Assembly (NCBI GenBank): GCA_047617435.1 | Contig: JBLGBC010000001.1 | Location: 5,502-69,501 of the forward strand | Reading direction: 5' to 3' | Source of the DNA: Lentimonas sp. | GTDB lineage: Bacteria; Verrucomicrobiota; Verrucomicrobiia; Opitutales; Coraliomargaritaceae | Length of the DNA: 64,000 bases | Shown: positions 1-64,000 of the stretch, piece after piece | How the letters are laid out: each line of letters opens with the position of its first letter | Position numbering within the stretch: the first letter of the stretch is position 1 | Made by a program: the position numbers and the translations under genes | Notes under the pieces: model-generated | The model's input: only the letters and a program-made list of their open reading frames with translations | Database searches by the model: none | Told to the model about the DNA's origin: nothing

Positions 1-123
1 GCGTATTCAGTGCTCCAATTGGCGCGACGTAGCATTAAATACAGGTTTGCCTTGCCGCTTCGATTGGGTTGCGATTGTTCTTGATTGCACAAAGTGCTAT
101 TGGATAGCTTTCGTTTTTTATAC

Positions 124-423
124 ATGATAATTACCACAGTTACTCCCCGAGGCCTTGAAGTCTCGTTTGACGTAGAATCGTTGGATGCGGCCAACGCAGC
201 TGAGGTGAAGGCGACCCTGAAAGGGCTTGATTTACAGGGTCAGTCGCACGTCGTGCTCAATCTGCAAAAAGTTGAATTTATCGACAGCTCCGGCATCGGG
301 GCCATTTTGAGTTTTTATAAGGAAATGGAACATCGGGTCAGTTTGCGCCACCCGAGTCCGACGGTACTGAGCGTTCTTGAATTACTTCGCCTGCATACTA
401 TTTTTGAAATCGAATCCGAATAG
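124..423 (+). CDS. STAS-domain protein (SpoIIAA/RsbV-like anti-sigma-factor antagonist)
   Basis: ORF track 85..423 starts at TTG. The in-frame ATG at 124 gives about 99 aa, typical of single-domain STAS. Motif VEFIDSSGIGAIL carries the phosphorylatable DSSG serine (nt 283-294). Confidence 0.85.
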   Translation: MIITTVTPRGLEVSFDVESLDAANAAEVKATLKGLDLQGQSHVVLNLQKVEFIDSSGIGAILSFYKEMEHRVSLRHPSPTVLSVLELLRLHTIFEIESE

Positions 424-437
424 GCTCGAATACGTTT

Positions 438-1523
438 ATGACTGAGCGTGTCGACTTGCCTGCCGGTTTGGATGCGCAATTGACAGCGCATTTTGAGCGG
501 TCACGTCAGTATTTTCAGTCGTTGGGGACCGCTTGCCCGCAAGCGTTGATTCTCGGGGGCGGCTATGGTCGTAACGAGGGGGGTGTCGCAGCGAATGCAG
601 CCGGAGCGCCCTGTTTTTTTAATGATTTGGACTACTTCGTTTTTACGGACCGTCCCCGCGACGCCGCCCTGTTGACTGCAGTGCAGCGGTGGGAGCGTGC
701 CGAGAGCAAACTGCTTGGGGTTGATGTGGAGGCCAAGTGCTTAGCCCGGTGTGATTTAGCGCAGACCGGCGAGTCGATGATGTTTTTTGATTTGGTGTTG
801 GGCCACACGGTGGTGCTCGGGCCCGGTGATTTTTTACAGTCGTATCGGTCGTTGGCTCAAGCTGAAAGCATTCATGCGATTGAGGCGACTCGTTTGCTGT
901 GGAATCGTGGCTCGGGTTTACTTTTTGCGCGAGTGGATCTGGAGGCGGGGCGCGATTTGGAGGTGGTGCATCGCAATCAGTCCAAGGTCAAGCTGGCGTT
1001 GGGGGATGCGTGGTTGACCGTTCGCGGGCTGTATCAGTCTCATGCGTGCGAGCGCCACAAGGTGCTCTGTGAGCAGGTGGATGTAGCTGCGCGGATCAAA
1101 GAGCTGCATCAGTGTGGGCTGGCTTTTAAGTTGAATCCGACTCGTGCGCCCGAATTGGCCGAGTTGGAACGGATACAAGTGGAACTGGTGGCGCATTGGC
1201 GTCGCTGTTTTCTTGAGGTTGAAGCGGTGCGGCTGGCCACGTCTTTTGCCGACTCAGCGGGCTATGTCACGTATCCACAGCGGCTCTTTCCAGCTCGTTC
1301 ACTCTGGCGGAATCTGTTGTTAAGTGCGCGCGATCGGCTCCGGCGCGGGGGTGCGCTGCGACCCTTGGGCGACTATCCGCGGGGGGCATTGCAACGCGTT
1401 TTGCTGGCGCTGTTGGAGGCCGAACCGGATTATTTGAAAGTCAGCCGATTGCTCGGAACGCCGGTTTTCAGCTTGTCAGCTGCCGTGGCGGTGTATCGTA
1501 AGTGGTGGGAGTTTTATAGTTAG
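438..1523 (+). CDS. hypothetical protein with a nucleotidyltransferase-fold-like N-terminus
   Basis: 361-aa ORF with an ATG start, 15 nt after the STAS stop. N-terminus LGGGYGRNEGG...FNDLDYFVF...VDVEAK resembles the pol-beta NTase pattern (G-G/S...D-x-D plus a third acidic residue). The rest is unrecognised. Confidence 0.55.
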   Translation: MTERVDLPAGLDAQLTAHFERSRQYFQSLGTACPQALILGGGYGRNEGGVAANAAGAPCFFNDLDYFVFTDRPRDAALLTAVQRWERAESKLLGVDVEAKCLARCDLAQTGESMMFFDLVLGHTVVLGPGDFLQSYRSLAQAESIHAIEATRLLWNRGSGLLFARVDLEAGRDLEVVHRNQSKVKLALGDAWLTVRGLYQSHACERHKVLCEQVDVAARIKELHQCGLAFKLNPTRAPELAELERIQVELVAHWRRCFLEVEAVRLATSFADSAGYVTYPQRLFPARSLWRNLLLSARDRLRRGGALRPLGDYPRGALQRVLLALLEAEPDYLKVSRLLGTPVFSLSAAVAVYRKWWEFYS

Positions 1524-1530
1524 CCTGTTC

Positions 1531-2739
1531 ATGACCATTCCGAAGCCTCGAGTTCTTTTTTTTATGCCCTATATCCCGTATCCAGTGGATCGGGGCACTT
1601 ATCAGCGGGTGTATCATTTATTACTCGAACTTTCGGGGTCTTTTGAAATTGATCTGGTCTGCCTGCAAGAAGACGCGAGTCGGACGATGGCGCCCTTTGA
1701 GTCGTACACGCGGCGGCGCTTGGCGATCCCGTTTGTGCATCCGCCGTGGCCGAAGCTTTTCCCGCAGCGTCTATTGAATCCGTTGCCGACGACCGTGACG
1801 CATTGGCAGTCTGAGTGGGTGGAATCCGCATTGGCAGAGTTCATCCAAGGGGAGGATTACGATCGGGTGCTCTTTATCGACTTGGTGCTGTGGCCCTACG
1901 TGAAAAAGCTGTTTCCCGATCATCCGCAGCGGATTATGGACCGCAGTCGGGTGGATTGGCTCTTTCAGACTGAGGAGTACACTACCTTGGATTGTAGTTG
2001 GAAGGAGCGTTTCTTGCGGCAGGAAAATTTGTTCAAACTCGCGCGCTTGGAGCGTGCGGCCTACGCCGAGTTGTGTGGCATGATTGTTTGCGGCGCGGAT
2101 GATCGCGATTTTTTGGAGGCGAAACTCGGAGATGCGGAGAAGGTTTTTGTGTTGGCAAATGGCTACAATGAGCAGTTTTTCGATGTGGCTGCCTGGCCGC
2201 GCCAGCCATCGGCGGTGCCGAGTCTTTTGTTTTGTGGTGCGTTGGATTATAGTCCGAACGTGGATGCGATTGATTGGTTTGCGGGTCATATTTGGCCGCA
2301 CATCCACCGAGCGATGCCAGAGGTGATCTGGCGCATTGTGGGTAAATCGCCGGATCATCGTGCGGCCGCTTGGGCGGGGTTGCCGGGGGTTGAACTGGTG
2401 GGGGAGGTGGCAGATGTACGACCGTACTATCAGTCGGCGTGGTTGCAGGTCGTCCCCTTGCGGATCGGCGGGGGTACGCGACTGAAGATTGTGGAATCTC
2501 TGGGCATGTGTTGCCCGGTGGTTTCGACCACTTTGGGCGCGCAAGGTCTCAATTTAAAAGATAACCGGGAGCTGCTGCTGGCGGATCAGGCGGAGGTCTT
2601 CGCTGCGCAGGTCATCCACTTGTTGCGTTCTCCTGCGGAGAGTGCTTCCCTGGCGCGGGCCGGATTGCAGGCCGTACGTGAGAATTACTGCTGGCGTCAG
2701 TTGGGCGTTCAATTAAATGACTACATGCTAAATTTATGA
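1531..2739 (+). CDS. glycosyltransferase, GT-B fold (GT4-like)
   Basis: 402-aa ORF. C-terminal half has LLFCGALDYSPNVDAI...GGGTRLKIVESLGMCCPVVSTTLGAQGL, typical of the GT4/Glycos_transf_1 E-x7-E region. Confidence 0.8.
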   Translation: MTIPKPRVLFFMPYIPYPVDRGTYQRVYHLLLELSGSFEIDLVCLQEDASRTMAPFESYTRRRLAIPFVHPPWPKLFPQRLLNPLPTTVTHWQSEWVESALAEFIQGEDYDRVLFIDLVLWPYVKKLFPDHPQRIMDRSRVDWLFQTEEYTTLDCSWKERFLRQENLFKLARLERAAYAELCGMIVCGADDRDFLEAKLGDAEKVFVLANGYNEQFFDVAAWPRQPSAVPSLLFCGALDYSPNVDAIDWFAGHIWPHIHRAMPEVIWRIVGKSPDHRAAAWAGLPGVELVGEVADVRPYYQSAWLQVVPLRIGGGTRLKIVESLGMCCPVVSTTLGAQGLNLKDNRELLLADQAEVFAAQVIHLLRSPAESASLARAGLQAVRENYCWRQLGVQLNDYMLNL

Positions 2740-4181
2740 GTGCTGCAGGTCGCGATATCGCCTTTCTACTCGGATTACCCTTTAACGTCATGACGATGGA
2801 TCAGGCGGTTGATGATGCTGTGGCGCACATTCAAAGCAGGCGACCGGGCTATTACATTACTGCGAATGCTGATTTCGTGGCGCAGGCGTGTCATAACGAT
2901 GCGTTGAGAGATATAATATTCCATGCCGATCGGATCCTGTGTGATGGGATGCCGCTGGTCTGGTTGTCACGTTATTTTAAGCCGAGCTTACCCGAGCGTG
3001 TTGCTGGATCTGATTTGGTCTTTCGTTTGTTTAAAGAAGCGGATGCACGCAATTGGTCGGTGTTTTTCTTAGGCTCGGATTCGCATACGTTAGGCAATGC
3101 CAGGGCTATCCTGTCACAGGAGTATCCGCGGATGAACTTGTGCGGGACTTTTTCGCCCCCCATTGGCTCGGTCGAGTCGTGGCCGAATGAGGCCATGGTG
3201 GAGGCGATCCAGGCCGCACAGCCGGACCTACTGCTGGTGGCGGTGGGGTGTCCGAAGCAGGAGTTGTGGATTTCCAAATATTATCAAGACCTGGGTGTGC
3301 CGCTTTCAATCGGAATTGGTGCTTCATTGGATTTTGTGTGTGGGACGCAGCGTCGGGCCCCTCGCTGGATTCAACAAGTCGGAATGGAATGGATGTGGCG
3401 GCTGCTCAATAATCCGAAGCGCATGCTCAAACGTTATGCCTTCGATTTCTATTATTTGCTGCTGCTGGTTTATCGTCAATGGCAGTGCCTGCGACAGCGC
3501 GGCTCTGAGCGGGTCGCTGCGGATACTGTAAGTTTAGTTGACGAGCCGCAGGAGCGTGGCGGGGGCGTATTGGAGTCCTCGGTCTGTTGGCTGGTTTGGG
3601 AGGGAGCGGTCGAGTACGCTCATTTGGGCGCGTTGCCTGTTCCTGAGGGTTATAGCGCGCCTGTCTTTATCGATTTATCTCGAGTTGATTTTATCGACAG
3701 TTCGGGGATTGGGCTGTTGGCCAAGGTGGCGCGCCAAGCGCGACAGGCTAAGGTCGTTTTCGGCTTACTTCGGCCGAGTGGAGTGGTTGGCTCGATACTC
3801 AAAGCGATGCAATTGGAGGCTCAATTACCTACTTATGCCGATCGAGCTGCAGCGCTGGCTGCGTTGGTGGGGAGTCCGGGGAACTCAGTCCAACGACTCA
3901 AGCTGTCGCCATCATCTATAACTCAGAACCACTGCGCATGGAGTGAGTCATTGCAAACGGCGGTAGCAGCACTGGCAGCGGGTGGTCGCTTGGTGGTGGA
4001 TCTGAGTGAGATCGACCGGGTCGACTCATTTGCGATATCCTGTTTCGTTGCTCTGCATGAGCAAGCGTTGCAGCGGGGCGCTACGTTTCGAGTTGAGCAT
4101 TTATCCGCACAGGCGGTTCAGGCGATGAAGATGGCGGATGTATATGATACTTTGGTTTATAATGTAGCACAGCATGATTAA
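2736..4181 (+). CDS. WecG/TagA/CpsF-family (GT26) glycosyltransferase fused to two C-terminal STAS domains
   Basis: 481 aa, with an ATGA overlap onto the upstream gene. N-terminal ~250 aa has GT26 hallmarks (ILCDGMPLVWLSR, VAGSDL, VFFLGS, LLLVAVGCPKQELW, GIGASLDF). These are followed by VFIDLSRVDFIDSSGIGLLAKVARQ (STAS 1, DSSG at nt 3696-3707) and LVVDLSEIDRVDSFAISCFVALHEQ (STAS 2). Confidence 0.8.
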   Translation: MSAAGRDIAFLLGLPFNVMTMDQAVDDAVAHIQSRRPGYYITANADFVAQACHNDALRDIIFHADRILCDGMPLVWLSRYFKPSLPERVAGSDLVFRLFKEADARNWSVFFLGSDSHTLGNARAILSQEYPRMNLCGTFSPPIGSVESWPNEAMVEAIQAAQPDLLLVAVGCPKQELWISKYYQDLGVPLSIGIGASLDFVCGTQRRAPRWIQQVGMEWMWRLLNNPKRMLKRYAFDFYYLLLLVYRQWQCLRQRGSERVAADTVSLVDEPQERGGGVLESSVCWLVWEGAVEYAHLGALPVPEGYSAPVFIDLSRVDFIDSSGIGLLAKVARQARQAKVVFGLLRPSGVVGSILKAMQLEAQLPTYADRAAALAALVGSPGNSVQRLKLSPSSITQNHCAWSESLQTAVAALAAGGRLVVDLSEIDRVDSFAISCFVALHEQALQRGATFRVEHLSAQAVQAMKMADVYDTLVYNVAQHD

Positions 4182-5343
4182 ATCGACTGCACACAAGCCC
4201 CGGGTGTTGCTCTCCGCCGGGATGATTCAAGCGGGGCACTCCGGTGTCGGTCGCTACGTGGTTGAGCTAGCGAATCGTATGGCAGCAATGGAGTCGATTG
4301 ACTTGTATGTTGCGGGGTTGGATGCGGATCGTGGCCTTTTTGAGCGGATGGCGGATGACCGTTGGCTTTCGATTCCTGCGGCATTCGGCGGGGGCGTGAA
4401 GAATCTAATCTGGCACCAGTGGCACTTGCCCCGTTTATTGCGCTTGGGGCACTATGATTTGCTGCATATTCCGAGTTATCGGCGTATTGTGGGGTATTGC
4501 CCCGTGCCGCAAATAGCGACGGTGCATGATTGTGCGCCGTTTCATCTGAGGGATAAGTATGGGTTCTTACGGGGTTTGTTTGGGCGTCATCTGGCACCGT
4601 GGTTGGCTCGGCGCTGCGATCGGATCGTGTCGGTCAGTGAGTCTTCCAAACAGGATATCGTGAAGTTTTATCATTTGGGAGCCGAACGGGTGGATGTGGT
4701 ACTTAACGGACTCGATCACCATGCGTACCACCCGATGAGCGCGGAGCAGCTTGCTTCCTTTCGTCAGAACAAAGGATTCAATCAGCCGTATTTTCTGTAT
4801 ATTTCCCGGCTGGAGCATCCGGGAAAAAACCACCTGCGTTTGATTCAGGCGTATGAATCCTATCGGGAGCAATCGGGTGCGAATGTACAATTGGTGTTGG
4901 GCGGAGCGCCTTGGCTGGGGGCGGAGGTGATTGAGGCACGGGTGGCGGCCTCGCCCTACCGTGCGGACATTCGGATGGCTGGATTTTTAGCAGAGTCGGA
5001 TCTGCCCGGCTGGTATGCCGCAGCGGAAGCGTTGATCTTTCCGAGTTTGATGGAAGGCTTTGGGCTGCCGGTGATTGAGGCGCTGGCTTGCGGGTTGCGC
5101 GTAGCGACTTCGAATTGCAGTAGTCTGCCTGAGGTGGGGGGAGCCGCGGCCTTGTATTTTGATCCCTATTCCACGGTAGAAATTGCTGCTGCGCTGCTGA
5201 CTTTGTGCCGGGAAAATGGAGTGGAGCGAGCGAGTCGGATCGAGCAGGGGCTGCAACAGGCGGCCCGATATGATTGGGATCAGGCGGCAATGGCGACTTG
5301 CCAGCTTTATTTAAAGACCATTAATGTTGTTCCATCCCCATAA
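4174..5343 (+). CDS. glycosyltransferase family 4
   Basis: 389 aa. YFLYISRLEHPGKNHLRLIQA...LIFPSLMEGFGLPVIEALACGLRVATSNCSSLPEV is classic GT4. Confidence 0.85.
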   Translation: MIKSTAHKPRVLLSAGMIQAGHSGVGRYVVELANRMAAMESIDLYVAGLDADRGLFERMADDRWLSIPAAFGGGVKNLIWHQWHLPRLLRLGHYDLLHIPSYRRIVGYCPVPQIATVHDCAPFHLRDKYGFLRGLFGRHLAPWLARRCDRIVSVSESSKQDIVKFYHLGAERVDVVLNGLDHHAYHPMSAEQLASFRQNKGFNQPYFLYISRLEHPGKNHLRLIQAYESYREQSGANVQLVLGGAPWLGAEVIEARVAASPYRADIRMAGFLAESDLPGWYAAAEALIFPSLMEGFGLPVIEALACGLRVATSNCSSLPEVGGAAALYFDPYSTVEIAAALLTLCRENGVERASRIEQGLQQAARYDWDQAAMATCQLYLKTINVVPSP

Positions 5344-5364
5344 TTACATTCTGAATGTAGGCTG

Positions 5365-7362
5365 ATGTCCCCTAAACGAAAAAGTAAACCGGCAGTCTTT
5401 AAATTCCCGCTTCCCATTGATCCGATCCGTTTAATCTATGGAGTCGGCGAACGATGGATCTGGTTTATTGTGCTAGCAGTGCTTTTCGGTGTGATCGGTT
5501 GGGTGGTCGGAAGTGTTAAATCCGATGACCGTTACTCAGTATCCCTGCAGTTGATTAAGTCCAACGTTCCGACAGTGATCCAGACCAGCGACGTCGGTCA
5601 AGCCTTCAGGCCACGGGAGTTGAGTGATGACACCTTACTGTCGACCACCTATTCGACCGAAGTGTTGGAGCGTACCGGGGCCCGCTTAGATCCGGTGCGA
5701 TCCTCTCGAGAGGTTAAAGGGATGGTCGAGATTGTCAAACAGCGCAACACCGCACTCTTCTATCTGACGGCGCACTCGCGCATCAGCGCACAAGATGCCA
5801 TCACCTCGGTGTCGATTTGGGCCGACGAAATTATTCGCTTCACGAATAACTTGCAGCGGGAAGAAGCCCGTCAAATGGAAGCCTTTATTTCGGAGCAGTT
5901 GGATACCATCGAAGTACAGCTGGCTCGGGTGAATGATAGTATTTTGGATTTCGCGCGCGAAAATCAGTTTGTGGACGCGGATTCGCAGATCAGTTCGGCG
6001 CTCGCAGCGCATGGCGCATTGGGGGACCAATTAGCGTATACGCGTATCGCATTGAGTTCTAAAGCAGTACAGGTGAATCGTTACCGGCAGGAGTTACGAT
6101 CGCAGAGTCCGCTGGAGTCGGAGCTGAAAGAGAAGAAAGAAGAACTGACCTATTTGCGGGGGCGTTACACCGATGTGAATCCTTTGGTTAAGGAGAAGCT
6201 GTACGAAATCGAGTATATACAAGAGCAGTTGGAGCTGGCTGAAGATGCGCCGATCGGAGAGCTGAAAAACTTCACTGGGAGTCCTTTAGGTAATAATTTG
6301 TATTTGGAACTGATCTCGCTCGAGAACGAGCGTACTCAACTCGAAAACATGTTGGTTGATTTAGAACGACGCTTGGAGGCCAGTGAGCTGCGCATCGCCC
6401 ATTTGCCCGAGAAAGCGCTGCGCTTAAACGAGCTGAAGAGCCGCCGCGATTCATTAATCAAGGCGCAGTCACTCTTGGAAAGTCGCCGGAAAGAGGCCGC
6501 ATTTTACGAGACAAAGGCTCCGGGATATTGGCAGGTTTTTCAGAAGCCGAGCATGAATGAGGTCGCGCTCAGCTCTCAAAACGCGAAGTCCTTTTTACTC
6601 GGAATGATGGGGCTGCTCTTTGGAGGCGGTGTTGCTTTCTTGTTTACCGTGGCACAGGAGATTATCCAGCGGGGGATTCGTACGCCGATTGAGGCTGCGA
6701 TTGTCACCTCTACTTTGCCCGTGTGTCTTTTGCTGACGAGTCGGGCGGAGGATCGCTCTTGGTTCATGCAGCGGGTTTTAAGCGCGGATGAAGCGCTCCA
6801 AAACGAACGAGCCCTCAAGGCTTTTTGGTTGGCACATGAAATCACCAATCACGGCGAAGAGCGTCGACGTTTTTTGTTTGTTTCGATGGAAACTTGTGAT
6901 CGCGAGTCGGTTTTTTGGAGTGCTTTGTTTGATCTGATTCAGTCCGAAGGGCGAACATTGAACTTTTGTAATCTGAGTGGAGTCGAGGACCCTTCTTTTT
7001 CTGAGCTCTCTAAGCATCCGGCAGTGCTGCATTATTTCACCCAGCTGGATGAATTAGCGCAGGTGGATGATGGAATTTTATTTGTACGCTTAGGGCGAAC
7101 TGCCTCAGTTAAAGAGCTCGAACGATTGAAGCAGTCGGAGGCCTACTATTTACTCTCATCTGCCAGTCAGGCGGAGCGCTATGAAAGTCGTAATAAAAGT
7201 GAGATTATGCGCAGGATTTTAGGCCAGGCGGATGGACTCGTGATTGTCGACCATGGAACGACTTCGCTGGCACTCCGGCTACTGAAGCGCTATGAGATGT
7301 TTTTGTTGAGTTGGTATGTGAAAAATATGACTCAAAAAAAGCTCCAAGAGGATTCAGTATGA
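5365..7362 (+). CDS. polysaccharide co-polymerase / chain-length determinant (Wzz/GumC/EpsF-like) with a degenerate C-terminal P-loop-like domain
   Basis: 665 aa. It has an N-terminal TM (WIWFIVLAVLFGVIGWVVG), a long coiled-coil-like periplasmic region and a second TM (FLLGMMGLLFGGGVAFLF). The ~220-aa cytoplasmic tail aligns by eye to BY-kinase domains but has FLFVSMETCDRES where Walker A (GxxGxGKS/T) would be. Confidence 0.7.
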   Translation: MSPKRKSKPAVFKFPLPIDPIRLIYGVGERWIWFIVLAVLFGVIGWVVGSVKSDDRYSVSLQLIKSNVPTVIQTSDVGQAFRPRELSDDTLLSTTYSTEVLERTGARLDPVRSSREVKGMVEIVKQRNTALFYLTAHSRISAQDAITSVSIWADEIIRFTNNLQREEARQMEAFISEQLDTIEVQLARVNDSILDFARENQFVDADSQISSALAAHGALGDQLAYTRIALSSKAVQVNRYRQELRSQSPLESELKEKKEELTYLRGRYTDVNPLVKEKLYEIEYIQEQLELAEDAPIGELKNFTGSPLGNNLYLELISLENERTQLENMLVDLERRLEASELRIAHLPEKALRLNELKSRRDSLIKAQSLLESRRKEAAFYETKAPGYWQVFQKPSMNEVALSSQNAKSFLLGMMGLLFGGGVAFLFTVAQEIIQRGIRTPIEAAIVTSTLPVCLLLTSRAEDRSWFMQRVLSADEALQNERALKAFWLAHEITNHGEERRRFLFVSMETCDRESVFWSALFDLIQSEGRTLNFCNLSGVEDPSFSELSKHPAVLHYFTQLDELAQVDDGILFVRLGRTASVKELERLKQSEAYYLLSSASQAERYESRNKSEIMRRILGQADGLVIVDHGTTSLALRLLKRYEMFLLSWYVKNMTQKKLQEDSV

Positions 7363-8468
7363 GTCGTCGTTTTATCAGTTGCAGTGCCTTGATATGGTTC
7401 TTTGCTTACTCCCTCGCGGCGCTGCCGGAACCCGCGGCACCAGTGCCAATCGGGGTGAGCGAGCGTCCTGTTGTCAGCACTGAAGTGTTTCAAGCGGAGT
7501 CGGAGGTCGTGGCGGAAGCGGAGGTCGAGGTCGTGGCGGAGGCGGAGGTCGTGGTTTCATGGCGTGAGCGCTACACGCTGGGGCCGGGAGATGTCATTAA
7601 TATCCGGTTTTATGGCCGCAGTGATTTGGATCGTGCGGGTGTTCGAATTGCGCCGGATGGAACCCTGAGTTATTTGCAGGTTAATAGCCTCCGGGTGAGT
7701 AATATGACGATTGACGAGTTGCGAGCGACGATGGAGGACTCGCTTCAGGTCTATTATCGTGATCCACGGTTGATCATCATGCCTTGGGAGTTGAAAAGTA
7801 AGCGCTACGTTATTTTGGGCAAGGTTGTGGACAAGGGGGTATTTACGCTGGATCGGCCAATCACCTTGCTTGAGGCCATTGCGCGCAGCCGCGGGATCGA
7901 GACCGGACTCTTTGAGGGCTCGACCGTTGAGATCGCGAATATGGATTTATCCTTTATTGTGCGGGGAGGCGCGCGTATGGATGTGGATTTCGCTAAGCTG
8001 TATTATGAGGGTGATTTGAGTCAGAATGTATTTTTGGAGCCACAGGACTACATCTACCTCGCTTCGAGCCTTTCCAGTGAGTACTTTGTGTTTGGCTCCG
8101 TTGCGATGCCGGGGGCACAGGGCTTTACCAATAAAGCGAGTGTGTTGACTGCGTTAACGCGGCGACAAGGCTTTACGGATGGAGCGTGGAAAAAGCGCGT
8201 TTTGCTTGTGCGTGGGAGTTTGAGCAAGCCGGAGACTCATATTTTGGATGTGCGTGCGATGCTGGCAGGCAAGGAAAAGGATTTCCTGCTGCAGCCCGGC
8301 GATATTATTTATGTCAATGATCGGCCTTGGTACAAAGTTGAGCAGGTGCTGGATTCCGCGATGCGGAGTTTCCTACAGAGTACTACGTCGAGTTGGACCA
8401 ATGTAAATGTGCCCGAGTTGATCACGAGTCCCTTTTTGAATCAGCAAAATTGGAATGGAAGTCAGTAA
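7359..8468 (+). CDS. polysaccharide export protein (Wza/OPX-like)
   Basis: ORF track 7311..8468. The ATG at 7359 gives signal peptide MSRRFISCSALIWFFAYSLAA and overlaps the upstream stop. YTLGPGDVINIRFYG...PDGTLSYLQV is a Poly_export motif, with an SLBB-like C-terminus (LQPGDIIYV). Confidence 0.8.
   Translation: MSRRFISCSALIWFFAYSLAALPEPAAPVPIGVSERPVVSTEVFQAESEVVAEAEVEVVAEAEVVVSWRERYTLGPGDVINIRFYGRSDLDRAGVRIAPDGTLSYLQVNSLRVSNMTIDELRATMEDSLQVYYRDPRLIIMPWELKSKRYVILGKVVDKGVFTLDRPITLLEAIARSRGIETGLFEGSTVEIANMDLSFIVRGGARMDVDFAKLYYEGDLSQNVFLEPQDYIYLASSLSSEYFVFGSVAMPGAQGFTNKASVLTALTRRQGFTDGAWKKRVLLVRGSLSKPETHILDVRAMLAGKEKDFLLQPGDIIYVNDRPWYKVEQVLDSAMRSFLQSTTSSWTNVNVPELITSPFLNQQNWNGSQ
7494..7554 (+). 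repeat. imperfect in-frame tandem repeat (gaggtcgtggcgga-type units) encoding an acidic AEVV-rich linker
   Basis: Read directly: gcggagtcggaggtcgtggcggaagcggaggtcgaggtcgtggcggaggcggaggtcgtgg, which translates to AESEVVAEAEVEVVAEAEVVV. Confidence 0.8.
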
Positions 8469-8470
8469 CG

Positions 8471-9544
8471 ATGAGTCGAATTTGTAATATTATGTTCGCC
8501 TTGGTACTGGCTGTTTTTTCCGGCTGCCAGAGTCGCAATGCGCCGGAAACCTTCGACCCGCGCTCGGAACTGGAGCGAAGCCGATTGGGGTCGAGTCATT
8601 TTATTGAAATGGAAGGCGGGCGTGAACTGCGGGCAGAGTGGTTGCGCCCGAGCTTGGAACCGTACCGCTTGGGAGTGGGGGATTGGGTTGATGTTGAGAT
8701 CTCGGGGGTTGACAGTAGTCGCGCACAGACCTTTGTCATGCCGGATGGTCGCGTGTATTACGATTTGGCTGGTGGCGTTTTGGCCGATGGGTTGACGGTG
8801 GAAATGTTGGGCGCCACACTGGAGGCCGCACTACTTCGTGATTATTCAAGTCCGAGTGTAAATGTCACCTTGCGCGAGGTGAATAGCCGGCGTGCCTGGT
8901 TGCTGGGGCGCCTGAATAAGCCCGGCTTGTACCCGCTCTCACAGCCGACGACACTGCTGGAAGGGATCTCGCTGGCAGGTGGACTTTTTACCTCACGTTT
9001 CAGCGGAACCACTGAAGAGTTGGCCGATTTGGGGCAAAGTTTCGTACTGCGTGACGGGAAGGTACTGCCGATTAATTTAAAGCAGTTGATCAAGGAGGGG
9101 GATTTGTCTCAGAACATCTATTTGGAAGATGGCGACTACGTCTATTTGCCTTCATCCACCTCTCAAAGTGTTTATGTGTTGGGGGAGGTCGTCGCGCCGC
9201 AGTCGATCGGATTTAAGGATGATATTTCACTGGTTTCGGCGATTTCCAAGGCGAGGGGGCCGACGCAGGATGCAAATCTGGAAGGGGTACTGGTTATTCG
9301 GGGCAGTTTGACTGAGCCGCGAGTGGCGGTGGTTGATTTGCGCGCGATTTTTAGTGGTCAAGCGACTGATTTTAAGCTGGAGCCCTTTGATGTGGTCTGG
9401 GTGCCCGACCGCCCCTTTAAACTGTTGGAGCGCTATTTTTGGGTGATTGTTGACTCTGCCGCGACAACCATAGCGGTTCGCGAAGGTGCGAATGCTGTGG
9501 AGGGTGCGGGTTCCACCTCAGTGACGATCCCCATCTCTCGATAA
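8471..9544 (+). CDS. polysaccharide export lipoprotein (Wza/OPX-like), paralog of the upstream gene
   Basis: ORF track 8393..9544. The ATG at 8471 gives a lipoprotein signal MSRICNIMFALVLAVFSGC (lipobox FSGC). YRLGVGDWVDVEISG...PDGRVYYDLAG is a Poly_export motif, followed by SLBB-like repeats. Confidence 0.8.
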   Translation: MSRICNIMFALVLAVFSGCQSRNAPETFDPRSELERSRLGSSHFIEMEGGRELRAEWLRPSLEPYRLGVGDWVDVEISGVDSSRAQTFVMPDGRVYYDLAGGVLADGLTVEMLGATLEAALLRDYSSPSVNVTLREVNSRRAWLLGRLNKPGLYPLSQPTTLLEGISLAGGLFTSRFSGTTEELADLGQSFVLRDGKVLPINLKQLIKEGDLSQNIYLEDGDYVYLPSSTSQSVYVLGEVVAPQSIGFKDDISLVSAISKARGPTQDANLEGVLVIRGSLTEPRVAVVDLRAIFSGQATDFKLEPFDVVWVPDRPFKLLERYFWVIVDSAATTIAVREGANAVEGAGSTSVTIPISR

Positions 9545-11067
9545 TGTCTGGCAGTTTAATTCCTGATCCCGTTCCGGAAGTGCCCTTGTGGAAACGTCAT
9601 TTTTGGCGTAATACAGTCAGTAATTACATTCGGACGGTGACGCGGCTCTTGCTCGGGCTGGTCTTGTTTCGGCTGCTGTTCAGCGGACTCTCAAATGCCG
9701 AATTCGGCTTTTGGTCGCTGCTGTGGTCGCTGTTTGGCTACGGCATACTGTTGGACTTTGGTTTTGGTTTTACCGCGCAAAAGGCGGTGGCAGAGAAGGC
9801 GACTACAGGCGAATGGGAGGAGCTAAGCTGCCTGCTCAGTACTTTGCTGTGGACCTTCGTTGGACTGGCGGTGCTGTTGGGGCTGTTTTTTCTCGCGATC
9901 CGGCTGCCATTTCTGGCGATGCTGGATATTCCGTCGGCCGATTACGGAGCCTTTTCTCTGGCTTACTTGATTTTCTTTGCCGGATTGTCGCTGACCTTTC
10001 CCTTTGGTTTGTTTCCTGAAGTATTGCAAGGGCTGCAGCGCTTGGATTTGGCGAATTGGCTGCGGACCGCTGCGGTTGTTTTGAACTTTGCGGGGATTGC
10101 TACCGCGCTCTATTTCGAGGCGAGTTTTGTAGTTATAGTGGCCGTCAGTGTGGTCACCACGCTACTGCCCAATGTTGTGGCGCTGTTTGTGGTGCGTCGA
10201 ATGATCCCCCGATTATCCCTGTCGCCCCGTAATTTTCGCTGGTCTGCTGTGCGCTCGCAGCTCGGATTTTCGATCGCAGCGTATTTGATCACTTTTAGTA
10301 ACTTATTGATGGCGAAAAGTGATCAAGCAGTACTCGGCTTTACTTTGGGGGTGGGCGTGATCGCCTTGTATCAAGCGGGCTACAAGGTGGCGGAGATGTT
10401 CAATCTCTTTACCATTCAGTTGCAGGAAGCCTTAAGCCCCGCGGCGGCCAGTCTGAATGCTTCCGGCGATGTTGCCGGCTTGCGCGATCTCTTGCTCAAG
10501 AGCTCGCGGCTGACTTTTTTGGTGGCGACTCCACTCTATGCGTTGTGTGCGGTGTATCTAAAGCCGCTGATACAATTGTTAACCGGATTGGAGGCCGTGA
10601 ACGCGCAGACTTTGTTAGTCGGGCATGTGATGTTAATTGCGATTCTTTCCTCCCAGTTAACGAATAGCTGCTCAAAGCGCATTCTGATGATGTGTGGCTA
10701 TGAGAAAAAACTGCTGGTATTGGCTTTGCTGGATGGCGGGGCCAATGTCTTGTTGAGCATTGTATTGGCATTGCAGTTCGGGATGGTGGGCGTGGCTTGG
10801 GGCACTCTCATTCCGACTGTACTGGTAGGCTGGCTGCTTGTGTTGCCTTTGACCCTGCGGTATTTGGAGCTTAGCTGGTGGTACTATGTGCGCTATCATT
10901 TGTCGGTTGCCGCGCCGTTGCTTTTATTTGCGGTCTGTCTTTTTATCACCAGTCGATGGATCCCCATGCCAGATTCGGGCGGATTCTTTAGCTTGTTGCT
11001 GCACGGGAGCTTAAGTGCTGGACCCGCAGCCGGATGGATTTTATTTAGGAAAAGTAAATTGATTTAA
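9544..11067 (+). CDS. Wzx-like oligosaccharide flippase (MOP superfamily polysaccharide biosynthesis protein)
   Basis: 507 aa, highly hydrophobic with about 12-14 predicted TM segments. TAATG overlap with the upstream gene, and positioned inside an EPS operon. Confidence 0.7.
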   Translation: MSGSLIPDPVPEVPLWKRHFWRNTVSNYIRTVTRLLLGLVLFRLLFSGLSNAEFGFWSLLWSLFGYGILLDFGFGFTAQKAVAEKATTGEWEELSCLLSTLLWTFVGLAVLLGLFFLAIRLPFLAMLDIPSADYGAFSLAYLIFFAGLSLTFPFGLFPEVLQGLQRLDLANWLRTAAVVLNFAGIATALYFEASFVVIVAVSVVTTLLPNVVALFVVRRMIPRLSLSPRNFRWSAVRSQLGFSIAAYLITFSNLLMAKSDQAVLGFTLGVGVIALYQAGYKVAEMFNLFTIQLQEALSPAAASLNASGDVAGLRDLLLKSSRLTFLVATPLYALCAVYLKPLIQLLTGLEAVNAQTLLVGHVMLIAILSSQLTNSCSKRILMMCGYEKKLLVLALLDGGANVLLSIVLALQFGMVGVAWGTLIPTVLVGWLLVLPLTLRYLELSWWYYVRYHLSVAAPLLLFAVCLFITSRWIPMPDSGGFFSLLLHGSLSAGPAAGWILFRKSKLI

Positions 11068-11091
11068 CTTTTACATTTCAGATTTGAGTTT

Positions 11092-11107
11092 TGGCTAGGG
11101 CTATGCT
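11092..11107 (+). promoter_or_regulatory. candidate sigma-54 (-24/-12) promoter upstream of the first PEP-CTERM gene
   Basis: TGGCTAGGGCTATGCT has GG and GC at the canonical 12-nt register of TGGCACG-N4-TTGCW. It lies about 108 nt upstream of the ATG at 11215. Single-site match only. Confidence 0.3.
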
Positions 11108-11214
11108 TCGTTACCCGGTTAGTCCAATCCCTGTCCTAGTCTTAATCATATTTTTTTAGCTGCGGCGGCTTCGATGCATGATTAGAGGCTGAACCAGAAA
11201 CGGCCCCATATCCC

Positions 11215-12093
11215 ATGAAGCAACTACTCCATTTTATCCCGTTGTGCTTAGTCTGTGTGTTTACGCCGACGATGTTTGCTCAAACGGAGTCTGCTTTTCA
11301 GGACCAACGACGATTATTAGGCTTGGATATTGTTGGACCGGTCATGCAGGCGGGGAGTGATCCCGCCTCTGATTTGTTTCAGAGGAATGACTTAGCTGGA
11401 TTTAATGATTATATTCGTAGCAATTGGAGTGCCCCGGGCGCCCTTGTTGGGCTGGGCGCGATTTCCTTGGATCCCAATGCCATCGTATTGAATCAGGAGG
11501 CCAATGTGCGTGCTTACTACGTGTCCTCCAGCGACTCGGGGGGCACTCGCAGGCAACGCAATACTTTGGGGTTCAATGTCGAGGATCTGTCGACGGAAAC
11601 TCTCAGCGACTCGCAATTGATTTTTCCTGCGGTTTGGGGCAAAAACACCTATTATTCAGACCCAACCAGCTTGACCAAAGATCCTCGTACTCAATGGCGT
11701 CCGCTGCTTCGGGGGGACTTTGTTGACCTTGGCACCGTCGGTGCGGGCGATCGGTTGAATTTATTTCTGGCTAATCGTCCTGGTGGGACCCGGGGGAACA
11801 CGAATTATTATAGCTCTGATGCAGCGGCTAATCCCGATCAGCTCAACCATATGGTTGCTTTTGCTATACCTGACAGCCCATTCATTTTGTTGGGCTTTGA
11901 GGATCCGTACTCCCGGGATTCAAATGATTTTAATGATAACATTTTCGCCTTCAATATTGGGGTTTCGAACGTAAATTATCTGGCGAATCCAGAGCCGTCC
12001 TTCTGGCTGATGATGGGGGCGCTGTGCGGCCTCGGCGTCTGGCTGTACCGCCGTCAGCAGGGCACTGCCGCATCACCGGATCTTGCGGCTTAA
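11215..12093 (+). CDS. PEP-CTERM sorting-domain protein with a DUF4114-like domain
   Basis: 292 aa. Signal peptide MKQLLHFIPLCLVCVFTPTMFA. LGFEDPYSRDSNDFNDNIFAFNIG is DUF4114-like. C-terminus NPEPSFWLMMGALCGLGVWLYRRQQ has the PEP motif, a hydrophobic helix and a basic cluster. Confidence 0.85.
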   Translation: MKQLLHFIPLCLVCVFTPTMFAQTESAFQDQRRLLGLDIVGPVMQAGSDPASDLFQRNDLAGFNDYIRSNWSAPGALVGLGAISLDPNAIVLNQEANVRAYYVSSSDSGGTRRQRNTLGFNVEDLSTETLSDSQLIFPAVWGKNTYYSDPTSLTKDPRTQWRPLLRGDFVDLGTVGAGDRLNLFLANRPGGTRGNTNYYSSDAAANPDQLNHMVAFAIPDSPFILLGFEDPYSRDSNDFNDNIFAFNIGVSNVNYLANPEPSFWLMMGALCGLGVWLYRRQQGTAASPDLAA

Positions 12094-12617
12094 GATTCAA
12101 ACGCTTTGTTCGTATTTAACATTCGCTCAGGATTTAGGGTGTTTTTGGTTTGCTGTTCGATTCTTCCATGCGGGTGCACTTTCGTCAGTGATTGAGGTCA
12201 GTGATTGAGTGAAACGTACTATCGCTGAGTGAATACCAGAAATATCGAAAAGAGGCGGCAGTTGCGGAGCGTCCCGTCGGGCATTTTCAGGGTGCCGCAG
12301 TTGCACCGCATTTGCAATGGAAGCGGGGTCAATCCGAAGAGTTCCAGCGGGTAATCGCCACGCAAAGCAGTCCATCCAAGCGTGAGCTGTATGCGCCACA
12401 ATCTCTGGCGCATACAGAGGGGATTCGAAGTGCCACCAAGACTGCTGTGGCTACTCGATCGCTGTCAATACCTGCGGGGCGCTTCGAACTCTAGCATCCC
12501 CATTTTAGGGGTATCCCGGTACATCAGTTCGCCGATTGTATCGTCGGGATCGGGCAGTCGCGCATGTGCCGTTTTTTGCCGGCCCAAACCCAGCGGATCC
12601 ATTTTCTTTATACGTTT

Positions 12618-12645
12618 TTGAGTTGATTTCAACTAAGTTTATGCT
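12618..12645 (+). promoter_or_regulatory. candidate sigma-70-like promoter (TTGAGT-16 nt-TATGCT) upstream of the second PEP-CTERM gene
   Basis: Hexamers read directly at 12618-12623 and 12640-12645, about 100 nt upstream of the ATG at 12745. No experimental support. Confidence 0.25.
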
Positions 12646-12744
12646 TGCTTAACTAGTATGATCGAATCGTGTGATTTTCCGATTTTCGCACGTGAGCCTT
12701 AGATTTATGACTAAGACCCGAAATATTAACCGGACCACTGTCTT

Positions 12745-13614
12745 ATGAAGCAAATGCTCAAACTCCTGCCCTGCTGTTTAGTCTGTGTGTGTGCGAACTC
12801 GATTTTTGCGCAAACGGAGTCTGCTTTTCAGGATGACACACGGCTGCTCGGTGCCATGGATATTGTCGCTTCGGTGATGGAGGCGGGGAGTGATGCGGCA
12901 TCCGACTCATTTCAGAAAAATGAGTTGGCTGACTTTAATGATTATATTCGCAGTAATTGGAGCAACCCGGGCGCGTTGGCGGGCTTGGGTGCGATCGCCT
13001 TGGATCCCAATGCAATCGTGTTATTTAACGAGGCCAATGTGCGTGCCTACGTGGTGACCTCCGAAACCTCTCAGTCCAATGGGAAGCGGCATAATTCGTT
13101 AGGATTTAATACTGGGGATGCCGTGAATCTGGAGGAAGCCCAACTGATCTTTCCATGGGTTCAGACGGCAAATAAGTATTATTCGGATCCGCTTAGTTTA
13201 AAGAAAAATCCCCGTAAAGATTCGGACCCTTTGATTCGCGGAGATTTTGTTGACCTAGGACTGGTGGGAGCGGGTGAAAAGCTGAATTTTTTCATTGCCA
13301 ATGGCACGGATAAAATCGCCACGACAGTATTCACTGCAGATGCAGCTTCAAACCCAGACCAAGCGAGCCACATGGTAGCTTTTGCCATTCCAGACAGTCC
13401 TTTCATTTTATTGGGTTATGAGGATCCGTATTCGGGGAATAACGGTAAATTTAATGATAATATCTTTGCCTTCAATATTGGGGCACAGAACGTGGCTTAC
13501 TTGGCGAATCCGGAGCCTTCCTTTTGGCTGATGATGGGTGCGGTGTGTGGCCTCGGCGTATGGCTGTACCGCCGTCCAGAGGAGTCCGGCGATTCGCAGG
13601 ATTTAGTCGCTTAA
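12745..13614 (+). CDS. PEP-CTERM sorting-domain protein with a DUF4114-like domain (paralog of 11215..12093)
   Basis: 289 aa, collinear with the upstream paralog over its full length (for example FAQTESAFQD, NDYIRSNWS, LDPNAIVL, NHMVAFAIPDSPFILLG). C-terminus NPEPSFWLMMGAVCGLGVWLYRRPEE. Confidence 0.85.
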   Translation: MKQMLKLLPCCLVCVCANSIFAQTESAFQDDTRLLGAMDIVASVMEAGSDAASDSFQKNELADFNDYIRSNWSNPGALAGLGAIALDPNAIVLFNEANVRAYVVTSETSQSNGKRHNSLGFNTGDAVNLEEAQLIFPWVQTANKYYSDPLSLKKNPRKDSDPLIRGDFVDLGLVGAGEKLNFFIANGTDKIATTVFTADAASNPDQASHMVAFAIPDSPFILLGYEDPYSGNNGKFNDNIFAFNIGAQNVAYLANPEPSFWLMMGAVCGLGVWLYRRPEESGDSQDLVA

Positions 13615-15572
13615 TGATCCAACGCTTAATCCGCATTTTTCTTTTCGCGGGTCTGTTGCTCGCGATTGTGATCGGCATTGTCTGGGGCGTACGGCTGCTT
13701 CAGCAGCAGCATGAGGCGCAGCAGTATGCGGCAGTGTATCGTGAAGCTGAATTGCTGCTGGCTGGGGGGCAGGCTGTGGCCGCGCTGGATTTGCTGAAAG
13801 CAAAATTTGATGCACAGCGAGTGGATACGGGCTTAGATAATTGGCCTGTTTTAATGACACGCGCGGCGCTCAGCAGTCGGAATTACAGTTACCTGGAACG
13901 CCTAGTGCTGGACTACCCGAATCTCTTATTGGTCGAAGAGGAATTGGCTTTATGGTGGGCTCGGGCGCAAATGCACCGCGGGCATTGGGATACTTTAGCG
14001 CCCTTGTTTCAGCATTGGTCTGCCGCTCAAAGCGAGGAACCGCATCGCTGGGACTTATTGCAGGCGGACCACTTAATGCTTAAAGGTGCTGTTGCCGAGG
14101 CGCGCGAACTTTTGTTGAGCTGGAGCGGTGCTGGGCGTGATGAGGCGAATCGGCAATTACGCTTGGCCATGACATCGGGGCCGGAGGGATCGAAAATCTT
14201 AGACGCATTAAACGCGGCCCATCGTGCCCTGCCTCGCACTGCAGATGTGCATGCGGTTGCCGCGCAGTTGATTGAGCAAGCGGGTAATTATAGCCTGGCT
14301 CAGCGGGAATATGTCGCCGCATTTTTATTGGAACCCGAGAATCCATTATTTGGGGATTTCCTCGGGGAGTTTTATCGTCGCGTCAATGAACTGCCGCTAG
14401 CGATTGATACATGGCGTCAAACAGTTGAAAATACTGAAGATCCACGCGCATGGTGGAAGGTCTGGTTCTGGGAGCGTGTGACGCAACCACGCGGGGAGGC
14501 TTTAGTGCCGCCGAGTGGGGAGTGGTGGGGGCAAGTGCCGACTCGCCTGGCTGTAACCAGCCCTATGAACTTTTTGGAGGCGGATTTCCTCGTCGATCAT
14601 TTCAGCGCCCCAGCGATTTTAGCCAACAGTGAAGCCTATCATTGGATTTGGATTCTGGAGCTTTTAAAGCATGGCGACGAGGCGACTGCCCTGGAATTGA
14701 TTGAAACGATGCCGCTATCCTCGCATGCAATTGCTCCCAATCTGCGGAGTGTGCTGCAGGCGTTACTGGATTGGCGCCTGCGAGGCAACTGGCCCCGAGG
14801 TATCGTCTTTGAGTCGGGGCGTTTTGCGCATCGCTTTCTGCGTTCGTTTGAGAGTTATCGCCCCGAGCATTTGCCATCGCAAGCGTCTGATTTGACGCAG
14901 CTGGAACGATTTTTACTTTCAGAGTGGGCGATTCCGGCACTTTTCTTATCCGAAGGCTGGATGGGAGCCGCGTATCGACTGCAATCCGGCCCCTGCGAAT
15001 GGGCTGAGATCGAAGGCCAAGCGGTTTTGGATTGGATTCCTTATGCTGCGGTGAAGATGACTGCGACTTACGCGGGGTTTGATGCGGCCTTGCAGTTGAC
15101 CGAACTGTATCCGGATGATGTTGCGGTGAGTGGGCAGGCTGGCGAATTATTGATACAGTTGGGGCGCTACGATGAGGGCCTCGCGCGCTTGGAGCTGGTG
15201 GCTATGGATGCGGGCGGCGCGGGCTACCGAGCGACTTACTTATTAGCCTTGGCTGCGTCGAAGCTCGGTCGCTACGAGGAGGCGGTTCAACTCATTCGCG
15301 GACGCGAGGATCTGGCGCAGGCAGTCAGCGGGCTAGAACTTTTGGCGCGCTGTGCACGGGCGCAAGATCAGGCCGACGAGGCGTTACAGCTGTACCAGCA
15401 GCTGGACTCCAGATCCATCGAAGGACTGATTTATCGTTTTGAAAATGCCAAGCTGCAATCGGATTTTGTTCTGGCGCGTGAACTGGTGCAGACACTGTTG
15501 CTATTGGAGCCTAATGAGGTGAGCTACCACAAATTATTAAGTGAGCTGGACGCAGCAGTCGTACGGGAATGA
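13614..15572 (+). CDS. TPR-repeat protein with an N-terminal membrane anchor (PEP-CTERM-system TPR protein analog)
   Basis: ORF track 13524..15572. The in-frame ATG at 13614 (TAATG overlap) gives MIQRLIRIFLFAGLLLAIVIGIVWG, a TM anchor. It is followed by Leu/Ala-rich helical repeats with TPR-like periodicity (GRYDEGLARLELV, GRYEEAVQLI). Confidence 0.65.
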   Translation: MIQRLIRIFLFAGLLLAIVIGIVWGVRLLQQQHEAQQYAAVYREAELLLAGGQAVAALDLLKAKFDAQRVDTGLDNWPVLMTRAALSSRNYSYLERLVLDYPNLLLVEEELALWWARAQMHRGHWDTLAPLFQHWSAAQSEEPHRWDLLQADHLMLKGAVAEARELLLSWSGAGRDEANRQLRLAMTSGPEGSKILDALNAAHRALPRTADVHAVAAQLIEQAGNYSLAQREYVAAFLLEPENPLFGDFLGEFYRRVNELPLAIDTWRQTVENTEDPRAWWKVWFWERVTQPRGEALVPPSGEWWGQVPTRLAVTSPMNFLEADFLVDHFSAPAILANSEAYHWIWILELLKHGDEATALELIETMPLSSHAIAPNLRSVLQALLDWRLRGNWPRGIVFESGRFAHRFLRSFESYRPEHLPSQASDLTQLERFLLSEWAIPALFLSEGWMGAAYRLQSGPCEWAEIEGQAVLDWIPYAAVKMTATYAGFDAALQLTELYPDDVAVSGQAGELLIQLGRYDEGLARLELVAMDAGGAGYRATYLLALAASKLGRYEEAVQLIRGREDLAQAVSGLELLARCARAQDQADEALQLYQQLDSRSIEGLIYRFENAKLQSDFVLARELVQTLLLLEPNEVSYHKLLSELDAAVVRE

Positions 15573-16363
15573 GCGTACTGTGGAATAAGCTACCGCAGGG
15601 GGTGCTGGGCATTTTTGCCTGCGCGATCTGGGTCTTGGATTTGAGTTGGTATCGGCAGACACCCGATGCCCTGATGATTATTTTATTGCTGCCGCTGGCG
15701 TTTTTTTTAGCGCGTAAAGCACCCGGTCCGGCGCGGGCTGTTTCGGCTGCATTTATATATAGGATGACTCTGCTGCTGGGCTTGGGGGTGGTTGCCAATA
15801 GTATTGTATTAATGGCGTTTTCCTGGGCCGGATTGGCCAGTGCACTTTTCTTTAGAGCCACTGCAATCCCTCGGTCCCGACTGTGGTTGGTCTGCATGGG
15901 GGCGTTTCCATGGGTATTGATTGACTTGCATCAGGTGGGCTGGTTGTTCCGTTTGAGCGGCGCTTGGGTGACCGGGGTGTTTTACGATTTGATCGGCAGT
16001 ACGGTCCGGATTGAAGGCACGCAGCTATTGATCGATGGGCTAAGGATATCGGTGGAGGCGGCGTGTGGTGGGATGCAACTGCTGCAAGTTTTATTGAGCG
16101 GCGGAGTGGCTTTAACTTTGATTCAGTTTCCTCGGGGACGAGGGTTTTGGAGGCTTATTCTGATGCTTCCAGTGCTGGCCTGGGTTGCGAACACGGTGCG
16201 TATCATCGTGATTTGTGCTTGGGGCTTACACTATGGGGTGGAGTCCGCGGAGGGGGCTTTTCACACTTGGGGCGCGATGTTGGTGGTTGTGTTGATGCTG
16301 GGTTGCTATGTGTTGGCCTCGAACTGGACTCAGCGCAGCCTGGCGAAAGGCAGCAGTTTATGA
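15569..16363 (+). CDS. exosortase (EpsH/Xrt family transpeptidase)
   Basis: 264 aa, polytopic. Conserved-triad contexts are visible: Cys in ISVEAACGGMQLL, Arg in ANTVRIIVI, His in AFHTWGAMLVV. ATGA overlap with the TPR gene, directly downstream of PEP-CTERM substrates. Confidence 0.8.
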   Translation: MSVLWNKLPQGVLGIFACAIWVLDLSWYRQTPDALMIILLLPLAFFLARKAPGPARAVSAAFIYRMTLLLGLGVVANSIVLMAFSWAGLASALFFRATAIPRSRLWLVCMGAFPWVLIDLHQVGWLFRLSGAWVTGVFYDLIGSTVRIEGTQLLIDGLRISVEAACGGMQLLQVLLSGGVALTLIQFPRGRGFWRLILMLPVLAWVANTVRIIVICAWGLHYGVESAEGAFHTWGAMLVVVLMLGCYVLASNWTQRSLAKGSSL

Positions 16364-16872
16364 GTTCGAATAAAGATTCAGCGGTGGTCACCTATGCCAT
16401 GTGGTTTTTGTTGGCGCTTGCCGCTGGTACTGCACTGGTACTGGCATGGCCGCTGCAGTCGGGCTGGGCGCATGATCCGGCTATGCGGTATGGCGCGCTT
16501 TGTTTTGTGCTTTGGCTGGTGGCGGTCGTGGTGCACTATCGGGCTCTGCCGGCCAATTGGTCTTATGTACGCGTGGCGTATTTTATCTCGGGGCTATTAT
16601 GCCTGTCCCTTGGGATCGTGGGGGAGCTGCAAGCGCTTATTTATCTGGCCTTTGTGGCTATTTTTACGATCCCGGTTGGCACGCTGTGGCGGCGCTTATT
16701 TGTATCATTTGCGGCGATTAGCTGGATGCCGCTATGGGGCTGGTTGATGGGCCCCTATCTGGGGGATTATACCGCGCTCAGTAGTTTGGCACTTGCGCTT
16801 ATGACTTGTATTCTCAGCCTAATCTGGGCCTACCTCTTACATGAAGCAACAGCATCTAATCCTACCCTTTAG
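16360..16872 (+). CDS. polytopic membrane protein, exosortase-adjacent (function unknown)
   Basis: ORF track 16063..16872, but its first 99 codons lie inside the exosortase gene in another frame. The ATG at 16360 (ATGA overlap with the exosortase stop) gives a 170-aa protein with about 5 hydrophobic helices. Confidence 0.6.
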   Translation: MSSNKDSAVVTYAMWFLLALAAGTALVLAWPLQSGWAHDPAMRYGALCFVLWLVAVVVHYRALPANWSYVRVAYFISGLLCLSLGIVGELQALIYLAFVAIFTIPVGTLWRRLFVSFAAISWMPLWGWLMGPYLGDYTALSSLALALMTCILSLIWAYLLHEATASNPTL

Positions 16873-17428
16873 TCTTCTTTTTATACTCATAATCGTAGCT
16901 TTATGTTTACGGACGATTGAGTTAGAAGATGCTACTGTGCGTATTGAGGGGTTGTCGAAAGATGGGACGGGGTATACCTCACGGAAAATTGAACTCACTG
17001 ATTTTGAACAGGATATGCTGGGTGAGGCGATGGGGTATAAGTCGATTTATATTTGGAGGGGGTTGCCGTATGTGATCACGATCCTGGATGGGACACGCAA
17101 TCGGCAGGCGGTTCATGACCCTCGTTATTGTTTCATTGGCGCGGGCTGGAGTATTGATGAAGATCAAAAGATCGACTTTGCCGGGGGGGACGCGCGGCGC
17201 ATTACGCTAAGTAATGGTGAGCAGGAGAGTGAAGCGCTGTTTTTCTATTCGACCGGGACGAGTATCTTTAGCCACCCGATCGAGTATTGGTTGCGAGCCA
17301 CGCTGCGACGTTGGTTGCGCAGTTACGGTGGTGATGAACCTCTGTTAGTGATGGTGCAACCGCTGGAGCCCGGCGTTAAGTTGGAGCCGGCTCTAAATGG
17401 ACTACTGCCTGTTTTACGCCTGCCATGA
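16841..17428 (+). CDS. EpsI-family exosortase-associated protein
   Basis: 195 aa with a single N-terminal TM (LILPFSLLFILIIVALCL) followed by a soluble domain. That domain has HDPRYCFIGAGW, which matches my recollection of the EpsI/DUF3485 H-x-P-x-x-C...G-W motif. Confidence 0.65.
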   Translation: MKQQHLILPFSLLFILIIVALCLRTIELEDATVRIEGLSKDGTGYTSRKIELTDFEQDMLGEAMGYKSIYIWRGLPYVITILDGTRNRQAVHDPRYCFIGAGWSIDEDQKIDFAGGDARRITLSNGEQESEALFFYSTGTSIFSHPIEYWLRATLRRWLRSYGGDEPLLVMVQPLEPGVKLEPALNGLLPVLRLP

Positions 17429-17501
17429 GTCGCACTTGTCCGCTATTGGAGCTGCTGCAACCAGCGAGCTATCATTCAAATACGCCGTATTGAGCGATCC
17501 T

Positions 17502-18647
17502 ATGAGTCGCGCGCGAATTTTATTTTTGGATGATAATCCCGACTATGGTGGTCACCAGTTGATGGCGGCGCATGGTTTGGAGGCTGTCTTACAGTCGAAT
17601 CAGTGGGATGTGCGGGGACTCTATAATCCGGAGAATGTAAAGAATCGTGCACGCTGGGAGGCGATCGCATCCGGTTTCAGTCAGGACCGTTTTCAAATGG
17701 CACCCGCGGCGACTAGCAGTGGTCGATTTCAGGCGCTGAAGTCGCATTTTATACCGCATGATTTAGAGGCCTTACGGCTGCAGATTTCCGCGTTTGAGCC
17801 GGATTTGATTTTAGTGATTCAGGGGAATATTGAACAATCGTGTTCTATTTTTAGCATCAAGGGGGAGCTGAGTTGCCCGCTGGTGAGTTATATTCCTTTG
17901 CCGCATAAGCATCAGGAAATGGGTGCCCAACTCGGACTGTTACGTGACTGGACTTGCCGAGGCTTGTACGCTGTCCCGGATGGCTATATCACTCTTTCGG
18001 CAACACTGGCTACGATGTTGCAGGATTATGGTGCCAAAGGCCCCGTGCATGTGGTTGAAAATGGCATTGCCTTAGAGTCCTATCGCGACTTGCCCGCTTC
18101 GGTGGAGGCGCGGCGGCTATTGGGGCTACCTGAGACGGGTTACTTGTGGGGGCACGTCGGGCGTACCGAGTATAAACAGAAGGGGCAGGATGTTTCTTTA
18201 GCAGTATTTGCGCAACGTGCGGCGTTGCATCCCGAGGAGCACCTGGTTTTTTTAGGCAGTGGTCCTGATGATCGGGCGCTACATAAAAGCGCGCAGGGGC
18301 ATCCGCGTGTACATTGCCTGGCTTGGCGGGATCAATTGGCGGTTTTCTATGCTGCGGTGGATGCTCTTTTGCTGCCTTCACGCTACGAAGGCGTTCCGCT
18401 GGTGATGCTGGAAGCCCTGGCATGTGGTGTCCCGGTGGTATCCACCGATCGCGATGGAATGCGCGACTGGTTGCCGAGTTCTTGGCGCTTCCCGTATCGG
18501 GATCGCGGTGCATTTCTAGCCGCAATGACTGCGGTTCGTGCGGATCAGAGCGGTGCCATCGAGGCACTGAAACAAAAGGTTTGGCGTGACCATTCGATGG
18601 AATCCTTCCATCGTGCTTTCAATCTGGAACTGCATTCATGGATCTAA
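17502..18647 (+). CDS. glycosyltransferase family 4
   Basis: ORF track 17397..18647. The ATG at 17502 gives MSRARILFLDDNPDYGGHQLM, a typical GT4 N-terminus. The C-terminus has LLLPSRYEGVPLVMLEALACGVPVVSTDRDGMRD. Confidence 0.8.
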   Translation: MSRARILFLDDNPDYGGHQLMAAHGLEAVLQSNQWDVRGLYNPENVKNRARWEAIASGFSQDRFQMAPAATSSGRFQALKSHFIPHDLEALRLQISAFEPDLILVIQGNIEQSCSIFSIKGELSCPLVSYIPLPHKHQEMGAQLGLLRDWTCRGLYAVPDGYITLSATLATMLQDYGAKGPVHVVENGIALESYRDLPASVEARRLLGLPETGYLWGHVGRTEYKQKGQDVSLAVFAQRAALHPEEHLVFLGSGPDDRALHKSAQGHPRVHCLAWRDQLAVFYAAVDALLLPSRYEGVPLVMLEALACGVPVVSTDRDGMRDWLPSSWRFPYRDRGAFLAAMTAVRADQSGAIEALKQKVWRDHSMESFHRAFNLELHSWI

Positions 18648-19060
18648 AAAATAAAATCCGAAGGTCGACCTGGACTGAACGCTTTGCGATCGCGATGACT
18701 TTCGTGTTTTGCTGCATTTTAGTGCGTTTGACTGTGTGGAAGGAAAGTGAGTTGTTTTGGCTGGATCTCGGTGGCTATGCGGATTGGCAACGCGAGGCTT
18801 TACGCACGTTATACTATCCTTATCTTTTATTCACACTGTCAGCGACTTTGATTTTGAGTTGGTCGGCAGTTTGTGCCTTTTTTCGCACGTTCCGCTTGCG
18901 CCGAGTGTGGGCTCTGCTCGTGCTTTGCTGGGCCCTATTCCTCGGAGCCATTGGACTCTTATTTGCCAATAATTTGACGAATTTCATCGAGGGGCGCCCA
19001 GTTCATTATCACGATTGGGACAGCGTGAAACAGTCATTTGATCGCGATTTAGACGTGTAG
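18638..19060 (+). CDS. small membrane protein (hypothetical)
   Basis: 140 aa with 3 hydrophobic helices. It overlaps the upstream stop by 10 nt and is the last gene of the plus-strand operon. Confidence 0.5.
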   Translation: MDLKNKIRRSTWTERFAIAMTFVFCCILVRLTVWKESELFWLDLGGYADWQREALRTLYYPYLLFTLSATLILSWSAVCAFFRTFRLRRVWALLVLCWALFLGAIGLLFANNLTNFIEGRPVHYHDWDSVKQSFDRDLDV

Positions 19061-19069
19061 GGCACCGGT

Positions 19070-19702
19070 TTAAGGATAAGAGGTGGCGGTCTCGCCCAAT
19101 TGCGGGAAGTGTCTGATCAGGCGGTCGATTTGCACTGTCACGGGTTGACGACCATCGGAGTGGAACTGGGCGGCTCTGGCGCTGGGTTGAACGTACTTTT
19201 GATTCGAGGGGCGAACGGTTTCGTTGAACTGTTGGAGCACGGATGCTCGACTGCGGCCTCGCTGGTTGACATCTCTGTGCACGCGCCTTTCGAGTGCACA
19301 CGCATCGTCGAGGTCGATGAAAATTCGGATCTGAGCGATTGCGTTGAGTGCTTCAAAACAGAGGGCAAAGAGGCCTTCCGCGATGATGTAGTGATTCGAC
19401 AGTAAGGTCTTGTCCGTCGGTTTTCGCAGGTGCTTGCTGAAGTCGTATTGTGGGTACTGAATGCTTTGACCGCGGTTGAGGGCTTGCATCTCGAGGATTA
19501 TGCGCTCGTGTTCCCATGCGTTGGGTTCATCGAAATTATGCCGCTCGCGTGCTGCGTGGCTGAGGTGGCTGAGGTCCCGGTAGTAGTTGTCGAGTGAAAG
19601 GATTGATACGCTGGCCTGGCCCAGGTGAGCGGCGAGGGCCTCGGCGAGGGTTGATTTTCCTGAGCTCGAGGGGCCAGCGATCAGTATGAGGCATGGAGTC
19701 AT
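19070..19702 (-). CDS. udk: uridine kinase
   Basis: 210 aa. P-loop LILIAGPSSSGKSTLAEAL, then SLDNYYRDL...HNFDEPNAWE...YDFSKH...IIAEGLFAL...IFIDLDDACALERRVHRDV, which is the uridine kinase/PRK family pattern. Confidence 0.8.
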   Translation of the reverse strand: MTPCLILIAGPSSSGKSTLAEALAAHLGQASVSILSLDNYYRDLSHLSHAARERHNFDEPNAWEHERIILEMQALNRGQSIQYPQYDFSKHLRKPTDKTLLSNHYIIAEGLFALCFEALNAIAQIRIFIDLDDACALERRVHRDVNQRGRSRASVLQQFNETVRPSNQKYVQPSARAAQFHSDGRQPVTVQIDRLIRHFPQLGETATSYP

Positions 19703-21072
19703 TCTTCAGTCTCAGGTTGCTGTATTGCAGTCTTTTTTTGTGCGGGGAGTCGAATCAGTGCACCGAGTAAGCCGATGTAGGCCATCCAGAGTGCAAGGTT
19801 TTTGGTCTGAGTGAGTACACGTTCGAGACTGCTATGCACATAAGTTATGCTGAATCCGATCAAGATGCCGATGGCGATCGCTGCCTCTAAGCTCCCGCGC
19901 CGAAAGAGAATGAGTGGAATCGTACGGGATGTGACCACGACAATAAAGAGTATGAACGTCAGATAGCCGAGCCAACCGGTTTCACTTTTTAAGAGCCAGT
20001 AGTGGCTCTCGACTACGCCTTTGGCATAATCATAATCCACTCGCATGCCACGTTCGGCGTTCCAGTCATCAATCACATTGCCATAGGGGAAGGGCGGGTT
20101 GATGGCGACCCCGAAATTATTCCAGCCGACGCCCAGTGGATTTGCTTCGAGCATTGCTTTGGCTGCCAAGTTCATGACCTCGCGGGTTCCTTCGCTGGCG
20201 TAATTACCTTCGTCTTGAAAGCGTTTGATGATTGTGTCCATTGACATGCTTAGGACAAATATGCCCCCGATCGTCATCGCTAAAATGGTTATAATCCGAC
20301 GGGCGGAGATCCGGTCATAGAAGCCGCCTCCGATGACGACAATGGAACCCAGAGCAAAAAAGACCAAAGCGGCTCGGGATAAGGTGGCGATAATTATGAT
20401 ACTGGAGCAGGCGTAGGCTGCAAAATAGAAATGGCTGCGCCAGAGTTTTGTGGCGGGTGACATGGCGGCTGCGAGTAGCGGTAAGGCTGCCATGTAGGTG
20501 AACATCGCCAACGGGTTTTGATGCTCGAATAACCCATGTACTTGATAGTCGCCGTCAATCCATTTCATCTTCGCGACGACTAAGAACTGATACATTAACA
20601 TGATGGAGATGCCTGTCAGTATGACGTGTACTTCACGGCGGCTGCGTACGTAATTCGCGACGGCGTAAACGATCAGCCAGACTTTGGCATGCTTGGAAAT
20701 ACTCATCAGTACGTAGCTGGATTCGATGGCAGTAAATAGAGATAGACTGCTCGCGGCGATGTAGAGTATCCAAAGTAGGGTGCCCATCGGCAGGACGACC
20801 AGTTTTTTCTTGGAGTTGAAAATAGTCGCAAAGATCAAGGAGACCGAGAGTATCTCCATCATGCTGAATTCGTAACCTTTTGTGACGCCGCGATACCACT
20901 CGATGGAATTGAGGACGAGTACTGTGGTATCAATATGTAGTCCGAGTAGAAACATCAGCAGTCCCATGGCGACATCCTGCATCCGGCGATCCTTGGATAG
21001 GATGTATCCACCGATCGGGCCCAGCAGCAAGTAGCCGTTCGCGAGTATGGAAAATTTGATTAGATCAAGCAT
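19699..21072 (-). CDS. O-antigen ligase/polymerase-like membrane protein (Wzy-type)
   Basis: ORF track 19699..21108 starts at TTG; the ATG at 21072 is more likely. The protein has about 10-12 TM helices, with IIIATLSRAALVFFALGSIVVIGG typical of the O-antigen ligase (Wzy_C) domain and a large periplasmic loop. Confidence 0.7.
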   Translation of the reverse strand: MLDLIKFSILANGYLLLGPIGGYILSKDRRMQDVAMGLLMFLLGLHIDTTVLVLNSIEWYRGVTKGYEFSMMEILSVSLIFATIFNSKKKLVVLPMGTLLWILYIAASSLSLFTAIESSYVLMSISKHAKVWLIVYAVANYVRSRREVHVILTGISIMLMYQFLVVAKMKWIDGDYQVHGLFEHQNPLAMFTYMAALPLLAAAMSPATKLWRSHFYFAAYACSSIIIIATLSRAALVFFALGSIVVIGGGFYDRISARRIITILAMTIGGIFVLSMSMDTIIKRFQDEGNYASEGTREVMNLAAKAMLEANPLGVGWNNFGVAINPPFPYGNVIDDWNAERGMRVDYDYAKGVVESHYWLLKSETGWLGYLTFILFIVVVTSRTIPLILFRRGSLEAAIAIGILIGFSITYVHSSLERVLTQTKNLALWMAYIGLLGALIRLPAQKKTAIQQPETEE

Positions 21073-22306
21073 TCTGCGTATCGCTGGCTCGTTGGAGCGT
21101 GGCCTCAATCTGATCGGTCATGATTTCTACTGTGAAGTGCGCGGTGATCTCTTGATGTGCCGATGCACTGATACTTTGTCCGTAGTCGGGCAGTTGCAGC
21201 AAGCGTAGAATGGCCTGGGCGAGCGAGCTGGCGGACCCGGCTTCGAAGCCCAGCGCATTGGTTCCATCGGCCAGCAACTCGGCATCGCCCCCATCGGGAC
21301 ACATGATGACCGGGAGCCCGGCTGACATAGCTTCGAGTGGAGTTAATGCGAAGGGTTCACCCCAATTACTCGAGAAAATGTAACCATCGTATTGCGCATA
21401 CCGGGTGCGTATTTCAGCATGGGGCGCCGATTTAAGCCGCACGCAAGCCTGCGCGCCGGCTCGTTTTATTTCGTCCTGAATTTGCGCGGTGTATTCGGGC
21501 TCGCCACGACCATAAATGTCGAGAGTCAGTGGCAATTGCGAGAGCTGTCGTGCCTCCAGAAACCCCTTTAAGGCCGTCATGGGATCTTTATCCTGTGCCA
21601 GCCGTCCGACCCAGATGAAATTACGAGGGGGGTGGAACGCGGTCTTACGCTTAAACTGTGCCTGCTCGACCCCGCAATGAATGACCTTTGCGTGTTCGAC
21701 CGGGTAGCCTTTACCTGCAGTGGTTCGGCGCATGAAATCACTGCAGAAATAGATCTGCTTGAATTTCAGCTGCGTGACCGGTGCGGTCGGGACTTGTTGC
21801 TGGATCCAAGTTCGGAGTCCAGTCACAGTCAGCAGATTGCGTAGTAAGCTGCGGCAGATTGAGCCGGGGCGGTTCCACCAGGACAACCAGACGTCAGCGA
21901 TCAGGCTGCGTGCGATCCAGTGGTCGGAGATGTCGTAGACCACAGGAATCGACTGCGCTTCTAAGCTGTGGAGTAGTGATTTACTGAGCCCCCCCATGTT
22001 CCAAATATGCACGACATCGATTTCGAGTGTGCGCAGTAGCTCGCGCAGAATGAGCTGATTCGTTTTTTCCAGCAGGTAGAGCTTGTGAATCGGTAGCCAG
22101 GGGTGTCCGAAGAATCCGTGAATGCGCAGTTTTCGGTGGATCTGATTTTCGTCGCTGGTATTGCTTTGCTCTAGCTTATGGTTGGACGTGAGTACGTGAA
22201 CGTGATGGCCGCGCGCGCGCAGGCATTCGACGGTATGCAGGCAGCGTTCTTCGTAGCCGCCGATGCCGAGTGGCGGGTAGAGGTTGCTGATGACAAGGAT
22301 TTTCAT
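21065..22306 (-). CDS. glycosyltransferase family 4
   Basis: ORF track 21065..22459. The ATG at 22306 gives MKILVISNLYPPLGIGGYE. The C-terminus has IFSSNWGEPFALTPLEAMSAGLPVIMCPDGGDAEL. Confidence 0.85.
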   Translation of the reverse strand: MKILVISNLYPPLGIGGYEERCLHTVECLRARGHHVHVLTSNHKLEQSNTSDENQIHRKLRIHGFFGHPWLPIHKLYLLEKTNQLILRELLRTLEIDVVHIWNMGGLSKSLLHSLEAQSIPVVYDISDHWIARSLIADVWLSWWNRPGSICRSLLRNLLTVTGLRTWIQQQVPTAPVTQLKFKQIYFCSDFMRRTTAGKGYPVEHAKVIHCGVEQAQFKRKTAFHPPRNFIWVGRLAQDKDPMTALKGFLEARQLSQLPLTLDIYGRGEPEYTAQIQDEIKRAGAQACVRLKSAPHAEIRTRYAQYDGYIFSSNWGEPFALTPLEAMSAGLPVIMCPDGGDAELLADGTNALGFEAGSASSLAQAILRLLQLPDYGQSISASAHQEITAHFTVEIMTDQIEATLQRASDTQNA

Positions 22307-22316
22307 GGCGCAGGGC

Positions 22317-23120
22317 TTAGCCTTTATTGGGATCAAAGAATTTCCAGCAGAGTGCACCGATAAGACGGCGCATGCTGGTCTTGAATGTAGCGGTCGCTGC
22401 GGTCCGACCGAGCAACAAGCCCGGTAAGTTGAGGGCAATAATCTTAATGGAAGAGGCATGCCCCAACCATGTCACGCTGAGTTCGTAGCGTTGCGCGATA
22501 AAGAAAGTGAGGGCAGTATACCGGATTAGCCGGTTGTGTCCGTTTCTGTGGTAGTTAAACGCTACATTTCGTCGGCAGATGTGTTGTCCCGAACGTAGAT
22601 TGCGGAGGGCCCAATCGTAATCCTCCATTCCGTTAATGCTTTCATCAAAGGGGCAGTTGGCCCAATTCGCCCGCTTCAATAGCCCTAAGCTGTTTGAATA
22701 AATCGATCCAAATTTGAGTCCTTTTTCGCACAGCTCGTCCCAGTTGATGTGGTCGGAGTAGTAGGGGTCGTTGTCCCATTTGATGCTACTGGCGCAAACC
22801 GTGAGGTCTTCCACGTCGCGGCACAGTAGTTCCACGGTGTTGGCATCTTGCATTACGGTGTGTGAACTGAGGCAGAGTACCAGCGGTGTTGTACAATGCT
22901 GCATTCCGAAGTTGAGCACCATGGAATGATGGTAGGGCTGGTTCCATTCGATCACCGCCGCGCCCGCGCTACGGAGTAAGTCGCTCGAAGCATCTGAACT
23001 CCCGGTATCGATGGCTAGGATCCGATCGACCGGTCGACTCTGTTGCTGCAGTGCTTTCAGTACCTCCGGCAGTGTAGCGGCCGAGTTTTTGAAGCGAATC
23101 AGTGCGGTGATTTCAGCCAT
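22317..23120 (-). CDS. glycosyltransferase family 2-like
   Basis: ORF track 22317..23327. The ATG at 23120 gives MAEITALIRFKNSAATLPEVLKALQQQSRPVDRILAIDTGSSDAS, a GT2 N-terminal D-x-D region. Confidence 0.7.
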   Translation of the reverse strand: MAEITALIRFKNSAATLPEVLKALQQQSRPVDRILAIDTGSSDASSDLLRSAGAAVIEWNQPYHHSMVLNFGMQHCTTPLVLCLSSHTVMQDANTVELLCRDVEDLTVCASSIKWDNDPYYSDHINWDELCEKGLKFGSIYSNSLGLLKRANWANCPFDESINGMEDYDWALRNLRSGQHICRRNVAFNYHRNGHNRLIRYTALTFFIAQRYELSVTWLGHASSIKIIALNLPGLLLGRTAATATFKTSMRRLIGALCWKFFDPNKG

Positions 23121-23985
23121 TCGAGCATCCTTCCTGATCGCCGTGCGCCTGACCGAGACGCTGTTGGTAGCGCACGCGGAAGGCGTGATAGAATTGGTCG
23201 AGTTGCTGGGTCCGGCGGCAGTAGTTGAAGTCGCGTAGCGTATCCTTAATGACGGGAAGCCACACCTGGCAGAACCGGTTGCGCTTGATGGGGGGCGAGT
23301 GTCCTGCCTGGGCGATTGCCATCGCATCGCCCTTTGCCCGCTGGTAGGCTTGGGCCGGCGTGTAATTGTGCGAGTGGGTCACGATCGAGTTTTCAGCCAT
23401 TACTATGGGATAGCCGGCCGCTTTTAAGCGGCGCGTCCATTCGTCGTCCTCGGCATAGTGCAAGTCCTCGCGGATCGGGTGATGGGCCCAAGTCGGCTTG
23501 TAGGCGACGCAACTGACCATGCTGAAGAAGTGATCCCATTGGCCGGATTCTCGCTCGGGGCCGAAGCATCGTGCGTAGTCATGTGCGAAGACGGCTTGGC
23601 AATCCTGCCGCGGGATCTGTTGGCTAAAAGCCGCGCCGAGGTTGGGCGTATCCACGGCGGCTTGAAGTAACTGTGTGAGCCATTTCTCATTGGCCGGAGT
23701 GGCATCGGAATTGAGGAAAACCACCCACTCATTCGTCGCCAAGTCAAAGCCCTGATTGAGGACTGTGCCGGGCACATAGCTGCCCGCTTGCAGGATAATA
23801 AATTCTTTTGGATTGTAGCGGCGGATGATTTCATGCGAGCCATCCGTCGAAGCGCTGTCGATGACAATTAATTCAATCGTGCCGCGGAAATCCTGAGAAA
23901 ACACAGCCTTTAATGTGTCTTCCAGAGCCCAGGCTTCGTTATACGAGCGCAGCACCAGACTGATGGTTTCGGGCAGCGGGGTCAT
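23113..23985 (-). CDS. glycosyltransferase family 2
   Basis: 290 aa. SLVLRSYNEAWALEDTLKAVFSQDFRGTIELIVIDSASTDGS...VVFLNSDA is the GT2 pattern. Confidence 0.8.
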   Translation of the reverse strand: MTPLPETISLVLRSYNEAWALEDTLKAVFSQDFRGTIELIVIDSASTDGSHEIIRRYNPKEFIILQAGSYVPGTVLNQGFDLATNEWVVFLNSDATPANEKWLTQLLQAAVDTPNLGAAFSQQIPRQDCQAVFAHDYARCFGPERESGQWDHFFSMVSCVAYKPTWAHHPIREDLHYAEDDEWTRRLKAAGYPIVMAENSIVTHSHNYTPAQAYQRAKGDAMAIAQAGHSPPIKRNRFCQVWLPVIKDTLRDFNYCRRTQQLDQFYHAFRVRYQQRLGQAHGDQEGCSNG

Positions 23986-25238
23986 CGGTATTTTTCTGCG
24001 ACTTGCTGATAAATCGTTTCCAGTTGATCGGCCAGGCGTGTCCAGGTATAGCGCTGCTGGATTTCACGTTGCGCCTGCTCGACCGTGGATCGGCGAAGTG
24101 CCTCAACTGTGCGGATGCGTTGCATGGCTGCGACCAGTGCCTCGCAATGGCCGCTTTCGAAGTGCAGGCCGTTTTTCTCATGGCTGACTAATCGGGACAG
24201 CCCGCCGACATTTGCCGCAATCACAGGTTTTCCGGCCGCCCAGGCTTCCAGCACAACAATGCCAAAGGGTTCATGGCGCGAGGGGAGTACAAAGCAATCG
24301 AGGGCAGCGAACAGCCCCCGATGTTCCGGGGTGTCCGGCGTCACCGGAGGCAGGATACGGATGCGTTGGCCGAAGCCGGACGCCTCGGCTGCAGCCTTTA
24401 ATGTGTTGTGGTAAGCGAGATTGGTGATCGGCCCGCACAGCACCAGCGCGGCATTCGGATCCTGCGCGGCGATCCGGCAGAAGGCATTGATCAGCAAAAC
24501 CTGGTTTTTCTGTGGATCGAGCCGTGAGATGCAGCCATAGAGAAAGGTCGTGTCGTTGCAGCCGAGCTGGTTGCGTGTGGTCGTACGTTCCGCTTGAGTC
24601 GCATTGAATCGCTCTGGATGCACACCGTTGGGCAGGAAATGGACTCGTTCGGAACCGAGGGCGGCACGGGCTTTTTCGTATTCGGAAAAGCCGACACAGA
24701 GCACGGCATCCACCTCATGCAACATGCGGCGACTGCCAAAGTAGGCACCGAAGGCGCGCCCCCATTCGAACTTACCCGCTTGAGCTGGCACGACATCGGC
24801 TGCCTCAATTTCAGGCACATCAAACATGTTGCCGTGCAGTGTGACGACGCAGGGGCGGCGCGCCAGACGGGCGGCTTTGAGTACGGAGGCACCCGTCCGC
24901 TTCGTCACGTGGGCATGGAAGATGCGCACATCCTTGGCTTTGCGCAGGGCACGGTAGAGTGGCCAGGAGAGTAAGTTGCCGCCTTTCTGATCCAACTGAT
25001 TTCGGTCTTCGGCGCAGAGCCCCAGAAAGGGGTAGCAATACGGATAGCGATGGACGGGGATCGTTCTGAAACGCTCACTGCGATTCGGATTGAGCGCCAT
25101 CGAAGTGTGAATCTCGGGTTGCCAGCCCTGCGCCAATTGCGCCTCACACAGTGCTGTGATCACTGCTTCTGTGCCGCCCCAATCGCTGGTACTGAATCGG
25201 CGGGGGATGTGGAGTATGCGTTGGGGCGATTCGCTCAT
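23982..25238 (-). CDS. glycosyltransferase family 4
   Basis: 418 aa. ILHIPRRFSTSDWGGTE...CFVLPSRHEPFGIVVLEAWAAGKPVIAANVGGL. Confidence 0.85.
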   Translation of the reverse strand: MSESPQRILHIPRRFSTSDWGGTEAVITALCEAQLAQGWQPEIHTSMALNPNRSERFRTIPVHRYPYCYPFLGLCAEDRNQLDQKGGNLLSWPLYRALRKAKDVRIFHAHVTKRTGASVLKAARLARRPCVVTLHGNMFDVPEIEAADVVPAQAGKFEWGRAFGAYFGSRRMLHEVDAVLCVGFSEYEKARAALGSERVHFLPNGVHPERFNATQAERTTTRNQLGCNDTTFLYGCISRLDPQKNQVLLINAFCRIAAQDPNAALVLCGPITNLAYHNTLKAAAEASGFGQRIRILPPVTPDTPEHRGLFAALDCFVLPSRHEPFGIVVLEAWAAGKPVIAANVGGLSRLVSHEKNGLHFESGHCEALVAAMQRIRTVEALRRSTVEQAQREIQQRYTWTRLADQLETIYQQVAEKYR

Positions 25239-26896
25239 TCGTCCAGAGCCTTTTTGATGTTATTTAAGAGCAGCGGGATGAGTTGTTTTTTACGTGAAAC
25301 AAACTCATCAATAATCCAAGGCGTGTTGCGCTTCAGGTGAACTTCCGGAATTTGTGCCCGCAACCATTTGTCTTCCGAACTGATGAGCAGTATGCGGCTG
25401 CGACCCTTGACTACATCGGTGATCATCAGGGCCCCGAAGACTGCTGTGCTTGCGCTCAAACTATGGCTGAAGGCTTCGGAGAGTTGGGCGGCCAGGGCTT
25501 CATCCAGCACATCCAAATCGACTGTTTCGATTTGAGCCGCTAAGAACTGTACCGATTCAAAGGTGAATGGCTTGCAGTCATGCCGCACCAGTACCTCCGG
25601 AGACGCTGTGGTCAGTTCATCGTTTTGCTTGAGCACTTTGAGCCCGAAGTCCCGTAGTTTGACTCCCGCGGTGGCCGCGAGCTGGGTGGCGCGTTTTTTG
25701 TCACTTTGGGTACAGGTGGGGGAGGTGAGTAGTAAGGTATCCGAGATCAATGCGCCTAATAAAAGTTTTGCGATCGAAGCGGGCATTTCGATGCCGGCTT
25801 CTTTGATGTGATCGTACAGGATCGATGCGGTGGAGCCGAGCGGGCGCACGTCGATGCTGAGTGGTTGGATGGTTTCAATGTCGCCCAAGCGATGATGGTC
25901 GATGATTTCGATGACTTCCGCGTCCTCCAATCCGTCGATGCTTTGTCCGCGCTCACTGTGGTCGACTAAACTGATCTTTGGGCGTTTTAAGTTGAGCAAG
26001 TCGAGCGCCGAGATGGCGCCTGCCGCGTGCCCTTGTGCATCAATGACGAGTAAGCCCCATGGCGATTTGCGCATGTAGTGGCAGATTCGATCCTCCTCCG
26101 AGTGCTCTTCAACGGTAATAAAGGTTTCGTCCATTGCCGCTGAGGCCGGAAAGCAACCGGGCAATTGAGTCAGCATGCCGATGACGGTTCCGTGGTAACG
26201 GTACACGGGGCAAGGGAGTTGGTGCGCGATTTCTTCAGCCCTGGAATCTTCGATATCAGTCAGGATGATGGCTGCGGGGGGTGTCTCGCGGATCTTGTCG
26301 AGGAATTGATCGCGGTCGCCGATAATGAGGGCGGTTTTGTTGTTCCAGTTGCCCTGAATATTTGCCTTATGTAGGGGGACCTGCAGTAGATCCACTTTCG
26401 GCAGTTGCGGATTGGATCGGATTGTCGTGAGTTGCAGGCCGCGGATGAGGTGATTGAAATCCAATAGCGTCCCAATGAAGTCTTCGACATTACACTGGAG
26501 CAAATAATTGGTTCGCTGGGTCCGGTCGCTGATGATGCCGAGTGGGCGCCCGGCGGGGTCCACCACAGCTACAAATTCAGTACCCGCGCGTTGCATGATC
26601 TCCAAGGCTTCCCGCAGGGGGCAGTCTTGTTTGACTACGGGGACTGGGCGGCAGATTTCTCCCGCGCGATAACGGCAGGTTACGCGATATTGCGGCAGGC
26701 TGCAATGGGCCTGTTCAAATAGCCAGGTAGTTTGGCGATTCACCGCTCCCAGACGCAATGGGATGGCTTTCGAGCTGGGGTTGCCCTGATTGTGGAGCCA
26801 TGCCAGTACGTGGGCAGAAACGACGCTGTCACAATCGGGGTTTTTATGACCGACGATATAATGCGGTACGATCTTAGTCTTTGCTTTGAGCTGCAT
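25235..26896 (-). CDS. CBS-domain-containing family II inorganic pyrophosphatase (DHH - CBS pair - DHHA2)
   Basis: 553 aa. IVGHKNPDCDSVVSAHVLAW is DHH motif I-II. An inserted CBS-like region follows (REALEIMQRAGTEFVAVVDPAGRPLGIISDR). Then LVDHSE, IDHHRLG and the DHHA2-like tail. Confidence 0.75.
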   Translation of the reverse strand: MQLKAKTKIVPHYIVGHKNPDCDSVVSAHVLAWLHNQGNPSSKAIPLRLGAVNRQTTWLFEQAHCSLPQYRVTCRYRAGEICRPVPVVKQDCPLREALEIMQRAGTEFVAVVDPAGRPLGIISDRTQRTNYLLQCNVEDFIGTLLDFNHLIRGLQLTTIRSNPQLPKVDLLQVPLHKANIQGNWNNKTALIIGDRDQFLDKIRETPPAAIILTDIEDSRAEEIAHQLPCPVYRYHGTVIGMLTQLPGCFPASAAMDETFITVEEHSEEDRICHYMRKSPWGLLVIDAQGHAAGAISALDLLNLKRPKISLVDHSERGQSIDGLEDAEVIEIIDHHRLGDIETIQPLSIDVRPLGSTASILYDHIKEAGIEMPASIAKLLLGALISDTLLLTSPTCTQSDKKRATQLAATAGVKLRDFGLKVLKQNDELTTASPEVLVRHDCKPFTFESVQFLAAQIETVDLDVLDEALAAQLSEAFSHSLSASTAVFGALMITDVVKGRSRILLISSEDKWLRAQIPEVHLKRNTPWIIDEFVSRKKQLIPLLLNNIKKALDE

Positions 26897-28028
26897 GATA
26901 CATGACCGGGTAAATGTCCTCTAAGCGTTCAACCGGTTGTGGTGTTTCGAAATTGGAAAGCCAGCAGGCCGCGCTATCTTTATGCTCCGGGGCATAGCCG
27001 TGCATTCCCGGCAGCGTGCTAAGGTTAAGAAAGGAGGGGACGAAGAGTGTGCCCGGATGGAGGAGGTAAAAGAGTTCACCGTAGGTTTGATGCGGGAAAT
27101 TGCAGCGCCATTTTTCTAGGGTATCCGCATCCAGGATTCGGCCTTCGGGGGCGGATTCGAGGAGTTGTGTAATTTGTTGTTTCGCGCAGTCATTGTGAAA
27201 CCAAAAGCGCGCCATCGTTGAATCCCAGACTGCGACGTAATCAGGGCCATAGCGCAAGGGTAGTTTTTCACAGCGCGTTCTTAGATCTGAATTTTCCTGC
27301 ACTTCGGTCATGCCATGATCACTAAATATGGAAAGCCGCACATTTTGGTAGTTTTGCTCGGCGAGCTGCATCAAGTTTTCAACTTTTACATCAAAGGTGT
27401 TGAATGCTGCTTTAGTTTGCGGTGACCATGGGCCATAGCGGTGCATGGTGGCATCGAGCCCGGCAGTAAACAGGTAGAGTAATTCGACCTCGCCTGCTTG
27501 TATCAGTGCCTCCGCTTCAGCGTAATTGTCGGCATCTCCGCTGCGCCAGTTTGAGCGATGCCAGATTTTACCCGAGCGTTTCCACGCTTCAAAGATGCTT
27601 TCTTGGCCGCCGATGATACCGTTCGGTTCATAGATGTCCTTTTTTTCGGTGTAATCCAGCCACGGTAAACAGCGGAAAGGGACACTGTAGAGCTGAAAGT
27701 AGCCGGTGTAGCCTTTGACTTTGGCAAAGATTCGACTGAGCCGATTGCGCAACTTATGGTAGCCGGCAATACGCTCCGGGAGCCAGCCGAGCCAGCGCAT
27801 GCAGCGAAAGGGGGACTGGGCCGGGGGAGCTTTTACGAAGAAAGAAAAGTGCCCATGTTCATGGGGCGAAGTTCCGGTCAAAATAGTCGGATCGCAAGTG
27901 GCGGAGTAGCCAAAGAGTGTTTCACATTTTCTTTGGTAGGGCGCGACCGATTTCAGTATGCCGTAGTGCTGAACCAGCTCCCAACCCAGCGCGTCTGCAA
28001 ATATGAATAAGTGCACCGTTTTCTTCAT
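26874..28028 (-). CDS. alkaline-phosphatase-superfamily enzyme (nucleotide pyrophosphatase/phosphodiesterase-like)
   Basis: 384 aa. Metal and nucleophile positions are recognisable: IFADALGWE, SATCDPTILTGTSPHEHG, AGLDATMHRYG, IFSDHGM, GMHGY. Confidence 0.65.
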   Translation of the reverse strand: MKKTVHLFIFADALGWELVQHYGILKSVAPYQRKCETLFGYSATCDPTILTGTSPHEHGHFSFFVKAPPAQSPFRCMRWLGWLPERIAGYHKLRNRLSRIFAKVKGYTGYFQLYSVPFRCLPWLDYTEKKDIYEPNGIIGGQESIFEAWKRSGKIWHRSNWRSGDADNYAEAEALIQAGEVELLYLFTAGLDATMHRYGPWSPQTKAAFNTFDVKVENLMQLAEQNYQNVRLSIFSDHGMTEVQENSDLRTRCEKLPLRYGPDYVAVWDSTMARFWFHNDCAKQQITQLLESAPEGRILDADTLEKWRCNFPHQTYGELFYLLHPGTLFVPSFLNLSTLPGMHGYAPEHKDSAACWLSNFETPQPVERLEDIYPVMYHAAQSKD

Positions 28029-28393
28029 TTCAGGTCCAGGAATTCTTTAATGAGTTTCTGCAGCTTGCGCGGGCTGAATGGTTTCGCGAGCAGCGCATCC
28101 GGATTCAGCGCCTTGATGGCATTCAGTTCCTCATCCTGAACCGCCGCGGTTACGAAGACGATGGGGATGTGCTTGCCATTGGGCATTTCGCGAATGCGAC
28201 GATAGAGTTCGACCCCATTGATGTCGGGTAAACTGTAGTCCAGCACCGCGAGGTCGGGGGCGATACTTTCAAATTTTTCGAGCGCGGAGGTGCCGTCGTT
28301 AAAGAAAAAACCTTCACAGCCCGCTCGTTTGACTTGCAGCTGAAAGAGCCGAAACATGACGATATCATCATCAACTACTAGAACCTTTTTCAT
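28025..28393 (-). CDS. single-domain response regulator (CheY-like receiver)
   Basis: 122 aa. VLVVDDD...DLAVLDYSLPDING...VFVTA...LAKPF. ATGA-type overlaps on both sides. Confidence 0.9.
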   Translation of the reverse strand: MKKVLVVDDDIVMFRLFQLQVKRAGCEGFFFNDGTSALEKFESIAPDLAVLDYSLPDINGVELYRRIREMPNGKHIPIVFVTAAVQDEELNAIKALNPDALLAKPFSPRKLQKLIKEFLDLK

Positions 28394-30105
28394 AATGTAT
28401 TGCGAGATAATATCAGCACGGTTTCATCATCTTCCTGTAAGATGTTTTGAGTGTGTCGGGCGGCATCCATTTTATTGTGAAATAGATCCCACAGCTCGGC
28501 TGGGGCGATGTCACGATGTGTTTCAAACCAGTGCACCATGTCATCCCAATTATATCGATTCCCATCGGCCTGTGTCCACTCATAGAGTCCATCGGTGACG
28601 ATCAGTAGTCGATCCTGTGGGGCTAATTGGATTCGATTTTCGGTGTATTGCATCTCCCGGAATAAGCCGATTGGCGGGCCGCTTGAGACCAGTTGTGTTG
28701 TTTTGCCGTCTGCGGTGAAGAGCAATGCGGGCGGGTGCCCCGCTCCGGCGTAGGACAGTTCGTGAGTCGTCGGGTTCAGTTTGAATACAAATGCGGTGAT
28801 AAACATCGTGGCCTCTCCGAGCTGAGCTTCGAGTGCCATATTGGTATATTTGAGAAAGTTCGAGAGTGAGCCACCCCGGTGGTTGAATGCGATAAATTGG
28901 CTGCGGAAAATCCCGGCCAGAATGGCCGCAGAGATGCCTTTGCCCATCACATCGATGACGCATGCAGTGTACTCCCCCTCACTATTCAAGCTGACTTCGA
29001 CGAAGTCCCCCGCGACTTCCAATGCGCTGATGCTATGTATTAACAGATCGTAGCCGGGTATATTCGCTGGTTCGTGGCTAATGGGCAGTAATTGGCGCTG
29101 TAATTTAGTCGCGATATTTATTTCGGTGGATAGGCGCTGTCGTTCATCCCGTTCTTTTTCCATTAGTCTGCGGGAGAGCGTTGCTGCGAAGATGTCGGCG
29201 AGTGCCTTTAGGTGATGGACATCATTCGAACGAATCTCTCTTGTTTCGTTGGCATAGGCTACCGCGATGAGACCGACGACTCGGTCGCTAACCAAAATGG
29301 GCACACAAGCGCCGGTCGGGTACTCGTCAATACGATCAAACGGCTTATGCGGGCTCTTCGTGTTCCAGATTAGCGCGCCACTTTGCTTTAGCAGTTGCCA
29401 GTTTCCTTCCAATAAATGGCCAAAGAATGCATGTGCTTCGACTTTATCAATCCACTCCAATGCCTCAATGTTCATGCTTTGGTGCATTTCTATGTTGATC
29501 GCATCGTAATCGCGCGAATCCATGAAAATCTCCAATCCAGACCTGATGGAGTGGTCAATCAGCTGATCTTCGAGTAAGTTTTCGGCCATGCGATCGTAGA
29601 GTGATAGACTCTCGTAGCAGTCGGATAGCTCATCCATGATGGCATCCATTTCTTCATTCTGTGCTGTAACGTTGTTTAACCGTTCATAGTGTTTACCCAT
29701 CTGAGCCGTATAACCGGATGCGCTGATCCAGTGTTCATGCGTATCCGAAAAGTTGTGGATAATGAATAAACCTCGCCCCCCTTCGGCGAGCGGGTCCGCC
29801 GGCAGTCTGGGGGTGGCCTGTTGTTCTTTGGATGGCCCCGGGCCCTCGTCTTGTGTCTCCAGCCAGATGGAGTTGCCCTGCGCCCACCAGCGCGCAGAAA
29901 TTATTTTTTCAGGTAAGCCATAGCTACCGTGTTCGATCGCGTTGTTGACGGCTTCGGTAAATGTGAGTTTCCAGCCCTCTTTTTCGGTGTCATTCAACCC
30001 CAAAGAAAGTAGGAATTCGATGAACTTCGACCTCACATCGGGAATAATTTGAGGGTCTGCCGAAAACTGGTATGCGTAAATGCTTAAGCTGGCTTCACTA
30101 TTCAT
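28390..30105 (-). CDS. fusion protein: RsbW/SpoIIAB-like serine kinase (HATPase_c_2) + GAF-like region + PP2C/SpoIIE phosphatase
   Basis: 571 aa. The N-terminus has EAVNNAIEHG (N-box), DEGPGP and GGRGLFIIHNF (G-boxes). The C-terminus has ATKLQRQLLP, EVAGDFVEV, VIDVMGKGISAAILAG, YAGAGHPPALLF and LLIVTDGLYE, which is SpoIIE/PP2C. Confidence 0.8.
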   Translation of the reverse strand: MNSEASLSIYAYQFSADPQIIPDVRSKFIEFLLSLGLNDTEKEGWKLTFTEAVNNAIEHGSYGLPEKIISARWWAQGNSIWLETQDEGPGPSKEQQATPRLPADPLAEGGRGLFIIHNFSDTHEHWISASGYTAQMGKHYERLNNVTAQNEEMDAIMDELSDCYESLSLYDRMAENLLEDQLIDHSIRSGLEIFMDSRDYDAINIEMHQSMNIEALEWIDKVEAHAFFGHLLEGNWQLLKQSGALIWNTKSPHKPFDRIDEYPTGACVPILVSDRVVGLIAVAYANETREIRSNDVHHLKALADIFAATLSRRLMEKERDERQRLSTEINIATKLQRQLLPISHEPANIPGYDLLIHSISALEVAGDFVEVSLNSEGEYTACVIDVMGKGISAAILAGIFRSQFIAFNHRGGSLSNFLKYTNMALEAQLGEATMFITAFVFKLNPTTHELSYAGAGHPPALLFTADGKTTQLVSSGPPIGLFREMQYTENRIQLAPQDRLLIVTDGLYEWTQADGNRYNWDDMVHWFETHRDIAPAELWDLFHNKMDAARHTQNILQEDDETVLILSRNTL

Positions 30106-30111
30106 TGGTGA

Positions 30112-31278
30112 TTATTTGATGTCTTTGATCCAGCTGTCAAAGATCTGGCGAAGTTGTTCGGGTTCAATCGATGCTTGATACACGCAGTGTGAGGATTCTT
30201 CGAATGAGCCGATCTCCAGCTCTCCCATCAAATCTGCATAACTAAATGCACCGAGCGTCGCATCGCGCAAGATGGATCTCCATTCATGGTTCAATTCGGT
30301 TAAGGCTGCGGTGGGGCGAGGCGTGACGCCGAAGAGCGCGAGTTTTCCCTGTATGACTAATTTTAGCCAAGGCGCGCGCGCCTGTAGGCTTGTATCGATG
30401 GGCTTCGGCCACACTCGGCCTTTTGCGTCGGTGAAGGTTTCAGTCGTCCGTGGCTTTTGCTTGGTCCAGTTCCGGTAGAGTCGCAGGGCAATCCATCGGT
30501 CATAGATCGTCGGTTTCGATCTCGTTTTATTTTTATTTTCAGAGACTCCGCTCGCTAAAAATGCATCCAGACTCTTAATCCGCGCACGGTGCTTAAAATT
30601 GATTAATTCGTTTCGATGGATGGTTGCATCCTTGAGATTAATCTCCGGTCCCAAATAGGTGTGGGTGCCCAAGTGAGCCCGCTCCAGATTATTGCCGCCA
30701 GCTAGTATGCATCCGTCTTGGATGACGGCTCCCGGGCCCACGGTACAATTCGGCCCGATGGAAACAAAATTCCCGATCCAGTAGGGTGGGGTAAATATGA
30801 CATCATCTGCGATTTCACAATTCTTTCCTATGGCCGCAAAGTATCCATACTTTTTAGTCTCCTCGGCGAAAATAACGAGCCACTCTTGCTCCAGTTTATG
30901 CCAGTATAATATCAAAGACCAGGCATCGTCGGGGTAGCTTTCCTTAGGCGGCGTATTTGGCAGGCGATTCACGCAGTCATGAACTGTGGCGTCCTGGATT
31001 GACTGGACTGTATGCACTTCGATCTGAAGTGGCCAGAGCGAGGCCTCGGAGATTTGTCTACGTACATCATCATGCCGGTCTGCGACGTAGAGTGCCACTT
31101 TTTGAGTGCCTTGATCCACCGCCGCATCGAGCCAGTGGAAAAGCAGCGCCTGTTCGCCGACAGGCCATAGGGCAAAAGGCAGCTTACGTTGCCAGACTTT
31201 ATCAATATCACCCCAGTCCGCTAATGACAGATGCCATGTCTTCGGACCCTCAGGTCGGTGTTCAGTGGATTGCGTCAT
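30112..31278 (-). CDS. hexapeptide-repeat (LbH) protein with a degenerate sugar-transferase-like C-terminal segment
   Basis: 388 aa. The central region IGNFVSIGPNCTVGPGAVIQDGCILAGGN is a left-handed beta-helix. The C-terminal LKLVIQGKLALFGVTPRP...LGAFSYADLMG parallels LINVLRGEMSLVGPRPP...PGLTCLWQIGG of the adjacent priming transferase. Confidence 0.55.
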   Translation of the reverse strand: MTQSTEHRPEGPKTWHLSLADWGDIDKVWQRKLPFALWPVGEQALLFHWLDAAVDQGTQKVALYVADRHDDVRRQISEASLWPLQIEVHTVQSIQDATVHDCVNRLPNTPPKESYPDDAWSLILYWHKLEQEWLVIFAEETKKYGYFAAIGKNCEIADDVIFTPPYWIGNFVSIGPNCTVGPGAVIQDGCILAGGNNLERAHLGTHTYLGPEINLKDATIHRNELINFKHRARIKSLDAFLASGVSENKNKTRSKPTIYDRWIALRLYRNWTKQKPRTTETFTDAKGRVWPKPIDTSLQARAPWLKLVIQGKLALFGVTPRPTAALTELNHEWRSILRDATLGAFSYADLMGELEIGSFEESSHCVYQASIEPEQLRQIFDSWIKDIK

Positions 31279-31286
31279 GCGTGGAT

Positions 31287-32087
31287 CTAGTAAGCCCCGC
31301 GCCCGATAATTACAGCAGGTATGGTTTTTATTAAAATCAAGAGATCTTGGCGTAGACTTTGAGAATGGATGTATTGCAGGTCCAGGCGAACTTGGCCTTC
31401 AAAGTCAATTTCGGCTCGTCCTCCGATTTGCCACAGGCAGGTTAGGCCGGGCTTTGCTCTCAGGCGACGCAGGTGGCGCGCGCCGTACAAAGCAACTTCT
31501 CTCGGGACTGGCGGGCGCGGGCCCACGAGTGACATTTCCCCACGCAGCACATTTATCAGTTGTGGGAATTCATCCACTGAGAACCGGCGCAACCATTTTC
31601 CGGGTTTCGTTATACGTGGGTCATCTTTTAGTTTGAAGGTGATGCCGCCCGCATGCTGGTTGCGGTCTAATAATTGCTCCTTTATTCCATCCGCATTCAG
31701 CAGCATCGTGCGAAACTTAAGCATCGTGAACAGACGACCGGCTTCCCCGACGCGGTCCTGTTTATAGAAAATCGGGCCATTATCGTAGCGCTTTATCGCG
31801 AGAATGGAGATGAGGAAAATCGGTGAGAATAACATCAGTGCAAAGATGCTCCCGCAAAAATCCAACAATCGTTTCATGGCAAAAGCCAAACGAACGATAC
31901 AGCGCCAACGCATTTGTTTGATACGTGCCTTGCGATGCCACTTTTCCGCATTGCCAGAGAGTAGCACTTTACCCCAGAAAATGTTTTCGGGTGTGTTTTT
32001 AGGTGCTCCAGGTACAGTTGGCATGGATTTTTTGTAAGTAGACGAGGATTTCGGGTGCAAAATCACAGCCGAAGGGGGTATATCCAT
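31287..32087 (-). CDS. polyprenyl-phosphate glycosyl-1-phosphate transferase (bacterial sugar transferase, priming enzyme)
   Basis: KRLLDFCGSIFALMLFSPIFL...GPIFYKQDRVGEAGRLFTMLKFRTM...DEFPQLINVLRGEMSLVGPRPP is the PF02397 pattern. The start is uncertain: in-frame ATGs at 32087, 32024, 31913 and 31877, with 31877 (MKRLLDF) typical of small PGTs. Confidence 0.85.
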   Translation of the reverse strand: MDIPPSAVILHPKSSSTYKKSMPTVPGAPKNTPENIFWGKVLLSGNAEKWHRKARIKQMRWRCIVRLAFAMKRLLDFCGSIFALMLFSPIFLISILAIKRYDNGPIFYKQDRVGEAGRLFTMLKFRTMLLNADGIKEQLLDRNQHAGGITFKLKDDPRITKPGKWLRRFSVDEFPQLINVLRGEMSLVGPRPPVPREVALYGARHLRRLRAKPGLTCLWQIGGRAEIDFEGQVRLDLQYIHSQSLRQDLLILIKTIPAVIIGRGAY

Positions 32088-32325
32088 TTATATTATGCAA
32101 TAAGGCCGTCTCCTTAAGGTGTTGTCAATTGAGATTATGCAGGGTTCCCAGTCCTTTCCCCTCCCGTCTGAGGCAGTGCGGAGGTTGGAATCGTGCGCGG
32201 GTACTCGATCGATTCAATTCTAGGCATCGTTGGGTTTTGATCCGTGCTCACATTCAGGCGATGTGATGTCTCCGAATCGAAGGCGTGTGGGAGTCACATT
32301 TAATGGGCCATTCTAGCATTTGCCT

Positions 32326-32364
32326 GAAAAGTAAAACGCCCGATAGCTCAAGTGCTATCGGGCG
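32326..32364 (-). terminator. rho-independent terminator downstream of the DUF481 gene
   Basis: Perfect 11-bp stem cgcccgatagc/gctatcgggcg (32337-32347 and 32354-32364) with a 6-nt loop. On the minus strand it is followed by TTTTACTTTTC. Confidence 0.75.
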
Positions 32365-32483
32365 TAAAACCTTTTAAAATTTCAGTCATTGATGGACTGC
32401 TTTCTTTGTCGCGCGCACGGCAAATGCAGATGAACTGCCGGCGAGTCGAATCGATTTAAAAGCGGCCCGGTCGCGGGCTAGCG

Positions 32484-33548
32484 CTATTTCCAGGAATAGA
32501 TCATCCGCGAGTAGTAAGTCGTATCGAGTTTTTTATCGGCCGCGGGTTGGCTTTCGTACTCGTTTTTGACGCCCATACGAATGCTCCATTGTTGGCCGCT
32601 GCCAACTGGAAATTCGATGCCGCTATCGTGGATGATGGTGTAGATGCCGAAGTCATCCACGCTGGGCACATAGGTGAGTACGTTGTCCATGGAGAATACA
32701 TTCTTGTAGGTATAGCTGTGTGCTAGGCCAAAGTCCAAGGTGGCTGAAGATTCGTTCTCCGTGCCATTGTCGTAGCCTGTGTAACGGTGACCCAAACCAG
32801 AGCGAAGCTGTAGGTTTTGTTTTTCCTTGTTGATCAGACGGTAAGAGAGACCAAATCCAGTCGTGGCTCGGAATTCGATATTATCAATTTTATCGGTTTC
32901 CAAACGTTCGCGCACATACCAACCATAGTGCTCGCTGAAGAAGGATTCGTACGAGATCCCCCCCGCGATGCGGTCTTCGGTGGTAGCCCCCTCAGTTTCG
33001 CGTTGTTCCAGCTCGGCGAAGAAGGCGAGTTCATCATTCGGACTTTTAAGTTTTGCGTCGAATCGTGCACCTAGGCCGAACTCTTCGGTGTTGCCGCTCT
33101 TGCCCAGCATGTCCAAACTGCCTTTGAATTTCCATTGGCGACTCATTGCCAATTCCCTGGCTTTGAGTCCAGCAATTTGCGGATCCTCGGACTGTGGGCC
33201 CCAGCTTGCAATCACTCGGCTCAGCTCGGTTTCCATTGTTCCATCTGTGGATATGATTTTGATTTTACCATCCGCAGCAGATGCGACTGGACCTGCCATA
33301 GTCGTGCCACTGACCAAGCGCACAAAGAGCGGTGCTTCCGTCTCGAAAGAGCTGACGAGCGCTTGTTTGATTTCCAGAGTCCCCGCATATGCGGTATCCA
33401 AATAAATCACACCGGCTTCGATCCGGCTAATTGAGCCTGTTAGTTTGGCCCCGTCTGTAGTGATGACGACATCGGCTATTGCGGGGCTTAAGCTTGCGAG
33501 TAAAGCGGCGAGGCATAGGAGTGTACGGGTCATGTCTTTTTTATACAT
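32484..33548 (-). CDS. outer-membrane beta-barrel protein, DUF481 (YdiY-like) family
   Basis: 354 aa. Signal peptide MTRTLLCLAALLASLSPAIA (an alternative ATG at 33533). GKSGNTEEFGLGARFDAKL...FFAELEQRETEG...alternating beta-strand pattern ending YSRMIYSWK. Confidence 0.7.
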   Translation of the reverse strand: MYKKDMTRTLLCLAALLASLSPAIADVVITTDGAKLTGSISRIEAGVIYLDTAYAGTLEIKQALVSSFETEAPLFVRLVSGTTMAGPVASAADGKIKIISTDGTMETELSRVIASWGPQSEDPQIAGLKARELAMSRQWKFKGSLDMLGKSGNTEEFGLGARFDAKLKSPNDELAFFAELEQRETEGATTEDRIAGGISYESFFSEHYGWYVRERLETDKIDNIEFRATTGFGLSYRLINKEKQNLQLRSGLGHRYTGYDNGTENESSATLDFGLAHSYTYKNVFSMDNVLTYVPSVDDFGIYTIIHDSGIEFPVGSGQQWSIRMGVKNEYESQPAADKKLDTTYYSRMIYSWK

Positions 33549-33606
33549 AATAAAGCTGGTCTATCTCCAGAATGTGGAGTCACCTATGAGGTAGGTCAAG
33601 CCTGCG

Positions 33607-35409
33607 TTAGTTGGGCTTTGATGCCTGCTTCGGCGAAATCATTATTTCTTTAGCGGATAGTCCCTGCTTGATCATCGGAAGCACGTGTTCCGTGTAGGGG
33701 ACAATCACTTCGAGCACATAAGGGCCGTCGTGTTCAATCATCTCTCGGATGGCGCCGCGCAGATCTTCGCGTTTGACTACCCGGCGGCCTTTGACTCCGA
33801 ATCCATCCGCGATTTTAATGAAATCAGGGTAGATTGCGTCGATATTATCCGGGCCGCCGATGTTGTCTTTGTCGCATAGGACCGTTTGTCCGCGCACGCT
33901 TTCGTAGAGCAGGTCTTCCCACTGAACCACCATACCCAAATGCTGGTTATTTAAAATAATGGTTTTGGCATTGATCTTCTCAATGTGGGCAGTGGCCAGT
34001 TCCTGAATGTTCATCATGAAGCAACCGTCCCCATCGATGTTGACGACCAGTCGATCCGGGCAGGCCACTTTAGCTCCAATCGCGGCAGGCAGACCAAAGC
34101 CCATCGTACCGAGGCCGAGCGAACTGATGAAGGTGCGCGGCTCCCGAATTTTAAAGAATTGCGCGGCCCACATTTGGTGCTGGCCGACTCCAGTGGTGAT
34201 GATGGCATCCCCCTTGGTTTCGAGGTAGAGTGTTTCAATCGCCTCCTGTTGCGTGATGTGGCCGGTATTATCGTAGCTGAAGGGGTATTCGGCTTTCCAA
34301 GCATTGATGGTCTTAAACCATTCGGTCAGGTCCGGCTTTTGGTACTTGTTGGATTTGATCAGCTCGCACATGCGAACCAGCGCGTATTTGATCTCGCAAT
34401 GAATCGGATGCTGCACGCGCTTGTTCTTGTTGTGCTCGGACACATCAATGTCGATATGGATGATTTCGGCATCCGGCGCAAAGGTATCGACCTTACCGGT
34501 AACACGGTCATCGAAGCGTGCCCCGGCGCAGATGAGCAAGTCGCTATCGCAGACGGCCCAGTTGCCAGCAACTGTGCCGTGCATGCCGAACCAGTAGAGC
34601 GACTGTGGGTGTTCGGCATCAAATGCACCGAGCCCCATCAAAGTGGATGCCACTGGGAGTCCGGTCAGTTCTGCGAATTCGCGCAGTTCGAGGTGAGCTT
34701 CTGAGGAAATAATACCGCCACCGATATATAATACCGGACGCTTCGCGGCAGTGATCAGATCGAGCACTTTGCTGAGCTCGGCATCGCTGGCCTGTGGTTT
34801 CGTATCTTCAATCTTGTAGCCGGGGAGATCCAGCTTTGCGGGGAATATGGGCCGGTAAATGGCTTGTTGCACATCCTTCGGAATGTCGATCACGACGGGG
34901 CCCGGGCGCCCGGTTTGGGCGATGTGAAAGGCTTCTTTGACTACGCGAGGCAGGTCTTCTTTATCCAGAACTAGAAAGCTATGCTTCACGATCGGCAGCG
35001 TCATGCCGAAAAAATCGGTTTCTTGAAAGGCCGCCTTGCCGATAAATTCTTGATAGACCTGTCCGGTAATCGCAATTAGTGGAATGCTGTCCATGAAGGC
35101 ATCCGCGATACAAGTGACCAAGTTGGTTGCACCCGGACCGGAAGTCGCCATGCATACGCTGGCCTTGCCAGTGACACGGGCATGACCATGCGCCATGAAG
35201 CCGCCTCCTTGCTCAAAGCGCGGCAGAATGGTACGGATTTTTTTACTGCGAGTCAGGGCCTGGTGCAGTTCCATCGAAGCCCCGCCCGGGTACGCATACA
35301 CCACATCCACTCCCTCGCGCTCAAGAGAGGCGACCAAGACATCGGCACCCTTCATTTCGGGTCCAATTTCGTCCTGTTCAGGAAAGTCGATTGATTGATC
35401 GGTTTTCAT
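33607..35409 (-). CDS. ilvB: acetolactate synthase large (catalytic) subunit, biosynthetic type
   Basis: 600 aa. [81 protein letters not shown] is the ThDP/FAD AHAS pattern. No small-subunit gene is adjacent. Confidence 0.92.
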
Positions 35410-35606
35410 TGTTGTGTTGTGTTATACGTGTTTTGGCAGAATGCGGGCCCCAGGACCGCAGTGAAAAATCAGAAAGAAGACATTAAATGGAGATTGAATC
35501 AAGCACGGAAGCGCTTTAGCGGTTCGGTTGCGCGTGCATTTTTTGAGTAATCGGATTATACTGAGTTGAAGGTTGCCGACTGGCGCGCATTAATTGTTTT
35601 AAAGCT

Positions 35607-36398
35607 ATGCCAAAAGTTTTATTTTTAGGAGATATAGTGGGTCGACCGGGTCGCAACTTTGTGAAAGCGCGGATCGCGAGTCTGCGCGAAGAACTCGCAG
35701 CCGATATCGTGATCGTGAACGCAGAAAATTCTGCGGGTGGTTCCGGTATGACCGGAAAGATCGCCGAAGAGCTGATTCATGCGGGAGTGGATGCAATCAC
35801 TCTGGGGGACCATGTCTGGGACCAGAAGAACTTTGAGAATGAAATCGAAGCCTTGGGGCAGGTGTGTCGACCGGCCAACCTGCCCGAGTATAATCCGGGG
35901 CGCACGCATTTGATTGTTGAAAAAAATGGCTTCCGCTTGGGGATCTTCACCGTATTGGGGCGTAATTACCTCACTATGAAATCCAGCTGCCCGTTTCAGA
36001 TGGCCGACCGGAAAATAGAGGAGCTAGCCGGGCAGTGCGATGCGGTATTTGTTGAGTCGCATATGGAAGCGACTTCCGAAAAGATCGCTTTAGGCTGGCA
36101 TTTAGATGGCCGCGCAGCTGCAGTGATTGGCACGCATACACATGTGCCGACGGCTGATGGCCGTGTTTTACCCGGGGGTACTGCTTACTTGAGCGATGCC
36201 GGGATGTGTGGGCCTTATGCTTCGGTTTTAGGCCGAGATGTGGAGGAAGTGCTCGCCACCTTTCTGGATGGTATGAAGCGGCGCTTTCCCGTGGCGACTG
36301 ATGATGTGCGCATTTGCGGTTGTCTCATCGAGGTGGATGCTGCGACTGGATTGGCGCTTTCATTTGAGCGAATCGAAGTCCTTCAAGCGGTCTGCTAG
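35607..36398 (+). CDS. ymdB: YmdB-family metallophosphoesterase (TIGR00282)
   Basis: 263 aa. [16 protein letters not shown]...[15 protein letters not shown]...ITLGDHVWD...[29 protein letters not shown]. Confidence 0.85.
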
Positions 36399-36422
36399 TA
36401 CCGCTATTCCTTGGTTGAGGTA

Positions 36423-37601
36423 TTAGGCATTAAGTCCCAACTGATCGATTTCATTGGGGTTCAATGGGTAGATGATGCCGAGCACCGCTTCACTCTGTTC
36501 GGTGCCGATGTTAATGATTTGTTTGGTGCAGCGGAACCATTTGCGCTCGCCGTTGTTCAGTTCATATTGCAGCTGTTCGGTGATCGTTTCCCGACGGGAA
36601 GAGTTCATCATCTCTAGGACCTGTTTTTTGGCTGACGTGTTGTAATCTTGTGTTGAAAAGTCGGCCGTGTTTTTTCCTATTACATCTGTGGGTGAATCGG
36701 CGCCGATACTGTTAGCATGCCAATCATTACTCAGTAGGTAGCGCCCGTCTTTGTCCTTAACAAAGATTCCCGCCTGAACTGCATTAATGATAGTGTTGAG
36801 CAAATCCTTTTCGTAATTAATTGCGGCTTCGCCCTCATGTATGGCGGTAACATCTCTGGAAATCCCCATGGTTCCGATCGGCTCTCCGCTCTCATTCAGC
36901 AGCGCGATTCGGCTGGTGCTTACCCAGGATTGGCTCCCGTCGCTCAGGATTTGATGCTCAATACGACCGATGATATCTTCTTGGGATCGCATGACAGCCT
37001 GTTCATCCCGATAAGCCTTGCGTGCATGCACATCCGCTTGATAGTCGAAATCGGTTTTGCCGAGAACTTCTTTATCACTGCTACAACCGAAGAGTTCGAC
37101 CAAGGACTGGCTTATTCGCATAAAGCGCCCATCCGTATCCTTGAAGTAAATCGTATCAGTGGTATTTGCCAGTAACTGGTTGAGGTAGTTGCGGTCGGTA
37201 TTCTCGCTTTGCTGACAGGTGCAACGCGCGATACTGGCAGCGATTTTTTTGTGCGCATCCCCGGCTTCGAGCACCTTAGGATCAAGTGCATCTTGCATGC
37301 CGGCTTGAATGCACTCCAAGTAAAGTTCCAGATTGAAAGCATCCATCCAACCTAACAGTGGAATCTGATTGTATTGTAAGTGCAGATCGTGGACCGCTTG
37401 AATTTGTTCGGTACTGTTGATCTTAATAATGACGCATTCGACGGCTAAATTCGCTAAGCTTTTTTTGCGTGCGCTAGTCAAGTCGGGCTCAGCGAAGATT
37501 TGGTAAATACGGGTGTCGCCTGAATTAATACCGAGGTCAATGGCTTCTATCTGTGGGACAGTTAAACCAATGCTAACGATTATTTTTTTGGTATAGGACA
37601 T
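36423..37601 (-). CDS. pseudo-receiver + tandem PAS domain protein (no recognisable output domain)
   Basis: 392 aa. It has two PAS-like blocks (TDTIYFKDTDGRFMRISQS...GISRDVT and GIFVKDKDGRYLLSN...). The N-terminal ~110 aa has receiver-like topology but VIIKIN where the phospho-Asp motif (DLhhhD) is expected. Confidence 0.65.
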   Translation of the reverse strand: MSYTKKIIVSIGLTVPQIEAIDLGINSGDTRIYQIFAEPDLTSARKKSLANLAVECVIIKINSTEQIQAVHDLHLQYNQIPLLGWMDAFNLELYLECIQAGMQDALDPKVLEAGDAHKKIAASIARCTCQQSENTDRNYLNQLLANTTDTIYFKDTDGRFMRISQSLVELFGCSSDKEVLGKTDFDYQADVHARKAYRDEQAVMRSQEDIIGRIEHQILSDGSQSWVSTSRIALLNESGEPIGTMGISRDVTAIHEGEAAINYEKDLLNTIINAVQAGIFVKDKDGRYLLSNDWHANSIGADSPTDVIGKNTADFSTQDYNTSAKKQVLEMMNSSRRETITEQLQYELNNGERKWFRCTKQIINIGTEQSEAVLGIIYPLNPNEIDQLGLNA

Positions 37602-38319
37602 GTAGTAGGTTTACGCAGGCTTTTACTTTATATAGAGGCATTAGGGGGACAGTATTATTTTCAACAGGTAATCTGTGTTTAAAATACTAGTAAAAAGAGG
37701 GTTTGGCCAGTTTTTTGTAACCGCCTAATAAGAGTTTTTACTATTTACTGAAGCCAGTTGGAGCACGGGGCCTCCGTTTCTTTACCTACAGCTGCTGGGG
37801 TATCGAGTTTGTGAATTAGTCATTAACCCACTTTGTGTGCCGATCCAAGGCAGAGTGCTGCCAGCCAAGGTGTTTTTTGCCTGCGAGGAATTTAGGCTCT
37901 CTGGATTGGGGCCCATGGGACTAAAATAGCTGCTCTGCGCCGTTGAAAATTTGATGGATCTTTAGATAAAGTACAGCCTTTGGAATAAAAGTGTCCGGCA
38001 TCCACGTTTTGGCGGTTGCGAGTTCTTCGGCTTGCGCGCTGTAGTGCGGTGTGCATTTACACTGATACGCGACGAAGGATTTTGTTATAAAGAGAAAGGA
38101 TACGGGGATCCGCTGGCTAGGTTTAAGGCCGTTTTTGAAAAAGCACTGTCGACGATACAGATCCGGTCATTGGGATTCGCGGCGTAATACACCGACATAG
38201 ATGGCGTTTGGCATGCAGTCGGTTCCCCACTGTGGTCAGGACTGCCGGCCCACTGCGGGGGCAGGATATGGTGGCACCGTTGCTGGAGTAGATGCAACTG
38301 CGCTTGCGAGCGCTTGCGA

Positions 38320-38580
38320 CTAAGCGTCGATCACGAGATCCTCGTCACCCTTAGGTTGGCAACAGCAGAGCAGGGCGCCGCCTTGATCGGGTTCGCCGGT
38401 GTGGCCATTCGGGTATTCGACTTCACCCGAGATGATAGTATGCTGGCAGGCGGTGCAATTACCCATCCGGCAGCCGTAGTCCAAGTCCAAATCATTGGCT
38501 TCGGCCAGTTCAAGGATGCTTTCTTCTGCGCCCGTCCATTCCGCTTCAATGCCAGATTTCTTAAAAATTATTTTAGTCAT
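38320..38580 (-). CDS. 2Fe-2S ferredoxin (plant/adrenodoxin-type fold)
   Basis: ORF track 38320..38679. The ATG at 38580 gives [17 protein letters not shown]...[15 protein letters not shown]...ALLCCCQP, about 86 aa with the C-x4-C-x2-C...C pattern. Confidence 0.8.
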
Positions 38581-38694
38581 GATTGACAGAAAATGCACTT
38601 GTTCCGGAAATGCAAACCGGTAAAGTCGCAATTTGTCAGAGGGCAGCTTCCACGAAGCCGGGGTAGGGGCGCTTTCCAAGGATCCGGGTTTGCA

Positions 38695-39714
38695 ATGTTT
38701 TTAAAAATAACTGATAGCTGCATGATGTATTCGATTCCCGAAGCCACCGCTGAGTTTATCCAACGCCTTCCTAAGACGGAGACGCATTTGCATATCGAAG
38801 GGGCGCTGCCCTTTGAGTTGTTACAGCGATTGGATGCTGAGCGTTTTAATCGAGCGCCTGCCAGCTGGGTCGAAGGGTTTAAGTGGCCGTCCTTTCAGCA
38901 ATTCGAAGCGCATTTGATTGAGCATGCGATGGAGTGGTTCACTAGTCCGGAGCGCTATTACCAGGCGGCCAAAGTTATTTTTGAGGGGCAGTTGGCTCAA
39001 AATGTACGCTATGTGGAGACCTCTTTTCATGCCGGCATGATTGAGTTTTTAGGGATTCCCGGCCCTGAGATTCTGGCGGCGATTCGGCGTGCCGTGCCGG
39101 CGGGGCTGGAGGTGCGTGTGTTTATGGGGATGTCGCGCAATTGCTACAGTGCCACGCTCGCACCGGTATTGCGGGACTGTGTGAATTGGGAGGGCTTGGC
39201 CGGAATCGATTTACATGGGGTGGAATCCTTGCCGCTCGAGGATTGGACGCCGCAGCTCTGGGCACGGGCGCGCGATGCGGGCTTAGTGACTAAGGCGCAC
39301 GCGGGTGAGTTCGGGCCGGCGGCGAATGTGCGGGAGGTCATCGAACAGTTGGGCGTGCGGCGCATCCAGCATGGTTTGCGGGCGGTGGAGGATGAGGCGG
39401 TGGTGGAACTCGCCATTGCATCCGGGGCGACCTTTGATTTGTGTCCGATCAGTAATGTGAAGTTGAATGTGGTGGATCGAATGGTGGATCACCCGATACG
39501 TGCCTTATTTGATCGTGGGCTGCGTTGCACCGTCAGCACGGATGATCCTTTTTCGTTCGGAAATACATTATTCGATGAATATGCAGCCCTGAGTTCCGAG
39601 CTGAATTTTACCCACGCTGAATTGGCCCGCTTGGCCAGGAATGGTTTTGAGGTGGCTTCGGTCGATGCGGCGACCCAGTCGGGCTGGATCGCCGAGTTGG
39701 ATGCCTTGATCTAA
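38695..39714 (+). CDS. adenosine/adenine deaminase family metallohydrolase
   Basis: [19 protein letters not shown], then TSFHAG...IDLHGVE...HAGEFGP...RIQHG...STDDP is the A_deaminase pattern. The start is ambiguous: ATG at 38695 or 38722, while the ORF track start at 38593 is unlikely. Confidence 0.8.
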
Positions 39715-39791
39715 GTCGCGCTTGAACTCACTTCAGGCTTTTATCGAATCCGAGCCTTGTTATTAACAGGCATTCAGCTATAAATTAGCCT

Positions 39792-41546
39792 GTGGTTCAT
39801 CTTACTCCTTCACCATTTGATTCTTTAGCCCGTTCCACGGTAAACTCCGCTTGGGGGGCGTTGACTGTGGAAGTCTTAGCGCGCTTGGGAGTGGAGACCT
39901 TTGTGGTTTCACCTGGCTCACGTTCGACGCCTTTGACGGTGGCGGCTGCCAGGAATAGTAAGGTTGTGGCCGTTCCGGTGCTGGATGAGCGCACGGCCGC
40001 TTTTTTTGCTTTAGGCTTGGCTAAGCGTACACGCAAGCCGGTTGCGTTGATCTGCACCTCGGGTTCTGCGGTGGCGAATTATTTTCCGGCGGTGGTGGAG
40101 GCTGCGATGAGCGGCACGCCTTTGCTGATTCTTTCGGCCGACCGTCCGCCCGAGTTGCGGGCCTGTGGTTCGGGCCAGACGATCGATCAGCTGAAATTCT
40201 TCGGCGACTACGCCCGAGCGTTTTATGAGATGGCATTGCCCGAACTCGCGACCGAGCATTTAGCCTATTTGCGGCAAACTTTGGTGCATGCCTTGGGGCA
40301 GGCGCTGTACGGGAATCCCGGACCAGTGCATTTGAATTTTCCATTTCGGGATCCTTTAGCACCCCGTTCCGATGGTGATGCAGTGATTGCCGAGGCCGTG
40401 CTGGAGGCGGCTGCGACGGTGATGACTCGGCCTAGCGAATACGTCGCCTGCGGCGCGCATTTGGATGCCGTGGCGGTGGAGCGCCTGGCGAGTCATCAGT
40501 ACGGACTGATTGTGGTCGGCGATATTAATCCAAGAGAAGGGGATGAAGCGTTTGCAGATGCGGTGGCACTGCTCGCTCAAAAGTTGGGCTGGCCGGTCTT
40601 GAGTGATGTGTTGAATCCATTGCGTGGGCACGCCGGTGCGACTCTTAACTTGATAACCCACTACGATGCGCTGCTGCGAGTCGACGCAGCGGGTGAGCTG
40701 CGTTCGAAGACGACCGCGATTTTACAAATCGGTGCGCTGCCCACCAGTAAGCTCCTACGCGCTTGGTTGACCGATTTGGATGCGGTTTCATTTTTGCTGG
40801 CCGAAGGGCCGAGTAACCGCGATCCGCTGCACCGGGTGGCAACTGTACTACGCGGAGACCTCCAGGCACTCGCTGTCAATTTGCCGCATTCGCGAGCCGA
40901 TGGCGGCTGGGTTGAGGGGTGGGTTGCCGCCGCGGCGAGCGCGACCGCTCGCATTGATGCGCGTATGCAGGCGCTGGATCTACTGTTTGAAGGCAAGGTG
41001 GCTTGGTTGCTGTCGCGTCACATTCCCGTGTGTTCTTCAGTCTTTTTAGCCAGTAGTATGAGTGTGCGCTATGCGGAGTATTTTTGGTCGGCGGGCAACC
41101 GCGGCAGTTCCATTTTTTCCAATCGCGGCGCCAATGGGATCGATGGCACGCTGGGCACTGCGCTGGGAGTCGCTCAGGGGGGGCGTCCGGCTTTTTTGCT
41201 GACGGGCGATCTGGCATTTTTGCACGATAGTAATGCGCTGCTGCTGCATCAAGAATTGAAGGGCAGCCTCACCGTTGTGTTGATTAACAACCATGGCGGC
41301 GGGATTTTTGAGCATTTGCCGGTGGCTGAGTTGGAAGGTACTTTCGAGCCGTATTTTGCCACACCGCAGGCGGTGGATCTCGCCATGCTGTGTCGGGCGC
41401 ACGGCGTTGCACACTCTCGAGTCTGTGACTGGGCTGAATTGATTCATGCGATTGAGTCGTCGGCTGCGCCGGGCATTCGGGTGTTTGAAGTGCCGACCGA
41501 TCGCAAGGCGGATCGGGTGCAGTTGGCTGAAATTCTGGCGCTTTGA
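39792..41546 (+). CDS. menD: 2-succinyl-5-enolpyruvyl-6-hydroxy-3-cyclohexene-1-carboxylate synthase
   Basis: 584 aa, GTG start. NSAWGALTVEVLARLGVETFVVSPGSRSTPL, ICTSGSAVANYFPAVVEA, SADRPPELR, NRGANGIDG...GDLAFLHDSN, directly upstream of menB. Confidence 0.88.
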   Translation: MVHLTPSPFDSLARSTVNSAWGALTVEVLARLGVETFVVSPGSRSTPLTVAAARNSKVVAVPVLDERTAAFFALGLAKRTRKPVALICTSGSAVANYFPAVVEAAMSGTPLLILSADRPPELRACGSGQTIDQLKFFGDYARAFYEMALPELATEHLAYLRQTLVHALGQALYGNPGPVHLNFPFRDPLAPRSDGDAVIAEAVLEAAATVMTRPSEYVACGAHLDAVAVERLASHQYGLIVVGDINPREGDEAFADAVALLAQKLGWPVLSDVLNPLRGHAGATLNLITHYDALLRVDAAGELRSKTTAILQIGALPTSKLLRAWLTDLDAVSFLLAEGPSNRDPLHRVATVLRGDLQALAVNLPHSRADGGWVEGWVAAAASATARIDARMQALDLLFEGKVAWLLSRHIPVCSSVFLASSMSVRYAEYFWSAGNRGSSIFSNRGANGIDGTLGTALGVAQGGRPAFLLTGDLAFLHDSNALLLHQELKGSLTVVLINNHGGGIFEHLPVAELEGTFEPYFATPQAVDLAMLCRAHGVAHSRVCDWAELIHAIESSAAPGIRVFEVPTDRKADRVQLAEILAL

Positions 41547-41617
41547 TTGGCTGATGTTGCCGACAAAAGCTGATTCAGAGCGTTGCATTTATTTCGGAAT
41601 AAGTGCTTCTTCGTTTT

Positions 41618-42451
<834 letters not shown>

Positions 42452-42564
42452 TCGAACTCGCCTCTCGGGTTCACGGAATCTAGAGTTGCTCGCCGCTAGG
42501 GCTGCGTTATTCTTCCCATGTGGACTTGCGCCAACAGATTTAATCCCCCAAGTTCTACCCTGCC

Positions 42565-44103
42565 ATGAGCAAAAAATTTTACATTACCACCGCAATCGAC
42601 TACGCTAACGGCTCACCGCACCTCGGTCACGCCTATGAAAAAGTGCTGACTGATATTATAGCACGCTTTCGTCGTTTGAAGGGCGATGAAGTGCAATTTG
42701 TGACGGGTCTGGACGAGCATGGACAGAAGGTGCAGATGGCTGCTGAAAAGCAGGGCGTGCCTCCGATTGAGATCTGCGATCGTCTCGCTGCGGAGTTTCA
42801 GGGGCTGTGCAAACGACTGAATATTTCGAACGACGACTATATCCGGACCACCGAAACGCGTCACAAGGATGTGGTGCAGACCATCCTACAACAACTGTAC
42901 GACCAGGGCGAAATCTATAAGGCGGATTACAACGGTTTTTACAGCGTGCGCCAAGAGCAGTTTGTGATGGAGAAAGAGAAGATCGATGGCCAGTGGCCCG
43001 AGATTTATGGTGACGTGGTTGAAGTGACTGAGAGTAACTACTTCTTCAAGCTGGCGCAGCATCAGGAGTGGCTGATTGATACGATTGAGAGTAATGAAAG
43101 CATCATTTACCCTCGTTTTCGGAGTGCTGATGTACTGCAATTTCTGAAAAAAGAGCCGCTGAATGACCTCTGTATTTCACGTCCGAAATCACGCTTGGAA
43201 TGGGGGATTGAGCTGCCCTTTGATGCCGATTTCGTCACTTATGTGTGGTTTGATGCGCTCACGAATTATATCACCGCAGCTGGTTACGGAACCGAAGCGT
43301 TTGAGCAGCACTGGCCTGCAGATTATCATGTTATCGGTAAGGATATTCTAGTGCCGCCGCACGCCATCTATTGGCCAATTATGTTGAAAGCACTGGGTAT
43401 TGAGTTGCCGAAGAGTTTTCTGGTACATGGCTGGTGGCTGAGTTCGGGTGCGAAAATGTCCAAAAGTACCGGTGAAGTGGTTAATCCATTGGATTTGATT
43501 GATCAGTTCGGCACCGACGCGTTTCGCTACTTCGTGACTCGCGAAATGAATGTGGGGCAGGACAGTGAGTTTTCGATTGAATTGTTTATGAGTCGTTATA
43601 ACAGCGATTTAGCGAATGATTTAGGGAATTTGGTGAGCCGGCTACTCAACATGGGCGGTCGTTACAGCGCGGGTCAGGTGCCTGCTGCCACGATCGAAGA
43701 AGCGCCCGAAAAAGTGCTGCGCCAGCATTGGGAAGAAACCGCAGAGCAACTTTTACCGCTTTTTGAAGGATTCCAGTTTCATAAAGCATTGGATCGCATT
43801 TTTAGTTTCATTTCAGGCATCAATAAATACGCGGAAACCCGTGCCCCCTGGCAGTTGGCGAAGTCCGATTTGGCCGAAGACCGTGCGAGATTAGACACGT
43901 CATTGGCCTATATGGCGGAGGCTTTACGATTGGCTGTGGCTTTGTTAACACCGGTCATGCCGGAGATTTCGGAGCGTATACGCGCTCTCGTCGGTGCCGC
44001 ACCGTTTGAGCTGATTGAGGGGCAATTGGTATGGGGGACGACTCTGGAAGGTAAAGCCCTAGGAGAGAAAGCAATTCTATTTCCTCGACCCGAGCGCAAG
44101 TGA
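42565..44103 (+). CDS. metG: methionine--tRNA ligase (short form without the C-terminal tRNA-binding domain)
   Basis: 512 aa. TTAIDYANGSPHLGHAYE is the HIGH-type motif and KMSKS is present (GAKMSKSTGEV). Confidence 0.92.
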   Translation: MSKKFYITTAIDYANGSPHLGHAYEKVLTDIIARFRRLKGDEVQFVTGLDEHGQKVQMAAEKQGVPPIEICDRLAAEFQGLCKRLNISNDDYIRTTETRHKDVVQTILQQLYDQGEIYKADYNGFYSVRQEQFVMEKEKIDGQWPEIYGDVVEVTESNYFFKLAQHQEWLIDTIESNESIIYPRFRSADVLQFLKKEPLNDLCISRPKSRLEWGIELPFDADFVTYVWFDALTNYITAAGYGTEAFEQHWPADYHVIGKDILVPPHAIYWPIMLKALGIELPKSFLVHGWWLSSGAKMSKSTGEVVNPLDLIDQFGTDAFRYFVTREMNVGQDSEFSIELFMSRYNSDLANDLGNLVSRLLNMGGRYSAGQVPAATIEEAPEKVLRQHWEETAEQLLPLFEGFQFHKALDRIFSFISGINKYAETRAPWQLAKSDLAEDRARLDTSLAYMAEALRLAVALLTPVMPEISERIRALVGAAPFELIEGQLVWGTTLEGKALGEKAILFPRPERK

Positions 44104-44218
44104 AGTTCACTGAATTGAGTACCCACGGCTTTTTCATTATTTTGCCACGCATGAGTGCGCGCAGATGACTTGACCTTACTGTACCTATGCCACACAATGA
44201 AGCACTGACCCCTTATCA

Positions 44219-44743
44219 ATGAAAGCACACAGAGCCCTCATTCTACGCAGTAATCGATTTTTAGGTTCAACCTTGATTGATCAGGGGCTTATTGCAGTTG
44301 GTGATCTGGAGGCGGCTAATGAAATATTCATGACGACGATGCAGTCTGATTCGGCCCCGCGCGCTTCGATCCTTACGGCGCTCTTGCATGAGCTTAAGGT
44401 GTTGGACGAGAAGGTTTTAATTCAAAATATTGTTGATAACTGCGACCTGGGTCTGATCGATTTAGACTTCATCAAGCCCAGTTCTCTACGACCAATGAAT
44501 CTGGATCTGGATTTGTGCTGGGCGACATCGACGGTCCCTTTTGATCAGACGGAAGGCATTTACATGGTAGCGACCTGTTATTATTTGAGTGCCCCGGTGA
44601 TTAAATATTGGGAAGAGATTTTAGGCGGCCGAGTGATTTGGTATGCCACGACTACGGCTTCGATTTCTCGTTCTTTAGAGCGCATACAAGAAATCCATGA
44701 GGCAGAGGACCTCGCTGCGGTTGAAGCCGAAGCGGAGGCTTAA
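44219..44743 (+). CDS. stand-alone T2SSE_N/MshEN-like domain protein
   Basis: 174 aa. FLGSTLIDQGLIAVGDLEAANEIF...CDLGLIDLDFIKPSSL...VPFDQTEGIYMVATCYY parallels the N-terminal domain of GspE/PilB ATPases, including the one at 47455. It has an acidic Ala/Glu tail. Confidence 0.55.
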   Translation: MKAHRALILRSNRFLGSTLIDQGLIAVGDLEAANEIFMTTMQSDSAPRASILTALLHELKVLDEKVLIQNIVDNCDLGLIDLDFIKPSSLRPMNLDLDLCWATSTVPFDQTEGIYMVATCYYLSAPVIKYWEEILGGRVIWYATTTASISRSLERIQEIHEAEDLAAVEAEAEA

Positions 44744-44778
44744 GCCCGAGTAACCGATTTTTTTGGGAATTTAGATAA

Positions 44779-46092
44779 ATGGGACATAGCATATTAATAT
44801 TGGATGACGACGACGACTTCAACTGTCTGCTGTCTGATATCTTTGAGCAGGGGGACTATTCTGTAACTTCGGTGCTGGATCCACTCAAAGCCATTGAGAT
44901 CTTTAACAATTCGAATTTTGAATTGGTCGTCACCGATCATAAAATGCCGGGCATGAGTGGTGCGGAGTTCATGAAGCTAGTGAAACAGACGCGCTTGGGA
45001 GTGCCGGTCATTATTGTCTCCGGCTATCTGGATAATGATACTATTCGTGAATTGATAGGCGCTGGAGTCGGTGGGGTCTTTTTAAAGCCTTTGAATATTT
45101 TCTCCTTGCTACAGCGAACTTCTGAATTGATTGCTGAAACGGAAAAAAAACGCGAGCGCTCAGAGGTGCACGAAAGCGCGGGGAATGAGGCTCAATATGA
45201 CAAAATTGGGTTCAACTTTCTTTCGTTTCCGTGTCGCTCAGATGCATCGTTAAAGTTTGCGCAACGTATTCACAGCTTAAAGGAATTTAACTCAAGTTTA
45301 ACGCTCGTCGGTGAGTCCGGCACTTGCTATCATTCTATCTGCGAGGACATTCGCGGCTTTTATAATGATCCAACAGAGCATTTTATTTATTGGAGTCCTA
45401 GTTCTTTTGATCAGGATAAGGTGTTTTCCATGATTGCAGCGGCACAGAGCCAGGGCGCGTCGCGTGTGACTTGTGTATTGCTAAAGTTGGAAGGCATGAG
45501 CGAGGATCAGAAGTTGCTGGCGCGCGAACTCGCAAAATCTAGCAGTGTCTTTGCCGACTTCGACATGAAGCTGCGAACCATTTTTTGTGTGAATGGTGAC
45601 TTAGATTTGTTGATGGATGAGGGGGTGATCGATGAAAATCTATATATGCTGATGGGGACGTCGGAGGTGATGGTTCCAGCCTTACGCAATTGTTTGAATG
45701 ATATCCCTGTTCTGGCGCAGCAGTTAGTGGTGCAATTTGCCGCGGCACAGGGCTTGGCGACAGTGCCCCGCTTTAATCGGGCTGCCCGTGACCTATTGCA
45801 GCAGCAGCCCTTAATCGGAAATCATGAAGAACTCAGTTTAATTGTTCGCGCAATTGTCGAGCATTCGCACGGTGATGTGCTGACGGCAATATTGGTGCAA
45901 GATGTATTGAAACAGATGGTAGCCTCTAGCCCCCGCCGCTTGCTGCAGGAGCATCTAGCGGCAAGCCAAGTTGACTATGCTTTCGCAGTCAATCAACTCT
46001 ATCAGGGGGATCATGGGAAAGTCGCTGAGTTTTTCGGAGCCGAATGTGGCGTGATCGATAGTTTTTTTAAACGAGAAGTAGATACAGATTAG
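44779..46092 (+). CDS. response regulator with a degenerate NtrC-type (bEBP) AAA+ domain and a weak Fis-like C-terminus
   Basis: 437 aa. The receiver is intact (ILILDDDDD...LVVTDHKMPGMSG...VSGY...FLKPL). The central domain has LTLVGESGTCYHS in place of Walker A GESGTGKE, has no GAFTGA, and keeps lid-like VPALRNCLNDIPVLAQQLV. Confidence 0.7.
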   Translation: MGHSILILDDDDDFNCLLSDIFEQGDYSVTSVLDPLKAIEIFNNSNFELVVTDHKMPGMSGAEFMKLVKQTRLGVPVIIVSGYLDNDTIRELIGAGVGGVFLKPLNIFSLLQRTSELIAETEKKRERSEVHESAGNEAQYDKIGFNFLSFPCRSDASLKFAQRIHSLKEFNSSLTLVGESGTCYHSICEDIRGFYNDPTEHFIYWSPSSFDQDKVFSMIAAAQSQGASRVTCVLLKLEGMSEDQKLLARELAKSSSVFADFDMKLRTIFCVNGDLDLLMDEGVIDENLYMLMGTSEVMVPALRNCLNDIPVLAQQLVVQFAAAQGLATVPRFNRAARDLLQQQPLIGNHEELSLIVRAIVEHSHGDVLTAILVQDVLKQMVASSPRRLLQEHLAASQVDYAFAVNQLYQGDHGKVAEFFGAECGVIDSFFKREVDTD

Positions 46093-46108
46093 TAACGCTT
46101 AATTATAT

Positions 46109-47413
46109 ATGGCTGGCAGAATATTAGTTTTAGACGACGAAGAGAATTACGCTCAAATGCTGCAGGAACTGCTGCGCGAGCATAATTACCGTGTCGATAT
46201 GGCCACTCGTCCTGAGCGCGCCATCGATCAACTGGAAGAGATCCCTTATGATCTAGTCATCTCCGACTACAAAATGCCAGTGATGGATGGTTCGGATTTT
46301 TTAAAGAGAGCACGTGAGCTGTATCCGCATTTACCCTTTATTCTTGTCTCTGGGCTGATGAATACACCGGAGTTGGTTAAGGTGGCTAATATGAGTGTTA
46401 CACTCGTGATGGAAAAACCGTTGAATACGAGTGTCTTTCTCAAGCAAGTCGCTCGTTTTTCCGATCCCATGACAGATGAGGAAAAGGCGAGTGTTTCGCA
46501 GGATCAATCTGCCGGATCGCATGCCTCTGTCGCCTCGGACAGTTATCCTAGCGAACCGCGCTATTTCAGTGCGAAATCTGATTTGTCGAAGTGTTTTCTG
46601 AGAAAGGCGTGGACGGCTGCTTGTCGTGAAAAAGGGCACTTATTCCTACTGGATGGATCTGCGGGTGAAGGAGAACTAGTGCTTAAGGATCTTTCTTTGT
46701 GGCGGGGGAAGGGTGATCAGCCGATTGAAACCCTCGAATTTTCCGAGCTGATGAATGGTGGCGATGCCAAACTGAAATCGATTGCTGAAGATTCGGATAA
46801 AAGTAATGTCGTTTGCGTGCAAATACCCAGTACGATGGATTTGATTTCAGTGGTTGAGTTTGTCGGGTCGAAACTGGTTGTGGTCGATTCGCTCTTTCTT
46901 GTTTTTATTGTCGGTAAAGAGTGGGCTTCGGACTTTGATGTTAATACATTGGGCAAGGGCTTGCGTATCCCCTCGATTGCCCAGCGCCCGAGTGATATCG
47001 CTGAATATATTTCTCGGTTTATGCATTTTGGGCGTAAACGAAACGAACAGCCACGTTTCGTCGAGTTTTCTACTGAAGCGATTTACGCATTGCTGGCCTA
47101 TGAGTGGAGTAGCTACCTTGAAATTCAAGATGTAATTTTGCGAGTCGCCGGCGAAGGTGATGCGAGTCTCATCACTTTGGAGCGTTTGAACCCCTACTTA
47201 AATAGTACCACAACTTCGACGCCCGAACCCTCGAAACGCTTGTTTAATTTGTTGAAGCAAACTCAGACCCGTTATTTGGATAGTTTGATTGGTCCTTTGG
47301 AGCGCTCTCCAGTTGAGCTAAGCAAGCGTTTGGATCTGGATCAATCTATGGTGCTCGAGAGTGCTGACCTAAATGAACTTCCTTTGATTGATCCGGGATT
47401 AGCACAATTCTAA
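46109..47413 (+). CDS. response regulator with a degenerate NtrC-type (bEBP) AAA+ domain (paralog of 44779..46092)
   Basis: 434 aa. The receiver is intact (ILVLDDEEN...LVISDYKMPVMDG...VSGL...MEKPL). The central domain has LFLLDGSAGEGEL instead of Walker A, with bEBP lid remnants LRIPSIAQRPSDIAEYISRF and FSTEAIYALLAYEWSSYLEIQDV. Confidence 0.7.
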   Translation: MAGRILVLDDEENYAQMLQELLREHNYRVDMATRPERAIDQLEEIPYDLVISDYKMPVMDGSDFLKRARELYPHLPFILVSGLMNTPELVKVANMSVTLVMEKPLNTSVFLKQVARFSDPMTDEEKASVSQDQSAGSHASVASDSYPSEPRYFSAKSDLSKCFLRKAWTAACREKGHLFLLDGSAGEGELVLKDLSLWRGKGDQPIETLEFSELMNGGDAKLKSIAEDSDKSNVVCVQIPSTMDLISVVEFVGSKLVVVDSLFLVFIVGKEWASDFDVNTLGKGLRIPSIAQRPSDIAEYISRFMHFGRKRNEQPRFVEFSTEAIYALLAYEWSSYLEIQDVILRVAGEGDASLITLERLNPYLNSTTTSTPEPSKRLFNLLKQTQTRYLDSLIGPLERSPVELSKRLDLDQSMVLESADLNELPLIDPGLAQF

Positions 47414-47454
47414 ATTATTAAAGTCGGCTTTCAGCTGTCTCTCCTCTTACTCCT

Positions 47455-49191
47455 ATGGCGCTAGCTAGAATTCAGACTTCGATTGTTAAAAATTTGCTTC
47501 AAATGGGGCAGCTTACTGACGTCCAGTTTAATGCGATTACGGAAACTAAGGAGGAGATGTCGGGTGAAGTCGTCGAGAAGTTGCTTCTTGAAGAATATAA
47601 AATCACCGTATTTAAGCTATTGGTAGCGAAGGCCGAAGCGATTGGAATCACTCCCATTAACCTTAGGAAGTGTAGTATCAATGAGCAGAATTTCGCCAAA
47701 ATGGATCAGGACTTTTGTCGAGAGAACCAAGTGCTACCCGTTGGGGTCTGCGGTGGTTTTGTGTTGTTGGCTGTTAGTAATCCTTTCGATTTAAGTCTAG
47801 TCGCAAAAGTTAAGGATTTATGTAAAATGCAGGTGCGTATCCTGCTGGCAGTTGAGTCTGAAATCAAGGAGGCGCTGCGGGATAAAGATGAGCCCCACAC
47901 TGCTGTAGGTTTTGGTGATGTGGTGGATGCACTTGGGCTGGATTTCGGGGAGGAAGATAAGCTGGAAGATGAGGATTTGTCCGATGAAGACTCGGCACCG
48001 ATTATTAGGTTGGCGAATCGTATTATTGAAGAGGCTTATTTTGCTGGTGCGAGTGATATTCATATCGAACCCTTTGAGAAAGAGACGCGTGTACGAGTGC
48101 GTATCGATGGTGTGTTGGAGACTCGCTTGACGATTCCCCAGGCGGCATCGGGCGGCCTGCTGGCTCGACTCAAGGTTATGTCGCAGTTGGATATTGCGGA
48201 GCGCCGACTCCCTCAGGACGGGCGTATTATTTTCAAGCAATACAATAAGAAGGGGATCGACGTCGACCTTCGTGTTTCGACTGCCCCCTTAAATCACGGT
48301 GAAGGCGTCGTTATGCGTATTCTGGATAAGCAGAAGAGTACTTTGCCGTTACCGGCCCTAGGGTTCTCAGAGCGTAATTTAAAGGTGTATCGTGAACTGA
48401 TTGAGCGGCCGTATGGGATGGTTTTACATTGTGGGCCAACCGGTTCCGGTAAGTCCATGACTTTGTACTCCGCATTGAATGAGATTAATACCGTGGATCG
48501 CTGTATCCGTACTGCGGAAGATCCGATTGAGTATACTTTGCCCGGACTCTTACAGATGCAAATGCAACGTAAGATTGGGCTGACTTTTGCGACTGCGCTG
48601 CGTGCCTTTTTGCGGCAGGATCCCGATGTTATTTTGGTGGGCGAAATTCGAGATAAAGAGACTGCCGGTATCGCGGTTGAAGCGGCGCTTACAGGTCACA
48701 TGCTTTTCAGTACACTGCACACCAATGATGCACCGACGACTGTGTCGCGTTTGACTGAAATGGGGGTGGAACCCTTTATGATCTCTGCGTCTTTACTCTG
48801 CGTCTGTGCACAGCGTCTGATGCGCCGGGTTTGTAAGACTTGTAAGCAAACTTATATGCCCGTGGGCAATGAGGCTGAGATTATACAACGCGCGCTGAAC
48901 TGGACTGGTAAGCTGCGCCGTCCGGCCGAGGGTGGTTGTCCGGCTTGCGGTAGCGGTGGCTATAAAGGGCGAGTGGGGATTCACGAATTGATGGCCACCA
49001 GCGAAGAATTGATTGCTGCAATTAACGAGGAAGCGCAATCGTCGGTGCTCAAGAAAATTGCGATGCGCAACGGGATGATGACTTTACACCAAGATAGCAT
49101 GCTCAAGGTCAAAGAGGGCTTAACTACCATGGCAGAGGCGCTTGCGACGGTTCCGCCTGATATGGAAGAGTACGAAGTCAACCACAACTAA
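47455..49191 (+). CDS. GspE/PilB-family secretion/pilus-assembly ATPase
   Basis: 578 aa with a T2SSE_N-like N-terminus. Walker [14 protein letters not shown]; Asp/His boxes ([31 protein letters not shown]); tetracysteine CKTC...CPAC motif. Confidence 0.9.
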
Positions 49192-49389
49192 GCTGCTTGT
49201 TACTCGATCCCTGAAGTTGTCTCTAATATGGGGACCATTTTAGAAGCCGCTCTAAAACCCGGTGCTGATTCGCCAGTTTGACCGCCGTGACCACAATTGC
49301 CGCGGGAACGCTAACCGAATCGCTCTTTATTCGTGTGGAAGTAACCCATTAACGTCAAATTAGAGGTTTTTTTATTGGTCGAGGTCGCT

Positions 49390-49523
49390 GCGCGGGTCCC
49401 TTGTGTTGTGGGTAGCGGCACACGCGTCTCTGTACGCCAGTTGCGGTAGCGGTGCACGTCTCTGTGCGTCAGTTGCGGTGTAACGTGTGTTCGGTTGTTC
49501 GAATGGCGCGAAGGGACCCGCGC
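49390..49523. repeat. nested structure: a perfect 13-bp long-range inverted repeat enclosing two tandem 32-34-nt direct repeats
   Basis: gcgcgggtccctt (49390-49402) is the exact reverse complement of aagggacccgcgc (49511-49523). Inside lie ggtagcggcacacgcgtctctgtacgccagttgc (49411-49444) and ggtagcggtgcacgtctctgtgcgtcagttgc (49445-49476). Confidence 0.85.
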
Positions 49524-49719
49524 CGCTACCCGAGAAAGATCCCCCATGAGGAAAATGCCCAAACTGAGCTGCTTGAGCCTATGGCTCTTGTGGTTGGTTT
49601 GGGTGGACTTGGAGGTTACATCAAAATGAATCACAAAATCACTCGGGTAATAGCGCTTGAATTAAGTGGATGCACTGCCAACCCTGCGCTACGAGCTTAA
49701 AACTTTGATGGGATCAGTC

Positions 49720-50079
49720 TTATTCCCCGGTTTCAATGGTTGCAATCAGTGCCCCTAGAAAGACCAGCTCCGTTTCGCCGGTATTGCGAATCGCTTGAGT
49801 CTCTCCGTGGCGAGTGATTTGTAAGCAACCCGGCGTGAAGGGGTGTTCGACCCCGTTATCGACTACGATCCCGTTGCCGGAAATGCAGTAGTAGAAGTCT
49901 TCTTCCTGCTGGTGGGAATGGTCACCGACACTGGCGCCGGGTTCAAGTCGGACCAGCCCTACGCTTTTAATTGCGCTACCGGGGTAGAGGTCGAGCAGCT
50001 TATGAGCATAGACCGTGCCGCTGCCTCCGCGGACGGATTCAGCGATGTCGGGTACAATTTCGTGAACATGTTTGATCAT
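49720..50079 (-). CDS. cupin-domain protein
   Basis: 119 aa. GASVGDHSHQQEEDFYYCISGNG...GCLQITRHGETQAIRNTGETELVF is the cupin G-x5-H-x-H...E / ...H motif arrangement. Confidence 0.75.
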   Translation of the reverse strand: MIKHVHEIVPDIAESVRGGSGTVYAHKLLDLYPGSAIKSVGLVRLEPGASVGDHSHQQEEDFYYCISGNGIVVDNGVEHPFTPGCLQITRHGETQAIRNTGETELVFLGALIATIETGE

Positions 50080-50175
50080 CGGTTTATTCTGCCAAAATAA
50101 GCAATTTTGTCATTATTAAAAATGGGTGGCCCATTGCGTTCTTTCGCTTTGAGGTGGCCTTATCTTGCCGGGCAC

Positions 50176-50208
50176 AAAAAAGCCCGTAAGTTATTATACT
50201 TACGGGCT
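50176..50208 (-). terminator. rho-independent terminator downstream of tRNA-Phe
   Basis: 10-bp stem agcccgtaag/cttacgggct (50181-50190 and 50199-50208). On the minus strand it is followed by a T-run (plus-strand aaaaa, 50176-50180). Confidence 0.75.
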
Positions 50209-50216
50209 TTAAAAAA

Positions 50217-50292
<76 letters not shown>

Positions 50293-50471
50293 TCATTTGA
50301 GAAAGGCGGAATTAAGTGTGGCTTAGCGGGGCGCGTCAACTGAGTTTTTCTATTTTTTAAAGAAAGTTTAAAAATGAATATCAATGCGCGACATCGAAGC
50401 TGGAGTGGCGCAGTTCTATCAACTGCCCCCTTGACTTGGACCCGGGAAACTCGCTTTTTGGGAGATCCCAT

Positions 50472-52820
50472 ATGAAAGTAGTTTTAGCGGAAAAACCCTC
50501 AGTTGCACGCGATATCGCGAAGTACCTCAACGCCAATACGCAGGGTAAGGGTTTTTTGCAGGGCGAGGAGTGGATCGTGACTTGGGCCTTCGGTCATATG
50601 GTCGAGTTGCAGGAGCCGGAGGAGTACAATCCGTCCTGGAAGTCCTGGCGTTTGAGTAATCTGCCGATTATTCCTGCGGATTTTAAGTTGCGTTCGCGTA
50701 AGGATGGTTCGGCTCATGAGCAGTTGATGACGATCAAGCGACTCTTCGAGCAGGCCGACGAAATTATCTGTGCCACAGACGCGGGGCGCGAGGGTGAGTT
50801 GATCTTTCGCTACATTTTGAGCTGGACCGAGTGTGAGTCTAAACCTTGTAAGCGGTTGTGGATTAGTTCACTGACGAACGCCGCGATTGAGAAGGGCTTT
50901 AAGCAACTTGCGCCGAGTTCGGAATACGACCGTTTGTACCATGCGGCCAAGTGTCGCAGTGAGGCTGACTGGATCGTCGGGCTCAATGCGACCCGCTTTT
51001 TTACCGTGGAGTATGGGCAGCGCAATTTACTGCTCAGTCTCGGTCGGGTGCAGACGCCAATTCTTGCGATGGTGGTCAATCGAGACCTGGAGATTGAGTA
51101 TTTTGAGGCAAAAGATTTTTGGGAAATTCATAGCATTTGCCAAGGGGCGACTTTTAAACATACCAGCGGCAAGTTTGAAGAGGAGGCGCAGGCACAAGCC
51201 ATTTTGAATAAAGTGACGGGGGCGGACTTCGTTATCCAATCGGTCTCCAATAAAAACGAGTATGCGAATCCGCCCCAGTTGTACGATCTGACTTCGTTGC
51301 AGCAGGATATGAATCGCCGCTACGGCTTCACGGCAGATCAGACTTTGAAGCTCGCTCAGAAACTGTATGAAAGTAAGTGCCTGACCTACCCGCGTACGGA
51401 TAGTCGTTATTTGAGTGCTGATATTGTGCCGACGATTCCTCCGCTGCTGGAAGCCTTGCGACGTATCAAGCCGCGTGAGATTGAGCCACTTGATTTGGCG
51501 GCTTTGAATTTTAATAAACGTATCGTGGATGATTCAAAAGTATCGGATCACCATGCCATCATTCCGACAGAGATTTTAGGCGATCATTTGTCGGGGGAGG
51601 AGCGTAAGCTGTATGACGCGGTGGTGACACGTTTGATCGCGGTTTTTTATCCGCCGTGTATTAAGGCGGTGACAGAGGTGGAGGCCATGGCCGCGGAGGA
51701 ACCCTTTCGGGCGCGGGGTAAAGTGCTGGTCGATGCCGGCTGGCAGGCGCTCTATCCGAAGGATGCGAGCCAGTCCCCCAATGCGGGCAAGAAAGCTGGT
51801 CAGCGAGACGGTGACGCCGTTCAAGAGCTTCCGAATTTTCAAGCAGGCGAAACGCACCCGCACGAGCCCACAGTGCCGCAATTCAGGACTTCCGCCCCAA
51901 AGCGGTTTAATGAAGCCAGTCTGCTACAGTTGATGGAGACTGCGGGCAAGATTGTGACGGATGAGGCCTTGAAAGAGGCGCTCAAGGATAAGGGCGTGGG
52001 GACACCCGCTACGCGCGCTTCGATTATCGAGGTGTTGATCCAGCGCAATTATATCGAGCGTAAGAAAAAGAATCTGATTAGTACGGAGTCGGGGCGAGGC
52101 TTGATCTCATTGGTGCGGGATGAGCGGCTCAAATCGCCTGAACTTACCGGCGAATGGGAATTTCGCTTAAAACAGATTGAGCGCGGGGAGTACGATGCCG
52201 CCCAATTCATGTCAGAAGTCGCCGGCTATACTCGGGAAATCCTAGAGTGCACGGCAGCAAAAACGATCGATTTAAAGCAGCTCGGTCCCTGTCCGCTCTG
52301 CAACGCGCCTGTCATGCGCGGGCGGATGGCCTATGGTTGTTCGCGCTGGAAGCAGGGCTGTAAGTTTGTCCTGCCCGCAGAGGTCTGGGAATTAAAACTG
52401 CCGCCGATCTTGGCTCGTGAGATCCTTTCGCATAAGCGCAGTCTGGTGCCGCATCCACTAGTTGTGAAAGGTGAAAAATGTTTTGCGACATTACATCTGG
52501 ATAAAAAAGGGAAGCTGCGCCACGAATTGGCGGAAGTGGCCAGTAAAGAGGCGGGCGCGCAAGGTTTGGGAGACTGTCCCAGTTGTGGCGGCGATGTGGT
52601 GGTCGGCAGTAAGGCCTATGGCTGTTCCAATTGGCGCAACGGCTGCAAGTTCGTGATTTGGAAGACAATCGCCCACCAGGAGATTTCCGCTGAGCTGGCC
52701 GCGCAGTTGCTGCGGAATGGCAGTACCGAATTGATCCACGGCTTTAAGTCGCGTGCCGGCAACGACTTCGATGCGAAGCTCAAGGTCGTTGGCAGTGAAG
52801 TGAAATTCGATTTCGCATAG
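50472..52820 (+). CDS. topB: DNA topoisomerase III with C-terminal zinc-ribbon repeats
   Basis: ORF track 50436..52820. The ATG at 50472 gives MKVVLAEKPSVARDIAKYL...VTWAFGHMVEL (TOPRIM), then LTYPRTDSRYLS (catalytic Tyr region). The C-terminus has three C-x2-C...C-x-W/C zinc-finger-like units. Confidence 0.88.
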   Translation: MKVVLAEKPSVARDIAKYLNANTQGKGFLQGEEWIVTWAFGHMVELQEPEEYNPSWKSWRLSNLPIIPADFKLRSRKDGSAHEQLMTIKRLFEQADEIICATDAGREGELIFRYILSWTECESKPCKRLWISSLTNAAIEKGFKQLAPSSEYDRLYHAAKCRSEADWIVGLNATRFFTVEYGQRNLLLSLGRVQTPILAMVVNRDLEIEYFEAKDFWEIHSICQGATFKHTSGKFEEEAQAQAILNKVTGADFVIQSVSNKNEYANPPQLYDLTSLQQDMNRRYGFTADQTLKLAQKLYESKCLTYPRTDSRYLSADIVPTIPPLLEALRRIKPREIEPLDLAALNFNKRIVDDSKVSDHHAIIPTEILGDHLSGEERKLYDAVVTRLIAVFYPPCIKAVTEVEAMAAEEPFRARGKVLVDAGWQALYPKDASQSPNAGKKAGQRDGDAVQELPNFQAGETHPHEPTVPQFRTSAPKRFNEASLLQLMETAGKIVTDEALKEALKDKGVGTPATRASIIEVLIQRNYIERKKKNLISTESGRGLISLVRDERLKSPELTGEWEFRLKQIERGEYDAAQFMSEVAGYTREILECTAAKTIDLKQLGPCPLCNAPVMRGRMAYGCSRWKQGCKFVLPAEVWELKLPPILAREILSHKRSLVPHPLVVKGEKCFATLHLDKKGKLRHELAEVASKEAGAQGLGDCPSCGGDVVVGSKAYGCSNWRNGCKFVIWKTIAHQEISAELAAQLLRNGSTELIHGFKSRAGNDFDAKLKVVGSEVKFDFA

Positions 52821-52861
52821 TCGCAGTCTTGGCCCGAGTGTCGGGGGCGCTCGCTATGGCC

Positions 52862-52900
52862 CCAAACAAAAACGGGGTGTCGGCTCTGTGCCGACACCCC
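52862..52900 (-). terminator. rho-independent terminator downstream of the DEAD-box helicase gene
   Basis: Perfect 11-bp stem ggggtgtcggc/gccgacacccc (52874-52884 and 52890-52900) with a 5-nt loop. On the minus strand it is followed by GTTTTTGTTTGGG. Confidence 0.75.
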
Positions 52901-52940
52901 GCTGTATCTAGTGTTTAATCAACTAAAAATCCTTCATGCC

Positions 52941-54386
52941 TTAGCGATTGCGCGGGCGGCTGTTACGGCCTGGTGCTTGGCTGCCACTGCCACCACTGCT
53001 ACCTGCGCTTGCGCCGGCTGGGCGAGCGCTGCGTGGACTATTGCCACTACCGCTGTTGCCACCACCACCGCCGTTGCCGCCGCGCCGCTGCTGTCCTCCT
53101 CCTCCGCCACCTTGGCGTTGGCCGCCACCTTGGCGTTGGCCGCCGCCACGTTGTCCGCCACCGGTTTTGGGTTTTTCAACGCGTACGCCACTTTGGTGTA
53201 GTACGCCACTTTGGTGTAGTGTTGCAATTTCTTGGGCGTGGTGTCCGTGGCTGTCTGCTACCGGCACTGTCTTTTTAATCAGCTTTTCGACATCGCGCAG
53301 TAGCGCAACTTCCTCCATCGAGCAGAACGATAGGGCGCGGCCACTGTTACCGGCACGAGCCGTTCGTCCGATCCGGTGCACATAGGCATCCGGTTCCATC
53401 GGCAAGTCAAAGTTGATCACCAGGGTGATGTTCTTTACGTCAATTCCGCGAGCCGCCACATCGGTGGCAACCAGTACGGGGATGCGGCCCTGCTTGAACA
53501 GATCGAGTGTTTTTTGGCGGGCGGCTTGTGATTTGTTGCCGTGAATCGAGTCGGCTTCGATGCCGATACTGTTCAGTTTTTTTGCTAAATTCTTTGCGCC
53601 GTGTTTGGTGCGGCTGAAGACTAGGCTCAGTTCACTTTTATGCGCTTCGGTGCGCTCTTTTAGTAAGTCGATCAGTAAATCCTGTTTGTTCTTATGTTGA
53701 ACGAAGAGTACATGCTGATCGATCTTTTCTGCTGTCGTACCTTGCGGTGCGATCCGGATCTCAGCTGGATTATTAAGCAGGGTGTTGGCCAGTGTCGTGA
53801 TTTCCGGAGCCATGGTGGCGGAGAAAAGCAGCGTCTGACGCGACTTTGGTAGGGCGGCTGCGATCTTACGGATGTCGCGAATGAAGCCCATGTCCAACAT
53901 GCGGTCGGCTTCATCCAGGATGAAGGTATCGACTTGGCTGAGGTCGATGTGCCCCTGTTGATGTAGGTCGAGCAAGCGGCCGGTCGTGGCCACCAGAACA
54001 TCGAGTCCGGCGAAGAGTGTCTTAATTTGTGGCTTTTCGGAAACGCCGCCGAAAACCATGCCCATTTTTAGGTCTAGGTACTTGCCGTAAGTCTGAAAAC
54101 TTTCGGTGACTTGGACCGCGAGTTCACGCGTTGGTGTTAGGATCAGGCAGCGCACGCCGCGCCGGAAAGGTTTGCGCGGATTTAGTGCGAATTGGTTGAG
54201 GATCGGCAGGGCGAAGGCCGCTGTTTTGCCGGTTCCGGTTTGCGCGCAGGCGATCAGGTCACGGCCCTCGACTAGCAGGGGGATCGCTTTGGCTTGGATC
54301 GGAGAGGGGATGGTGTAGCCCTTGTCCTTGAGTGCGCGTTGAATGGGTTCTGCCAGAGGCAGATCAGAGAAGTTTACTTCAGTCAT
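52941..54386 (-). CDS. rhlE: DEAD-box ATP-dependent RNA helicase (RhlE-like) with a Gly/Arg-rich C-terminal tail
   Basis: ORF track 52941..54593. The ATG at 54386 gives MTEVNFSDLPLAEPIQRAL...PSPIQ (Q motif). Also AQTGTGKT, DEAD, SAT and HRIGRTARAG. The tail is GGGQRGGGQRQGGGQRQGGGGGG. Confidence 0.9.
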   Translation of the reverse strand: MTEVNFSDLPLAEPIQRALKDKGYTIPSPIQAKAIPLLVEGRDLIACAQTGTGKTAAFALPILNQFALNPRKPFRRGVRCLILTPTRELAVQVTESFQTYGKYLDLKMGMVFGGVSEKPQIKTLFAGLDVLVATTGRLLDLHQQGHIDLSQVDTFILDEADRMLDMGFIRDIRKIAAALPKSRQTLLFSATMAPEITTLANTLLNNPAEIRIAPQGTTAEKIDQHVLFVQHKNKQDLLIDLLKERTEAHKSELSLVFSRTKHGAKNLAKKLNSIGIEADSIHGNKSQAARQKTLDLFKQGRIPVLVATDVAARGIDVKNITLVINFDLPMEPDAYVHRIGRTARAGNSGRALSFCSMEEVALLRDVEKLIKKTVPVADSHGHHAQEIATLHQSGVLHQSGVRVEKPKTGGGQRGGGQRQGGGQRQGGGGGGQQRRGGNGGGGGNSGSGNSPRSARPAGASAGSSGGSGSQAPGRNSRPRNR

Positions 54387-55015
54387 AATCAGGTAAGCCG
54401 TCGGTATATAGTGATACCGACAGATCAATGTGTTCGATGTATTTGGTTTTACGTTTCCCGCGAGCAGCCATTCATCGTAGCTGGACTGATCAGGGGCAGG
54501 TTTTTGCCGGGGGAAACGCACCATAAGTGTGCTCATCGAAGGAAAACCTGAATAGAGGGCGCGGACAACGACAGGAAATGTATCCATAAGCAAGCTATTA
54601 ATTTTTAAGTAGCAAGGAGGGAGGGCGCTTGTCCCAAGCGCTGAGTTGTTCGGGTGATTAGAAATAGCCTGTCCCTCGCACTCGCCCCCGCACTCGCCTA
54701 ATGGAGGTAATCACCAAAAACTGTTTGATAGCCTAAGCCTAACGTACCTTAAGTTATTCTTATTCAAGCATGGGGGTGCCAAGTATTACTACCTAGTTGC
54801 AGGAGCCTTTAACACTTTCTGGAATCTATCTGTCTCTGGCAGCACAAAGTTGGGAGTTTTAAGTGGACCAGCATGGCACAGTCGCATTGTTGGACTTCAC
54901 GGGAAAGAAGACATAATCATAAAATATGATAAATCGGCCTATATCGAGTGACTGAATAATAATATTGCCGTACCATCACTATATGAGTATTAACCGCATA
55001 AATGAAAATTAAGGA

Positions 55016-55411
55016 ATGCTACAAATGAAAATTGAACATTTTGCGTATCAAGTGGAAGCCCCTGCTAAATCAGCAGACTGGTATTGTGAGAATTTGGGAT
55101 TTGTAATCAAGCGTGAGTCAGATATACCTGTGCCAGTGCGATTCCTCGCGGATGAGACTGGTCAGGTAATGTTGGAGATATATAATAATCGGCGAATTAC
55201 AACTCCGGATTACAGATCAATGGATCCGTTACTTCTACACTTGGCCTTCGTGTGTAATGACGTACCGGAAACGGCTAACCGTTTGATAGCTGCTGGCGCA
55301 ACTCTTGTTTCCGGTCCGGAGCGTTTAGATTCCGGAGATGAGTTGGCTATGTTGCGTGATCCATGGGGACTGGCTATTCAATTATGTAAACGTTCACAAC
55401 CAATGATCTAA
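55016..55411 (+). CDS. VOC/glyoxalase-family protein
   Basis: 131 aa. KIEHFAYQV...HLAFVCNDV...RDPWGLAIQL is a paired beta-alpha-beta-beta-beta VOC pattern. An AAGGA Shine-Dalgarno lies just upstream. Confidence 0.7.
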   Translation: MLQMKIEHFAYQVEAPAKSADWYCENLGFVIKRESDIPVPVRFLADETGQVMLEIYNNRRITTPDYRSMDPLLLHLAFVCNDVPETANRLIAAGATLVSGPERLDSGDELAMLRDPWGLAIQLCKRSQPMI

Positions 55412-55450
55412 TTAAACAATGAAAATAAACCATAAAAAGAGGGAAATATA

Positions 55451-55745
55451 ATGAGTGATTGTTTAGATAATTTTAGTGTTGCGTGTGAAATAGCGGTCGT
55501 AACAGGATTCGCATAGGGAATCGGGCATGGGATTGCGAAAGCAATGGCTGCAGCAGGAGCGGATATTATCTGAATGGGATTGGCCATTAATGGCGAAGGC
55601 AAAACAAAAGCGATCGTTGAAGCTGCTGGACGTAGTTATGACTATTTTGACACTGATTTCAGTGGCCGCGCATCATTGTATGCCGCGATCAAGCTGTGAA
55701 AGCAAAATACGGTACGCCGGATATTCTGATGTGTAAAACGGAGCC
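55451..55745 (+). pseudogene. KduD/FabG-like short-chain dehydrogenase remnant (N-terminal ~95 codons with in-frame stops and a frameshift)
   Basis: Translation from the ATG at 55451: MSDCLDNFSVACEIAVVTGFA*GIGHGIAKAMAAAGADII*MGLAING...AGRSYDYFDTDFSG. It has TAG at 55514 and TGA at 55571. The frame shifts near 55695 (..AVKAKYGTPDILM) and then similarity ends. The Rossmann TGxxxGIG motif is interrupted by the stop. Confidence 0.7.
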
Positions 55746-55912
55746 TGTTCCCTGCGTGCATACCTGCAGTCGACCTGTATTAGCTTAGGTTCGTATGAGC
55801 ATAAACCCACAGTGCTTTTTTACCCTGAATTATTTCCATTTGGTGTTTAGAGCCACATTCAGGTTGTGTTTTATAAACCAAACAGATTGAGAAATTAAAA
55901 AGGGGGAAAGTA

Positions 55913-56417
55913 ATGAATAGACGTAATGTATGTGCTGGTTTGATGTTTCTAATTAGGAGCCACAGGGATGAACTCTTTTGCGTATGAGGTGGTGTACGAT
56001 TCGACTATTCCGCAGTTAAGTTTTGCGGGAGAAAGGTCGAGTCGGCTCTAAAGGCTTCAAAGAAAAATGATGCCGTGATACGTTTTGCAATTGTGGTAGG
56101 GAGTGGTAATGCAGAATCGTTTGTAATTAAGAAGCACGGGGAATCGAAAGTATTGATAACCGGTTCGGATGCTGCTGGATCGATGTATGGGGGTTGGAAG
56201 TCGCTGAGGAGCTCAGAATAGGTGGTTTTAAAGCCGTTCAAGCAGACAAGCAGGCACCGAAGATGGGTATGCGTGGTGTTAACTAAATATTCCACTGGAT
56301 GTCCGTACTCCAAGCTACACTGATATGAGTGACTCAGCTCAGCATAATATGGAAAACATGTGGGATTTTGAGTTCTGGAAAGCATTCATTGATGAGATTG
56401 CGGGGCACCGTTTCTAA
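55913..56417 (+). pseudogene. secreted glycoside-hydrolase-like gene remnant, multiply frameshifted and truncated
   Basis: AGGGGGAA Shine-Dalgarno plus the ATG at 55913 give MNRRNVCAGLMFLI, which is signal-like. Coding-like segments then run in three frames: AYEVVYDSTIPQLSFAGE / AVIRFAIVVGSGNAESFVIKKHGESKVLITGSDAAGSMYG / GLEVAEELRIGGFK...MRGVN / NIPLDVRTPSYTDMSDSAQHNMENMWDFEFWKAFIDEIAGHRF*. Family assignment is tentative. Confidence 0.5.
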
Positions 56418-56528
56418 GCATGTTACCATCAGCCTTCTGTCGAGCTTCGTTGTCGTATCCACTATTGATGGCATAGAGAATATTTATTCTCGTTGATGAC
56501 ACGCCCATACTCATCATAGAAGAGATGT

Positions 56529-58415
56529 TCAGATTCGGGAAAGTACCAGTTCCACTCTATGAGATGCCTTTTTGCCCTTTATTTTGATCGTCACTGGGTA
56601 GCATTCCACACCGGGAAAGGGCATCCAATACCGGCTTTGGTTTTCACCGAGCTCGATTTGGAAATCCGTTGAGCTTTTCGCAATACGAAGTTCCCAAACG
56701 ATACCGGAGGCCGATTTGATTCGGACGCGATCATGGGCTACTTTTTCAAAGCGGATACCCTCATCATAAACGAAAGGCTCCACGATTTGGATGTCGGTGC
56801 TGCTTGCTTGGTCTAACTCATAGATTTTGGTCAGCGAGTCGTCAGTGAAGCGATGGGTCAAGCGGTACCTAACGCCAGAGCTCTTACCGTTGATCGTCCT
56901 GAGCTGGCCAGTCGCGACGACTTCCACCTGGTTGCCTGTTTCCTTCAGGTCAAGGGTTCCCTCCGTTTCATAGAGATTGGTGGCGTAGTCCTTGCCACGG
57001 GACTCGACGCGGGGGGTCAGCGGGAGCAAGTTTTGCTCAATCGGCATGTGGTCCTTCTCGTGGCGCAGGTACTCGGTCTGACTGGCTATCTGCGCCAAAC
57101 CGAAGTCACCAAAGCCTTTCAACCATAGGTGGGTGAGGCTACCGCCACGCGGAACCGACTCACGCTTATAACGACTGATTTCGCCATAGGCCGAAACCGT
57201 TGCCATAAGGTACTTGGTTTTCACCACGGCGGTCCGAATACTTTCGTAATGGCGGACAAAACGTTCCTGCTGCGCGGGCAACGGTTCGGGTTTTGCCGGT
57301 GTTTTGGCGTACTCGATCACCATGGCAATGCTCTGCGCTCGGGCGAATGTTCCGTAGATACAGGGCGGCGTGCTGCTGGCGTGTCGGTTTGCGTGAGGGC
57401 CGTAGACGACAAGCCCATCCTTGATGAAGGTTTCTTTCAAAAAATGCAGGCTCAACGCTGCGGCTGATTGGAACCGGCCGTCTAGATCGGCGAGAAGGCC
57501 GAAGGTGAAATAGACACCGGGAGCGGTCTTGGTGCCACTCTCAAGAGTGTACTTGAAGGAGCGGGTGCCCCAGGAATTGTCGATGCCGCCATAGGGATAA
57601 ATAAAGGGTAAATGCGCCTCGAGCACTCTTGCTGCTGCCTTACGATCCGTGTCCGTAAGTAGGGCGTAAAGCGCCATAAATCCGATTGATTGGGCCAAGT
57701 TGTAGCCAGCATCGACGCCATTTCCCTCGCCAACCAGGAGGCCTTCCTCGTTGATGGCCTTTTCGGTGATTTCAATCAGTGAGGCCGCCTTAATCAGCCA
57801 GGATGCCTTAGGCTTTGGGAGTGCATGGTGGGCAAAGACAAGGCCGACCGCTCCGGTGGGCTGGTAATTCAGGTTGCCCATGGGGAATCTCGCCTCGACC
57901 CAGTCCGCGGCATGTGCAATGGATGTTTCCCAATCTTCCAGTTCCTTGGCGGAGAGGTAGGGTTTGAGTATCGGTAGAGAACCGGCGAGGGAAATGAGCT
58001 GATCGGCGGTTGTTCCCTCCCAGCCGCGGTGATGAGGATCGAGGTAGTGCCAGTCTTCACCCCAAGCACCACTTGTTTCCTGAATGCTAACGAGCCAGTT
58101 GCCTAGGTTGATCGCGGCATCACGATATGCCACCTTACCGCTATGCCGGTAGGCGACGGCAAGGGGATACACGGCCTCAGCCGCGCGCGAGTGTTTCGGG
58201 TGTTTCTGGGGATTTATGCTCGGGCAGACCAGTGCGCCGAAATCGTCAGCGTCTGATTCGGTAATCTGAGTAGCAATCAGAGAGTCCGACAACTCGTAAA
58301 GCAGGTCGAGATGGGGGTTGTCCTCGCATTTTTCATGTTCAACGATATTGGTCTCTTGGGCATGGAGACAGGTGGTGACGATTACCAAAGCAACAGCAGT
58401 CAATAATATTCTCAT
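56529..58415 (-). CDS. secreted hypothetical protein (possibly an alpha/alpha-toroid plus beta-sandwich carbohydrate-active enzyme)
   Basis: 628 aa. Signal peptide MRILLTAVALVIVTTCLHA. The N-terminal ~400 aa is rich in W/Y/G helical-repeat-like segments and the C-terminal ~200 aa looks beta-rich. No family was recognised by eye. Confidence 0.6.
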   Translation of the reverse strand: MRILLTAVALVIVTTCLHAQETNIVEHEKCEDNPHLDLLYELSDSLIATQITESDADDFGALVCPSINPQKHPKHSRAAEAVYPLAVAYRHSGKVAYRDAAINLGNWLVSIQETSGAWGEDWHYLDPHHRGWEGTTADQLISLAGSLPILKPYLSAKELEDWETSIAHAADWVEARFPMGNLNYQPTGAVGLVFAHHALPKPKASWLIKAASLIEITEKAINEEGLLVGEGNGVDAGYNLAQSIGFMALYALLTDTDRKAAARVLEAHLPFIYPYGGIDNSWGTRSFKYTLESGTKTAPGVYFTFGLLADLDGRFQSAAALSLHFLKETFIKDGLVVYGPHANRHASSTPPCIYGTFARAQSIAMVIEYAKTPAKPEPLPAQQERFVRHYESIRTAVVKTKYLMATVSAYGEISRYKRESVPRGGSLTHLWLKGFGDFGLAQIASQTEYLRHEKDHMPIEQNLLPLTPRVESRGKDYATNLYETEGTLDLKETGNQVEVVATGQLRTINGKSSGVRYRLTHRFTDDSLTKIYELDQASSTDIQIVEPFVYDEGIRFEKVAHDRVRIKSASGIVWELRIAKSSTDFQIELGENQSRYWMPFPGVECYPVTIKIKGKKASHRVELVLSRI

Positions 58416-58666
58416 TTTGATAGATAACTCTCATCGTTAATTCAACTGACTAACTGGCTGATAGGAATTTTGATTCCTGACGATACTGAAAATTTAACAT
58501 AGGTCAGGTGGAAATCAAGTGTTTAGCCCTTTCTCTCTAATTTAAGCTACTGCAGAAGTTTGTATGAGGTGCACTGAACCTGGTGGACAGAAAAAAACTA
58601 GAAAAAAACTAGGGACAGGCTAATTAACTAATTTACGGATCGTTAAATTTGTGGTATATTTTTCAT

Positions 58667-59647
58667 ATGCGAAGGCGACGAATAAAAGTAGGGGGTAGTA
58701 CTGCAGTATATCACTGCATGACGCGCACTGTGAATGGTGAGCGGTTGTTGGAGGATCGGGATAAGGAGATGTTGCGTAAGCAGCTGTGGCAGGTGGCGGA
58801 CTTTTCAGGTGTGGAGGTGCTCACATTCTGCATTATGTCGAATCACTTCCACGTGTTGGTGCGGGTTCCGGAGCCTTCTCAGGTCTCGGATGCGGAGCTA
58901 CTGCGCCGCTATGCGATCTTGTACCCCAAGCCGACAAAGCACCAGCAAGCGAGTATTCTGCAGTTGAGGTCGATCTTAGCTGCGGGCGGGGAAGAGGCGG
59001 ATGTGCTGCGGCGTGGCTTATTGGCTCGAATGGCAGATGTATCTGAATTTATGAAAACGCTGAAGCAGCGCTTCTCGGTTTGGTTCAATAAATCGCATGG
59101 CCGCTACGGCACTTTGTGGGCCGAGCGATTTAAGTCGGTGCTAGTTGAGGGCAAAGGTAATCCGCTGCAAACGATGGCAGCCTATATTGATTTAAATCCC
59201 GTTCGTGCTGGAATCGTGAGTGATCCGAAGGATTACCGTTTTAGCGGCTACGGTGAGGCGGTTGCAGGTGTTGAGCTGGCGCGCCAGGGCTTGCGCGGTG
59301 TGTGGCATGAGGGCTTTGGTGTGCATGATGATGTGACGGCTCTACAGTCGCACCGGATGCTGATGTACGCCAAGGGAAGTAATGACCGCTCGATTCCGCA
59401 GGAGGACGTGGTGCGGGTGCTGGAGCAGGAGAATGCCATTTTACCCAAGGCTCAGGTCTTGCGCTGCCGTGTACGCTATTTCACTGATGGTGCGATTTTT
59501 GGCACCAAAGATTTCGTGGAGGGCTTTTTGGGCGCCATTCAAATGGAAAAGGGCCGCAAGCGCCCTCCAAAGGTGCACGCAATGAAGGGCGCTGATTGGG
59601 GTGACTTGGCTGTGGTCAAGGGGATGCGGTCGAAGGTGTTTGGGTAG
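58667..59647 (+). mobile_element. IS200-like / RayT-like Y1 (HUH) transposase gene
   Basis: ORF track 58649..59647; ATG at 58667. AVYHCMTRTVNGERLL...LTFCIMSNHFHVLVRVPE is the HUH motif, and AAYIDLNPVRAGIV...YRFSGY is the Tyr region. No clear terminal inverted repeats were seen. Confidence 0.75.
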
Positions 59648-59787
59648 TTTTTGTCGCTGCGCTGCGTAGTAAAGTGGAAATGTAGGAACAGCGAACTGAA
59701 AAAGGGGGCGTTCCGTATCTTTGTATGTTTTGGGAACTGAAAAAGGGGGTAATGAATCCGGTAAAACAAACTCTAGGAACCATAAGA

Positions 59788-59819
59788 ATCGAACCAACGG
59801 CCAAGTGGTTGACACTTCC
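59788..59819 (-). pseudogene. tRNA-Asn-like remnant (T-loop/variable/anticodon-arm portion)
   Basis: atcgaaccaacggccaagtggttgacacttcc versus atcgaaccagcgaccaagtgattaacagtcac of the intact tRNA-Asn (59919-59950). By hand count, 27 of 32 positions are identical. The stems no longer pair, so it is not a functional tRNA. Confidence 0.6.
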
Positions 59820-59851
59820 TGAGACTCATAAGTTGCTATTTTACAGTTCTT

Positions 59852-59890
59852 AAAAAAAAAAGCGTCAACCACTTTGCAGTTGGTTGACGC
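59852..59890 (-). terminator. rho-independent terminator downstream of tRNA-Asn
   Basis: Perfect 10-bp stem gcgtcaacca/tggttgacgc (59862-59871 and 59881-59890). On the minus strand it is followed by a 10-nt T-run (plus-strand a-run, 59852-59861). Confidence 0.85.
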
Positions 59891-59901
59891 TTTCTGTTGA
59901 A

Positions 59902-59976
<75 letters not shown>

Positions 59977-60685
59977 ATAAATTCGTTTTTTACTGAACGT
60001 TTCGACGGTTTAGTTCTAATTTGTTCAGCACAATTGAAGGGCGGAATAAAGGGAATTTGAGAGAGGTATGTCAATAGTTTGTCTCGATAAAATTTAAATT
60101 TCTTTTAATACCAGCTTTAAAGGTAGGAGGTCGCATCGATTGATGGCGTTTGGCACTTTGATCTGCGTCCAGAATCTTCGCCCCGCACTCGGATTGCTTT
60201 TTGCCCCTGCGTCAACCTGACCTGCGCATTTGCGTCAGCTGGAGATTTGCTGCCTGATTCCGTGATTAAACCCGCAATTGCATAATTGTAATTTGTTAAC
60301 TGAGGCGTTGGGAATCACCGGCCCCCGTATCCGTGAGTCGCCGGTTGCTCCCGATTTGCCTTGGGCGGGGCGAGCTGCGTTTCGACTTTTATCCGGATGG
60401 TACGAGCGGGACACGAACGATCCTAAATGCAGCGCAGGGCACCCGGAGGTGCGCCCCCTGGTGTGTTGTTCACACGAATCATAAGCGAATATGAGCGGTC
60501 TCCCGCCTGCGGGACTACCGCGCAACAGCCTCTGCGTACGCGTTCTGACAGACATTTGATTCAGTCCCATTTTGACGGGACTGAATCAAACGCTTAGGAG
60601 GTTTCGTGCCGAAGCGTTCAGCACACTTGCAGGTCGAAATTCAGGGGATTGGCGCGAGGGATGCCAATCGGTTGTCGTGGGGAAT

Positions 60686-61288
60686 TTAAATTCCTTTTAA
60701 CAGCTCTTTGAGGAAGGCGACTGCGCGCGCGCGGTGGCTCATTGCGCTTTTTACGTTTTCGCCTAATGTGGCGAATGATTGCGTTTGTCCCTCGGGGATG
60801 AAGATGGGGTCGTAGCCGAATCCTGAGTCTCCCTTTGAGGTTTTGGCGATGTGTCCTTCGCAGTCGCCGTTGTAGTGGGTGACATGGCCTTGATCGTCGA
60901 TCAGGCAGAGCACACAGCGAAAGCGAGCCGTACGCTTGTTGTGTGGTATTTGCTCCAGGGCCTGTAATAGCTTGTTGACGTTGTCGGCGTCGCTGGCGTT
61001 TTCACCGGCGTAGCGGGCGGAGTAAATGCCGGGTGCTCCCTCGAGTGCGTCGACTTCGAGCCCGGAGTCGTCTGCCAGCACCCAAGCTCCCGCGGGAGCG
61101 ACTTTATGTAGTGCCTCGGCTTTTATTTGGGCGTTGGCGGCAAAGCTGCCTCCGTTTTCTTCGACCACGGGCATACCACCGCAAATCTTGGCGGAGTGTA
61201 CGCTAAAGGAGATCCCGGTGAGCATTTTTTCGAATTCTGCGACTTTGTGTGTGTTTCCAGTCGCGATGATGAGTTGTGTTGAATCCAT
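60686..61288 (-). CDS. rdgB: RdgB/HAM1-family non-canonical purine NTP pyrophosphatase
   Basis: 200 aa. [18 protein letters not shown]...[23 protein letters not shown]...GFGYDPIF...SFA...[10 protein letters not shown]. Confidence 0.9.
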
Positions 61289-61293
61289 AGTTT

Positions 61294-62415
61294 TTAGAGT
61301 TTTCCGCGGATTAGGATATCGGATCCTAAGGGCAGCTGTTTGATTTGTGTGAGTTCGATGGCCGCTTGCATGGAGCCGGTGTTGCGCGGGGTCCCGATCC
61401 CGGGGGCGCAGGCATCGGACATGAATTTGGGCGCTTGATAAATGAAGAGGTAATCGACGCCGCGCTGTTCAATTAAGCCGGTCGCCCAGGCGGGGCCGGT
61501 CTCAATGTAGACGCCGTAGATTTCAGCCTGGGCGCAGCGCTGCTTAAAGACGACTAAATCCAAATGTCCCTCTGTGGTGAGGGGCAGTGTCCAGACTTGT
61601 AGGCCGGCGTCGCTTAAACGCTGTTGGAGTTCTTGGGGGGCGGATTCGGCGCAGAGCGTGAGGGTCCGGTTCTTATATGCGTCGGTATAGACCTGTGGCC
61701 AGGGGGTGGTGGCGACGGTACGGAGTGTGCGGTCAAACACGAAGCGGGTGGGGCACCACGTTTCTTCGCCCGCGATGCGACTGGTCAGGCTGGGATTATC
61801 GGCCAATACCGTGGCGGCGCTGACGGCGATCGCGGGGAAGTAGCGCCGCCAGCGCATCACATCGGCCCGGGCCAGTTCCCCGGTGACCCATTTGGAATGT
61901 CCCGAGGCGGCCGAAAATTTGCCATCCAGCGTGAGTGCAATCTTGGCGGCTAAAAAGGGCGTTTGCTGGACGATCCAATGATTAAAGATCAAATTCAGAT
62001 CGCTGCAGTCCTCGGCCAAAATACCTTCGACCACTTGAATTCCCGCAGCCCGCAGCAGTGCCAGGCCCTGACCGGCATGGGCGGGGTTGGGGTCGACTGC
62101 GCCAACGACGACGCGTTGGATGCCGGATTCGATGAGGGCGGTGGTGCAGGCTCCGGTGCGACCGCAGGTACTGCAGGGCTCCAGCGTGACATAGAGACTC
62201 GCGCCTTTTTGGGGCGCACGGCCGAGTGCGCGCAGCGCGGCGACTTCCGCGTGCGCCTGACCCGCGCGCTGGTGCCAGCCGGTGGCTACGATTTCACCGT
62301 CTTCGACGATGACAGCTCCGACCATCGGGTTCGGGTGCGTCTGGCCCCAAGCGCGCTGCGCGAGCTCAAGTGCCCGCGCCATAAACTGTGGGTCCGACTG
62401 CAAGCCGAGGCTCAT
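61294..62415 (-). CDS. ribD: bifunctional riboflavin biosynthesis protein RibD (pyrimidine deaminase / uracil reductase)
   Basis: 373 aa. FMARALELA...NPMVGAVIV...HAEVAAL...[15 protein letters not shown] is the CMP/dCMP deaminase zinc motif, followed by a RibD_C reductase domain (KIALTLDGK...). Confidence 0.92.
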
Positions 62416-63044
62416 CCGCGCACGTGTGGATTCGACGATTTTTCGCGTGCCACAGTGGTTTTAGGGCCGTGGCCGGGGTAGAGGGTGGTTGCTGCCGGCA
62501 GGCTGTAAATCTGAGTTTGAATCGACTTTTCCAGTGTTGCGAAGTCGCCGCCTGGTAGATCGTAGCGGCCGACACTTCCGGCAAAGATGGCATCACCCAC
62601 GACTGCGGCGGCTTCGCTGGGCAGGTAGAAGAGTACGTTGCCGGGGCAATGGCCGGGGACGTGACGCACTTCGATTTCGATGCCCAGCATGTTTAACATC
62701 GTGCTGTCCTCGATCCACTCAGTGATCGCGACCGGTTGCATCTCAAGTCCGGGGATGGCGTAGCTGGCCATTCGGGAAGGCGAGGCAAACATGAGCGCAT
62801 CGGCTTCGTGGCCATAGGTGGGGATGCCGGCCTTGGCAAACTTATGCCCGTCCAGGATATGATCCCAGTGCCCGTGCGTCAGCAGTAGGGCAATGATCTT
62901 ACAGTCGTGTTTTTTTGCGACCTGTTGTGCCCAGTCAAAGGCATCGAGCGGTGCGTCGATGATGATGCATTCTTTCAGCTCCGGCTGGATCAGGGCAAAT
63001 GCATTGGTGCCGATGGGGGGGAGTTCTTGCGATTCGATAATCAT
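62412..63044 (-). CDS. MBL-fold metallo-hydrolase (glyoxalase II-like)
   Basis: ORF track 62412..63080 starts at TTG; the ATG at 63044 (MIIESQELPP) is plausible. LLTHGHWDH is the H-x-H-x-D-H motif, plus HVPGHCPG and downstream His/Asp residues. Confidence 0.85.
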   Translation of the reverse strand: MIIESQELPPIGTNAFALIQPELKECIIIDAPLDAFDWAQQVAKKHDCKIIALLLTHGHWDHILDGHKFAKAGIPTYGHEADALMFASPSRMASYAIPGLEMQPVAITEWIEDSTMLNMLGIEIEVRHVPGHCPGNVLFYLPSEAAAVVGDAIFAGSVGRYDLPGGDFATLEKSIQTQIYSLPAATTLYPGHGPKTTVAREKSSNPHVRG

Positions 63045-63199
63045 TCTGCGAAAAGATGCAGCGCATTGGACTTCTTTCAACTCACAAGTGCAGGGATTCT
63101 CCGAATTGCCGCAGCGATGCGTGACACCGATTTGTAACAGTCTCTCGCTTGCCTGCGGGCGATTCGCAGTGCTTTATACAATTTTTAACCGATTGGCCC

Positions 63200-64000
63200 A
63201 TGCGTATTGTTATCGTAACTGAAACTTATCCCCCGGAAATCAATGGCGTCGCGATGACGAATCAGCGGCTGGTGCGTGGCCTGATCGAACGCGGGCACCA
63301 GATTCTTTTGATTAAGCCGCGCCGTGCGGATTTTGAGGCGGTGTATTCTGATGCGCTGCAAGTGCACGAAGTTTTCGGCGTGCCGATACCCAACTATGCC
63401 GGATTAAAATTGGGCCTGCCCGGCCTCGGCGAGTTGAACAAGCGCTTGGCAGCTTACCAGCCAGATCTGGTGCATGTCGCCACGGAGGGGCCGCTGGGTT
63501 TCTGTGCCTTGCGCGCCGCCCGCAAACAGAAGATTCCCGTCAGTTCGACTTTTCATACCAACTTTCAGGATTATTGCGCCGATTATGGTGCGGCGATCTT
63601 GCAGCGCTACATGATGGCTTATTTACGCTGGTTTCACAATGCCTGCGCACTCACAACGGTGCCGGACCCGAGTCTGATCGAGCGCTTGAGTGATGCGGGG
63701 GTGGAGCGTTTGGCGATGCTGGGGCGTGGTGCGGATACTGCATTATTCAGTCCGCAGCGCCGTAGTACGGCCTTGCGTGCGAGTTGGGGCGTGGATGCGA
63801 CTGCCCCGGTCGCGCTCTATGTCGGGCGGGTGGCTGCGGAGAAAAATATTCCGCTTACGATTCGAGCTTGGCAGGCCGCACGGCAGGATTGCCCCGAACT
63901 GAAGCTGGTCATTGTGGGGGATGGACCCATTCGCAAAAAGCTACAAAAGCAATGGCCGGAGGTGCATTTTGCGGGGATGCGCTACGATGCGGATCTGGCG
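63200..64000 (+). CDS. glycosyltransferase family 4 (5' partial; runs off the window end)
   Basis: Absent from the ORF track because there is no stop in the window. I translated from the ATG at 63200: MRIVIVTETYPPEINGVAMTNQRLVRGLIERGHQILLIKPRR...VHVATEGPLGF...LYVGRVAAEKNIP...LVIVGDGP. The frame stays open to position 64000. Confidence 0.8.
   Translation, partial: MRIVIVTETYPPEINGVAMTNQRLVRGLIERGHQILLIKPRRADFEAVYSDALQVHEVFGVPIPNYAGLKLGLPGLGELNKRLAAYQPDLVHVATEGPLGFCALRAARKQKIPVSSTFHTNFQDYCADYGAAILQRYMMAYLRWFHNACALTTVPDPSLIERLSDAGVERLAMLGRGADTALFSPQRRSTALRASWGVDATAPVALYVGRVAAEKNIPLTIRAWQAARQDCPELKLVIVGDGPIRKKLQKQWPEVHFAGMRYDADLA

What the first reader, a model, noticed from the sequence alone, without database searches (positions are those of the whole stretch)
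85..32087. A ~32 kb PEP-CTERM/exosortase EPS locus built as two convergent operons with an embedded partner-switching circuit and no visible sigma/anti-sigma target
**Seen in sequence:**
- 17 plus-strand and 12 minus-strand genes are packed with ATGA/TAATG overlaps or gaps of 15 nt or less.
- They encode a full Wzx/Wzy-type pathway: a priming PGT, about 9 GTs, flippase, polymerase, PCP and two OPX exporters.
- They also encode an exosortase module with two PEP-CTERM substrates.
- Interleaved are three STAS domains (one free, two fused to a GT26), one RsbW-like kinase/PP2C phosphatase fusion and one receiver.

**Established:** STAS/RsbW/PP2C modules normally regulate a sigma factor by partner switching.

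**Inference:** Here the output appears to be the glycan machinery itself, specifically the STAS-tagged GT26. That would be post-translational control of EPS or PEP-CTERM glycoprotein production. I am not aware of this wiring having been characterised.
Basis: partly seen in the sequence, partly recalled or inferred. Interest (0 to 1): 0.8.

Follow-up and report, generated by a model that had tools for sequence, protein, structure and literature searches.

The report
Phospho-switch wired into EPS glycosyltransferase locus
A Lentimonas (Verrucomicrobiota) exopolysaccharide gene cluster carries its own kinase/phosphatase switch, apparently aimed at a sugar-adding enzyme with built-in STAS "switch" domains rather than at a sigma factor; this logic was recently shown in Vibrio and cyanobacteria but not for this enzyme family or phylum.

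Summary
Window 85-32087 is a tightly packed, convergent two-operon Wzx/Wzy-type EPS locus with an exosortase/PEP-CTERM module. It encodes a free STAS protein, a GT26 (TagA/WecG-like) glycosyltransferase with two C-terminal STAS domains, an RsbW-like kinase-GAF-PP2C fusion and a stand-alone receiver. All these calls pass HMM significance. No sigma or anti-sigma gene occurs in the 64 kb window or in nine related loci.

The regulatory genes are not a chance insertion. Free STAS, GT26-STAS, kinase-PP2C and REC co-occur with PGT, an LbH protein and a phosphodiesterase in about 30 Verrucomicrobiota species, in shuffled gene orders. The STAS phospho-serine is kept in 113/116 GT26-STAS homologues. It is lost in the loci that lack a nearby kinase and free STAS. 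The kinase and PP2C catalytic residues are conserved.

Its claim that the wiring is uncharacterised is outdated: V. fischeri SypA/SypE and Anabaena All4160/HenR/Alr3423 (2026) are functional precedents. The exosortase link is not conserved.

Verdict: a new variant of a known kind, namely a GT26 enzyme with C-terminal STAS in a new phylum, with the complete module in cis. Interest is moderate.

The parts
124..423 (+). Free single-domain STAS protein (99 aa from ATG 124; the longest ORF starts at TTG 85). The predicted phospho-acceptor is Ser55, in the motif FIDSSGIG (codon 286-288).
   Evidence: PF01740 E 5e-13 and TIGR00377 E 9e-12. The closest PDB sequences are SpoIIAA. The DSSG motif is invariant in 22 orthologues.
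438..1523 (+). Conserved 361-aa protein with no family assignment and a Pol-beta-type nucleotidyltransferase-like fold. Its role is unknown; it is probably biosynthetic.
   Evidence: No Pfam, NCBIfam or PDB-sequence hit. 400 homologues, all named hypothetical apart from one UniRef name read only in truncated form (P0263). AF2 model: pLDDT 96.4, pTM 0.91. Foldseek matches HalB, ANT(4') and MNT nucleotidyltransferases with E down to 7e-4 and TM 0.3-0.5. Invariant motif GGGYGRxEGG...NDLDYF.
1531..2739 (+). GT4 glycosyltransferase resembling the TIGR03087 PEP-CTERM/XrtA-system GT (below cutoff).
   Evidence: PF13692 E 1e-21; TIGR03087 201 bits against a cutoff of 317. Conserved next to the 361-aa protein in about 27 loci.
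2736..4181 (+). GT26 (TagA/WecG, GT-E fold) glycosyltransferase with two C-terminal STAS domains. Residues 1-247 form the GT26 domain including the TagA-type C-terminal appendage. Residues about 260-280 form a disordered linker. STAS1 spans about 283-378 (Ser322, codon 3699-3701). STAS2 spans about 385-476 (Ser431, codon 4026-4028).
   Evidence: PF03808 E 2e-57, STAS_2 E 6e-20, STAS E 4e-17. TagA 7mpk E 7e-35, aligned through the appendage. TagA catalytic residues are conserved: T42, D70, R222/R229/R233. AF2 model: pLDDT 89.5, pTM 0.80. Foldseek TMt is 0.90-0.94 to TagA and about 0.7 to SpoIIAA/RsbV. D321 is kept in 116/116 and S322 in 113/116 homologues.
4174..5343 (+). GT4 glycosyltransferase that overlaps the GT26-STAS stop by 8 nt. 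In some relatives it is fused to GT26-STAS as GT26-STAS-GT4.
   Evidence: PF00534 E 1.5e-22. Fusion proteins P0053, P0057, P0060, P0062 and P0063; locus L085.
5365..7362 (+). Putative polysaccharide co-polymerase (chain-length determinant-like). The assignment is weak.
   Evidence: TIGR03007 E 4e-10, far below cutoff. A 661-665-aa protein is conserved at the same position in L003 and L085.
7359..9544 (+). Two tandem OPX (Wza-like) export proteins, at 7359-8468 and 8471-9544. They are 36% identical paralogues.
   Evidence: Poly_export plus SLBB_2.
9544..11067 (+). Wzx-type flippase.
   Evidence: PF01943 E 3.5e-12 and PF13440.
11215..13614 (+). Two paralogous secreted DUF4114 proteins with PEP-CTERM-like tails (11215-12093 and 12745-13614), separated by a 651-nt spacer.
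   Evidence: DUF4114. 66% identity. The 'ANPEP[SA]-TM-RRR' tail is conserved in orthologues.
13614..17428 (+). Exosortase module: TPR protein (13614-15572), exosortase (15569-16363), roughly 170-aa multi-TM protein (about 16360-16872) and EpsI/DUF3485-like protein (16841-17428).
   Evidence: PF09721 E 5e-14, TIGR04178 41 bits against a cutoff of 23, DUF3485 28.9 against 26.1. Frame analysis. The same gene order occurs in L086.
17397..19060 (+). GT4 glycosyltransferase (17397-18647) and a small membrane protein (18638-19060). This is the end of the plus-strand operon.
   Evidence: PF13692 E 2e-22.
19070..25238 (-). Distal part of the minus-strand operon: uridine kinase (19070-19702), Wzy_C polymerase/ligase-like protein (19699-21072), GT4 (21065-22306), GT2 (22317-23120), GT2 (23113-23985) and GT4 (23982-25238).
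   Evidence: Start codons refined. The same order occurs in C. algicola locus L004.
25235..28028 (-). CBS-domain family II (DHH) pyrophosphatase (25235-26896) and a Phosphodiest/NPP-family enzyme (26874-28028). The phosphodiesterase is part of the conserved regulatory neighbourhood.
   Evidence: DHH, CBS and DHHA2 domains; NF011443 307 bits; PF01663 E 6e-17. The phosphodiesterase follows REC in L002, L004, L087, L088 and L089.
28025..28393 (-). Stand-alone receiver (CheY-like). It overlaps the kinase-PP2C gene by ATGA. Predicted phospho-acceptor Asp52; Asp8, Asp9, Thr82 and Lys104 are present.
   Evidence: PF00072 E 2e-21. Sequence read. It lies immediately downstream of kinase-PP2C in all seven annotated relatives that carry the fusion.
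28390..30105 (-). RsbW/SpoIIAB-like serine kinase (residues 14-125), a GAF-like middle domain and a SpoIIE-type PP2C phosphatase (376-568), all in one polypeptide.
   Evidence: HATPase_c_2 E 3e-17, SpoIIE E 2e-41, GAF_2 E 2e-4. PDB matches: SpoIIAB and RsbW for the N-terminus; RssB-type PP2C (3eq2) and Rv1364c for the C-terminus. The N-box (E51, N55, H59, G60), G1 (D86), G2 (G110-R-G112) and PP2C metal ligands (D367, D385, D505, D559, D560) are at least 90% conserved in 112 homologues.
30112..31278 (-). 388-aa left-handed beta-helix (hexapeptide) protein. It is always encoded immediately after the PGT.
   Evidence: Hexapep E 6e-8, GMPPB_C. PGT-Hexa adjacency in L001, L002, L004, L085, L086, L088 and L089. 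The L089 orthologue also hits Bac_transf.
31287..32087 (-). Small (266 aa) Bac_transf polyprenyl-phosphate glycosyl-1-phosphate transferase. It is the priming enzyme and the first gene of the minus-strand operon.
   Evidence: PF02397 E 8e-62; TIGR03025 269 bits.

Best explanation
This is a self-contained, post-translational phospho-switch built into an exopolysaccharide assembly line.

**Proposed sequence of events**
1. The small PGT primes undecaprenyl phosphate.
2. The TagA-like GT26 enzyme carries out an early, probably committing, glycosyl transfer at the membrane.
3. Two STAS domains hang off the GT26 C-terminus. They sit directly behind the amphipathic appendage that, in TagA, must dock on the membrane to complete the active site.
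4. The RsbW-like kinase domain of the kinase-GAF-PP2C protein phosphorylates the conserved Ser after the invariant Asp. The targets are STAS1 (Ser322), probably the free STAS protein (Ser55), and possibly STAS2 (Ser431).
5. The PP2C domain of the same polypeptide removes the phosphate.
6. The balance between kinase and phosphatase is set by the translationally coupled receiver protein and the GAF-like middle domain.
7. The receiver is fed by a histidine kinase. That kinase is encoded elsewhere in this genome. In relatives it lies in cis, as an H-NOX-, PAS/GAF- or FIST-linked hybrid kinase.

By analogy with SypA-S56 and All4160-S74, the unphosphorylated state should permit EPS synthesis and phosphorylation should shut it off. 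The free STAS protein most likely acts as a competing substrate or partner for the same kinase. That would make this a true partner switch in which a glycosyltransferase occupies the place of the sigma factor.

**Shown here**
- Domain identities.
- Intact catalytic and phospho-acceptor residues.
- Conserved co-localisation.
- Absence of sigma genes.

**Inferred**
- Who phosphorylates whom.
- The direction of the effect.
- The role of the free STAS protein.
- The GT26 reaction step.
For: **Domains and catalytic competence**
- Domain calls are significant.
- The kinase N, G1 and G2 boxes and the PP2C metal ligands are at least 90% conserved in 112 homologues.
- STAS1 keeps D321 in 116/116, S322 in 113/116 and G326 in 116/116 homologues.
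- Where STAS2 is present, Asp is kept in 56 and Ser in 54 of about 59 homologues.
- The free STAS DSSG motif is invariant in 22 orthologues.
- The GT26 domain keeps the TagA catalytic residues Thr, Asp and the appendage arginines. Its AF2 model superposes on TagA with TMt 0.90-0.94.

**Conserved linkage**
- Sixteen GT26-STAS/kinase-PP2C pairs share a contig, as judged by matching contig length.
- Annotated loci L001-L004 and L085-L089 all carry the set, in divergent, convergent or co-linear orders.
- A tblastn survey of GTDB species representatives shows free STAS plus GT26-STAS in about 28 loci. The PGT-Hexa-kinasePP2C-REC-Phosphodiest block is present wherever the flank reaches it.
- Kinase-PP2C homologues at only 25-28% identity still sit in the same module.

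**Correlated loss**
Seven loci have a STAS-like extension (weakly matched in L044) but no kinase or free STAS within 10 kb. All seven lack the DS[SAGT]G motif.

**Fusions**
GT26-STAS-GT4 fusion proteins place the STAS domain physically between two EPS enzymes.

**No sigma factor**
None is found in the window or in the nine annotated loci.

**Precedents**
- SypA/SypE.
- All4160/Alr3423/HenR.
- Activation of TagA through its membrane-binding appendage.
Against: - There is no biochemical or genetic evidence for this system; everything rests on sequence and synteny.
- The cognate histidine kinase is not in the window, so the input in this genome is unknown.
- L028/L086 keeps the DSSG motif with no kinase or free STAS within 10 kb. 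Cis-linkage is therefore not absolute.
- A sigma factor encoded elsewhere cannot be excluded.
- AF2 output gave no coordinates. Whether the STAS domains contact the GT26 active site or appendage is untested.
- Related species are not independent samples, so the counts overstate the statistical support.
- TagA and WecG act on GlcNAc-PP-Und made by MraY-type enzymes, whereas the primer here is a Bac_transf PGT. The step catalysed by this GT26 enzyme is uncertain.
Confidence: 0.6

Rival explanations
1. A canonical partner switch with an unlinked sigma factor. In this reading the kinase domain is an anti-sigma factor for a sigma encoded elsewhere, and that sigma transcribes the EPS operons. The free STAS protein is the antagonist. 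The STAS domains on GT26 act as an input or decoy that reports the state of the pathway to the kinase, not as the output.
For: The kinase domain's closest solved relatives are the anti-sigma factors SpoIIAB and RsbW. The free STAS protein is closest to SpoIIAA. The window covers only 64 kb of the genome.
Against: No sigma70-family gene occurs in the window or in nine annotated related loci. By contrast, GT26-STAS co-localises with the kinase across two orders of Verrucomicrobiota. The phospho-Ser on the enzyme-fused STAS is as conserved as that of the free STAS. In the two characterised analogues the output is below transcription or on the enzyme itself.
Confidence: 0.13
2. The fused STAS domains are not phospho-regulated. 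They would be scaffolding or ligand-binding modules, as in MlaB or the SulP STAS domains, that tether GT26 to the neighbouring GT4 or to other assembly proteins. The kinase/phosphatase would act only on the free STAS protein. That protein would then control another, unidentified target, as proposed for SypA.
For: GT26-STAS-GT4 fusions suggest a linker or scaffold role. STAS2 has a divergent motif (DSFAIS/DSRAVG). MlaB and SulP STAS domains appear among the structural matches. SypA's target is still unknown.
Against: STAS1 keeps the full kinase-substrate motif hhDS[SAGT]G-hG in 113/116 homologues. The motif decays exactly where no kinase or free STAS lies nearby. That pattern is hard to explain if the serine were irrelevant. 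A STAS-fused GT has been shown to be a kinase substrate in Anabaena.
Confidence: 0.2
3. The regulatory genes sit in this locus by chance, as a passenger insertion, and are functionally unrelated to EPS synthesis.
For: None beyond the general mobility of signalling genes.
Against: The same set recurs in about 30 species in different gene orders, and down to 25% identity of the kinase-PP2C protein. Junctions are translationally coupled: ATGA overlaps at REC/kinase-PP2C and at Phosphodiest/REC.
Confidence: 0.02

Closest known systems
Vibrio fischeri syp locus: SypA (STAS) and SypE (RsbW-like kinase - REC - PP2C)
   Same: - A single-domain STAS protein and a bifunctional kinase/phosphatase polypeptide are encoded inside a Wzx/Wzy-type polysaccharide locus.
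- The domain order is the same: kinase, then a middle domain, then PP2C.
- No sigma factor is involved, and control acts below transcription.
- The phospho-acceptor Ser lies at an equivalent position (SypA S56; Ser55 here) (sequence read).
   Different: - The middle domain here is GAF-like, and the receiver is a separate, translationally coupled protein.
- The locus additionally carries a glycosyltransferase with fused STAS domains, a candidate direct target that syp lacks.
- SypA's target is still unknown.
- The phylum differs (Verrucomicrobiota versus Gammaproteobacteria).
- Orthology to SypA/SypE was not tested because the sequences were not at hand.
Anabaena PCC 7120 All4160 / Alr3423 / HenR module (Harada, Matsuoka and Ehira, Mol Microbiol 2026, PMC13555669)
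   Same: - A polysaccharide-pathway glycosyltransferase carries a fused STAS domain with a phosphorylatable Ser.
- It is acted on by an RsbW-like kinase and a SpoIIE-like phosphatase with receiver-domain input.
- The output is enzyme activity, not a sigma factor.
   Different: - There the STAS is N-terminal and the enzyme is the priming Bac_transf PGT. Here the STAS is C-terminal and duplicated, and the enzyme is a GT26 (GT-E) transferase. The PGT here has no STAS domain.
- In Anabaena the genes are dispersed. Here the kinase and phosphatase are one polypeptide and everything lies in one locus, together with an extra free STAS protein.
- That paper regards the strategy as lineage-specific to cyanobacteria. 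This family is in Verrucomicrobiota.
Canonical partner-switching systems (B. subtilis RsbV/RsbW/RsbU; SpoIIAA/SpoIIAB/SpoIIE)
   Same: The three protein modules are the same: a STAS antagonist, a GHKL serine kinase and a PP2C phosphatase. The catalytic and phospho-acceptor motifs are intact.
   Different: No sigma factor is encoded nearby. The kinase and phosphatase are fused. Additional STAS domains are fused to a biosynthetic enzyme.
TagA/TarA (GT26, GT-E fold) wall-teichoic-acid ManNAc transferase
   Same: The GT26 domain aligns over its full length, including the C-terminal appendage (E 7e-35; TMt 0.90-0.94). The catalytic Thr and Asp and the appendage arginines are conserved.
   Different: TagA ends after the appendage. 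Here about 235 further residues (a linker plus two STAS domains) follow it. The pathway is a Gram-negative-type EPS primed by a Bac_transf PGT, not by a TagO/WecA-type enzyme. The donor and acceptor sugars are unknown.
PEP-CTERM/exosortase-associated EPS loci (Haft's XrtA/EpsH systems)
   Same: The locus has an exosortase, an EpsI-like protein, PEP-CTERM-tailed substrates, a TPR protein, and GTs, OPX and PCP proteins resembling the TIGR03087/03088/03027/03007 families.
   Different: None of the XrtA-system equivalog models reaches its cutoff, and no Xrt subtype is assigned. The partner-switching module is not a described part of those systems. In relatives it travels independently of the exosortase genes.
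Other non-sigma partner-switching-like systems (P. aeruginosa HsbR/HsbA, SiaABCD; Nostoc HmpU/V/W; Bordetella BtrU/V/W). The Pseudomonas systems are cited from my own knowledge; Hmp and Btr are mentioned in PMC10120452 and PMC13555669.
   Same: STAS/kinase/PP2C modules are redirected to biofilm, motility or secretion outputs.
   Different: In those systems the outputs are diguanylate cyclases, FlgM, or unknown targets. None involves a GT26-fused STAS domain.

Membership tests
Canonical sigma-factor partner-switching system | STAS-domain antagonist with a phosphorylatable Ser/Thr after a conserved Asp | tested here: met
   PF01740 E 5e-13. The DSSG motif is invariant in 22 orthologues.
Canonical sigma-factor partner-switching system | RsbW/SpoIIAB-type GHKL serine kinase with N, G1 and G2 boxes | tested here: met
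   HATPase_c_2 E 3e-17. The boxes are at least 90% conserved. SpoIIAB and RsbW are the best PDB matches.
Canonical sigma-factor partner-switching system | PP2C (SpoIIE/RsbU-type) phosphatase | tested here: met
   SpoIIE E 2.4e-41. The metal-binding Asp residues are conserved.
Canonical sigma-factor partner-switching system | A cognate sigma factor that is bound by the kinase and usually co-encoded | tested here: not met
   No sigma or anti-sigma domain occurs in any ORF of the 64 kb window or in loci L001-L004 and L085-L089. Binding to an unlinked sigma factor is not testable here.
Syp-type STAS/kinase-phosphatase control of a polysaccharide locus | A free STAS gene and a single polypeptide with an N-terminal RsbW-like kinase and a C-terminal PP2C, both encoded within an EPS locus | tested here: met
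   architecture compared with the description of SypE in PMC10120452.
Syp-type STAS/kinase-phosphatase control of a polysaccharide locus | A central receiver domain within the kinase-phosphatase protein | tested here: not met
   The middle domain is GAF-like (E 2e-4; GAF families were precomputed in several homologues). The receiver is a separate downstream gene.
Syp-type STAS/kinase-phosphatase control of a polysaccharide locus | Sequence orthology to SypA/SypE | not tested
STAS-fused glycosyltransferase phospho-switch (All4160 type) | A STAS domain fused to an EPS-pathway glycosyltransferase | tested here: met
   GT26 plus two STAS domains in one ORF. 435 homologues, nearly all with PF03808 plus PF01740. 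The enzyme family (GT26 versus Bac_transf) and the position of the fusion (C- versus N-terminal) differ.
STAS-fused glycosyltransferase phospho-switch (All4160 type) | A conserved phospho-acceptor Ser in the fused STAS domain | tested here: met
   S322 is kept in 113/116 homologues. It is lost where no kinase lies nearby.
STAS-fused glycosyltransferase phospho-switch (All4160 type) | Phosphorylation by an RsbW-like kinase and dephosphorylation by a SpoIIE-like phosphatase controls enzyme function | not testable with these tools
   Only co-localisation and motif conservation could be shown.
GT26 WecB/TagA/CpsF glycosyltransferases | GT-E fold with the catalytic Asp/Thr and the Arg-bearing C-terminal appendage | tested here: met
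   PF03808 194 bits; TIGR00696 129 bits against a cutoff of 69. Alignment to 7mpk. Foldseek TMt 0.90-0.94. T42, D70, R222, R229 and R233 are invariant.
PEP-CTERM/exosortase system | Exosortase (EpsH family) membrane protein | tested here: met
   PF09721 52.8 bits against a cutoff of 25.7; TIGR04178 41.4 against 23.
PEP-CTERM/exosortase system | Substrates with a C-terminal PEP motif, a TM helix and a basic cluster | tested here: met
   The tails 'ANPEPSFWLMMGA..LYRR' in both paralogues are conserved in six orthologous loci. No Pfam or TIGR PEP-CTERM model hit appeared at the thresholds used.
PEP-CTERM/exosortase system | Assignment to a defined exosortase subtype (XrtA and others) | tested here: not met
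   The best subtype scores are 19-32 bits against cutoffs of 200-475.
Wzx/Wzy-dependent polysaccharide pathway | Priming PGT, flippase, polymerase, PCP and OPX | tested here: inconclusive
   The PGT, Wzx, Wzy_C protein and two OPX proteins pass their Pfam cutoffs. The PCP is only a weak TIGR03007 match (38.7 bits against 279), though its position is conserved.

The most novel reading that the evidence does not exclude
GT26-STAS enzymes may be the missing class of direct partner for EPS-locus STAS/kinase modules.

In this reading the kinase domain binds and phosphorylates the glycosyltransferase's own STAS domain, which prevents the TagA-type appendage from docking on the membrane. The free STAS protein competes for the same kinase. 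This would be a genuine partner switch in which an enzyme replaces the sigma factor.

The switch would be driven by NO/O2/redox-sensing H-NOX or PAS-GAF kinases through the stand-alone receiver. If so, the target of SypA-like proteins in other bacteria is likely to be a glycosyltransferase of the same pathway.
Probability: 0.3. Interest if true: 0.7.

Novelty: new variant of a known kind. Interest (0 to 1): 0.55.

Why it matters
Partner-switching modules are usually read as sigma-factor regulators. Two systems, Vibrio Syp and Anabaena All4160/HenR (published 2026), show that they can gate polysaccharide synthesis post-translationally.

The family described here extends that logic in three ways:
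- to a third phylum, Verrucomicrobiota, which includes marine polysaccharide specialists such as Lentimonas and Coraliomargarita;
- to a different enzyme class, GT26/TagA-like, with a C-terminal STAS fusion;
- to a complete circuit in cis: sensor kinases in relatives, a receiver, a kinase-phosphatase fusion, a free STAS protein and the STAS-tagged enzyme.

This has three consequences:
- It contradicts the suggestion that STAS-glycosyltransferase control is lineage-specific to cyanobacteria.
- It acts as a Rosetta-stone hint for the unknown target of SypA.
- It defines clean experiments (Ser-to-Ala and Ser-to-Asp alleles, kinase assays) in cultured relatives.

It also exposes an uncharacterised, confidently folded nucleotidyltransferase-like family that is conserved in the same loci.

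Tried and rejected
- **RNA elements.** An Rfam scan of the whole window found only two tRNAs outside the locus. There is no riboswitch or leader in the 147-nt and 651-nt gaps.
- **Promoters and terminators.** The scan of 10.9-19.8 kb gave counts no higher than shuffled sequence, so it says nothing about operon boundaries.
- **The 361-aa protein.** Sequence-level identification failed against Pfam, NCBIfam and a PDB profile search. Only the AF2 model plus Foldseek gave a lead (nucleotidyltransferase fold), and TM scores were modest.
- **Cis histidine kinases.** I searched the window for homologues of the kinases seen in relatives (H-NOX, PAS-GAF hybrid HK, REC-HisKA protein). Only generic receiver-level similarity appeared.
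- **The PAS-PAS protein at 36423-37601.** I considered it as the input sensor, but it has no kinase domain and lies outside the conserved locus, so I did not pursue it.
- **STAS docking on GT26.** I hoped to see this in the AF2 model, but the tool returns no coordinates or PAE. Only pTM 0.80 and a disordered linker at 260-280 are known.
- **Conserved sequence in the gaps.** A tblastx of the intergenic gaps against related loci gave no hits.
- **Literature.** A search for STAS together with WecG or GT26 showed none of the 12 papers listed with both kinds of term.
- **Contig-length matching.** It was used as a proxy for 'same contig' in 16 pairs. Direct look-up verified it for three pairs (C. 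algicola; the 132-kb contig of L085/L087; the 15.8-kb contig of L001); L002 holds a further pair whose kinase-PP2C gene was not matched by sequence to P0182.

Full report
**Source and layout**

The GT26-STAS protein and the neighbouring 361-aa protein are 100% identical to proteins of a Lentimonas sp. MAG (Verrucomicrobiota) on a 70,201-bp contig.

ORF listing and start-codon refinement show two convergent gene blocks. Their stop codons are 9 nt apart.
- The plus-strand block runs from 85/124 to 19060.
- The minus-strand block runs from 32087 down to 19070.
- All minus-strand junctions lie between -23 and +10 nt.
- Plus-strand junctions lie between -32 and +21 nt, except for gaps of 147 nt and 651 nt around the first PEP-CTERM gene.
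- An apparent 477-nt gap after the exosortase is in fact filled by a roughly 170-aa multi-TM gene (about 16360-16872) that overlaps the exosortase stop by ATGA. The ORF 16394-16747 is an out-of-frame artefact. A 158-aa gene sits at the same place in L086.

**Check of the observation**

- Free STAS: E 5e-13.
- GT26 (PF03808, E 2e-57) with two STAS stretches (E 6e-20 and 4e-17).
- HATPase_c_2 (E 3e-17) plus a weak GAF hit plus SpoIIE/PP2C (E 2e-41) in one 571-aa protein.
- A stand-alone receiver: E 2e-21.
- A small Bac_transf PGT: E 8e-62.
- Five GT4 and two GT2 enzymes, Wzx, a Wzy_C protein and two OPX paralogues.
- An exosortase, an EpsI-like protein and a TPR protein.
- Two DUF4114 paralogues, 66% identical, with 'ANPEPSFW-TM-YRR' tails. 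These tails are conserved in orthologues.

The PCP call is weak (TIGR03007, 38.7 bits against a cutoff of 279). No Xrt subtype is assigned.

The locus also holds a uridine kinase, a CBS-DHH pyrophosphatase, a Phosphodiest/NPP-family enzyme, a hexapeptide (LbH) protein and an unassigned 361-aa protein.

The remaining 32 kb of the window contains housekeeping genes. It has no sigma factor, anti-sigma factor or histidine kinase.

**Are the regulatory parts functional?**

The phospho-acceptor sites are conserved.
- In 116 GT26-STAS homologues, STAS1 keeps Asp321 in 116/116, Ser322 in 113/116 and Gly326 in 116/116.
- Where STAS2 is present, it keeps Asp in 56 and Ser in 54 of about 59 sequences.
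- The free STAS protein keeps F/L-x-DSSG-x-G in all 22 orthologues. Its Ser55 is positionally equivalent to SypA Ser56.

The catalytic residues are conserved. In 112 kinase-PP2C homologues, these are at least 90% conserved:
- the N-box (E51, N55, H59, G60);
- G1 (D86);
- G2 (G110-R-G112);
- the PP2C metal ligands (D367, D385, D505, D559, D560).

The receiver has the DD...D52...T...K set.

The GT26 domain looks active.
- It aligns with TagA over its whole length, including the C-terminal appendage (E 7e-35).
- It keeps the TagA catalytic residues Thr37, Asp65 and Arg214/221/224 as T42, D70 and R222/R229/R233. These are invariant in 66 homologues.
- AF2 gives pLDDT 89.5 and pTM 0.80, with a disordered linker at residues 260-280.
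- Foldseek matches TagA with TMt 0.90-0.94 and SpoIIAA/RsbV with TMt about 0.7.

**Is the co-localisation conserved?**

It is, and strongly so.

GT26-STAS has 435 homologues, and nearly all listed carry both domains. They come in three architectures:
- GT26-STAS;
- GT26-STAS-STAS;
- GT26-STAS-GT4.

The kinase-PP2C fusion has 295 homologues, almost all listed about 570 aa long; the full-length ones keep the same architecture. Sixteen pairs share a contig, as judged by matching contig length.

Annotated neighbourhoods show the same set in different orders.

| Locus | Arrangement | Gene order |
|---|---|---|
| L001 | Divergent | REC, kinasePP2C, REC-protein, PAS/GAF hybrid HK, Hexa, PGT on one strand; STAS, GT26-STAS, GT4, CBS-PPase on the other |
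| L002 (Akkermansiaceae MAG) | Divergent | GTs, Phosphodiest, REC, kinasePP2C, Hexa, PGT on one strand; STAS, 366-aa protein, GT4, GT26-STAS-STAS, GT4, Wzx on the other |
| L003/L004 (C. algicola) | Convergent, as in the window | An H-NOX protein, a hybrid HK and a REC-HisKA-like protein are inserted upstream of kinase-PP2C |
| L085/L087 | Split between two operons | STAS, 369-aa protein, GT4, HK, REC-protein, kinasePP2C and REC in one operon; PGT, Hexa, GT26-STAS-GT4 and the export genes in the converging operon |
| L088, L089 | Same module at 25-28% kinase-PP2C identity | PGT, Hexa, [STAS], kinasePP2C, REC, Phosphodiest. L089 again has an H-NOX/HNOBA-PAS-GAF kinase |

I also scanned GTDB species representatives with a profile spanning the GT26 appendage and STAS1.
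- Matches running through STAS1 (at least 160 of the 187 query residues) came only from Verrucomicrobiota: Opitutales, and the Verrucomicrobiales families Akkermansiaceae and Verrucomicrobiaceae plus Luteolibacter. The one exception is a 4.7-kb contig binned as Zhongshania, which is probably misbinned.
- A tblastn of the window's proteins against these loci found free STAS next to GT26-STAS in about 28 loci.
- The PGT-Hexa-kinasePP2C-REC-Phosphodiest block is present wherever the 10-kb flank reaches it.
- Exosortase, PEP-CTERM and TPR genes accompany the module only in some Opitutales loci.

**A natural control**

Seven loci have a STAS-like C-terminal extension on GT26 (weakly matched in L044) but no kinase or free STAS within 10 kb. 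They include Akkermansia-type loci. All seven lack the canonical motif:

| Locus | Sequence at the motif position |
|---|---|
| L031 | IDAAG |
| L037 | IDDDV |
| L041 | LESSE |
| L047 | MEEGL |
| L058 | PPLAI |
| L082 | LDSKS |
| L044 | LKSHE |

Every locus with a free STAS protein keeps the motif. One lineage (L028/L086) keeps it without a kinase in the flank. This correlated decay argues that the serine on the enzyme-borne STAS is tied to the kinase module. Two caveats apply: the flanks cover only 10 kb, and the species are phylogenetically related.

**What is known**

- *V. fischeri.* SypA (STAS, Ser56) and SypE (RsbW-like kinase - REC - PP2C) are encoded in the syp polysaccharide locus. 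Unphosphorylated SypA promotes biofilm formation at a level below transcription. SypA is the downstream partner, and its target is still unknown (PMC10120452).
- *Anabaena.* The STAS-fused glycosyltransferase All4160 (N-terminal STAS plus Bac_transf) is phosphorylated on Ser74 by the RsbW-like kinase Alr3423. It is reactivated by the REC-SpoIIE phosphatase HenR, and S74A bypasses loss of henR. The authors consider STAS-Bac_transf fusions largely confined to cyanobacteria (PMC13555669).

None of the 12 papers listed by the search for STAS together with WecG or GT26 contained both kinds of term. I found no paper on this verrucomicrobial locus.

**Proposed mechanism**

*Shown:* the domains, the intact motifs, the linkage and the absence of sigma genes.

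*Inferred:*
- The kinase domain phosphorylates Ser322 of the GT26-borne STAS1 and Ser55 of the free STAS protein. The PP2C domain reverses this.
- The receiver, the GAF-like domain or both set the balance between kinase and phosphatase.
- The receiver is fed by a histidine kinase that is not in this window. Relatives carry H-NOX/PAS-GAF/FIST-linked kinases in cis, which suggests NO, O2 or redox input.
- Phosphorylation probably switches the enzyme off, as in the two characterised systems.
- The STAS domains begin about 35 residues after the TagA-type appendage. In TagA, folding of that appendage on the membrane converts inactive dimers into active monomers and supplies Arg221 (PMC6493773). The STAS state could therefore gate appendage docking. 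This last step is speculative.
- The free STAS protein may compete for the kinase, giving a true partner switch with an enzyme in the sigma factor's place. GT26-STAS-GT4 fusions also allow a scaffolding role.

**Rival explanations**
- An unlinked sigma factor as the real output: confidence 0.13.
- Fused STAS domains as non-phosphorylated scaffolds, with the kinase acting only on the free STAS protein: confidence 0.2.
- Chance co-localisation: confidence 0.02.

**Verdict**

The system is a new variant of a known kind: Syp- and All4160-like post-translational control of polysaccharide synthesis. Three things are new: a GT26 enzyme with C-terminal STAS domains, a kinase-GAF-PP2C fusion with a separate receiver, and a family-wide distribution in Verrucomicrobiota. 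Interest is 0.55.

Noticed in passing
window 438-1523 (+): A conserved 361-aa protein has no Pfam, NCBIfam or PDB-sequence match but about 400 homologues, those with a source organism name being Verrucomicrobiota. Its AF2 model is very confident (pLDDT 96.4, pTM 0.91). It resembles Pol-beta-type nucleotidyltransferases such as HalB, kanamycin nucleotidyltransferase ANT(4'), MNT and GlnE, with TM scores of only 0.3-0.5. The invariant motif GGGYGRxEGG...NDLDYF fits that fold. It is lost together with the adjacent GT4 in L001 and L017. This looks like a new nucleotidyltransferase family of unknown substrate.
   Followed up: partly
window 16360-16872 (+): The apparent 477-nt gap after the exosortase holds a roughly 170-aa multi-TM gene in the frame of ORF 16063-16872, with an ATGA overlap onto the exosortase stop. 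ORF 16394-16747, which is rich in W, C and R, is an out-of-frame artefact. L086 has a 158-aa gene between its exosortase and EpsI genes.
   Followed up: partly
window 19070-19702, 25235-26896, 26874-28028 (-): A uridine kinase, a CBS-regulated family II pyrophosphatase and a Phosphodiest/NPP-family enzyme are conserved parts of this EPS locus in relatives. The phosphodiesterase always follows the receiver gene. Together with the nucleotidyltransferase-like protein, they hint at an unusual nucleotide-dependent glycan modification or salvage step.
   Followed up: no
window 30112-31278 (-); L089 8403-9707: The LbH (hexapeptide) protein always follows the PGT gene. Its C-terminus ('LALFGVTPRP') resembles the Bac_transf 'SLVGPRP' motif. 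The L089 orthologue registers a Bac_transf Pfam hit. This suggests a degenerate PGT-like docking domain fused to an acyltransferase-like fold.
   Followed up: partly
L004 6280-9996; L089 2171-6123; L001 3241-7624; L087 575-3576 and 6452-9999: Relatives insert sensor kinases next to the kinase-PP2C gene: H-NOX plus a hybrid HK, an HNOBA-PAS-GAF HK, or FIST plus an HK. They also insert a REC-HisKA-like protein of about 365 aa. The window's locus lacks all of these, and no homologue is present in the 64 kb.
   Followed up: yes
L037, L041, L047, L058, L082, L031, L044 (GT26 genes at about 10001 in each locus): GT26 proteins carry STAS-like extensions in loci that have no kinase or free STAS nearby, and they have lost the DSxG phospho-site motif. 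L037 has Asp-Asp at the site, a possible constitutive phosphomimic.
   Followed up: partly
L085 10001-12265; proteins P0053, P0057, P0060, P0062, P0063, P0079; L089 21059-21767: There are triple fusions GT26-STAS-GT4, and a GT4-WecG fusion at the edge of L089. These link GT26 physically with the GT4 that is the next gene in the window (4174-5343).
   Followed up: partly
window 12094-12744: A 651-nt spacer with no conserved coding hit lies between the two 66%-identical PEP-CTERM paralogues. It has no Rfam hit and no tblastx match to related loci.
   Followed up: partly
window 58649-59647 (+) and 59902-59976 (-): An IS200-like Y1 transposase-domain ORF lies next to tRNA-Asn.
   Followed up: no
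window 44779-49191 (+): Two receiver-domain proteins of about 435 aa (one with an AAA lid domain) are followed by a PilB/MshE-like T2SSE ATPase. A similar T2SSE plus REC plus HK neighbourhood lies beside the EPS locus in L086.
   Followed up: no
window 36423-37601 (-): A 392-aa protein with two PAS domains and no recognisable output domain lies 4 kb beyond the locus.
   Followed up: no
L006 (JBNMPR010000105.1, 4.7 kb): This contig is binned as Zhongshania aliphaticivorans (Gammaproteobacteria). It encodes GT26-STAS, GT4 and PCP proteins that are 55-61% identical to those of the window, so it is probably a misbinned verrucomicrobial contig.
   Followed up: no

What the first reader, a model, noticed from the sequence alone, without database searches (positions are those of the whole stretch)
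2736..4181. GT26 (WecG/TagA-type) glycosyltransferase covalently fused to two STAS domains
**Seen in sequence:**
- The first ~250 aa carry GT26 hallmarks.
- The last ~200 aa form two STAS-like units.
- The first unit keeps the canonical phospho-serine context FIDSSGIG (nt 3696-3707), nearly identical to the free STAS at 124..423 (FIDSSGIG).
- The second unit is diverged (VDSFAIS).

**Inference:** An enzyme for the committed second step of repeat-unit assembly carrying its own partner-switch receiver suggests phosphorylation-dependent gating, or recruitment of the enzyme. The free STAS may act as a competitor for the same kinase.
Basis: partly seen in the sequence, partly recalled or inferred. 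Interest (0 to 1): 0.8.

Follow-up and report, generated by a model that had tools for sequence, protein, structure and literature searches.

The report
Sugar-transferase enzyme with built-in phospho-switch domains
A polysaccharide-building enzyme in a marine Verrucomicrobium (Lentimonas) carries two regulatory STAS domains on its tail. Its gene cluster also encodes the kinase/phosphatase that normally controls such domains, so slime production is probably switched on and off at the enzyme itself; this was shown experimentally only in 2026, for a different enzyme in cyanobacteria.

Summary
ORF 2736..4181 (+) encodes 481 aa. It has a complete GT26 (WecG/TagA) glycosyltransferase (Pfam E=1.9e-57, all TagA catalytic residues kept), a disordered linker, and two STAS domains that each pass Pfam's cut-off alone.

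It is not an assembly artefact. The identical ORF was assembled in at least four independent datasets, and hundreds of homologs share the architecture.

That pair is invariant in both units across 54 two-STAS homologs of 35-57% identity.

The "HATPase" gene at 28390..30105 is an RsbW-type Ser kinase fused to a PP2C phosphatase, followed by a receiver-domain gene. Across Verrucomicrobiota this pair, a free STAS and the enzyme are syntenic. An Anaerolineae locus pairs a GT26-STAS-STAS with a free STAS, a PP2C and an RsbW kinase.

Best reading: reversible Ser phosphorylation of the fused STAS domains gates an early exopolysaccharide assembly step.

Closest precedents are SypA/SypE in Vibrio fischeri and the STAS-fused priming transferase All4160 in Anabaena (2026). 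This is a new variant of a known kind, of moderate interest. Phosphorylation itself is untested.

The parts
2736..4181 (+). Whole gene: GT26 glycosyltransferase fused to a tandem STAS-STAS tail (481 aa)
   Evidence: ORF. Pfam WecG + 2x STAS. A 100% identical protein is annotated in a Lentimonas MAG. The same ORF was assembled in several independent samples.
2757..3503 (+). GT26 catalytic core (aa 8-202) plus the TagA-type C-terminal appendage helices (aa 210-256)
   Evidence: AF2 model. Foldseek to TagA/TarA, TM 0.90-0.94. TagA residues T37/N39/D65/R83/Q167/E168/R214/R221 align to T42/N44/D70/R88/Q175/E176/R222/R229 (PMC6493773). All are invariant in 83 homologs.
3504..3584 (+). Low-confidence linker (aa 257-283) between the appendage helix and STAS1
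   Evidence: pLDDT <50 for aa 263-276. This stretch is poorly conserved in alignment A1.
3585..3869 (+). STAS1 (aa 284-378). Candidate phospho-acceptor Ser322 (codon 3699-3701) lies in FIDSSGIG.
   Evidence: Pfam STAS 40.7 bits on its own. D321 is kept in 83/83 and S322 in 81/83 homologs; the two exceptions are Ala. Helix 322-337 starts at the Ser, as in SpoIIAA.
3888..4160 (+). STAS2 (aa 385-475). Candidate phospho-acceptor Ser431 (codon 4026-4028) lies in VDSFAIS.
   Evidence: Pfam STAS_2 44.6 bits on its own. D430 is kept in 53/54 and S431 in 54/54 two-STAS homologs. Helix 431-446 starts at the Ser.
124..423 (+). Free single-domain STAS protein (99 aa from the ATG; SypA-like position as first gene of the locus)
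   Evidence: Pfam STAS E=3.6e-13. Called as 99 aa in public assemblies. Conserved at this position in related loci.
438..1523 (+). Conserved 361-aa protein with a predicted nucleotidyltransferase fold, always next to the free STAS
   Evidence: No Pfam or NCBIfam hit. AF2 pLDDT 96.3. Foldseek to ANT(4'), HalB, MntA and GlnE. Invariant GGYGR.EGG and D63xD65. Synteny.
1531..2739 (+). GT4 glycosyltransferase (TIGR03087 stp1-like), translationally coupled upstream of the fusion gene
   Evidence: Pfam/NCBIfam. Fused N-terminally to GT26-STAS in P0079, and to GT26 in L018.
4174..5343 (+). GT4 glycosyltransferase, translationally coupled downstream
   Evidence: Pfam. Fused C-terminally to GT26-STAS in P0053, P0057, P0060, P0062 and P0063.
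28390..30105 (-). Bifunctional RsbW-type Ser kinase (aa ~14-140) + GAF-like middle + PP2C/SpoIIE phosphatase (aa 376-568)
   Evidence: Pfam HATPase_c_2 E=3.1e-17 and SpoIIE E=2.4e-41. PDB sequence matches to SpoIIAB/RsbW and to PP2C proteins. N-box E51..N54N55, G1 D86xGxG, G2 GGRG. It is the only such gene in the window.
28025..28393 (-). Stand-alone receiver-domain (REC) protein, overlapping the kinase-phosphatase gene's end
   Evidence: Pfam Response_reg E=1.8e-21. The same gene order is found in L001, L003 and L009-L014.
26874..28028 (-). Phosphodiesterase/alkaline-phosphatase-superfamily protein, last gene of the kinase operon
   Evidence: Pfam Phosphodiest. phmmer E=1e-142 to 1e-148 against orthologs in other genera.
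30112..31278 (-). Left-handed beta-helix (hexapeptide-repeat) protein, conserved partner of the priming transferase
   Evidence: Pfam Hexapep/GMPPB_C. Synteny.
31287..32087 (-). Small Bac_transf phosphoglycosyl transferase (priming enzyme; no STAS domain here)
   Evidence: Pfam Bac_transf E=8e-62, 266 aa.

Best explanation
**What it is.** The gene encodes an active GT26 lipid-linked-sugar glycosyltransferase. It belongs to a PEP-CTERM/exosortase exopolysaccharide locus. Its membrane-binding, active-site-completing C-terminal appendage is followed by two STAS domains.

**Proposed mechanism (inferred).**
- The RsbW-type kinase / PP2C phosphatase encoded in the same locus adds and removes phosphate on Ser322 (STAS1), and probably on Ser431 (STAS2). 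A separate receiver protein steers it, and in some relatives an H-NOX/hybrid-kinase relay does.
- It likely acts the same way on the free STAS protein.
- By analogy with SypA and All4160, the unphosphorylated form allows the enzyme to work. Phosphorylation shuts down this early repeat-unit step. It could do so by disturbing the appendage/membrane-bound active state or the complex with the two flanking GT4 enzymes.

**Shown here:** the architecture, intact catalytic and phospho-acceptor residues, and conserved genetic linkage with the kinase/phosphatase.

**Inferred only:** that phosphorylation occurs, its sign, and how it reaches the active site.
For: **The parts are intact.**
- Architecture and folds are confirmed.
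- All TagA catalytic and appendage residues are kept and are invariant in 83 homologs (PMC6493773).
- Asp-Ser is invariant in both STAS units across 54 homologs of 35-57% identity. Each Ser sits at the N-cap of helix alpha2, aligned with SpoIIAA S58.
- The kinase keeps its N, G1 and G2 boxes, and the PP2C domain matches at E=2.4e-41.

**Genetic linkage.**
- The window holds exactly one RsbW-type kinase/PP2C and three STAS units.
- The kinase-PP2C plus REC genes lie within 10 kb of the fusion gene in L001, L003, L006, L008-L011, L013 and L014.
- They share a contig with the fusion in 16 further cases, covering one-STAS and triple-fusion lineages.
- The Anaerolineae locus L021 reads PGT, GT26-STAS-STAS, free STAS, GAF-PP2C, RsbW kinase.

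**Natural variants.**
- Lineages whose STAS tails lack the Ser (L016, L022) show no kinase or PP2C in their flanks.
- The only substitutions at S322 are to Ala. That fits 'unphosphorylated = active'.

**Experimental precedent.**
- All4160 is inactivated by phosphorylation of S74 and reactivated by the PP2C HenR (PMC13555669).
- Unphosphorylated SypA is the active form (PMC10120452).
Against: - There is no direct evidence of phosphorylation.
- Asp-Ser at the N-cap of alpha2 is also a structural feature of many STAS domains.
- In the window the kinase operon lies 24 kb away on the other strand. In several loci (L002, L004, L015, L017) it is not within 10 kb.
- Ser-less STAS tails in L016 and L022 show the domains are retained without phospho-control.
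- The STAS2 motif (DS[RFY]A) departs from the DSSG context preferred by SpoIIAB-type kinases.
- I could not inspect model coordinates or run a kinase-STAS complex prediction.
- In triple fusions STAS sits as a linker between two GT domains. That also fits a purely structural role.
Confidence: 0.6

Rival explanations
1. The STAS domains are protein-protein docking modules. They hold the early glycosyltransferases (GT4, GT26, GT4) and perhaps the priming enzyme together at the membrane. Phosphorylation is irrelevant or secondary.
For: - 'Rosetta-stone' fusions (separate genes here, one polypeptide elsewhere) join GT26-STAS to the downstream GT4 (P0053/57/60/62/63) or the upstream GT4 (P0079). 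In these the STAS lies between enzyme domains.
- STAS tails without the Ser persist in L016 and L022.
- STAS domains serve as scaffolds in MlaB and SLC26, which appear among the fold matches.
Against: - Asp-Ser is invariant in both units over deep divergence.
- The fusion is tightly linked to a kinase/PP2C in two phyla.
- L018 fuses GT4 to GT26 with no STAS at all, so STAS is not needed as a linker.
- The two readings are not exclusive: phosphorylation could regulate docking.
Confidence: 0.2
2. The fused STAS domains are an input rather than an output. By binding or absorbing the kinase, the enzyme reports its own state (for example substrate load or membrane binding). That sets the phosphorylation of the free STAS, which is the real effector. 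This is the competitor or decoy model.
For: - There are three STAS units but one kinase/phosphatase in the window.
- The free STAS and STAS1 share the FIDSSGIG site.
- In V. fischeri the free STAS SypA is the downstream effector, with an unknown target (PMC10120452).
Against: - No free-STAS target is identified here.
- Triple-fusion locus L004 has no free STAS within 10 kb, yet it keeps the fused STAS with DSSG.
- In All4160 the fused STAS is itself the regulated output (PMC13555669).
Confidence: 0.1
3. The STAS domains sense a small ligand (a nucleotide, nucleotide-sugar or lipid) and tune the enzyme allosterically, independently of the kinase.
For: Some STAS domains are reported to bind nucleotides; the reference list of review PMC8256260 includes a paper on the GTP-binding properties of SpoIIAA. 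The fold matches include SulP/SLC26 STAS domains.
Against: I identified no ligand-binding motif. The conserved positions are those of the phospho-site loop. This reading does not explain the linkage to a kinase/PP2C.
Confidence: 0.05
4. The fusion is a sequencing or assembly artefact: a frameshift or chimera joining a GT26 gene to separate STAS genes.
For: None found.
Against: - The identical 481-aa ORF occurs on contigs from JGI 3300054696, Logan SRR28417637 and SRR28417279, and an NCBI MAG.
- 436 database proteins match at E<=1e-5. Nearly all of the 120 best carry WecG plus STAS, including isolates with complete genomes (Coraliomargarita algicola, Rubellicoccus peritrichatus).
- Sixty further 50%-identity cluster representatives carry GT26 upstream of the STAS tail.
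Confidence: 0.01

Closest known systems
All4160 / XssP-type STAS-fused phosphoglycosyl transferases of cyanobacteria (Harada, Matsuoka & Ehira 2026, PMC13555669; preprint 10.64898/2026.04.08.717354)
   Same: A polysaccharide biosynthesis enzyme carries a covalently fused STAS domain with a conserved phospho-Ser. An RsbW-type kinase and a SpoIIE/PP2C phosphatase act on it. Regulation falls on the enzyme, not on a sigma factor.
   Different: - In All4160 one STAS sits N-terminal to a Bac_transf priming enzyme, with a predicted transmembrane segment between them. Here two STAS sit C-terminal to a peripheral GT26 enzyme, and the locus's Bac_transf (31287..32087) has no STAS.
- The phylum differs.
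- Kinase and phosphatase are one polypeptide here.
- A free STAS and a nucleotidyltransferase-like partner are also present.
SypA / SypE of the Vibrio fischeri syp polysaccharide locus
   Same: - A small free STAS protein is the first gene of an exopolysaccharide locus.
- A single protein combines an RsbW-like Ser kinase and a PP2C phosphatase, under receiver-domain control.
- Control is exerted below the level of transcription (PMC10120452, PMC8256260).
   Different: - SypE has its REC domain between the kinase and the PP2C. Here the middle region is GAF-like and REC is a separate adjacent gene.
- SypA's target is unknown, and no STAS-fused glycosyltransferase is described for syp.
- Here the STAS is also built into a GT.
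TagA/TarA and WecG (GT26, GT-E fold) glycosyltransferases
   Same: The fold is the same, as are the catalytic Thr/Asp/Arg set and the C-terminal appendage that supplies Arg residues and membrane binding (PMC6493773).
   Different: - Characterised members end after the appendage (~245 aa). This protein continues for another 225 aa with a linker and two STAS domains.
- The donor and acceptor sugars are unknown. The NCBIfam equivalog scores are far below cut-off (EpsA 181 vs 500; TarA 122 vs 350).
Canonical partner-switching modules (SpoIIAA/SpoIIAB/SpoIIE; RsbV/RsbW/RsbU; RsbS/RsbT)
   Same: The STAS fold is the same, with a phospho-Ser after Asp at the start of helix alpha2, a GHKL-type Ser kinase and a PP2C phosphatase.
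   Different: No sigma or anti-sigma output is evident. The STAS is part of an enzyme, and the kinase and phosphatase are fused.

Membership tests
GT26 (WecB/TagA/CpsF, Pfam PF03808) | Profile match above the curated threshold | tested here: met
   PF03808 194 bits vs 27.4. TIGR00696 129 bits vs 69.
GT26 (WecB/TagA/CpsF, Pfam PF03808) | TagA-type (GT-E) fold | tested here: met
   Foldseek to 7mpk, 5wb4 and 7n41: TM 0.90-0.94 normalised to the target, E~1e-15.
GT26 (WecB/TagA/CpsF, Pfam PF03808) | Catalytic Thr/Asp and pocket residues, plus the C-terminal appendage arginines (TagA T37, D65, R83, Q167, E168, R214, R221) | tested here: met
   They align to T42, D70, R88, Q175, E176, R222 and R229. 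All are invariant in 83 homologs. Residue roles are taken from PMC6493773.
GT26 (WecB/TagA/CpsF, Pfam PF03808) | Transfers the second sugar onto a polyprenyl-diphosphate-linked monosaccharide | not testable with these tools
   Inferred from characterised members and from conserved adjacency to a Bac_transf priming enzyme. No NCBIfam equivalog threshold is reached.
STAS / anti-sigma-factor antagonist domain (PF01740, PF13466) | Profile match above the curated threshold for each unit on its own | tested here: met
   STAS1 40.7 bits vs 22.6. STAS2 STAS_2 44.6 bits vs 29.2.
STAS / anti-sigma-factor antagonist domain (PF01740, PF13466) | STAS fold | tested here: met
   Foldseek to SpoIIAA (1th8_B), RsbV (6m36_B) and 4hyl: probability 1.00, TM ~0.7. 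The model's strand-helix order matches.
STAS / anti-sigma-factor antagonist domain (PF01740, PF13466) | Phosphorylatable Ser following Asp at the N-terminus of helix alpha2 | tested here: met
   D321-S322 and D430-S431 are invariant or nearly so.
STAS / anti-sigma-factor antagonist domain (PF01740, PF13466) | Is actually phosphorylated by a cognate kinase | not testable with these tools
   The evidence is linkage only.
STAS / anti-sigma-factor antagonist domain (PF01740, PF13466) | Antagonises an anti-sigma factor to release a sigma factor | not tested
   No sigma factor gene was seen in the polysaccharide locus at 1-32 kb. The kinase is fused to a PP2C, as in SypE, where the STAS is the output.
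SypA/SypE-type control of a polysaccharide locus | Free single-domain STAS with a phospho-Ser, encoded in the polysaccharide locus | tested here: met
   124..423, 99 aa, with FIDSSGIG.
SypA/SypE-type control of a polysaccharide locus | One protein with an RsbW-like kinase and a PP2C phosphatase | tested here: met
   28390..30105: HATPase_c_2 + SpoIIE. PDB matches.
SypA/SypE-type control of a polysaccharide locus | Central receiver domain inside the kinase-phosphatase protein (tripartite SypE architecture) | tested here: not met
   The middle region gives only weak GAF hits below cut-off. REC is a separate 122-aa gene at 28025..28393.
STAS-fused priming transferase (All4160/XssP type) | STAS N-terminal to a Bac_transf domain | tested here: not met
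   Here the STAS units are C-terminal to GT26. The locus's Bac_transf protein is 266 aa with no STAS hit.

The most novel reading that the evidence does not exclude
The fusion works as a Rosetta stone: it points to early lipid-linked glycosyltransferases as the direct targets of STAS proteins in polysaccharide loci generally. That would include the long-unidentified target of SypA-type free STAS proteins.

In Verrucomicrobiota the switch may be multi-layered:
- two phospho-sites on the enzyme;
- a free STAS acting in trans;
- a strictly co-conserved nucleotidyltransferase-fold protein (438..1523) that may add a second kind of modification, such as AMPylation, to a STAS or to the sugar chain.
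Probability: 0.25. Interest if true: 0.75.

Novelty: new variant of a known kind. Interest (0 to 1): 0.55.

Why it matters
How bacteria switch exopolysaccharide production after transcription is poorly understood.
- In Vibrio fischeri the target of the STAS protein SypA was still described as unknown in 2023 (PMC10120452).
- Only in 2026 was a fused-STAS priming enzyme shown to be gated by phosphorylation in a cyanobacterium.

This locus shows the same logic built into a different enzyme class (GT26) in a different phylum, with two receiver units. It comes with a complete and strongly syntenic set of regulators. That suggests STAS-mediated control of lipid-linked sugar assembly is a general strategy that evolved repeatedly.

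It also gives concrete residues to test (Ser322, Ser431) and concrete partners. Lentimonas and its relatives are abundant marine polysaccharide specialists, so control of their own slime layer also has ecological interest.

Tried and rejected
1. **Assembly or frameshift artefact:** rejected.
2. **28390..30105 as a histidine kinase:** rejected. It is HATPase_c_2 (RsbW-type) plus PP2C.
3. **STAS2 as a degenerate copy:** rejected. Its Asp-Ser is invariant.
4. **Taxonomic census in GTDB genomes:**
Most of the 80 loci kept were plain GT26 genes.
   - It shows presence in Verrucomicrobiota, one Anaerolineae MAG and one Bryobacterales MAG, but not frequencies.
5. **Single-sequence phmmer with STAS2:** it found nothing in the related loci, because STAS2 is too divergent. 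The STAS2 column is therefore uninformative. Conservation was read from alignments instead.
6. **Inter-domain geometry:** model coordinates and PAE are not exposed. I could not see whether the STAS units pack on the GT26 appendage. pTM 0.82 only hints at a defined arrangement.
8. **Kinase-PP2C homolog search:** it did not return the window's own protein (best hit 63%). It was still usable for contig co-occurrence.
9. **Literature search for GT26+STAS, WecG+STAS or Verrucomicrobia+STAS:** no relevant paper in the held library.
10. **Pfam and NCBIfam on the 361-aa protein:** no hit. Only the fold search was informative.


Full report
**1.

ORF 2736..4181 (+) is a clean 481-codon reading frame. 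Its ATG overlaps the stop of the upstream GT4 gene, and its stop overlaps the ATG of the downstream GT4 gene. The three genes are therefore translationally coupled.

Pfam finds these domains on the whole protein:
- Glyco_tran_WecG at aa 64-234 (E=1.9e-57).
- Two STAS stretches (STAS_2 E=6e-20; STAS E=4.2e-17).

Scanned as separate fragments, each unit passes the curated cut-off alone:
- STAS1: 40.7 bits against 22.6.
- STAS2: 44.6 bits against 29.2.

Motif positions:
- FIDSSGIG is aa 319-326 (nt 3690-3713).
- VDSFAIS is aa 429-435 (nt 4020-4040).
- The free STAS at 124..423 also has FIDSSGIG, but it is only 23-33% identical to STAS1 overall.

An AlphaFold2 model built on 83 homologs has pLDDT 89.7 and pTM 0.82. 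Foldseek matches TagA/TarA at TM 0.90-0.94 and SpoIIAA/RsbV-type STAS proteins at TM ~0.7.

**2. It is not an artefact**

- The identical 481-aa protein is encoded on contigs from several independent samples: JGI 3300054696, Logan SRR28417637 and SRR28417279, and an NCBI Lentimonas MAG.
- A database search found 436 relatives at E<=1e-5. Nearly all of the best 120 combine WecG with STAS. They include isolates with complete genomes: Coraliomargarita algicola, Rubellicoccus peritrichatus, Cerasicoccus spp. and Lentimonas spp..
- Three length classes exist:
  - about 385 aa, with one STAS;
  - about 485 aa, with two STAS;
  - about 740-790 aa, where the neighbouring GT4 genes are fused on as well. 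GT26-STAS-GT4 occurs in P0053/57/60/62/63, and GT4-GT26-STAS in P0079.
- A search of 1.84 billion cluster representatives with the STAS-STAS tail alone returned only 267 hits at E<=1e-3. Sixty of the 137 new proteins among the best 150 have a GT26 domain upstream, and most keep DS in both units.

**3. Anatomy**

- The TagA residues shown or proposed to matter for catalysis are T37, N39, D65, R83, Q167, E168, R214 and R221 (PMC6493773). They align to T42, N44, D70, R88, Q175, E176, R222 and R229. All are invariant in the 83-sequence alignment. The enzyme looks active.
- It retains the C-terminal appendage (helices 210-256). In TagA this appendage binds the membrane and completes the active site of the active monomer (PMC6493773).
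- A low-confidence linker (aa 257-283) follows, then STAS1 (284-378) and STAS2 (385-475).
- In both units an Asp-Ser pair sits where a strand ends and helix alpha2 begins (helices start at 322 and 431).
- Across 54 two-STAS homologs at 35-57% identity, conservation is: D321 and S322 in 54/54, D430 in 53/54, S431 in 54/54.
- The consensus motifs differ. STAS1 is F[IM]DSSGLG. STAS2 is FIDS[RFY]A[VI]G, which recalls RsbS. So STAS2 is a distinct subtype, not a decayed one.
- In the wider set, S322 is replaced only twice, both times by Ala (P0094, P0107).

**4. Surroundings**

The first ~32 kb of the window is one exopolysaccharide / PEP-CTERM locus.

Genes on the + strand:
- free STAS (124..423)
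- 361-aa unknown (438..1523)
- stp1-like GT4 (1531..2739)
- the fusion (2736..4181)
- GT4 (4174..5343)
- a 665-aa protein with no Pfam hit (5365..7362)
- two Wza-like exporters
- a flippase
- two DUF4114 proteins ending in PEP-CTERM signals
- a TPR protein
- the exosortase (15569..16363)
- an EpsI-like protein
- another GT4

Genes on the - strand:
- a Wzy-like polymerase
- four GTs
- a DHH-CBS pyrophosphatase
- a Phosphodiest-family protein (26874..28028)
- a 122-aa receiver protein (28025..28393)
- a 571-aa protein (28390..30105)
- a hexapeptide-repeat protein (30112..31278)
- a small Bac_transf priming transferase (31287..32087)

In fact:
- The N-terminus is an RsbW/SpoIIAB-type Ser kinase. 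Evidence: HATPase_c_2 E=3.1e-17, PDB matches to SpoIIAB and RsbW, and N, G1 and G2 boxes present.
- The middle is weakly GAF-like.
- The C-terminus is a SpoIIE/PP2C phosphatase (E=2.4e-41).

It is the only such gene in the window, against three STAS units.

**5. Comparative evidence**

In Rubellicoccus, a Luteolibacter MAG, Cerasicoccus, and Akkermansiaceae and Verrucomicrobiaceae MAGs the two blocks are adjacent and divergent:
- Block 1: free STAS, 362-aa protein, GT4, GT26-STAS-STAS, GT4.
- Block 2: Bac_transf, hexapeptide protein, (H-NOX + hybrid kinase + REC-HisKA in some), kinase-PP2C, REC, Phosphodiest.

Linkage of the kinase-PP2C to the fusion:
- It lies within 10 kb of the fusion in L001, L003, L006, L008-L011, L013 and L014.
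- Where it is further away, as in the window and in Coraliomargarita, its ortholog is still on the same contig or genome in 16 cases. They include the triple-fusion contig.

Outside the phylum:
- An Anaerolineae MAG (L021) encodes, in order: Bac_transf, a 523-aa GT26-STAS-STAS (FLDSTALG in STAS1), a sugar-nucleotidyltransferase/PGT fusion, a free STAS (FIDSAALS), a GAF-PP2C and a 143-aa RsbW-type kinase.
- A Bryobacterales MAG (L022) and one Verrucomicrobiales MAG (L016) have STAS-like tails without the Asp-Ser. Their flanks contain no kinase or PP2C.

The sample is small, but the pattern fits a phospho-switch that some lineages have lost: Ser present goes with kinase/phosphatase present, and Ser absent goes with none.

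**6. Mechanism**

Most likely (confidence ~0.6), the kinase/PP2C reversibly phosphorylates Ser322, probably Ser431, and the free STAS. The receiver protein would steer it. This gates an early lipid-linked assembly step.

The sign is inferred from three observations:
- Unphosphorylated SypA is the active form (PMC10120452, PMC8256260).
- All4160 is inactivated by phosphorylation of S74 and rescued by S74A (PMC13555669).
- Here, nature tolerates S322A.

The STAS tail starts immediately after the appendage that controls TagA's membrane-bound active state. A plausible route is therefore interference with that state, or with docking of the two GT4 partners that are fused to it in other genomes. That last step is speculation.

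Rival readings:
- a phosphorylation-independent scaffold (0.2);
- a decoy or input role towards the free STAS (0.1);
- ligand sensing (0.05);
- artefact (0.01).

'Second step of repeat-unit assembly' rests on what characterised GT26 enzymes do and on conserved adjacency to a priming transferase. No NCBIfam equivalog cut-off is reached (EpsA 181 vs 500), so the sugars are unknown.

**7. Relation to what is known**

- The protein passes every testable GT26 and STAS membership criterion.
- The regulatory set works like SypA/SypE but fails the tripartite SypE architecture, because REC is a separate gene.
- It works like All4160/XssP but is not a member of that type. Those proteins have one STAS N-terminal to Bac_transf. 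Here two STAS are C-terminal to GT26, and the locus's Bac_transf has no STAS.
- JGI's automatic annotation already calls one relative 'WecB/TagA/CpsF family protein/anti-anti-sigma factor', so the architecture is visible in databases.
- I found no paper that discusses it.

**8. Verdict**

This is a real, conserved and experimentally uncharacterised domain fusion: a new variant of a recently established kind of regulation. Interest is moderate (0.55).
- A specialist would not be astonished after the 2026 Anabaena work.
- The tandem receivers, the cross-phylum linkage to kinase/phosphatase genes and the GT-GT-GT fusions make a concrete, testable model.
- They also offer a lead on what SypA-like STAS proteins act on.

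The co-conserved nucleotidyltransferase-fold protein next to the free STAS is the most unexplained element. It deserves its own follow-up.

Noticed in passing
window 438..1523 (+): A 361-aa 'hypothetical' protein with no Pfam or NCBIfam hit. The AF2 model is very confident (pLDDT 96). Its fold matches Pol-beta-type nucleotidyltransferases: ANT(4'), Hailong HalB, MntA and the GlnE adenylyltransferase domain. It has invariant GGYGR.EGG and DxD motifs. In Verrucomicrobiota it always lies directly downstream of the free STAS gene. It could modify a STAS protein or a sugar.
   Followed up: partly
window 26874..28028 (-): A Phosphodiest/alkaline-phosphatase-superfamily protein is the last gene of the kinase-PP2C/REC operon. 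It is by far the most conserved member of the module (phmmer E=1e-142 to 1e-148 between genera). Its role in the switch or in polymer modification is unknown.
   Followed up: no
L001 2131..5349, L006 1303..5380 (Rubellicoccus CP136920 and a related MAG): In some relatives an H-NOX (HNOB) protein, a PAS hybrid histidine kinase and a REC-HisKA protein are inserted right next to the kinase-PP2C gene. This suggests a gas (NO)-type input to the switch. The insert is absent from the window.
   Followed up: no
window 11215..12093 and 12745..13614 (+): Two paralogous DUF4114 proteins have signal peptides. They end in NPEPSFWLMMGA..GLGVWLYRR, a PEP-CTERM sorting signal. They are likely substrates of the exosortase at 15569..16363.
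   Followed up: partly
P0053, P0057, P0060, P0062, P0063 (L004 10001..12265); P0079; L018 484..2454: Natural gene fusions join the three adjacent glycosyltransferases in different combinations: GT26-STAS-GT4, GT4-GT26-STAS, and GT4-GT26 without STAS. This argues that the three enzymes act as one complex.
   Followed up: partly
L016 9668..11368 and L022 9983..11335: These are GT26 proteins whose STAS-like tails lack the Asp-Ser phospho-site. Their 10-kb flanks show no kinase or PP2C. P0094 and P0107 carry a natural S322A (IDAAGLG).
   Followed up: partly
L021 9935..16089 (Anaerolineae MAG WFSA01000131): An independent polysaccharide locus in Chloroflexota holds a GT26-STAS-STAS, a free STAS, a GAF-PP2C and a stand-alone RsbW-type kinase in one gene row. 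Its STAS2 has Thr-Ser (FLTSAGLA) instead of Asp-Ser.
   Followed up: partly
window 7311..8468 and 8393..9544 (+): Two tandem Wza-like outer-membrane polysaccharide export paralogs (Poly_export + SLBB). The pair is conserved in related loci.
   Followed up: no
proteins P0250, P0255-P0257 and about 70 others: The nearest non-GT26 relatives of the STAS-STAS tail are ~170-290-aa proteins, many matching in two stretches. They could be free-standing tandem-STAS proteins or gene fragments; I did not resolve which.
   Followed up: no
window 1..64000: GC skew is positive throughout (about +0.1 to +0.2). It dips to near zero only at 28-34 kb, where genes are on the minus strand. GC content is 46-59%.
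   Followed up: no

Follow-up and report, generated by a model that had tools for sequence, protein, structure and literature searches.

A kinase-GAF-phosphatase protein conserved in Verrucomicrobiota is a putative regulator of STAS phosphorylation within exopolysaccharide loci

The 64 kb of Lentimonas DNA analysed here (the window) contains a gene for a protein, referred to as KGP, in which an RsbW/SpoIIAB-type serine kinase domain, a GAF domain and a SpoIIE/PPM (PP2C) phosphatase domain lie on a single chain. The catalytic centres of both enzymes are conserved throughout the phylum Verrucomicrobiota. We propose, with a probability of about 0.6, that KGP is a bifunctional regulator of STAS phosphorylation within the exopolysaccharide (EPS) locus in which it is encoded, working like SypE of Vibrio fischeri. 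Across the phylum, the system appears to be a variant of the biofilm switch formed by Vibrio SypE/SypA, and the module probably serves to start and stop sugar-polymer synthesis with no sigma factor involved. Coordinates of the features discussed are shown in Table 1.

Table 1. Features of the Lentimonas EPS locus and of the KGP module, in window coordinates
Feature	Position	Strand	Evidence
Whole PEP-CTERM/exosortase-type EPS locus, ~32 kb, two convergent operons	85..32087
Single-domain STAS protein (STAS1), 99 aa, MFT4900740.1	124..423	+	STAS 5e-13
Conserved hypothetical protein, 361 aa, adjoining STAS1	438..1523	+	Homologues, model, synteny
GT26 (WecG/TagA/CpsF) glycosyltransferase with two C-terminal STAS domains	2736..4181	+	Pfam, ortholog alignment
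First STAS domain of the GT26 fusion, Ser322	3588..3860	+
Second STAS domain of the GT26 fusion, Ser431	3918..4145	+
CBS-domain family II (DHH/DHHA2) inorganic pyrophosphatase	25235..26896	-
Type I phosphodiesterase/nucleotide pyrophosphatase family protein, conserved gene after the receiver	26874..28028	-	Pfam, synteny, related loci L080 and L081
Single-domain response-regulator receiver, 122 aa (D8/D9, D52, T82, K104)	28025..28393	-	Response_reg 2e-21
KGP, 571 aa	28390..30105	-	ORF, Pfam, PDB profile, AlphaFold2, Foldseek
SpoIIE/PPM (PP2C) Ser phosphatase domain, KGP aa ~335-569	28399..29103	-	Pfam, PDB profile, Foldseek
GAF domain, KGP aa ~167-326	29128..29607	-	Family profile vs PDB, weak Pfam, model
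RsbW/SpoIIAB-type GHKL Ser kinase domain, KGP aa 10-146	29668..30078	-	Pfam, PDB profile, Foldseek, alignment
Left-handed beta-helix (LbH, hexapeptide) protein, 388 aa	30112..31278	-
Priming polyprenyl-phosphate sugar-phosphate transferase (Bac_transf), first gene of the minus-strand operon	31287..32087	-

Domains and catalytic residues of KGP

The KGP open reading frame is uninterrupted over its 571 codons and corresponds by exact look-up to NCBI MFT4900766.1, annotated as 'serine phosphatase RsbU / anti-sigma regulatory factor'. At the N-terminus, Pfam HATPase_c_2 matches residues 14-125 (E=3e-17), the KGP family profile searched against the PDB finds RsbW (6m36) at 2e-17 and SpoIIAB at 1e-16, and Foldseek superimposes the model on 1th8 with a TM-score of 0.85. 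In a residue-level alignment the N box (EAVNNAIEHG, with E51 and N55), the G1 box (DEGPG, D86-x-G88) and the G2 box (GGRGLF, G110-R-G112) correspond to EAVTNAIIHG, DEGVG and SGMGFT of SpoIIAB respectively. Among 94 homologues with 22-63% identity, E51, N55, R111 and G112 are invariant and D86, E108 and G110 are conserved in at least 90%. The phosphatase end is recognised by Pfam SpoIIE over residues 376-568 (E=2e-41). Its metal ligands D367, D385, D505, D559 and D560 are all invariant in the family alignment, within the motifs D367, D385-VMGKG, D505-G and D559-D560, and comparison with known structures (PDB profile, Foldseek) relates the domain to Rv1364c at 1e-33 and also to SiaA and RssB.

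The central region is assigned through the family as a whole. A single-sequence Pfam search gives only weak GAF_2/GAF matches that cover the C-terminal half of the domain and fall below the Pfam threshold, whereas the family profile over positions 167-326 retrieves the full-length GAF domains 3o5y, 3oov and 5w10 at 2e-7 to 4e-7; precomputed GAF matches are also present in distant homologues. In the secondary structure of the AlphaFold2 model a long helix (residues 293-339) closes the GAF domain and continues into the phosphatase. The model has a pLDDT of 90.6 and a pTM of 0.57, and the latter leaves the arrangement of the domains relative to one another uncertain. The GAF core is poorly conserved across the family, and a ligand common to all members is therefore unlikely.

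The initial annotation had described the SpoIIAB/RsbW-type N, G1 and G2 boxes at the N-terminus and a complete SpoIIE/PP2C motif set at the C-terminus of the 571-residue frame, and both descriptions hold. It had named absence of the ATP-binding residues from an alignment as grounds for rejecting its proposal, and these residues are present. The HMM check that it proposed confirms HATPase_c_2 and SpoIIE on the single sequence, with the GAF domain recovered whole only by the family profile. Its 4-nt overlap with a CheY-like receiver gene and its flanks (priming transferase and LbH gene upstream, phosphoesterases and glycosyltransferases downstream) are likewise seen here with Pfam, with the correction that all of the genes concerned are on the minus strand.

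Conserved gene order in Verrucomicrobiota

KGP belongs to a family of ~570-residue proteins found across Verrucomicrobiota, including Coraliomargarita, Lentimonas, Cerasicoccus, Luteolibacter, Prosthecobacter and Pelagicoccus, and the same three-domain build is seen in over 90 homologues, which come from isolate genomes and independent assemblies. The genes are arranged in a conserved order: priming transferase, LbH, in some cases STAS, KGP, receiver, phosphodiesterase and glycosyltransferases. The same domain build and order of genes are found again in 79 loci of different species, so the arrangement is not due to chance. A priming transferase is found in 49 of the 64 loci that have at least 4 kb of upstream sequence, and the LbH gene, which in Lentimonas stops 6 nt short of the KGP start, is always paired with it. 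Downstream of KGP and the receiver, the Lentimonas operon continues with the phosphodiesterase, the DHH-CBS-DHHA2 protein and then GT4 and GT2 enzymes.

The stop codon of KGP and the start codon of the receiver lie in TTATGAAAAAG, with a 4-nt overlap (ATGA), and the junction between receiver and phosphodiesterase is likewise ATGA. The KGP/receiver overlap is 4 nt in 23 of 57 loci, and the receiver begins within 20 nt of the KGP stop in 51 of the 57. The complete phospho-acceptor set is retained in 58 receiver orthologues. The receiver is directly downstream of KGP in 55 of 74 loci and absent from this position in the other 19, and is thus not obligatory. H-NOX and a hybrid histidine kinase are present in 10 of 81 related loci; the window encodes no such kinase.

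The EPS locus contains GT4, GT2 and GT26 enzymes, two Wza proteins, Wzx, Wzy, an exosortase, EpsI and two PEP-CTERM proteins. Exosortase_EpsH and DUF3485 domains are both found, and the two PEP-CTERM proteins end in PEP, a hydrophobic stretch and RR. The 361-residue protein adjoining STAS1 has no match in Pfam or PDB sequence searches; its model (pLDDT 95.9) retrieves KNTase, HalB and MNT with Foldseek, from which a nucleotidyltransferase fold is predicted, and it is possibly a further component of the module.

STAS proteins and the GT26-STAS fusion

Searched in all six frames with an HMM made from 76 homologues of STAS, the window has three STAS domains only, STAS1 and the two within the GT26 enzyme, in agreement with the two candidate genes named in the initial annotation. 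The predicted phospho-acceptor of STAS1 is Ser55 in the sequence FIDSSG (D54-S55), and this Asp-Ser site is invariant in all 76 single-domain homologues. A single-domain STAS gene is found within 10 kb of KGP in 57 of 64 loci, in 24 of them directly upstream. In the Lentimonas window STAS1 and KGP are ~28 kb apart; STAS1 lies at the end of the convergent operon that is farthest from KGP, but within the same EPS locus. STAS1 is the most likely substrate and partner of KGP.

The GT26-STAS fusion is a candidate second substrate or output of KGP. Such fusions are widespread in Verrucomicrobiota and often belong to the clusters that encode KGP, with one STAS domain in some orthologues and two in others, and the Asp-Ser pair of the first domain is invariant in an alignment of ten orthologues. 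STAS1 and this first domain are 35% identical over 51 residues around the acceptor serine. A GT26-STAS gene lies within 10 kb of KGP in at least 9 of 79 loci, a lower bound because the flanks examined are shorter than the cluster, and the two apparently occur together on at least 16 contigs, to judge by matching lengths of the longest contigs. In two loci (L071 and L079) the order is STAS-STAS-KGP-REC-GT26STAS, with the fusion directly after the receiver.

The components of a partner-switching module are thus present (GHKL kinase boxes, SpoIIE/PPM aspartates and a cognate STAS protein with an Asp-Ser site), while a sigma-factor partner is not found: no sigma-70-family gene occurs among the ORFs of the 64-kb window scanned with Pfam or in the related loci L080 and L081.

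Proposed mechanism and alternatives

In the model that we infer, the N-terminal kinase domain of KGP would bind STAS1 and phosphorylate Ser55, probably also targeting Ser322 and/or Ser431 of the GT26-fused domains, and the C-terminal PP2C domain would strip the phosphate from STAS. The balance between these activities may be set through the GAF domain and the long helix leading to the phosphatase, a generic mechanism of sensor, coiled-coil linker and PPM dimer. The co-translated receiver could supply the input that SypE gets from its internal receiver, with Asp52 phosphorylated by a histidine kinase such as the H-NOX-associated hybrid kinase that relatives encode in the same operon. By analogy with SypA and All4160, unphosphorylated STAS would be the 'on' state, and the likely control point is a glycosyltransferase and not a sigma factor. 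The self-contained toggle between STAS kinase and phosphatase suggested in the initial annotation, set by the GAF region and/or the receiver, is supported by the conserved catalytic centres, the synteny with STAS genes and the retained receiver residues. A more elaborate version, which we hold tentatively and consider rather doubtful, is that the RsbW-like domain chooses between free STAS and the STAS domains of GT26 throughout the phylum and without a sigma factor, directly gating repeat-unit assembly of an exosortase-type EPS, with H-NOX (NO/O2) input in many lineages.

KGP could instead be the core of a classical anti-sigma switch of the RsbW/RsbV or CrsR/CrsA type, with its kinase sequestering a sigma factor or transcription regulator encoded elsewhere; unphosphorylated STAS1 would then free the regulator, and transcription of the EPS operons would be the output. 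RsbW and SpoIIAB, which are genuine anti-sigma factors, are indeed what the kinase domain most resembles; CrsR and HsbR, likewise fused, bind RpoS (PMC6482189); and the annotation of KGP by both NCBI and JGI includes 'anti-sigma regulatory factor'. We nonetheless regard this as unlikely, given the failure to find a sigma-70-family gene in the window, L080 and L081, the absence of room for one in the conserved operon core, the clusters' own fusions of STAS domains directly to a biosynthetic enzyme, and the action of SypA, the STAS protein of the nearest analogue, downstream of the kinase SypE (PMC10120452). The combination of STAS partners encoded elsewhere with a sigma factor, which the initial annotation had set against its proposal, is not what is found, as the STAS genes are in the cluster. 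Much less probable still is a docking or pseudo-kinase role for the N-terminal domain, making KGP in effect a GAF-regulated phosphatase with the real STAS kinase elsewhere. GAF-PP2C proteins without a kinase are common and the PP2C match of KGP is far stronger than its kinase match, but the window has no other HATPase_c_2 gene, and a pseudo-enzyme is not expected where ATP-binding residues are invariant or nearly so in a very divergent family.

The similarity of STAS1 to the first GT26 STAS domain near the acceptor serine, the conservation of both genes in the same clusters and the gene order in L071 and L079 would also fit an arrangement in which the KGP kinase holds and silences the GT26 enzyme through its STAS domains, and free unphosphorylated STAS1 competes and releases the enzyme, so that STAS1 is an antagonist or decoy and not an effector. 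To our knowledge, sequestration of an enzyme by an RsbW-like domain is without precedent. GT26-STAS is not seen within 10 kb in many loci, the number of STAS domains varies between one and two per orthologue, and the same observations would fit simple phosphorylation just as well as binding; this arrangement, too, seems improbable to us. As for an assembly or gene-calling artefact joining two genes, nothing suggests it beyond the rarity of the domain order; it is refuted by the more than 90 independent homologues, the frame itself is uninterrupted, and its probability is negligible. Regulation of STAS phosphorylation by a bifunctional KGP remains our preferred reading.

Significance

Partner switching is usually taught as control of sigma factors. 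Its use in polysaccharide control has so far been described for Vibrio SypE/SypA and, very recently, Anabaena HenR/All4160. With Verrucomicrobiota there would be a third such lineage, in which the system is conserved throughout a phylum and unites a SypE-like fused kinase/phosphatase with STAS domains on a different glycosyltransferase family (GT26); STAS, kinase-GAF-phosphatase, receiver and GT26-STAS together form a compact cassette. The cassette provides a concrete hypothesis for capsule/EPS switching in marine Verrucomicrobia (Lentimonas, Coraliomargarita), and the domain fusion hints that glycosyltransferases may be what the free STAS proteins of EPS loci act on. If KGP does choose between free and GT26-fused STAS, control of enzymes through phosphorylation of STAS domains would be a general strategy of bacteria and not one peculiar to cyanobacteria, and, by the logic of domain fusion, glycosyltransferases would become candidates for the target of SypA-like STAS proteins that has long been sought. 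The KGP locus reveals no new principle. KGP is already machine-annotated as 'RsbU/anti-sigma regulatory factor', and two such activities on one chain are preceded by SypE, HsbR, CrsR and Rv1364c (PMC10120452, PMC6482189).

Comparison with known systems

The Bacillus RsbU/RsbV/RsbW and SpoIIE/SpoIIAA/SpoIIAB systems and C. difficile RsbZ (GAF-GAF-PP2C) use the same three domain families as the Lentimonas module, but as separate proteins; their kinase acts as an anti-sigma factor, and transcription is what the switch controls. GAF/REC-linker-PPM modules are exchangeable, and the GAF, helical linker and PPM layout of KGP fits the general activation mechanism (PMC12143880). Rv1364c of Mycobacterium tuberculosis, the best PDB match of the KGP profile (3ke6, E=1e-33, covering the PP2C and kinase stretches), also carries a phosphatase and an RsbW-like kinase on one chain, although in the order PAS-PP2C-kinase-STAS with the STAS domain fused too, tied to SigF regulation and with no EPS context. 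PP2C and RsbW-like kinase domains are similarly joined in Pseudomonas HsbR and Shewanella CrsR, which control the single-domain STAS proteins HsbA and CrsA under receiver control and are tied to biofilm decisions (PMC6482189). Their order is REC-PP2C-kinase/anti-sigma and that of KGP is kinase-GAF-PP2C, so KGP does not have the build of this group (PMC6482189); moreover, the HsbR/CrsR kinase is an RpoS anti-sigma factor, output goes to FlgM/FliA and a diguanylate cyclase, and the genes lie outside a polysaccharide locus.

A kinase and a PP2C phosphatase that resemble those of partner switches and act on a STAS domain of a polysaccharide glycosyltransferase are found in Anabaena (HenR, REC-SpoIIE; the kinase Alr3423; All4160, STAS-Bac_transf) and in Synechocystis XssP, where EPS regulation is direct and independent of sigma factors, with the phosphatase under the control of a receiver domain (PMC13555669; bioRxiv 10.64898/2026.04.08.717354). 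The Anabaena proteins set the precedent for a glycosyltransferase whose STAS domain is phosphorylated. The Anabaena authors hold the STAS-glycosyltransferase strategy to be specific to cyanobacteria (PMC13555669). In cyanobacteria two different proteins provide the kinase and the phosphatase, and their genes lie away from that of the enzyme, whereas the two activities are fused in Lentimonas. The cyanobacterial STAS domain is N-terminal to Bac_transf; those of Lentimonas are C-terminal to GT26 (WecG/TagA) and are accompanied by a free STAS protein, and a Pfam scan finds no STAS domain on the priming transferase of the window. As such, the Lentimonas system is analogous to the All4160/XssP type and not a member of it.

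Among known systems, the nearest is the kinase-REC-PP2C protein SypE of Vibrio fischeri, which acts on SypA in the syp (symbiosis-polysaccharide) locus, a likeness drawn from the described architecture (PMC10120452); SypE/SypA is the precedent for a fused kinase/phosphatase acting on a STAS protein (PMC10120452, PMC4517449, PMC8256260). A tblastn search against plasmids gave no Vibrio match. KGP shares with SypE the order of an N-terminal Ser kinase and a C-terminal PP2C domain on one chain (PMC10120452), and STAS1 shares with SypA a single STAS domain of ~100 residues with a conserved serine (Ser55 and Ser56 respectively). Both pairs are encoded inside a Wzx/Wzy-type polysaccharide locus, and neither has a known sigma-factor output. 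SypE receives its input from two-component phosphorelays that include an H-NOX-controlled kinase (PMC10120452, PMC4517449), with HnoX/HahK feeding into it (PMC12369376), and H-NOX and a hybrid kinase are likewise found in loci of KGP relatives. Unlike SypE, KGP has a GAF and not a REC domain at its center, with the receiver as a separate, translationally coupled gene, and its hosts are Verrucomicrobiota and not Gammaproteobacteria, with additional STAS domains on a GT26 enzyme.

Organization of the exopolysaccharide locus

Positions 85..32087 form a single exopolysaccharide (EPS) locus built of two convergent operons. The plus-strand operon begins with the gene for a single-domain STAS protein (STAS1), followed by a 361-aa hypothetical, a GT4 glycosyltransferase, a GT26 (WecG) glycosyltransferase with two C-terminal STAS domains (GT26-STAS), a second GT4 and a 665-aa unknown protein, and continues with two Wza-like exporters, Wzx, two PEP-CTERM proteins, a TPR protein, an exosortase, an EpsI-like protein and a further GT4. 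The minus-strand operon encodes, in order, a priming transferase, a left-handed beta-helix (LbH) protein, the kinase-GAF-phosphatase (KGP), a receiver, a phosphodiesterase, a CBS-pyrophosphatase, GT4, GT2, GT2 and GT4 glycosyltransferases, Wzy and a PRK-family kinase. As the PEP-CTERM pair lies beside the TPR protein, exosortase and EpsI-like protein, the locus is of the PEP-CTERM/exosortase type.

Coordinates of features in the window and of sensor regions in two related loci
Feature	Coordinates	Strand	Comment
STAS1	124..423	+	99 aa; predicted phospho-acceptor Ser55
361-aa hypothetical	438..1523	+	conserved; next to the STAS gene, as in many related loci
GT26-STAS	2736..4181	+	Ser322 and Ser431
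Wza-like exporters, tandem	7311..8468, 8393..9544	+	Poly_export + SLBB; predicted ORFs overlap
Secreted DUF4114 proteins, paralogous	11215..12093, 12745..13614	+	C-terminal ...NPEPSFWLMMGA[LV]CGLGVWLYRR, a PEP-CTERM sorting signal
Exosortase	15569..16363		beside PEP-CTERM pair and TPR protein
EpsI-like DUF3485 protein	16841..17428		beside PEP-CTERM pair
Inorganic pyrophosphatase with CBS domain	25235..26896	-	family II (DHH/DHHA2); in EPS operon; overlaps neighbours
Receiver	28025..28393	-	ORF, 122 aa; overlaps KGP gene
KGP	28390..30105	-	ORF, 571 aa
Sigma-70-like match	30140..30111	-	TTGACA-18-AATAAT, 11/12
LbH protein	30112..31278	-	always paired with priming transferase
Strong terminator-like hairpin	32336..32365	-	12 bp; between DUF481 gene and priming transferase
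Receiver-AAA+ cluster	44219..49191	+	small MshEN-like domain protein, two tandem receiver-AAA+ (NtrC-like) proteins, T2SSE/PilB-type ATPase
ORF with IS200-like Y1 transposase domain	58649..59647	+	N-terminal part only (aa 20-81)
H-NOX and hybrid histidine kinase region, related locus L003	6297..10004		inside or just 5' of KGP operon
H-NOX and hybrid histidine kinase region, related locus L080	2171..6123		inside or just 5' of KGP operon

The tandem exporter pair is also present in L081, another KGP locus, and pyrophosphate removal by the CBS-domain pyrophosphatase may pull nucleotide-sugar synthesis forward. The C-terminal stretch of the LbH protein (LKLVIQGKLALFGVTPRP...) is colinear with the end of Bac_transf; the LbH orthologue of L080 has a Pfam Bac_transf match and some others cross-match the transferase in BLAST, and a pairwise test for such a degenerate segment falls short of significance inside the window (E=0.37). 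Elsewhere, the receiver-AAA+ cluster, in which the sigma-54 and HTH signatures of the paired proteins are weak or absent, has the look of a regulatory cluster for a pilus or for secretion, unrelated to the EPS locus.

The 361-aa protein contains the invariant motif GGGYGRxEGG...NDLDYF, and gave no Pfam match at E<=1 and none in a profile search of PDB sequences. An AlphaFold2 model made from database homologues (pLDDT 95.9, pTM 0.91) has as its nearest folds the nucleotidyltransferases ANT(4')/KNTase, Hailong HalB and MNT, and these weak matches (E ~1e-3, TM 0.4-0.5) tentatively suggest a nucleotidyltransferase fold. It may be an additional part of the STAS module or one of its targets.

KGP and its receiver

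KGP contains HATPase_c_2 at aa 14-125 (E=3e-17) and SpoIIE at aa 376-568 (E=2e-41), with sub-threshold GAF_2/GAF matches at aa 254-310 when the single sequence is compared with Pfam. NCBIfam models for RsbW, SpoIIAB, SpoIIE, RssB and SiaA match in part, below cutoff. Exact look-up identifies the protein as MFT4900766.1, automatically annotated as 'serine phosphatase RsbU / anti-sigma regulatory factor (Ser/Thr protein kinase)'. Proteins of this family are ~570 aa long and occur throughout Verrucomicrobiota (Coraliomargarita, Lentimonas, Cerasicoccus, Pelagicoccus, Luteolibacter, Prosthecobacter, Chthoniobacter and Limisphaerales), with identities to the window protein from 63% down to about 22%; the window protein itself is not among the matches, its 90% cluster being represented by a 150-aa fragment. 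A few records are binned under names from outside the phylum (Zhongshania, Blastochloridaceae, Bifidobacteriaceae, Cyanophyceae); as they have the same gene content, these are likely mis-binned contigs.

In an alignment of 94 family members, strict or almost strict conservation falls exactly on the catalytic residues: E51 and N55 (N box), D86 (G1) and E108, G110, R111 and G112 (G2) in the kinase, and the PPM metal ligands D367, D385 (in DVMGKG), D505-G506 and D559-D560. Residue-level alignment to SpoIIAB pairs EAVNNAIEHG with EAVTNAIIHG, DEGPG with DEGVG, and GGRGLF with SGMGFT. Compared with PDB sequences, the family profile matches Rv1364c over PP2C and kinase parts alike (E=1e-33), RsbW (2e-17) and SpoIIAB (1e-16) over positions 10-146, and complete GAF domains over positions 167-326 with E as low as 2e-7.

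The AlphaFold2 model of KGP has a mean pLDDT of 90.6 and a pTM of only 0.57, so that the domains are modeled confidently and their mutual arrangement is not. Foldseek returns the phosphatase domains of RssB, SiaA, Rv1364c and SpoIIE, as well as SpoIIAB at a target-normalised TM-score of 0.85; because this whole-model list is mostly PP2C and SpoIIAB it gives no independent confirmation of the GAF, which is assigned from the sequence profile and precomputed Pfam matches of homologues. A long helix (aa 293-339) leads from GAF into phosphatase in the model. This succession of sensor, linker and PPM domain has been described as a general activation mechanism of modular build, where GAF, PAS, HAMP and receiver domains can replace one another (PMC12143880).

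The 122-aa receiver is a Response_reg protein (Pfam, E=2e-21) in which D8/D9, D52, T82 and K104 are kept in 58 orthologues. At the junction ...ACA TTA TGA AAA AAG... the KGP stop and receiver ATG share 4 nt, and the receiver/phosphodiesterase junction is likewise ATGA. The receiver lies directly 3' of KGP in 55 of the 74 loci with enough flank, and the two genes overlap by 4 nt in 23/57 loci and lie within 20 nt of each other in 51/57. The structural claims of the initial annotation all hold: Pfam, the SpoIIAB alignment and family conservation bear out N-terminal N, G1 and G2 boxes, the C-terminal SpoIIE/PP2C motif set is complete with its metal-ligand Asp residues kept, HMMs recover the proposed domains (HATPase_c_2 and SpoIIE by Pfam, GAF by family profile), the 4-nt coupling is seen in the junction sequence, and the glycan flanks are present, with the priming transferase/LbH pair 5' and the phosphodiesterase, CBS-pyrophosphatase and glycosyltransferases 3'.

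A scan of 18.4-33 kb for promoters and terminators gave site counts not above shuffles. The unproven sigma-70-like match stops 6 nt ahead of the KGP ATG and would mean a near-leaderless internal transcript.

STAS domains and conservation of the locus

When all six frames of the window are searched with an HMM of 76 STAS homologues, just three STAS domains are found, the one in STAS1 and the two in GT26-STAS. All 76 sequences have the Asp-Ser acceptor pair. The first STAS domain of GT26-STAS resembles STAS1 near the serine, with Ser322 aligned to Ser55 and F-[IM]-D-S present in 10/10 aligned orthologues, and the second aligns with STAS1 at Ser431. The fusion is widespread in Verrucomicrobiota: all but three of the top 120 matches have both PF03808 and STAS models, the exceptions being short, probably partial entries, and homologues have one or two STAS domains, some with an additional GT4 fusion.

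Comparison of 79 KGP loci, each from another species-level genome with up to 10 kb per side and its ORFs searched with the window's proteins, reveals a block (priming transferase, LbH, [STAS], KGP, receiver, phosphodiesterase, GT4) that recurs across orders. Among the 64 loci whose upstream flank is at least 4 kb, 57 have a STAS1 homologue, in one of two positions. In 24 loci, many labelled Verrucomicrobiales or Limisphaerales, it is immediately 5' of KGP, in some cases duplicated. The other position, seen in several loci of Opitutales and Akkermansiaceae, is at the head of a divergent operon (STAS, 361-aa protein, GT4, GT26-STAS, GT4, 665-aa protein); the window has this operon in convergent orientation to the KGP operon. 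The gene order is also found in L080, a Verrucomicrobiaceae contig, and in L081 (independent gene calls, precomputed Pfam). GT26-STAS lies within 10 kb of KGP in 9/79 loci, two of which (L071 and L079) have it directly 3' of the receiver, and the two genes appear to occur together on at least 16 long contigs, judging from the equal size of the longest contig per record.

Three close relatives (L001, L003 and L016) have three extra genes between LbH and KGP, encoding an H-NOX (haem NO/O2-binding) sensor, a PAS-HisKA-HATPase-REC hybrid kinase and a 385-aa receiver protein, and a distant Verrucomicrobiaceae locus has H-NOX and an HNOBA-PAS-GAF kinase 5' of the KGP block. H-NOX is found in 10/81 loci (L001, L003, L011, L016, L029, L058, L065, L066, L070 and L080), and large hybrid kinases lie near KGP in many others. 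Searches of the window for H-NOX, the histidine kinase and the 385-aa protein gave matches to receiver domains only, and Pfam shows no histidine kinase among the window's predicted genes and larger leftover ORFs.

A proposed model for control by STAS phosphorylation

We propose that the kinase domain of KGP would phosphorylate Ser55 of STAS1 and probably also the serines of the GT26 STAS domains, that the PP2C domain would reverse this, and that GAF, linker and phosphorylated receiver would set which activity dominates. EPS assembly would then be controlled at the enzyme level by the STAS phosphorylation state, the sign (unphosphorylated = on) being taken over from SypA and All4160. We give this general scheme a probability of about 60%. 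The initial annotation had proposed a self-contained toggle acting on the same three STAS domains that the HMM finds, and the comparative evidence supports it.

An artefactual fusion of the two enzymes has practically no probability, being ruled out by conservation among homologues, and a pseudo-kinase at the N-terminus is highly improbable and is rejected on conservation in the 94-homologue and SpoIIAB alignments. A classical switch, in which KGP would act on a distant sigma factor, is unlikely; Pfam finds no sigma factor in the window's predicted genes and larger leftover ORFs, and the L080 and L081 neighbourhoods show none. It is equally doubtful that the kinase sequesters the GT26 enzyme itself, with STAS1 as antagonist.

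Comparison with known systems

A literature search for partner switching in Verrucomicrobia gave only unrelated chlamydial work. The nearest analogue of KGP, likened by described architecture, is Vibrio fischeri SypE, which sets Ser56 phosphorylation of SypA, a 105-aa STAS protein encoded among the 18 genes of the syp polysaccharide locus; without the phosphate, SypA promotes biofilm through an unknown target (PMC10120452, PMC4517449, PMC8256260). SypE and KGP agree in their outer domains and in the order of these, as well as in the kinds of substrate and locus, but SypE has its receiver in the centre, where KGP has GAF and the receiver is a separate coupled gene. The likeness extends to input: sensor kinases feeding SypE include the NO/HnoX-controlled HahK (PMC12369376), paralleled by H-NOX and hybrid kinases at the KGP loci of relatives. 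A tblastn search of PLSDB plasmids with KGP for a Vibrio SypE-like gene gave only partial GAF-PP2C/PP2C matches, none with >=80% query coverage and none from Vibrio. HsbR and CrsR, anti-sigma factors for RpoS, also fuse kinase and phosphatase, but in the order REC-PP2C-kinase (PMC6482189), and Rv1364c (PAS-PP2C-kinase-STAS) differs in order too.

One experimental precedent for the STAS-glycosyltransferase theme is Anabaena All4160 (STAS-Bac_transf), which Alr3423 inhibits by phosphorylating it and the REC-SpoIIE phosphatase HenR restores to activity (PMC13555669); its authors describe such fusions as rare outside cyanobacteria and the strategy as lineage-specific (PMC13555669 and preprint). 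The GT26-STAS fusions of Verrucomicrobiota are a second, independent case in another phylum. The KGP system introduces no new principle: it is SypE-like, with the receiver exchanged for GAF, is conserved across the phylum and is coupled to GT26-STAS fusions. It would generalize enzyme-level polysaccharide control through STAS phosphorylation, and the GT26-STAS fusion offers a domain-fusion clue to the target of SypA-like proteins.
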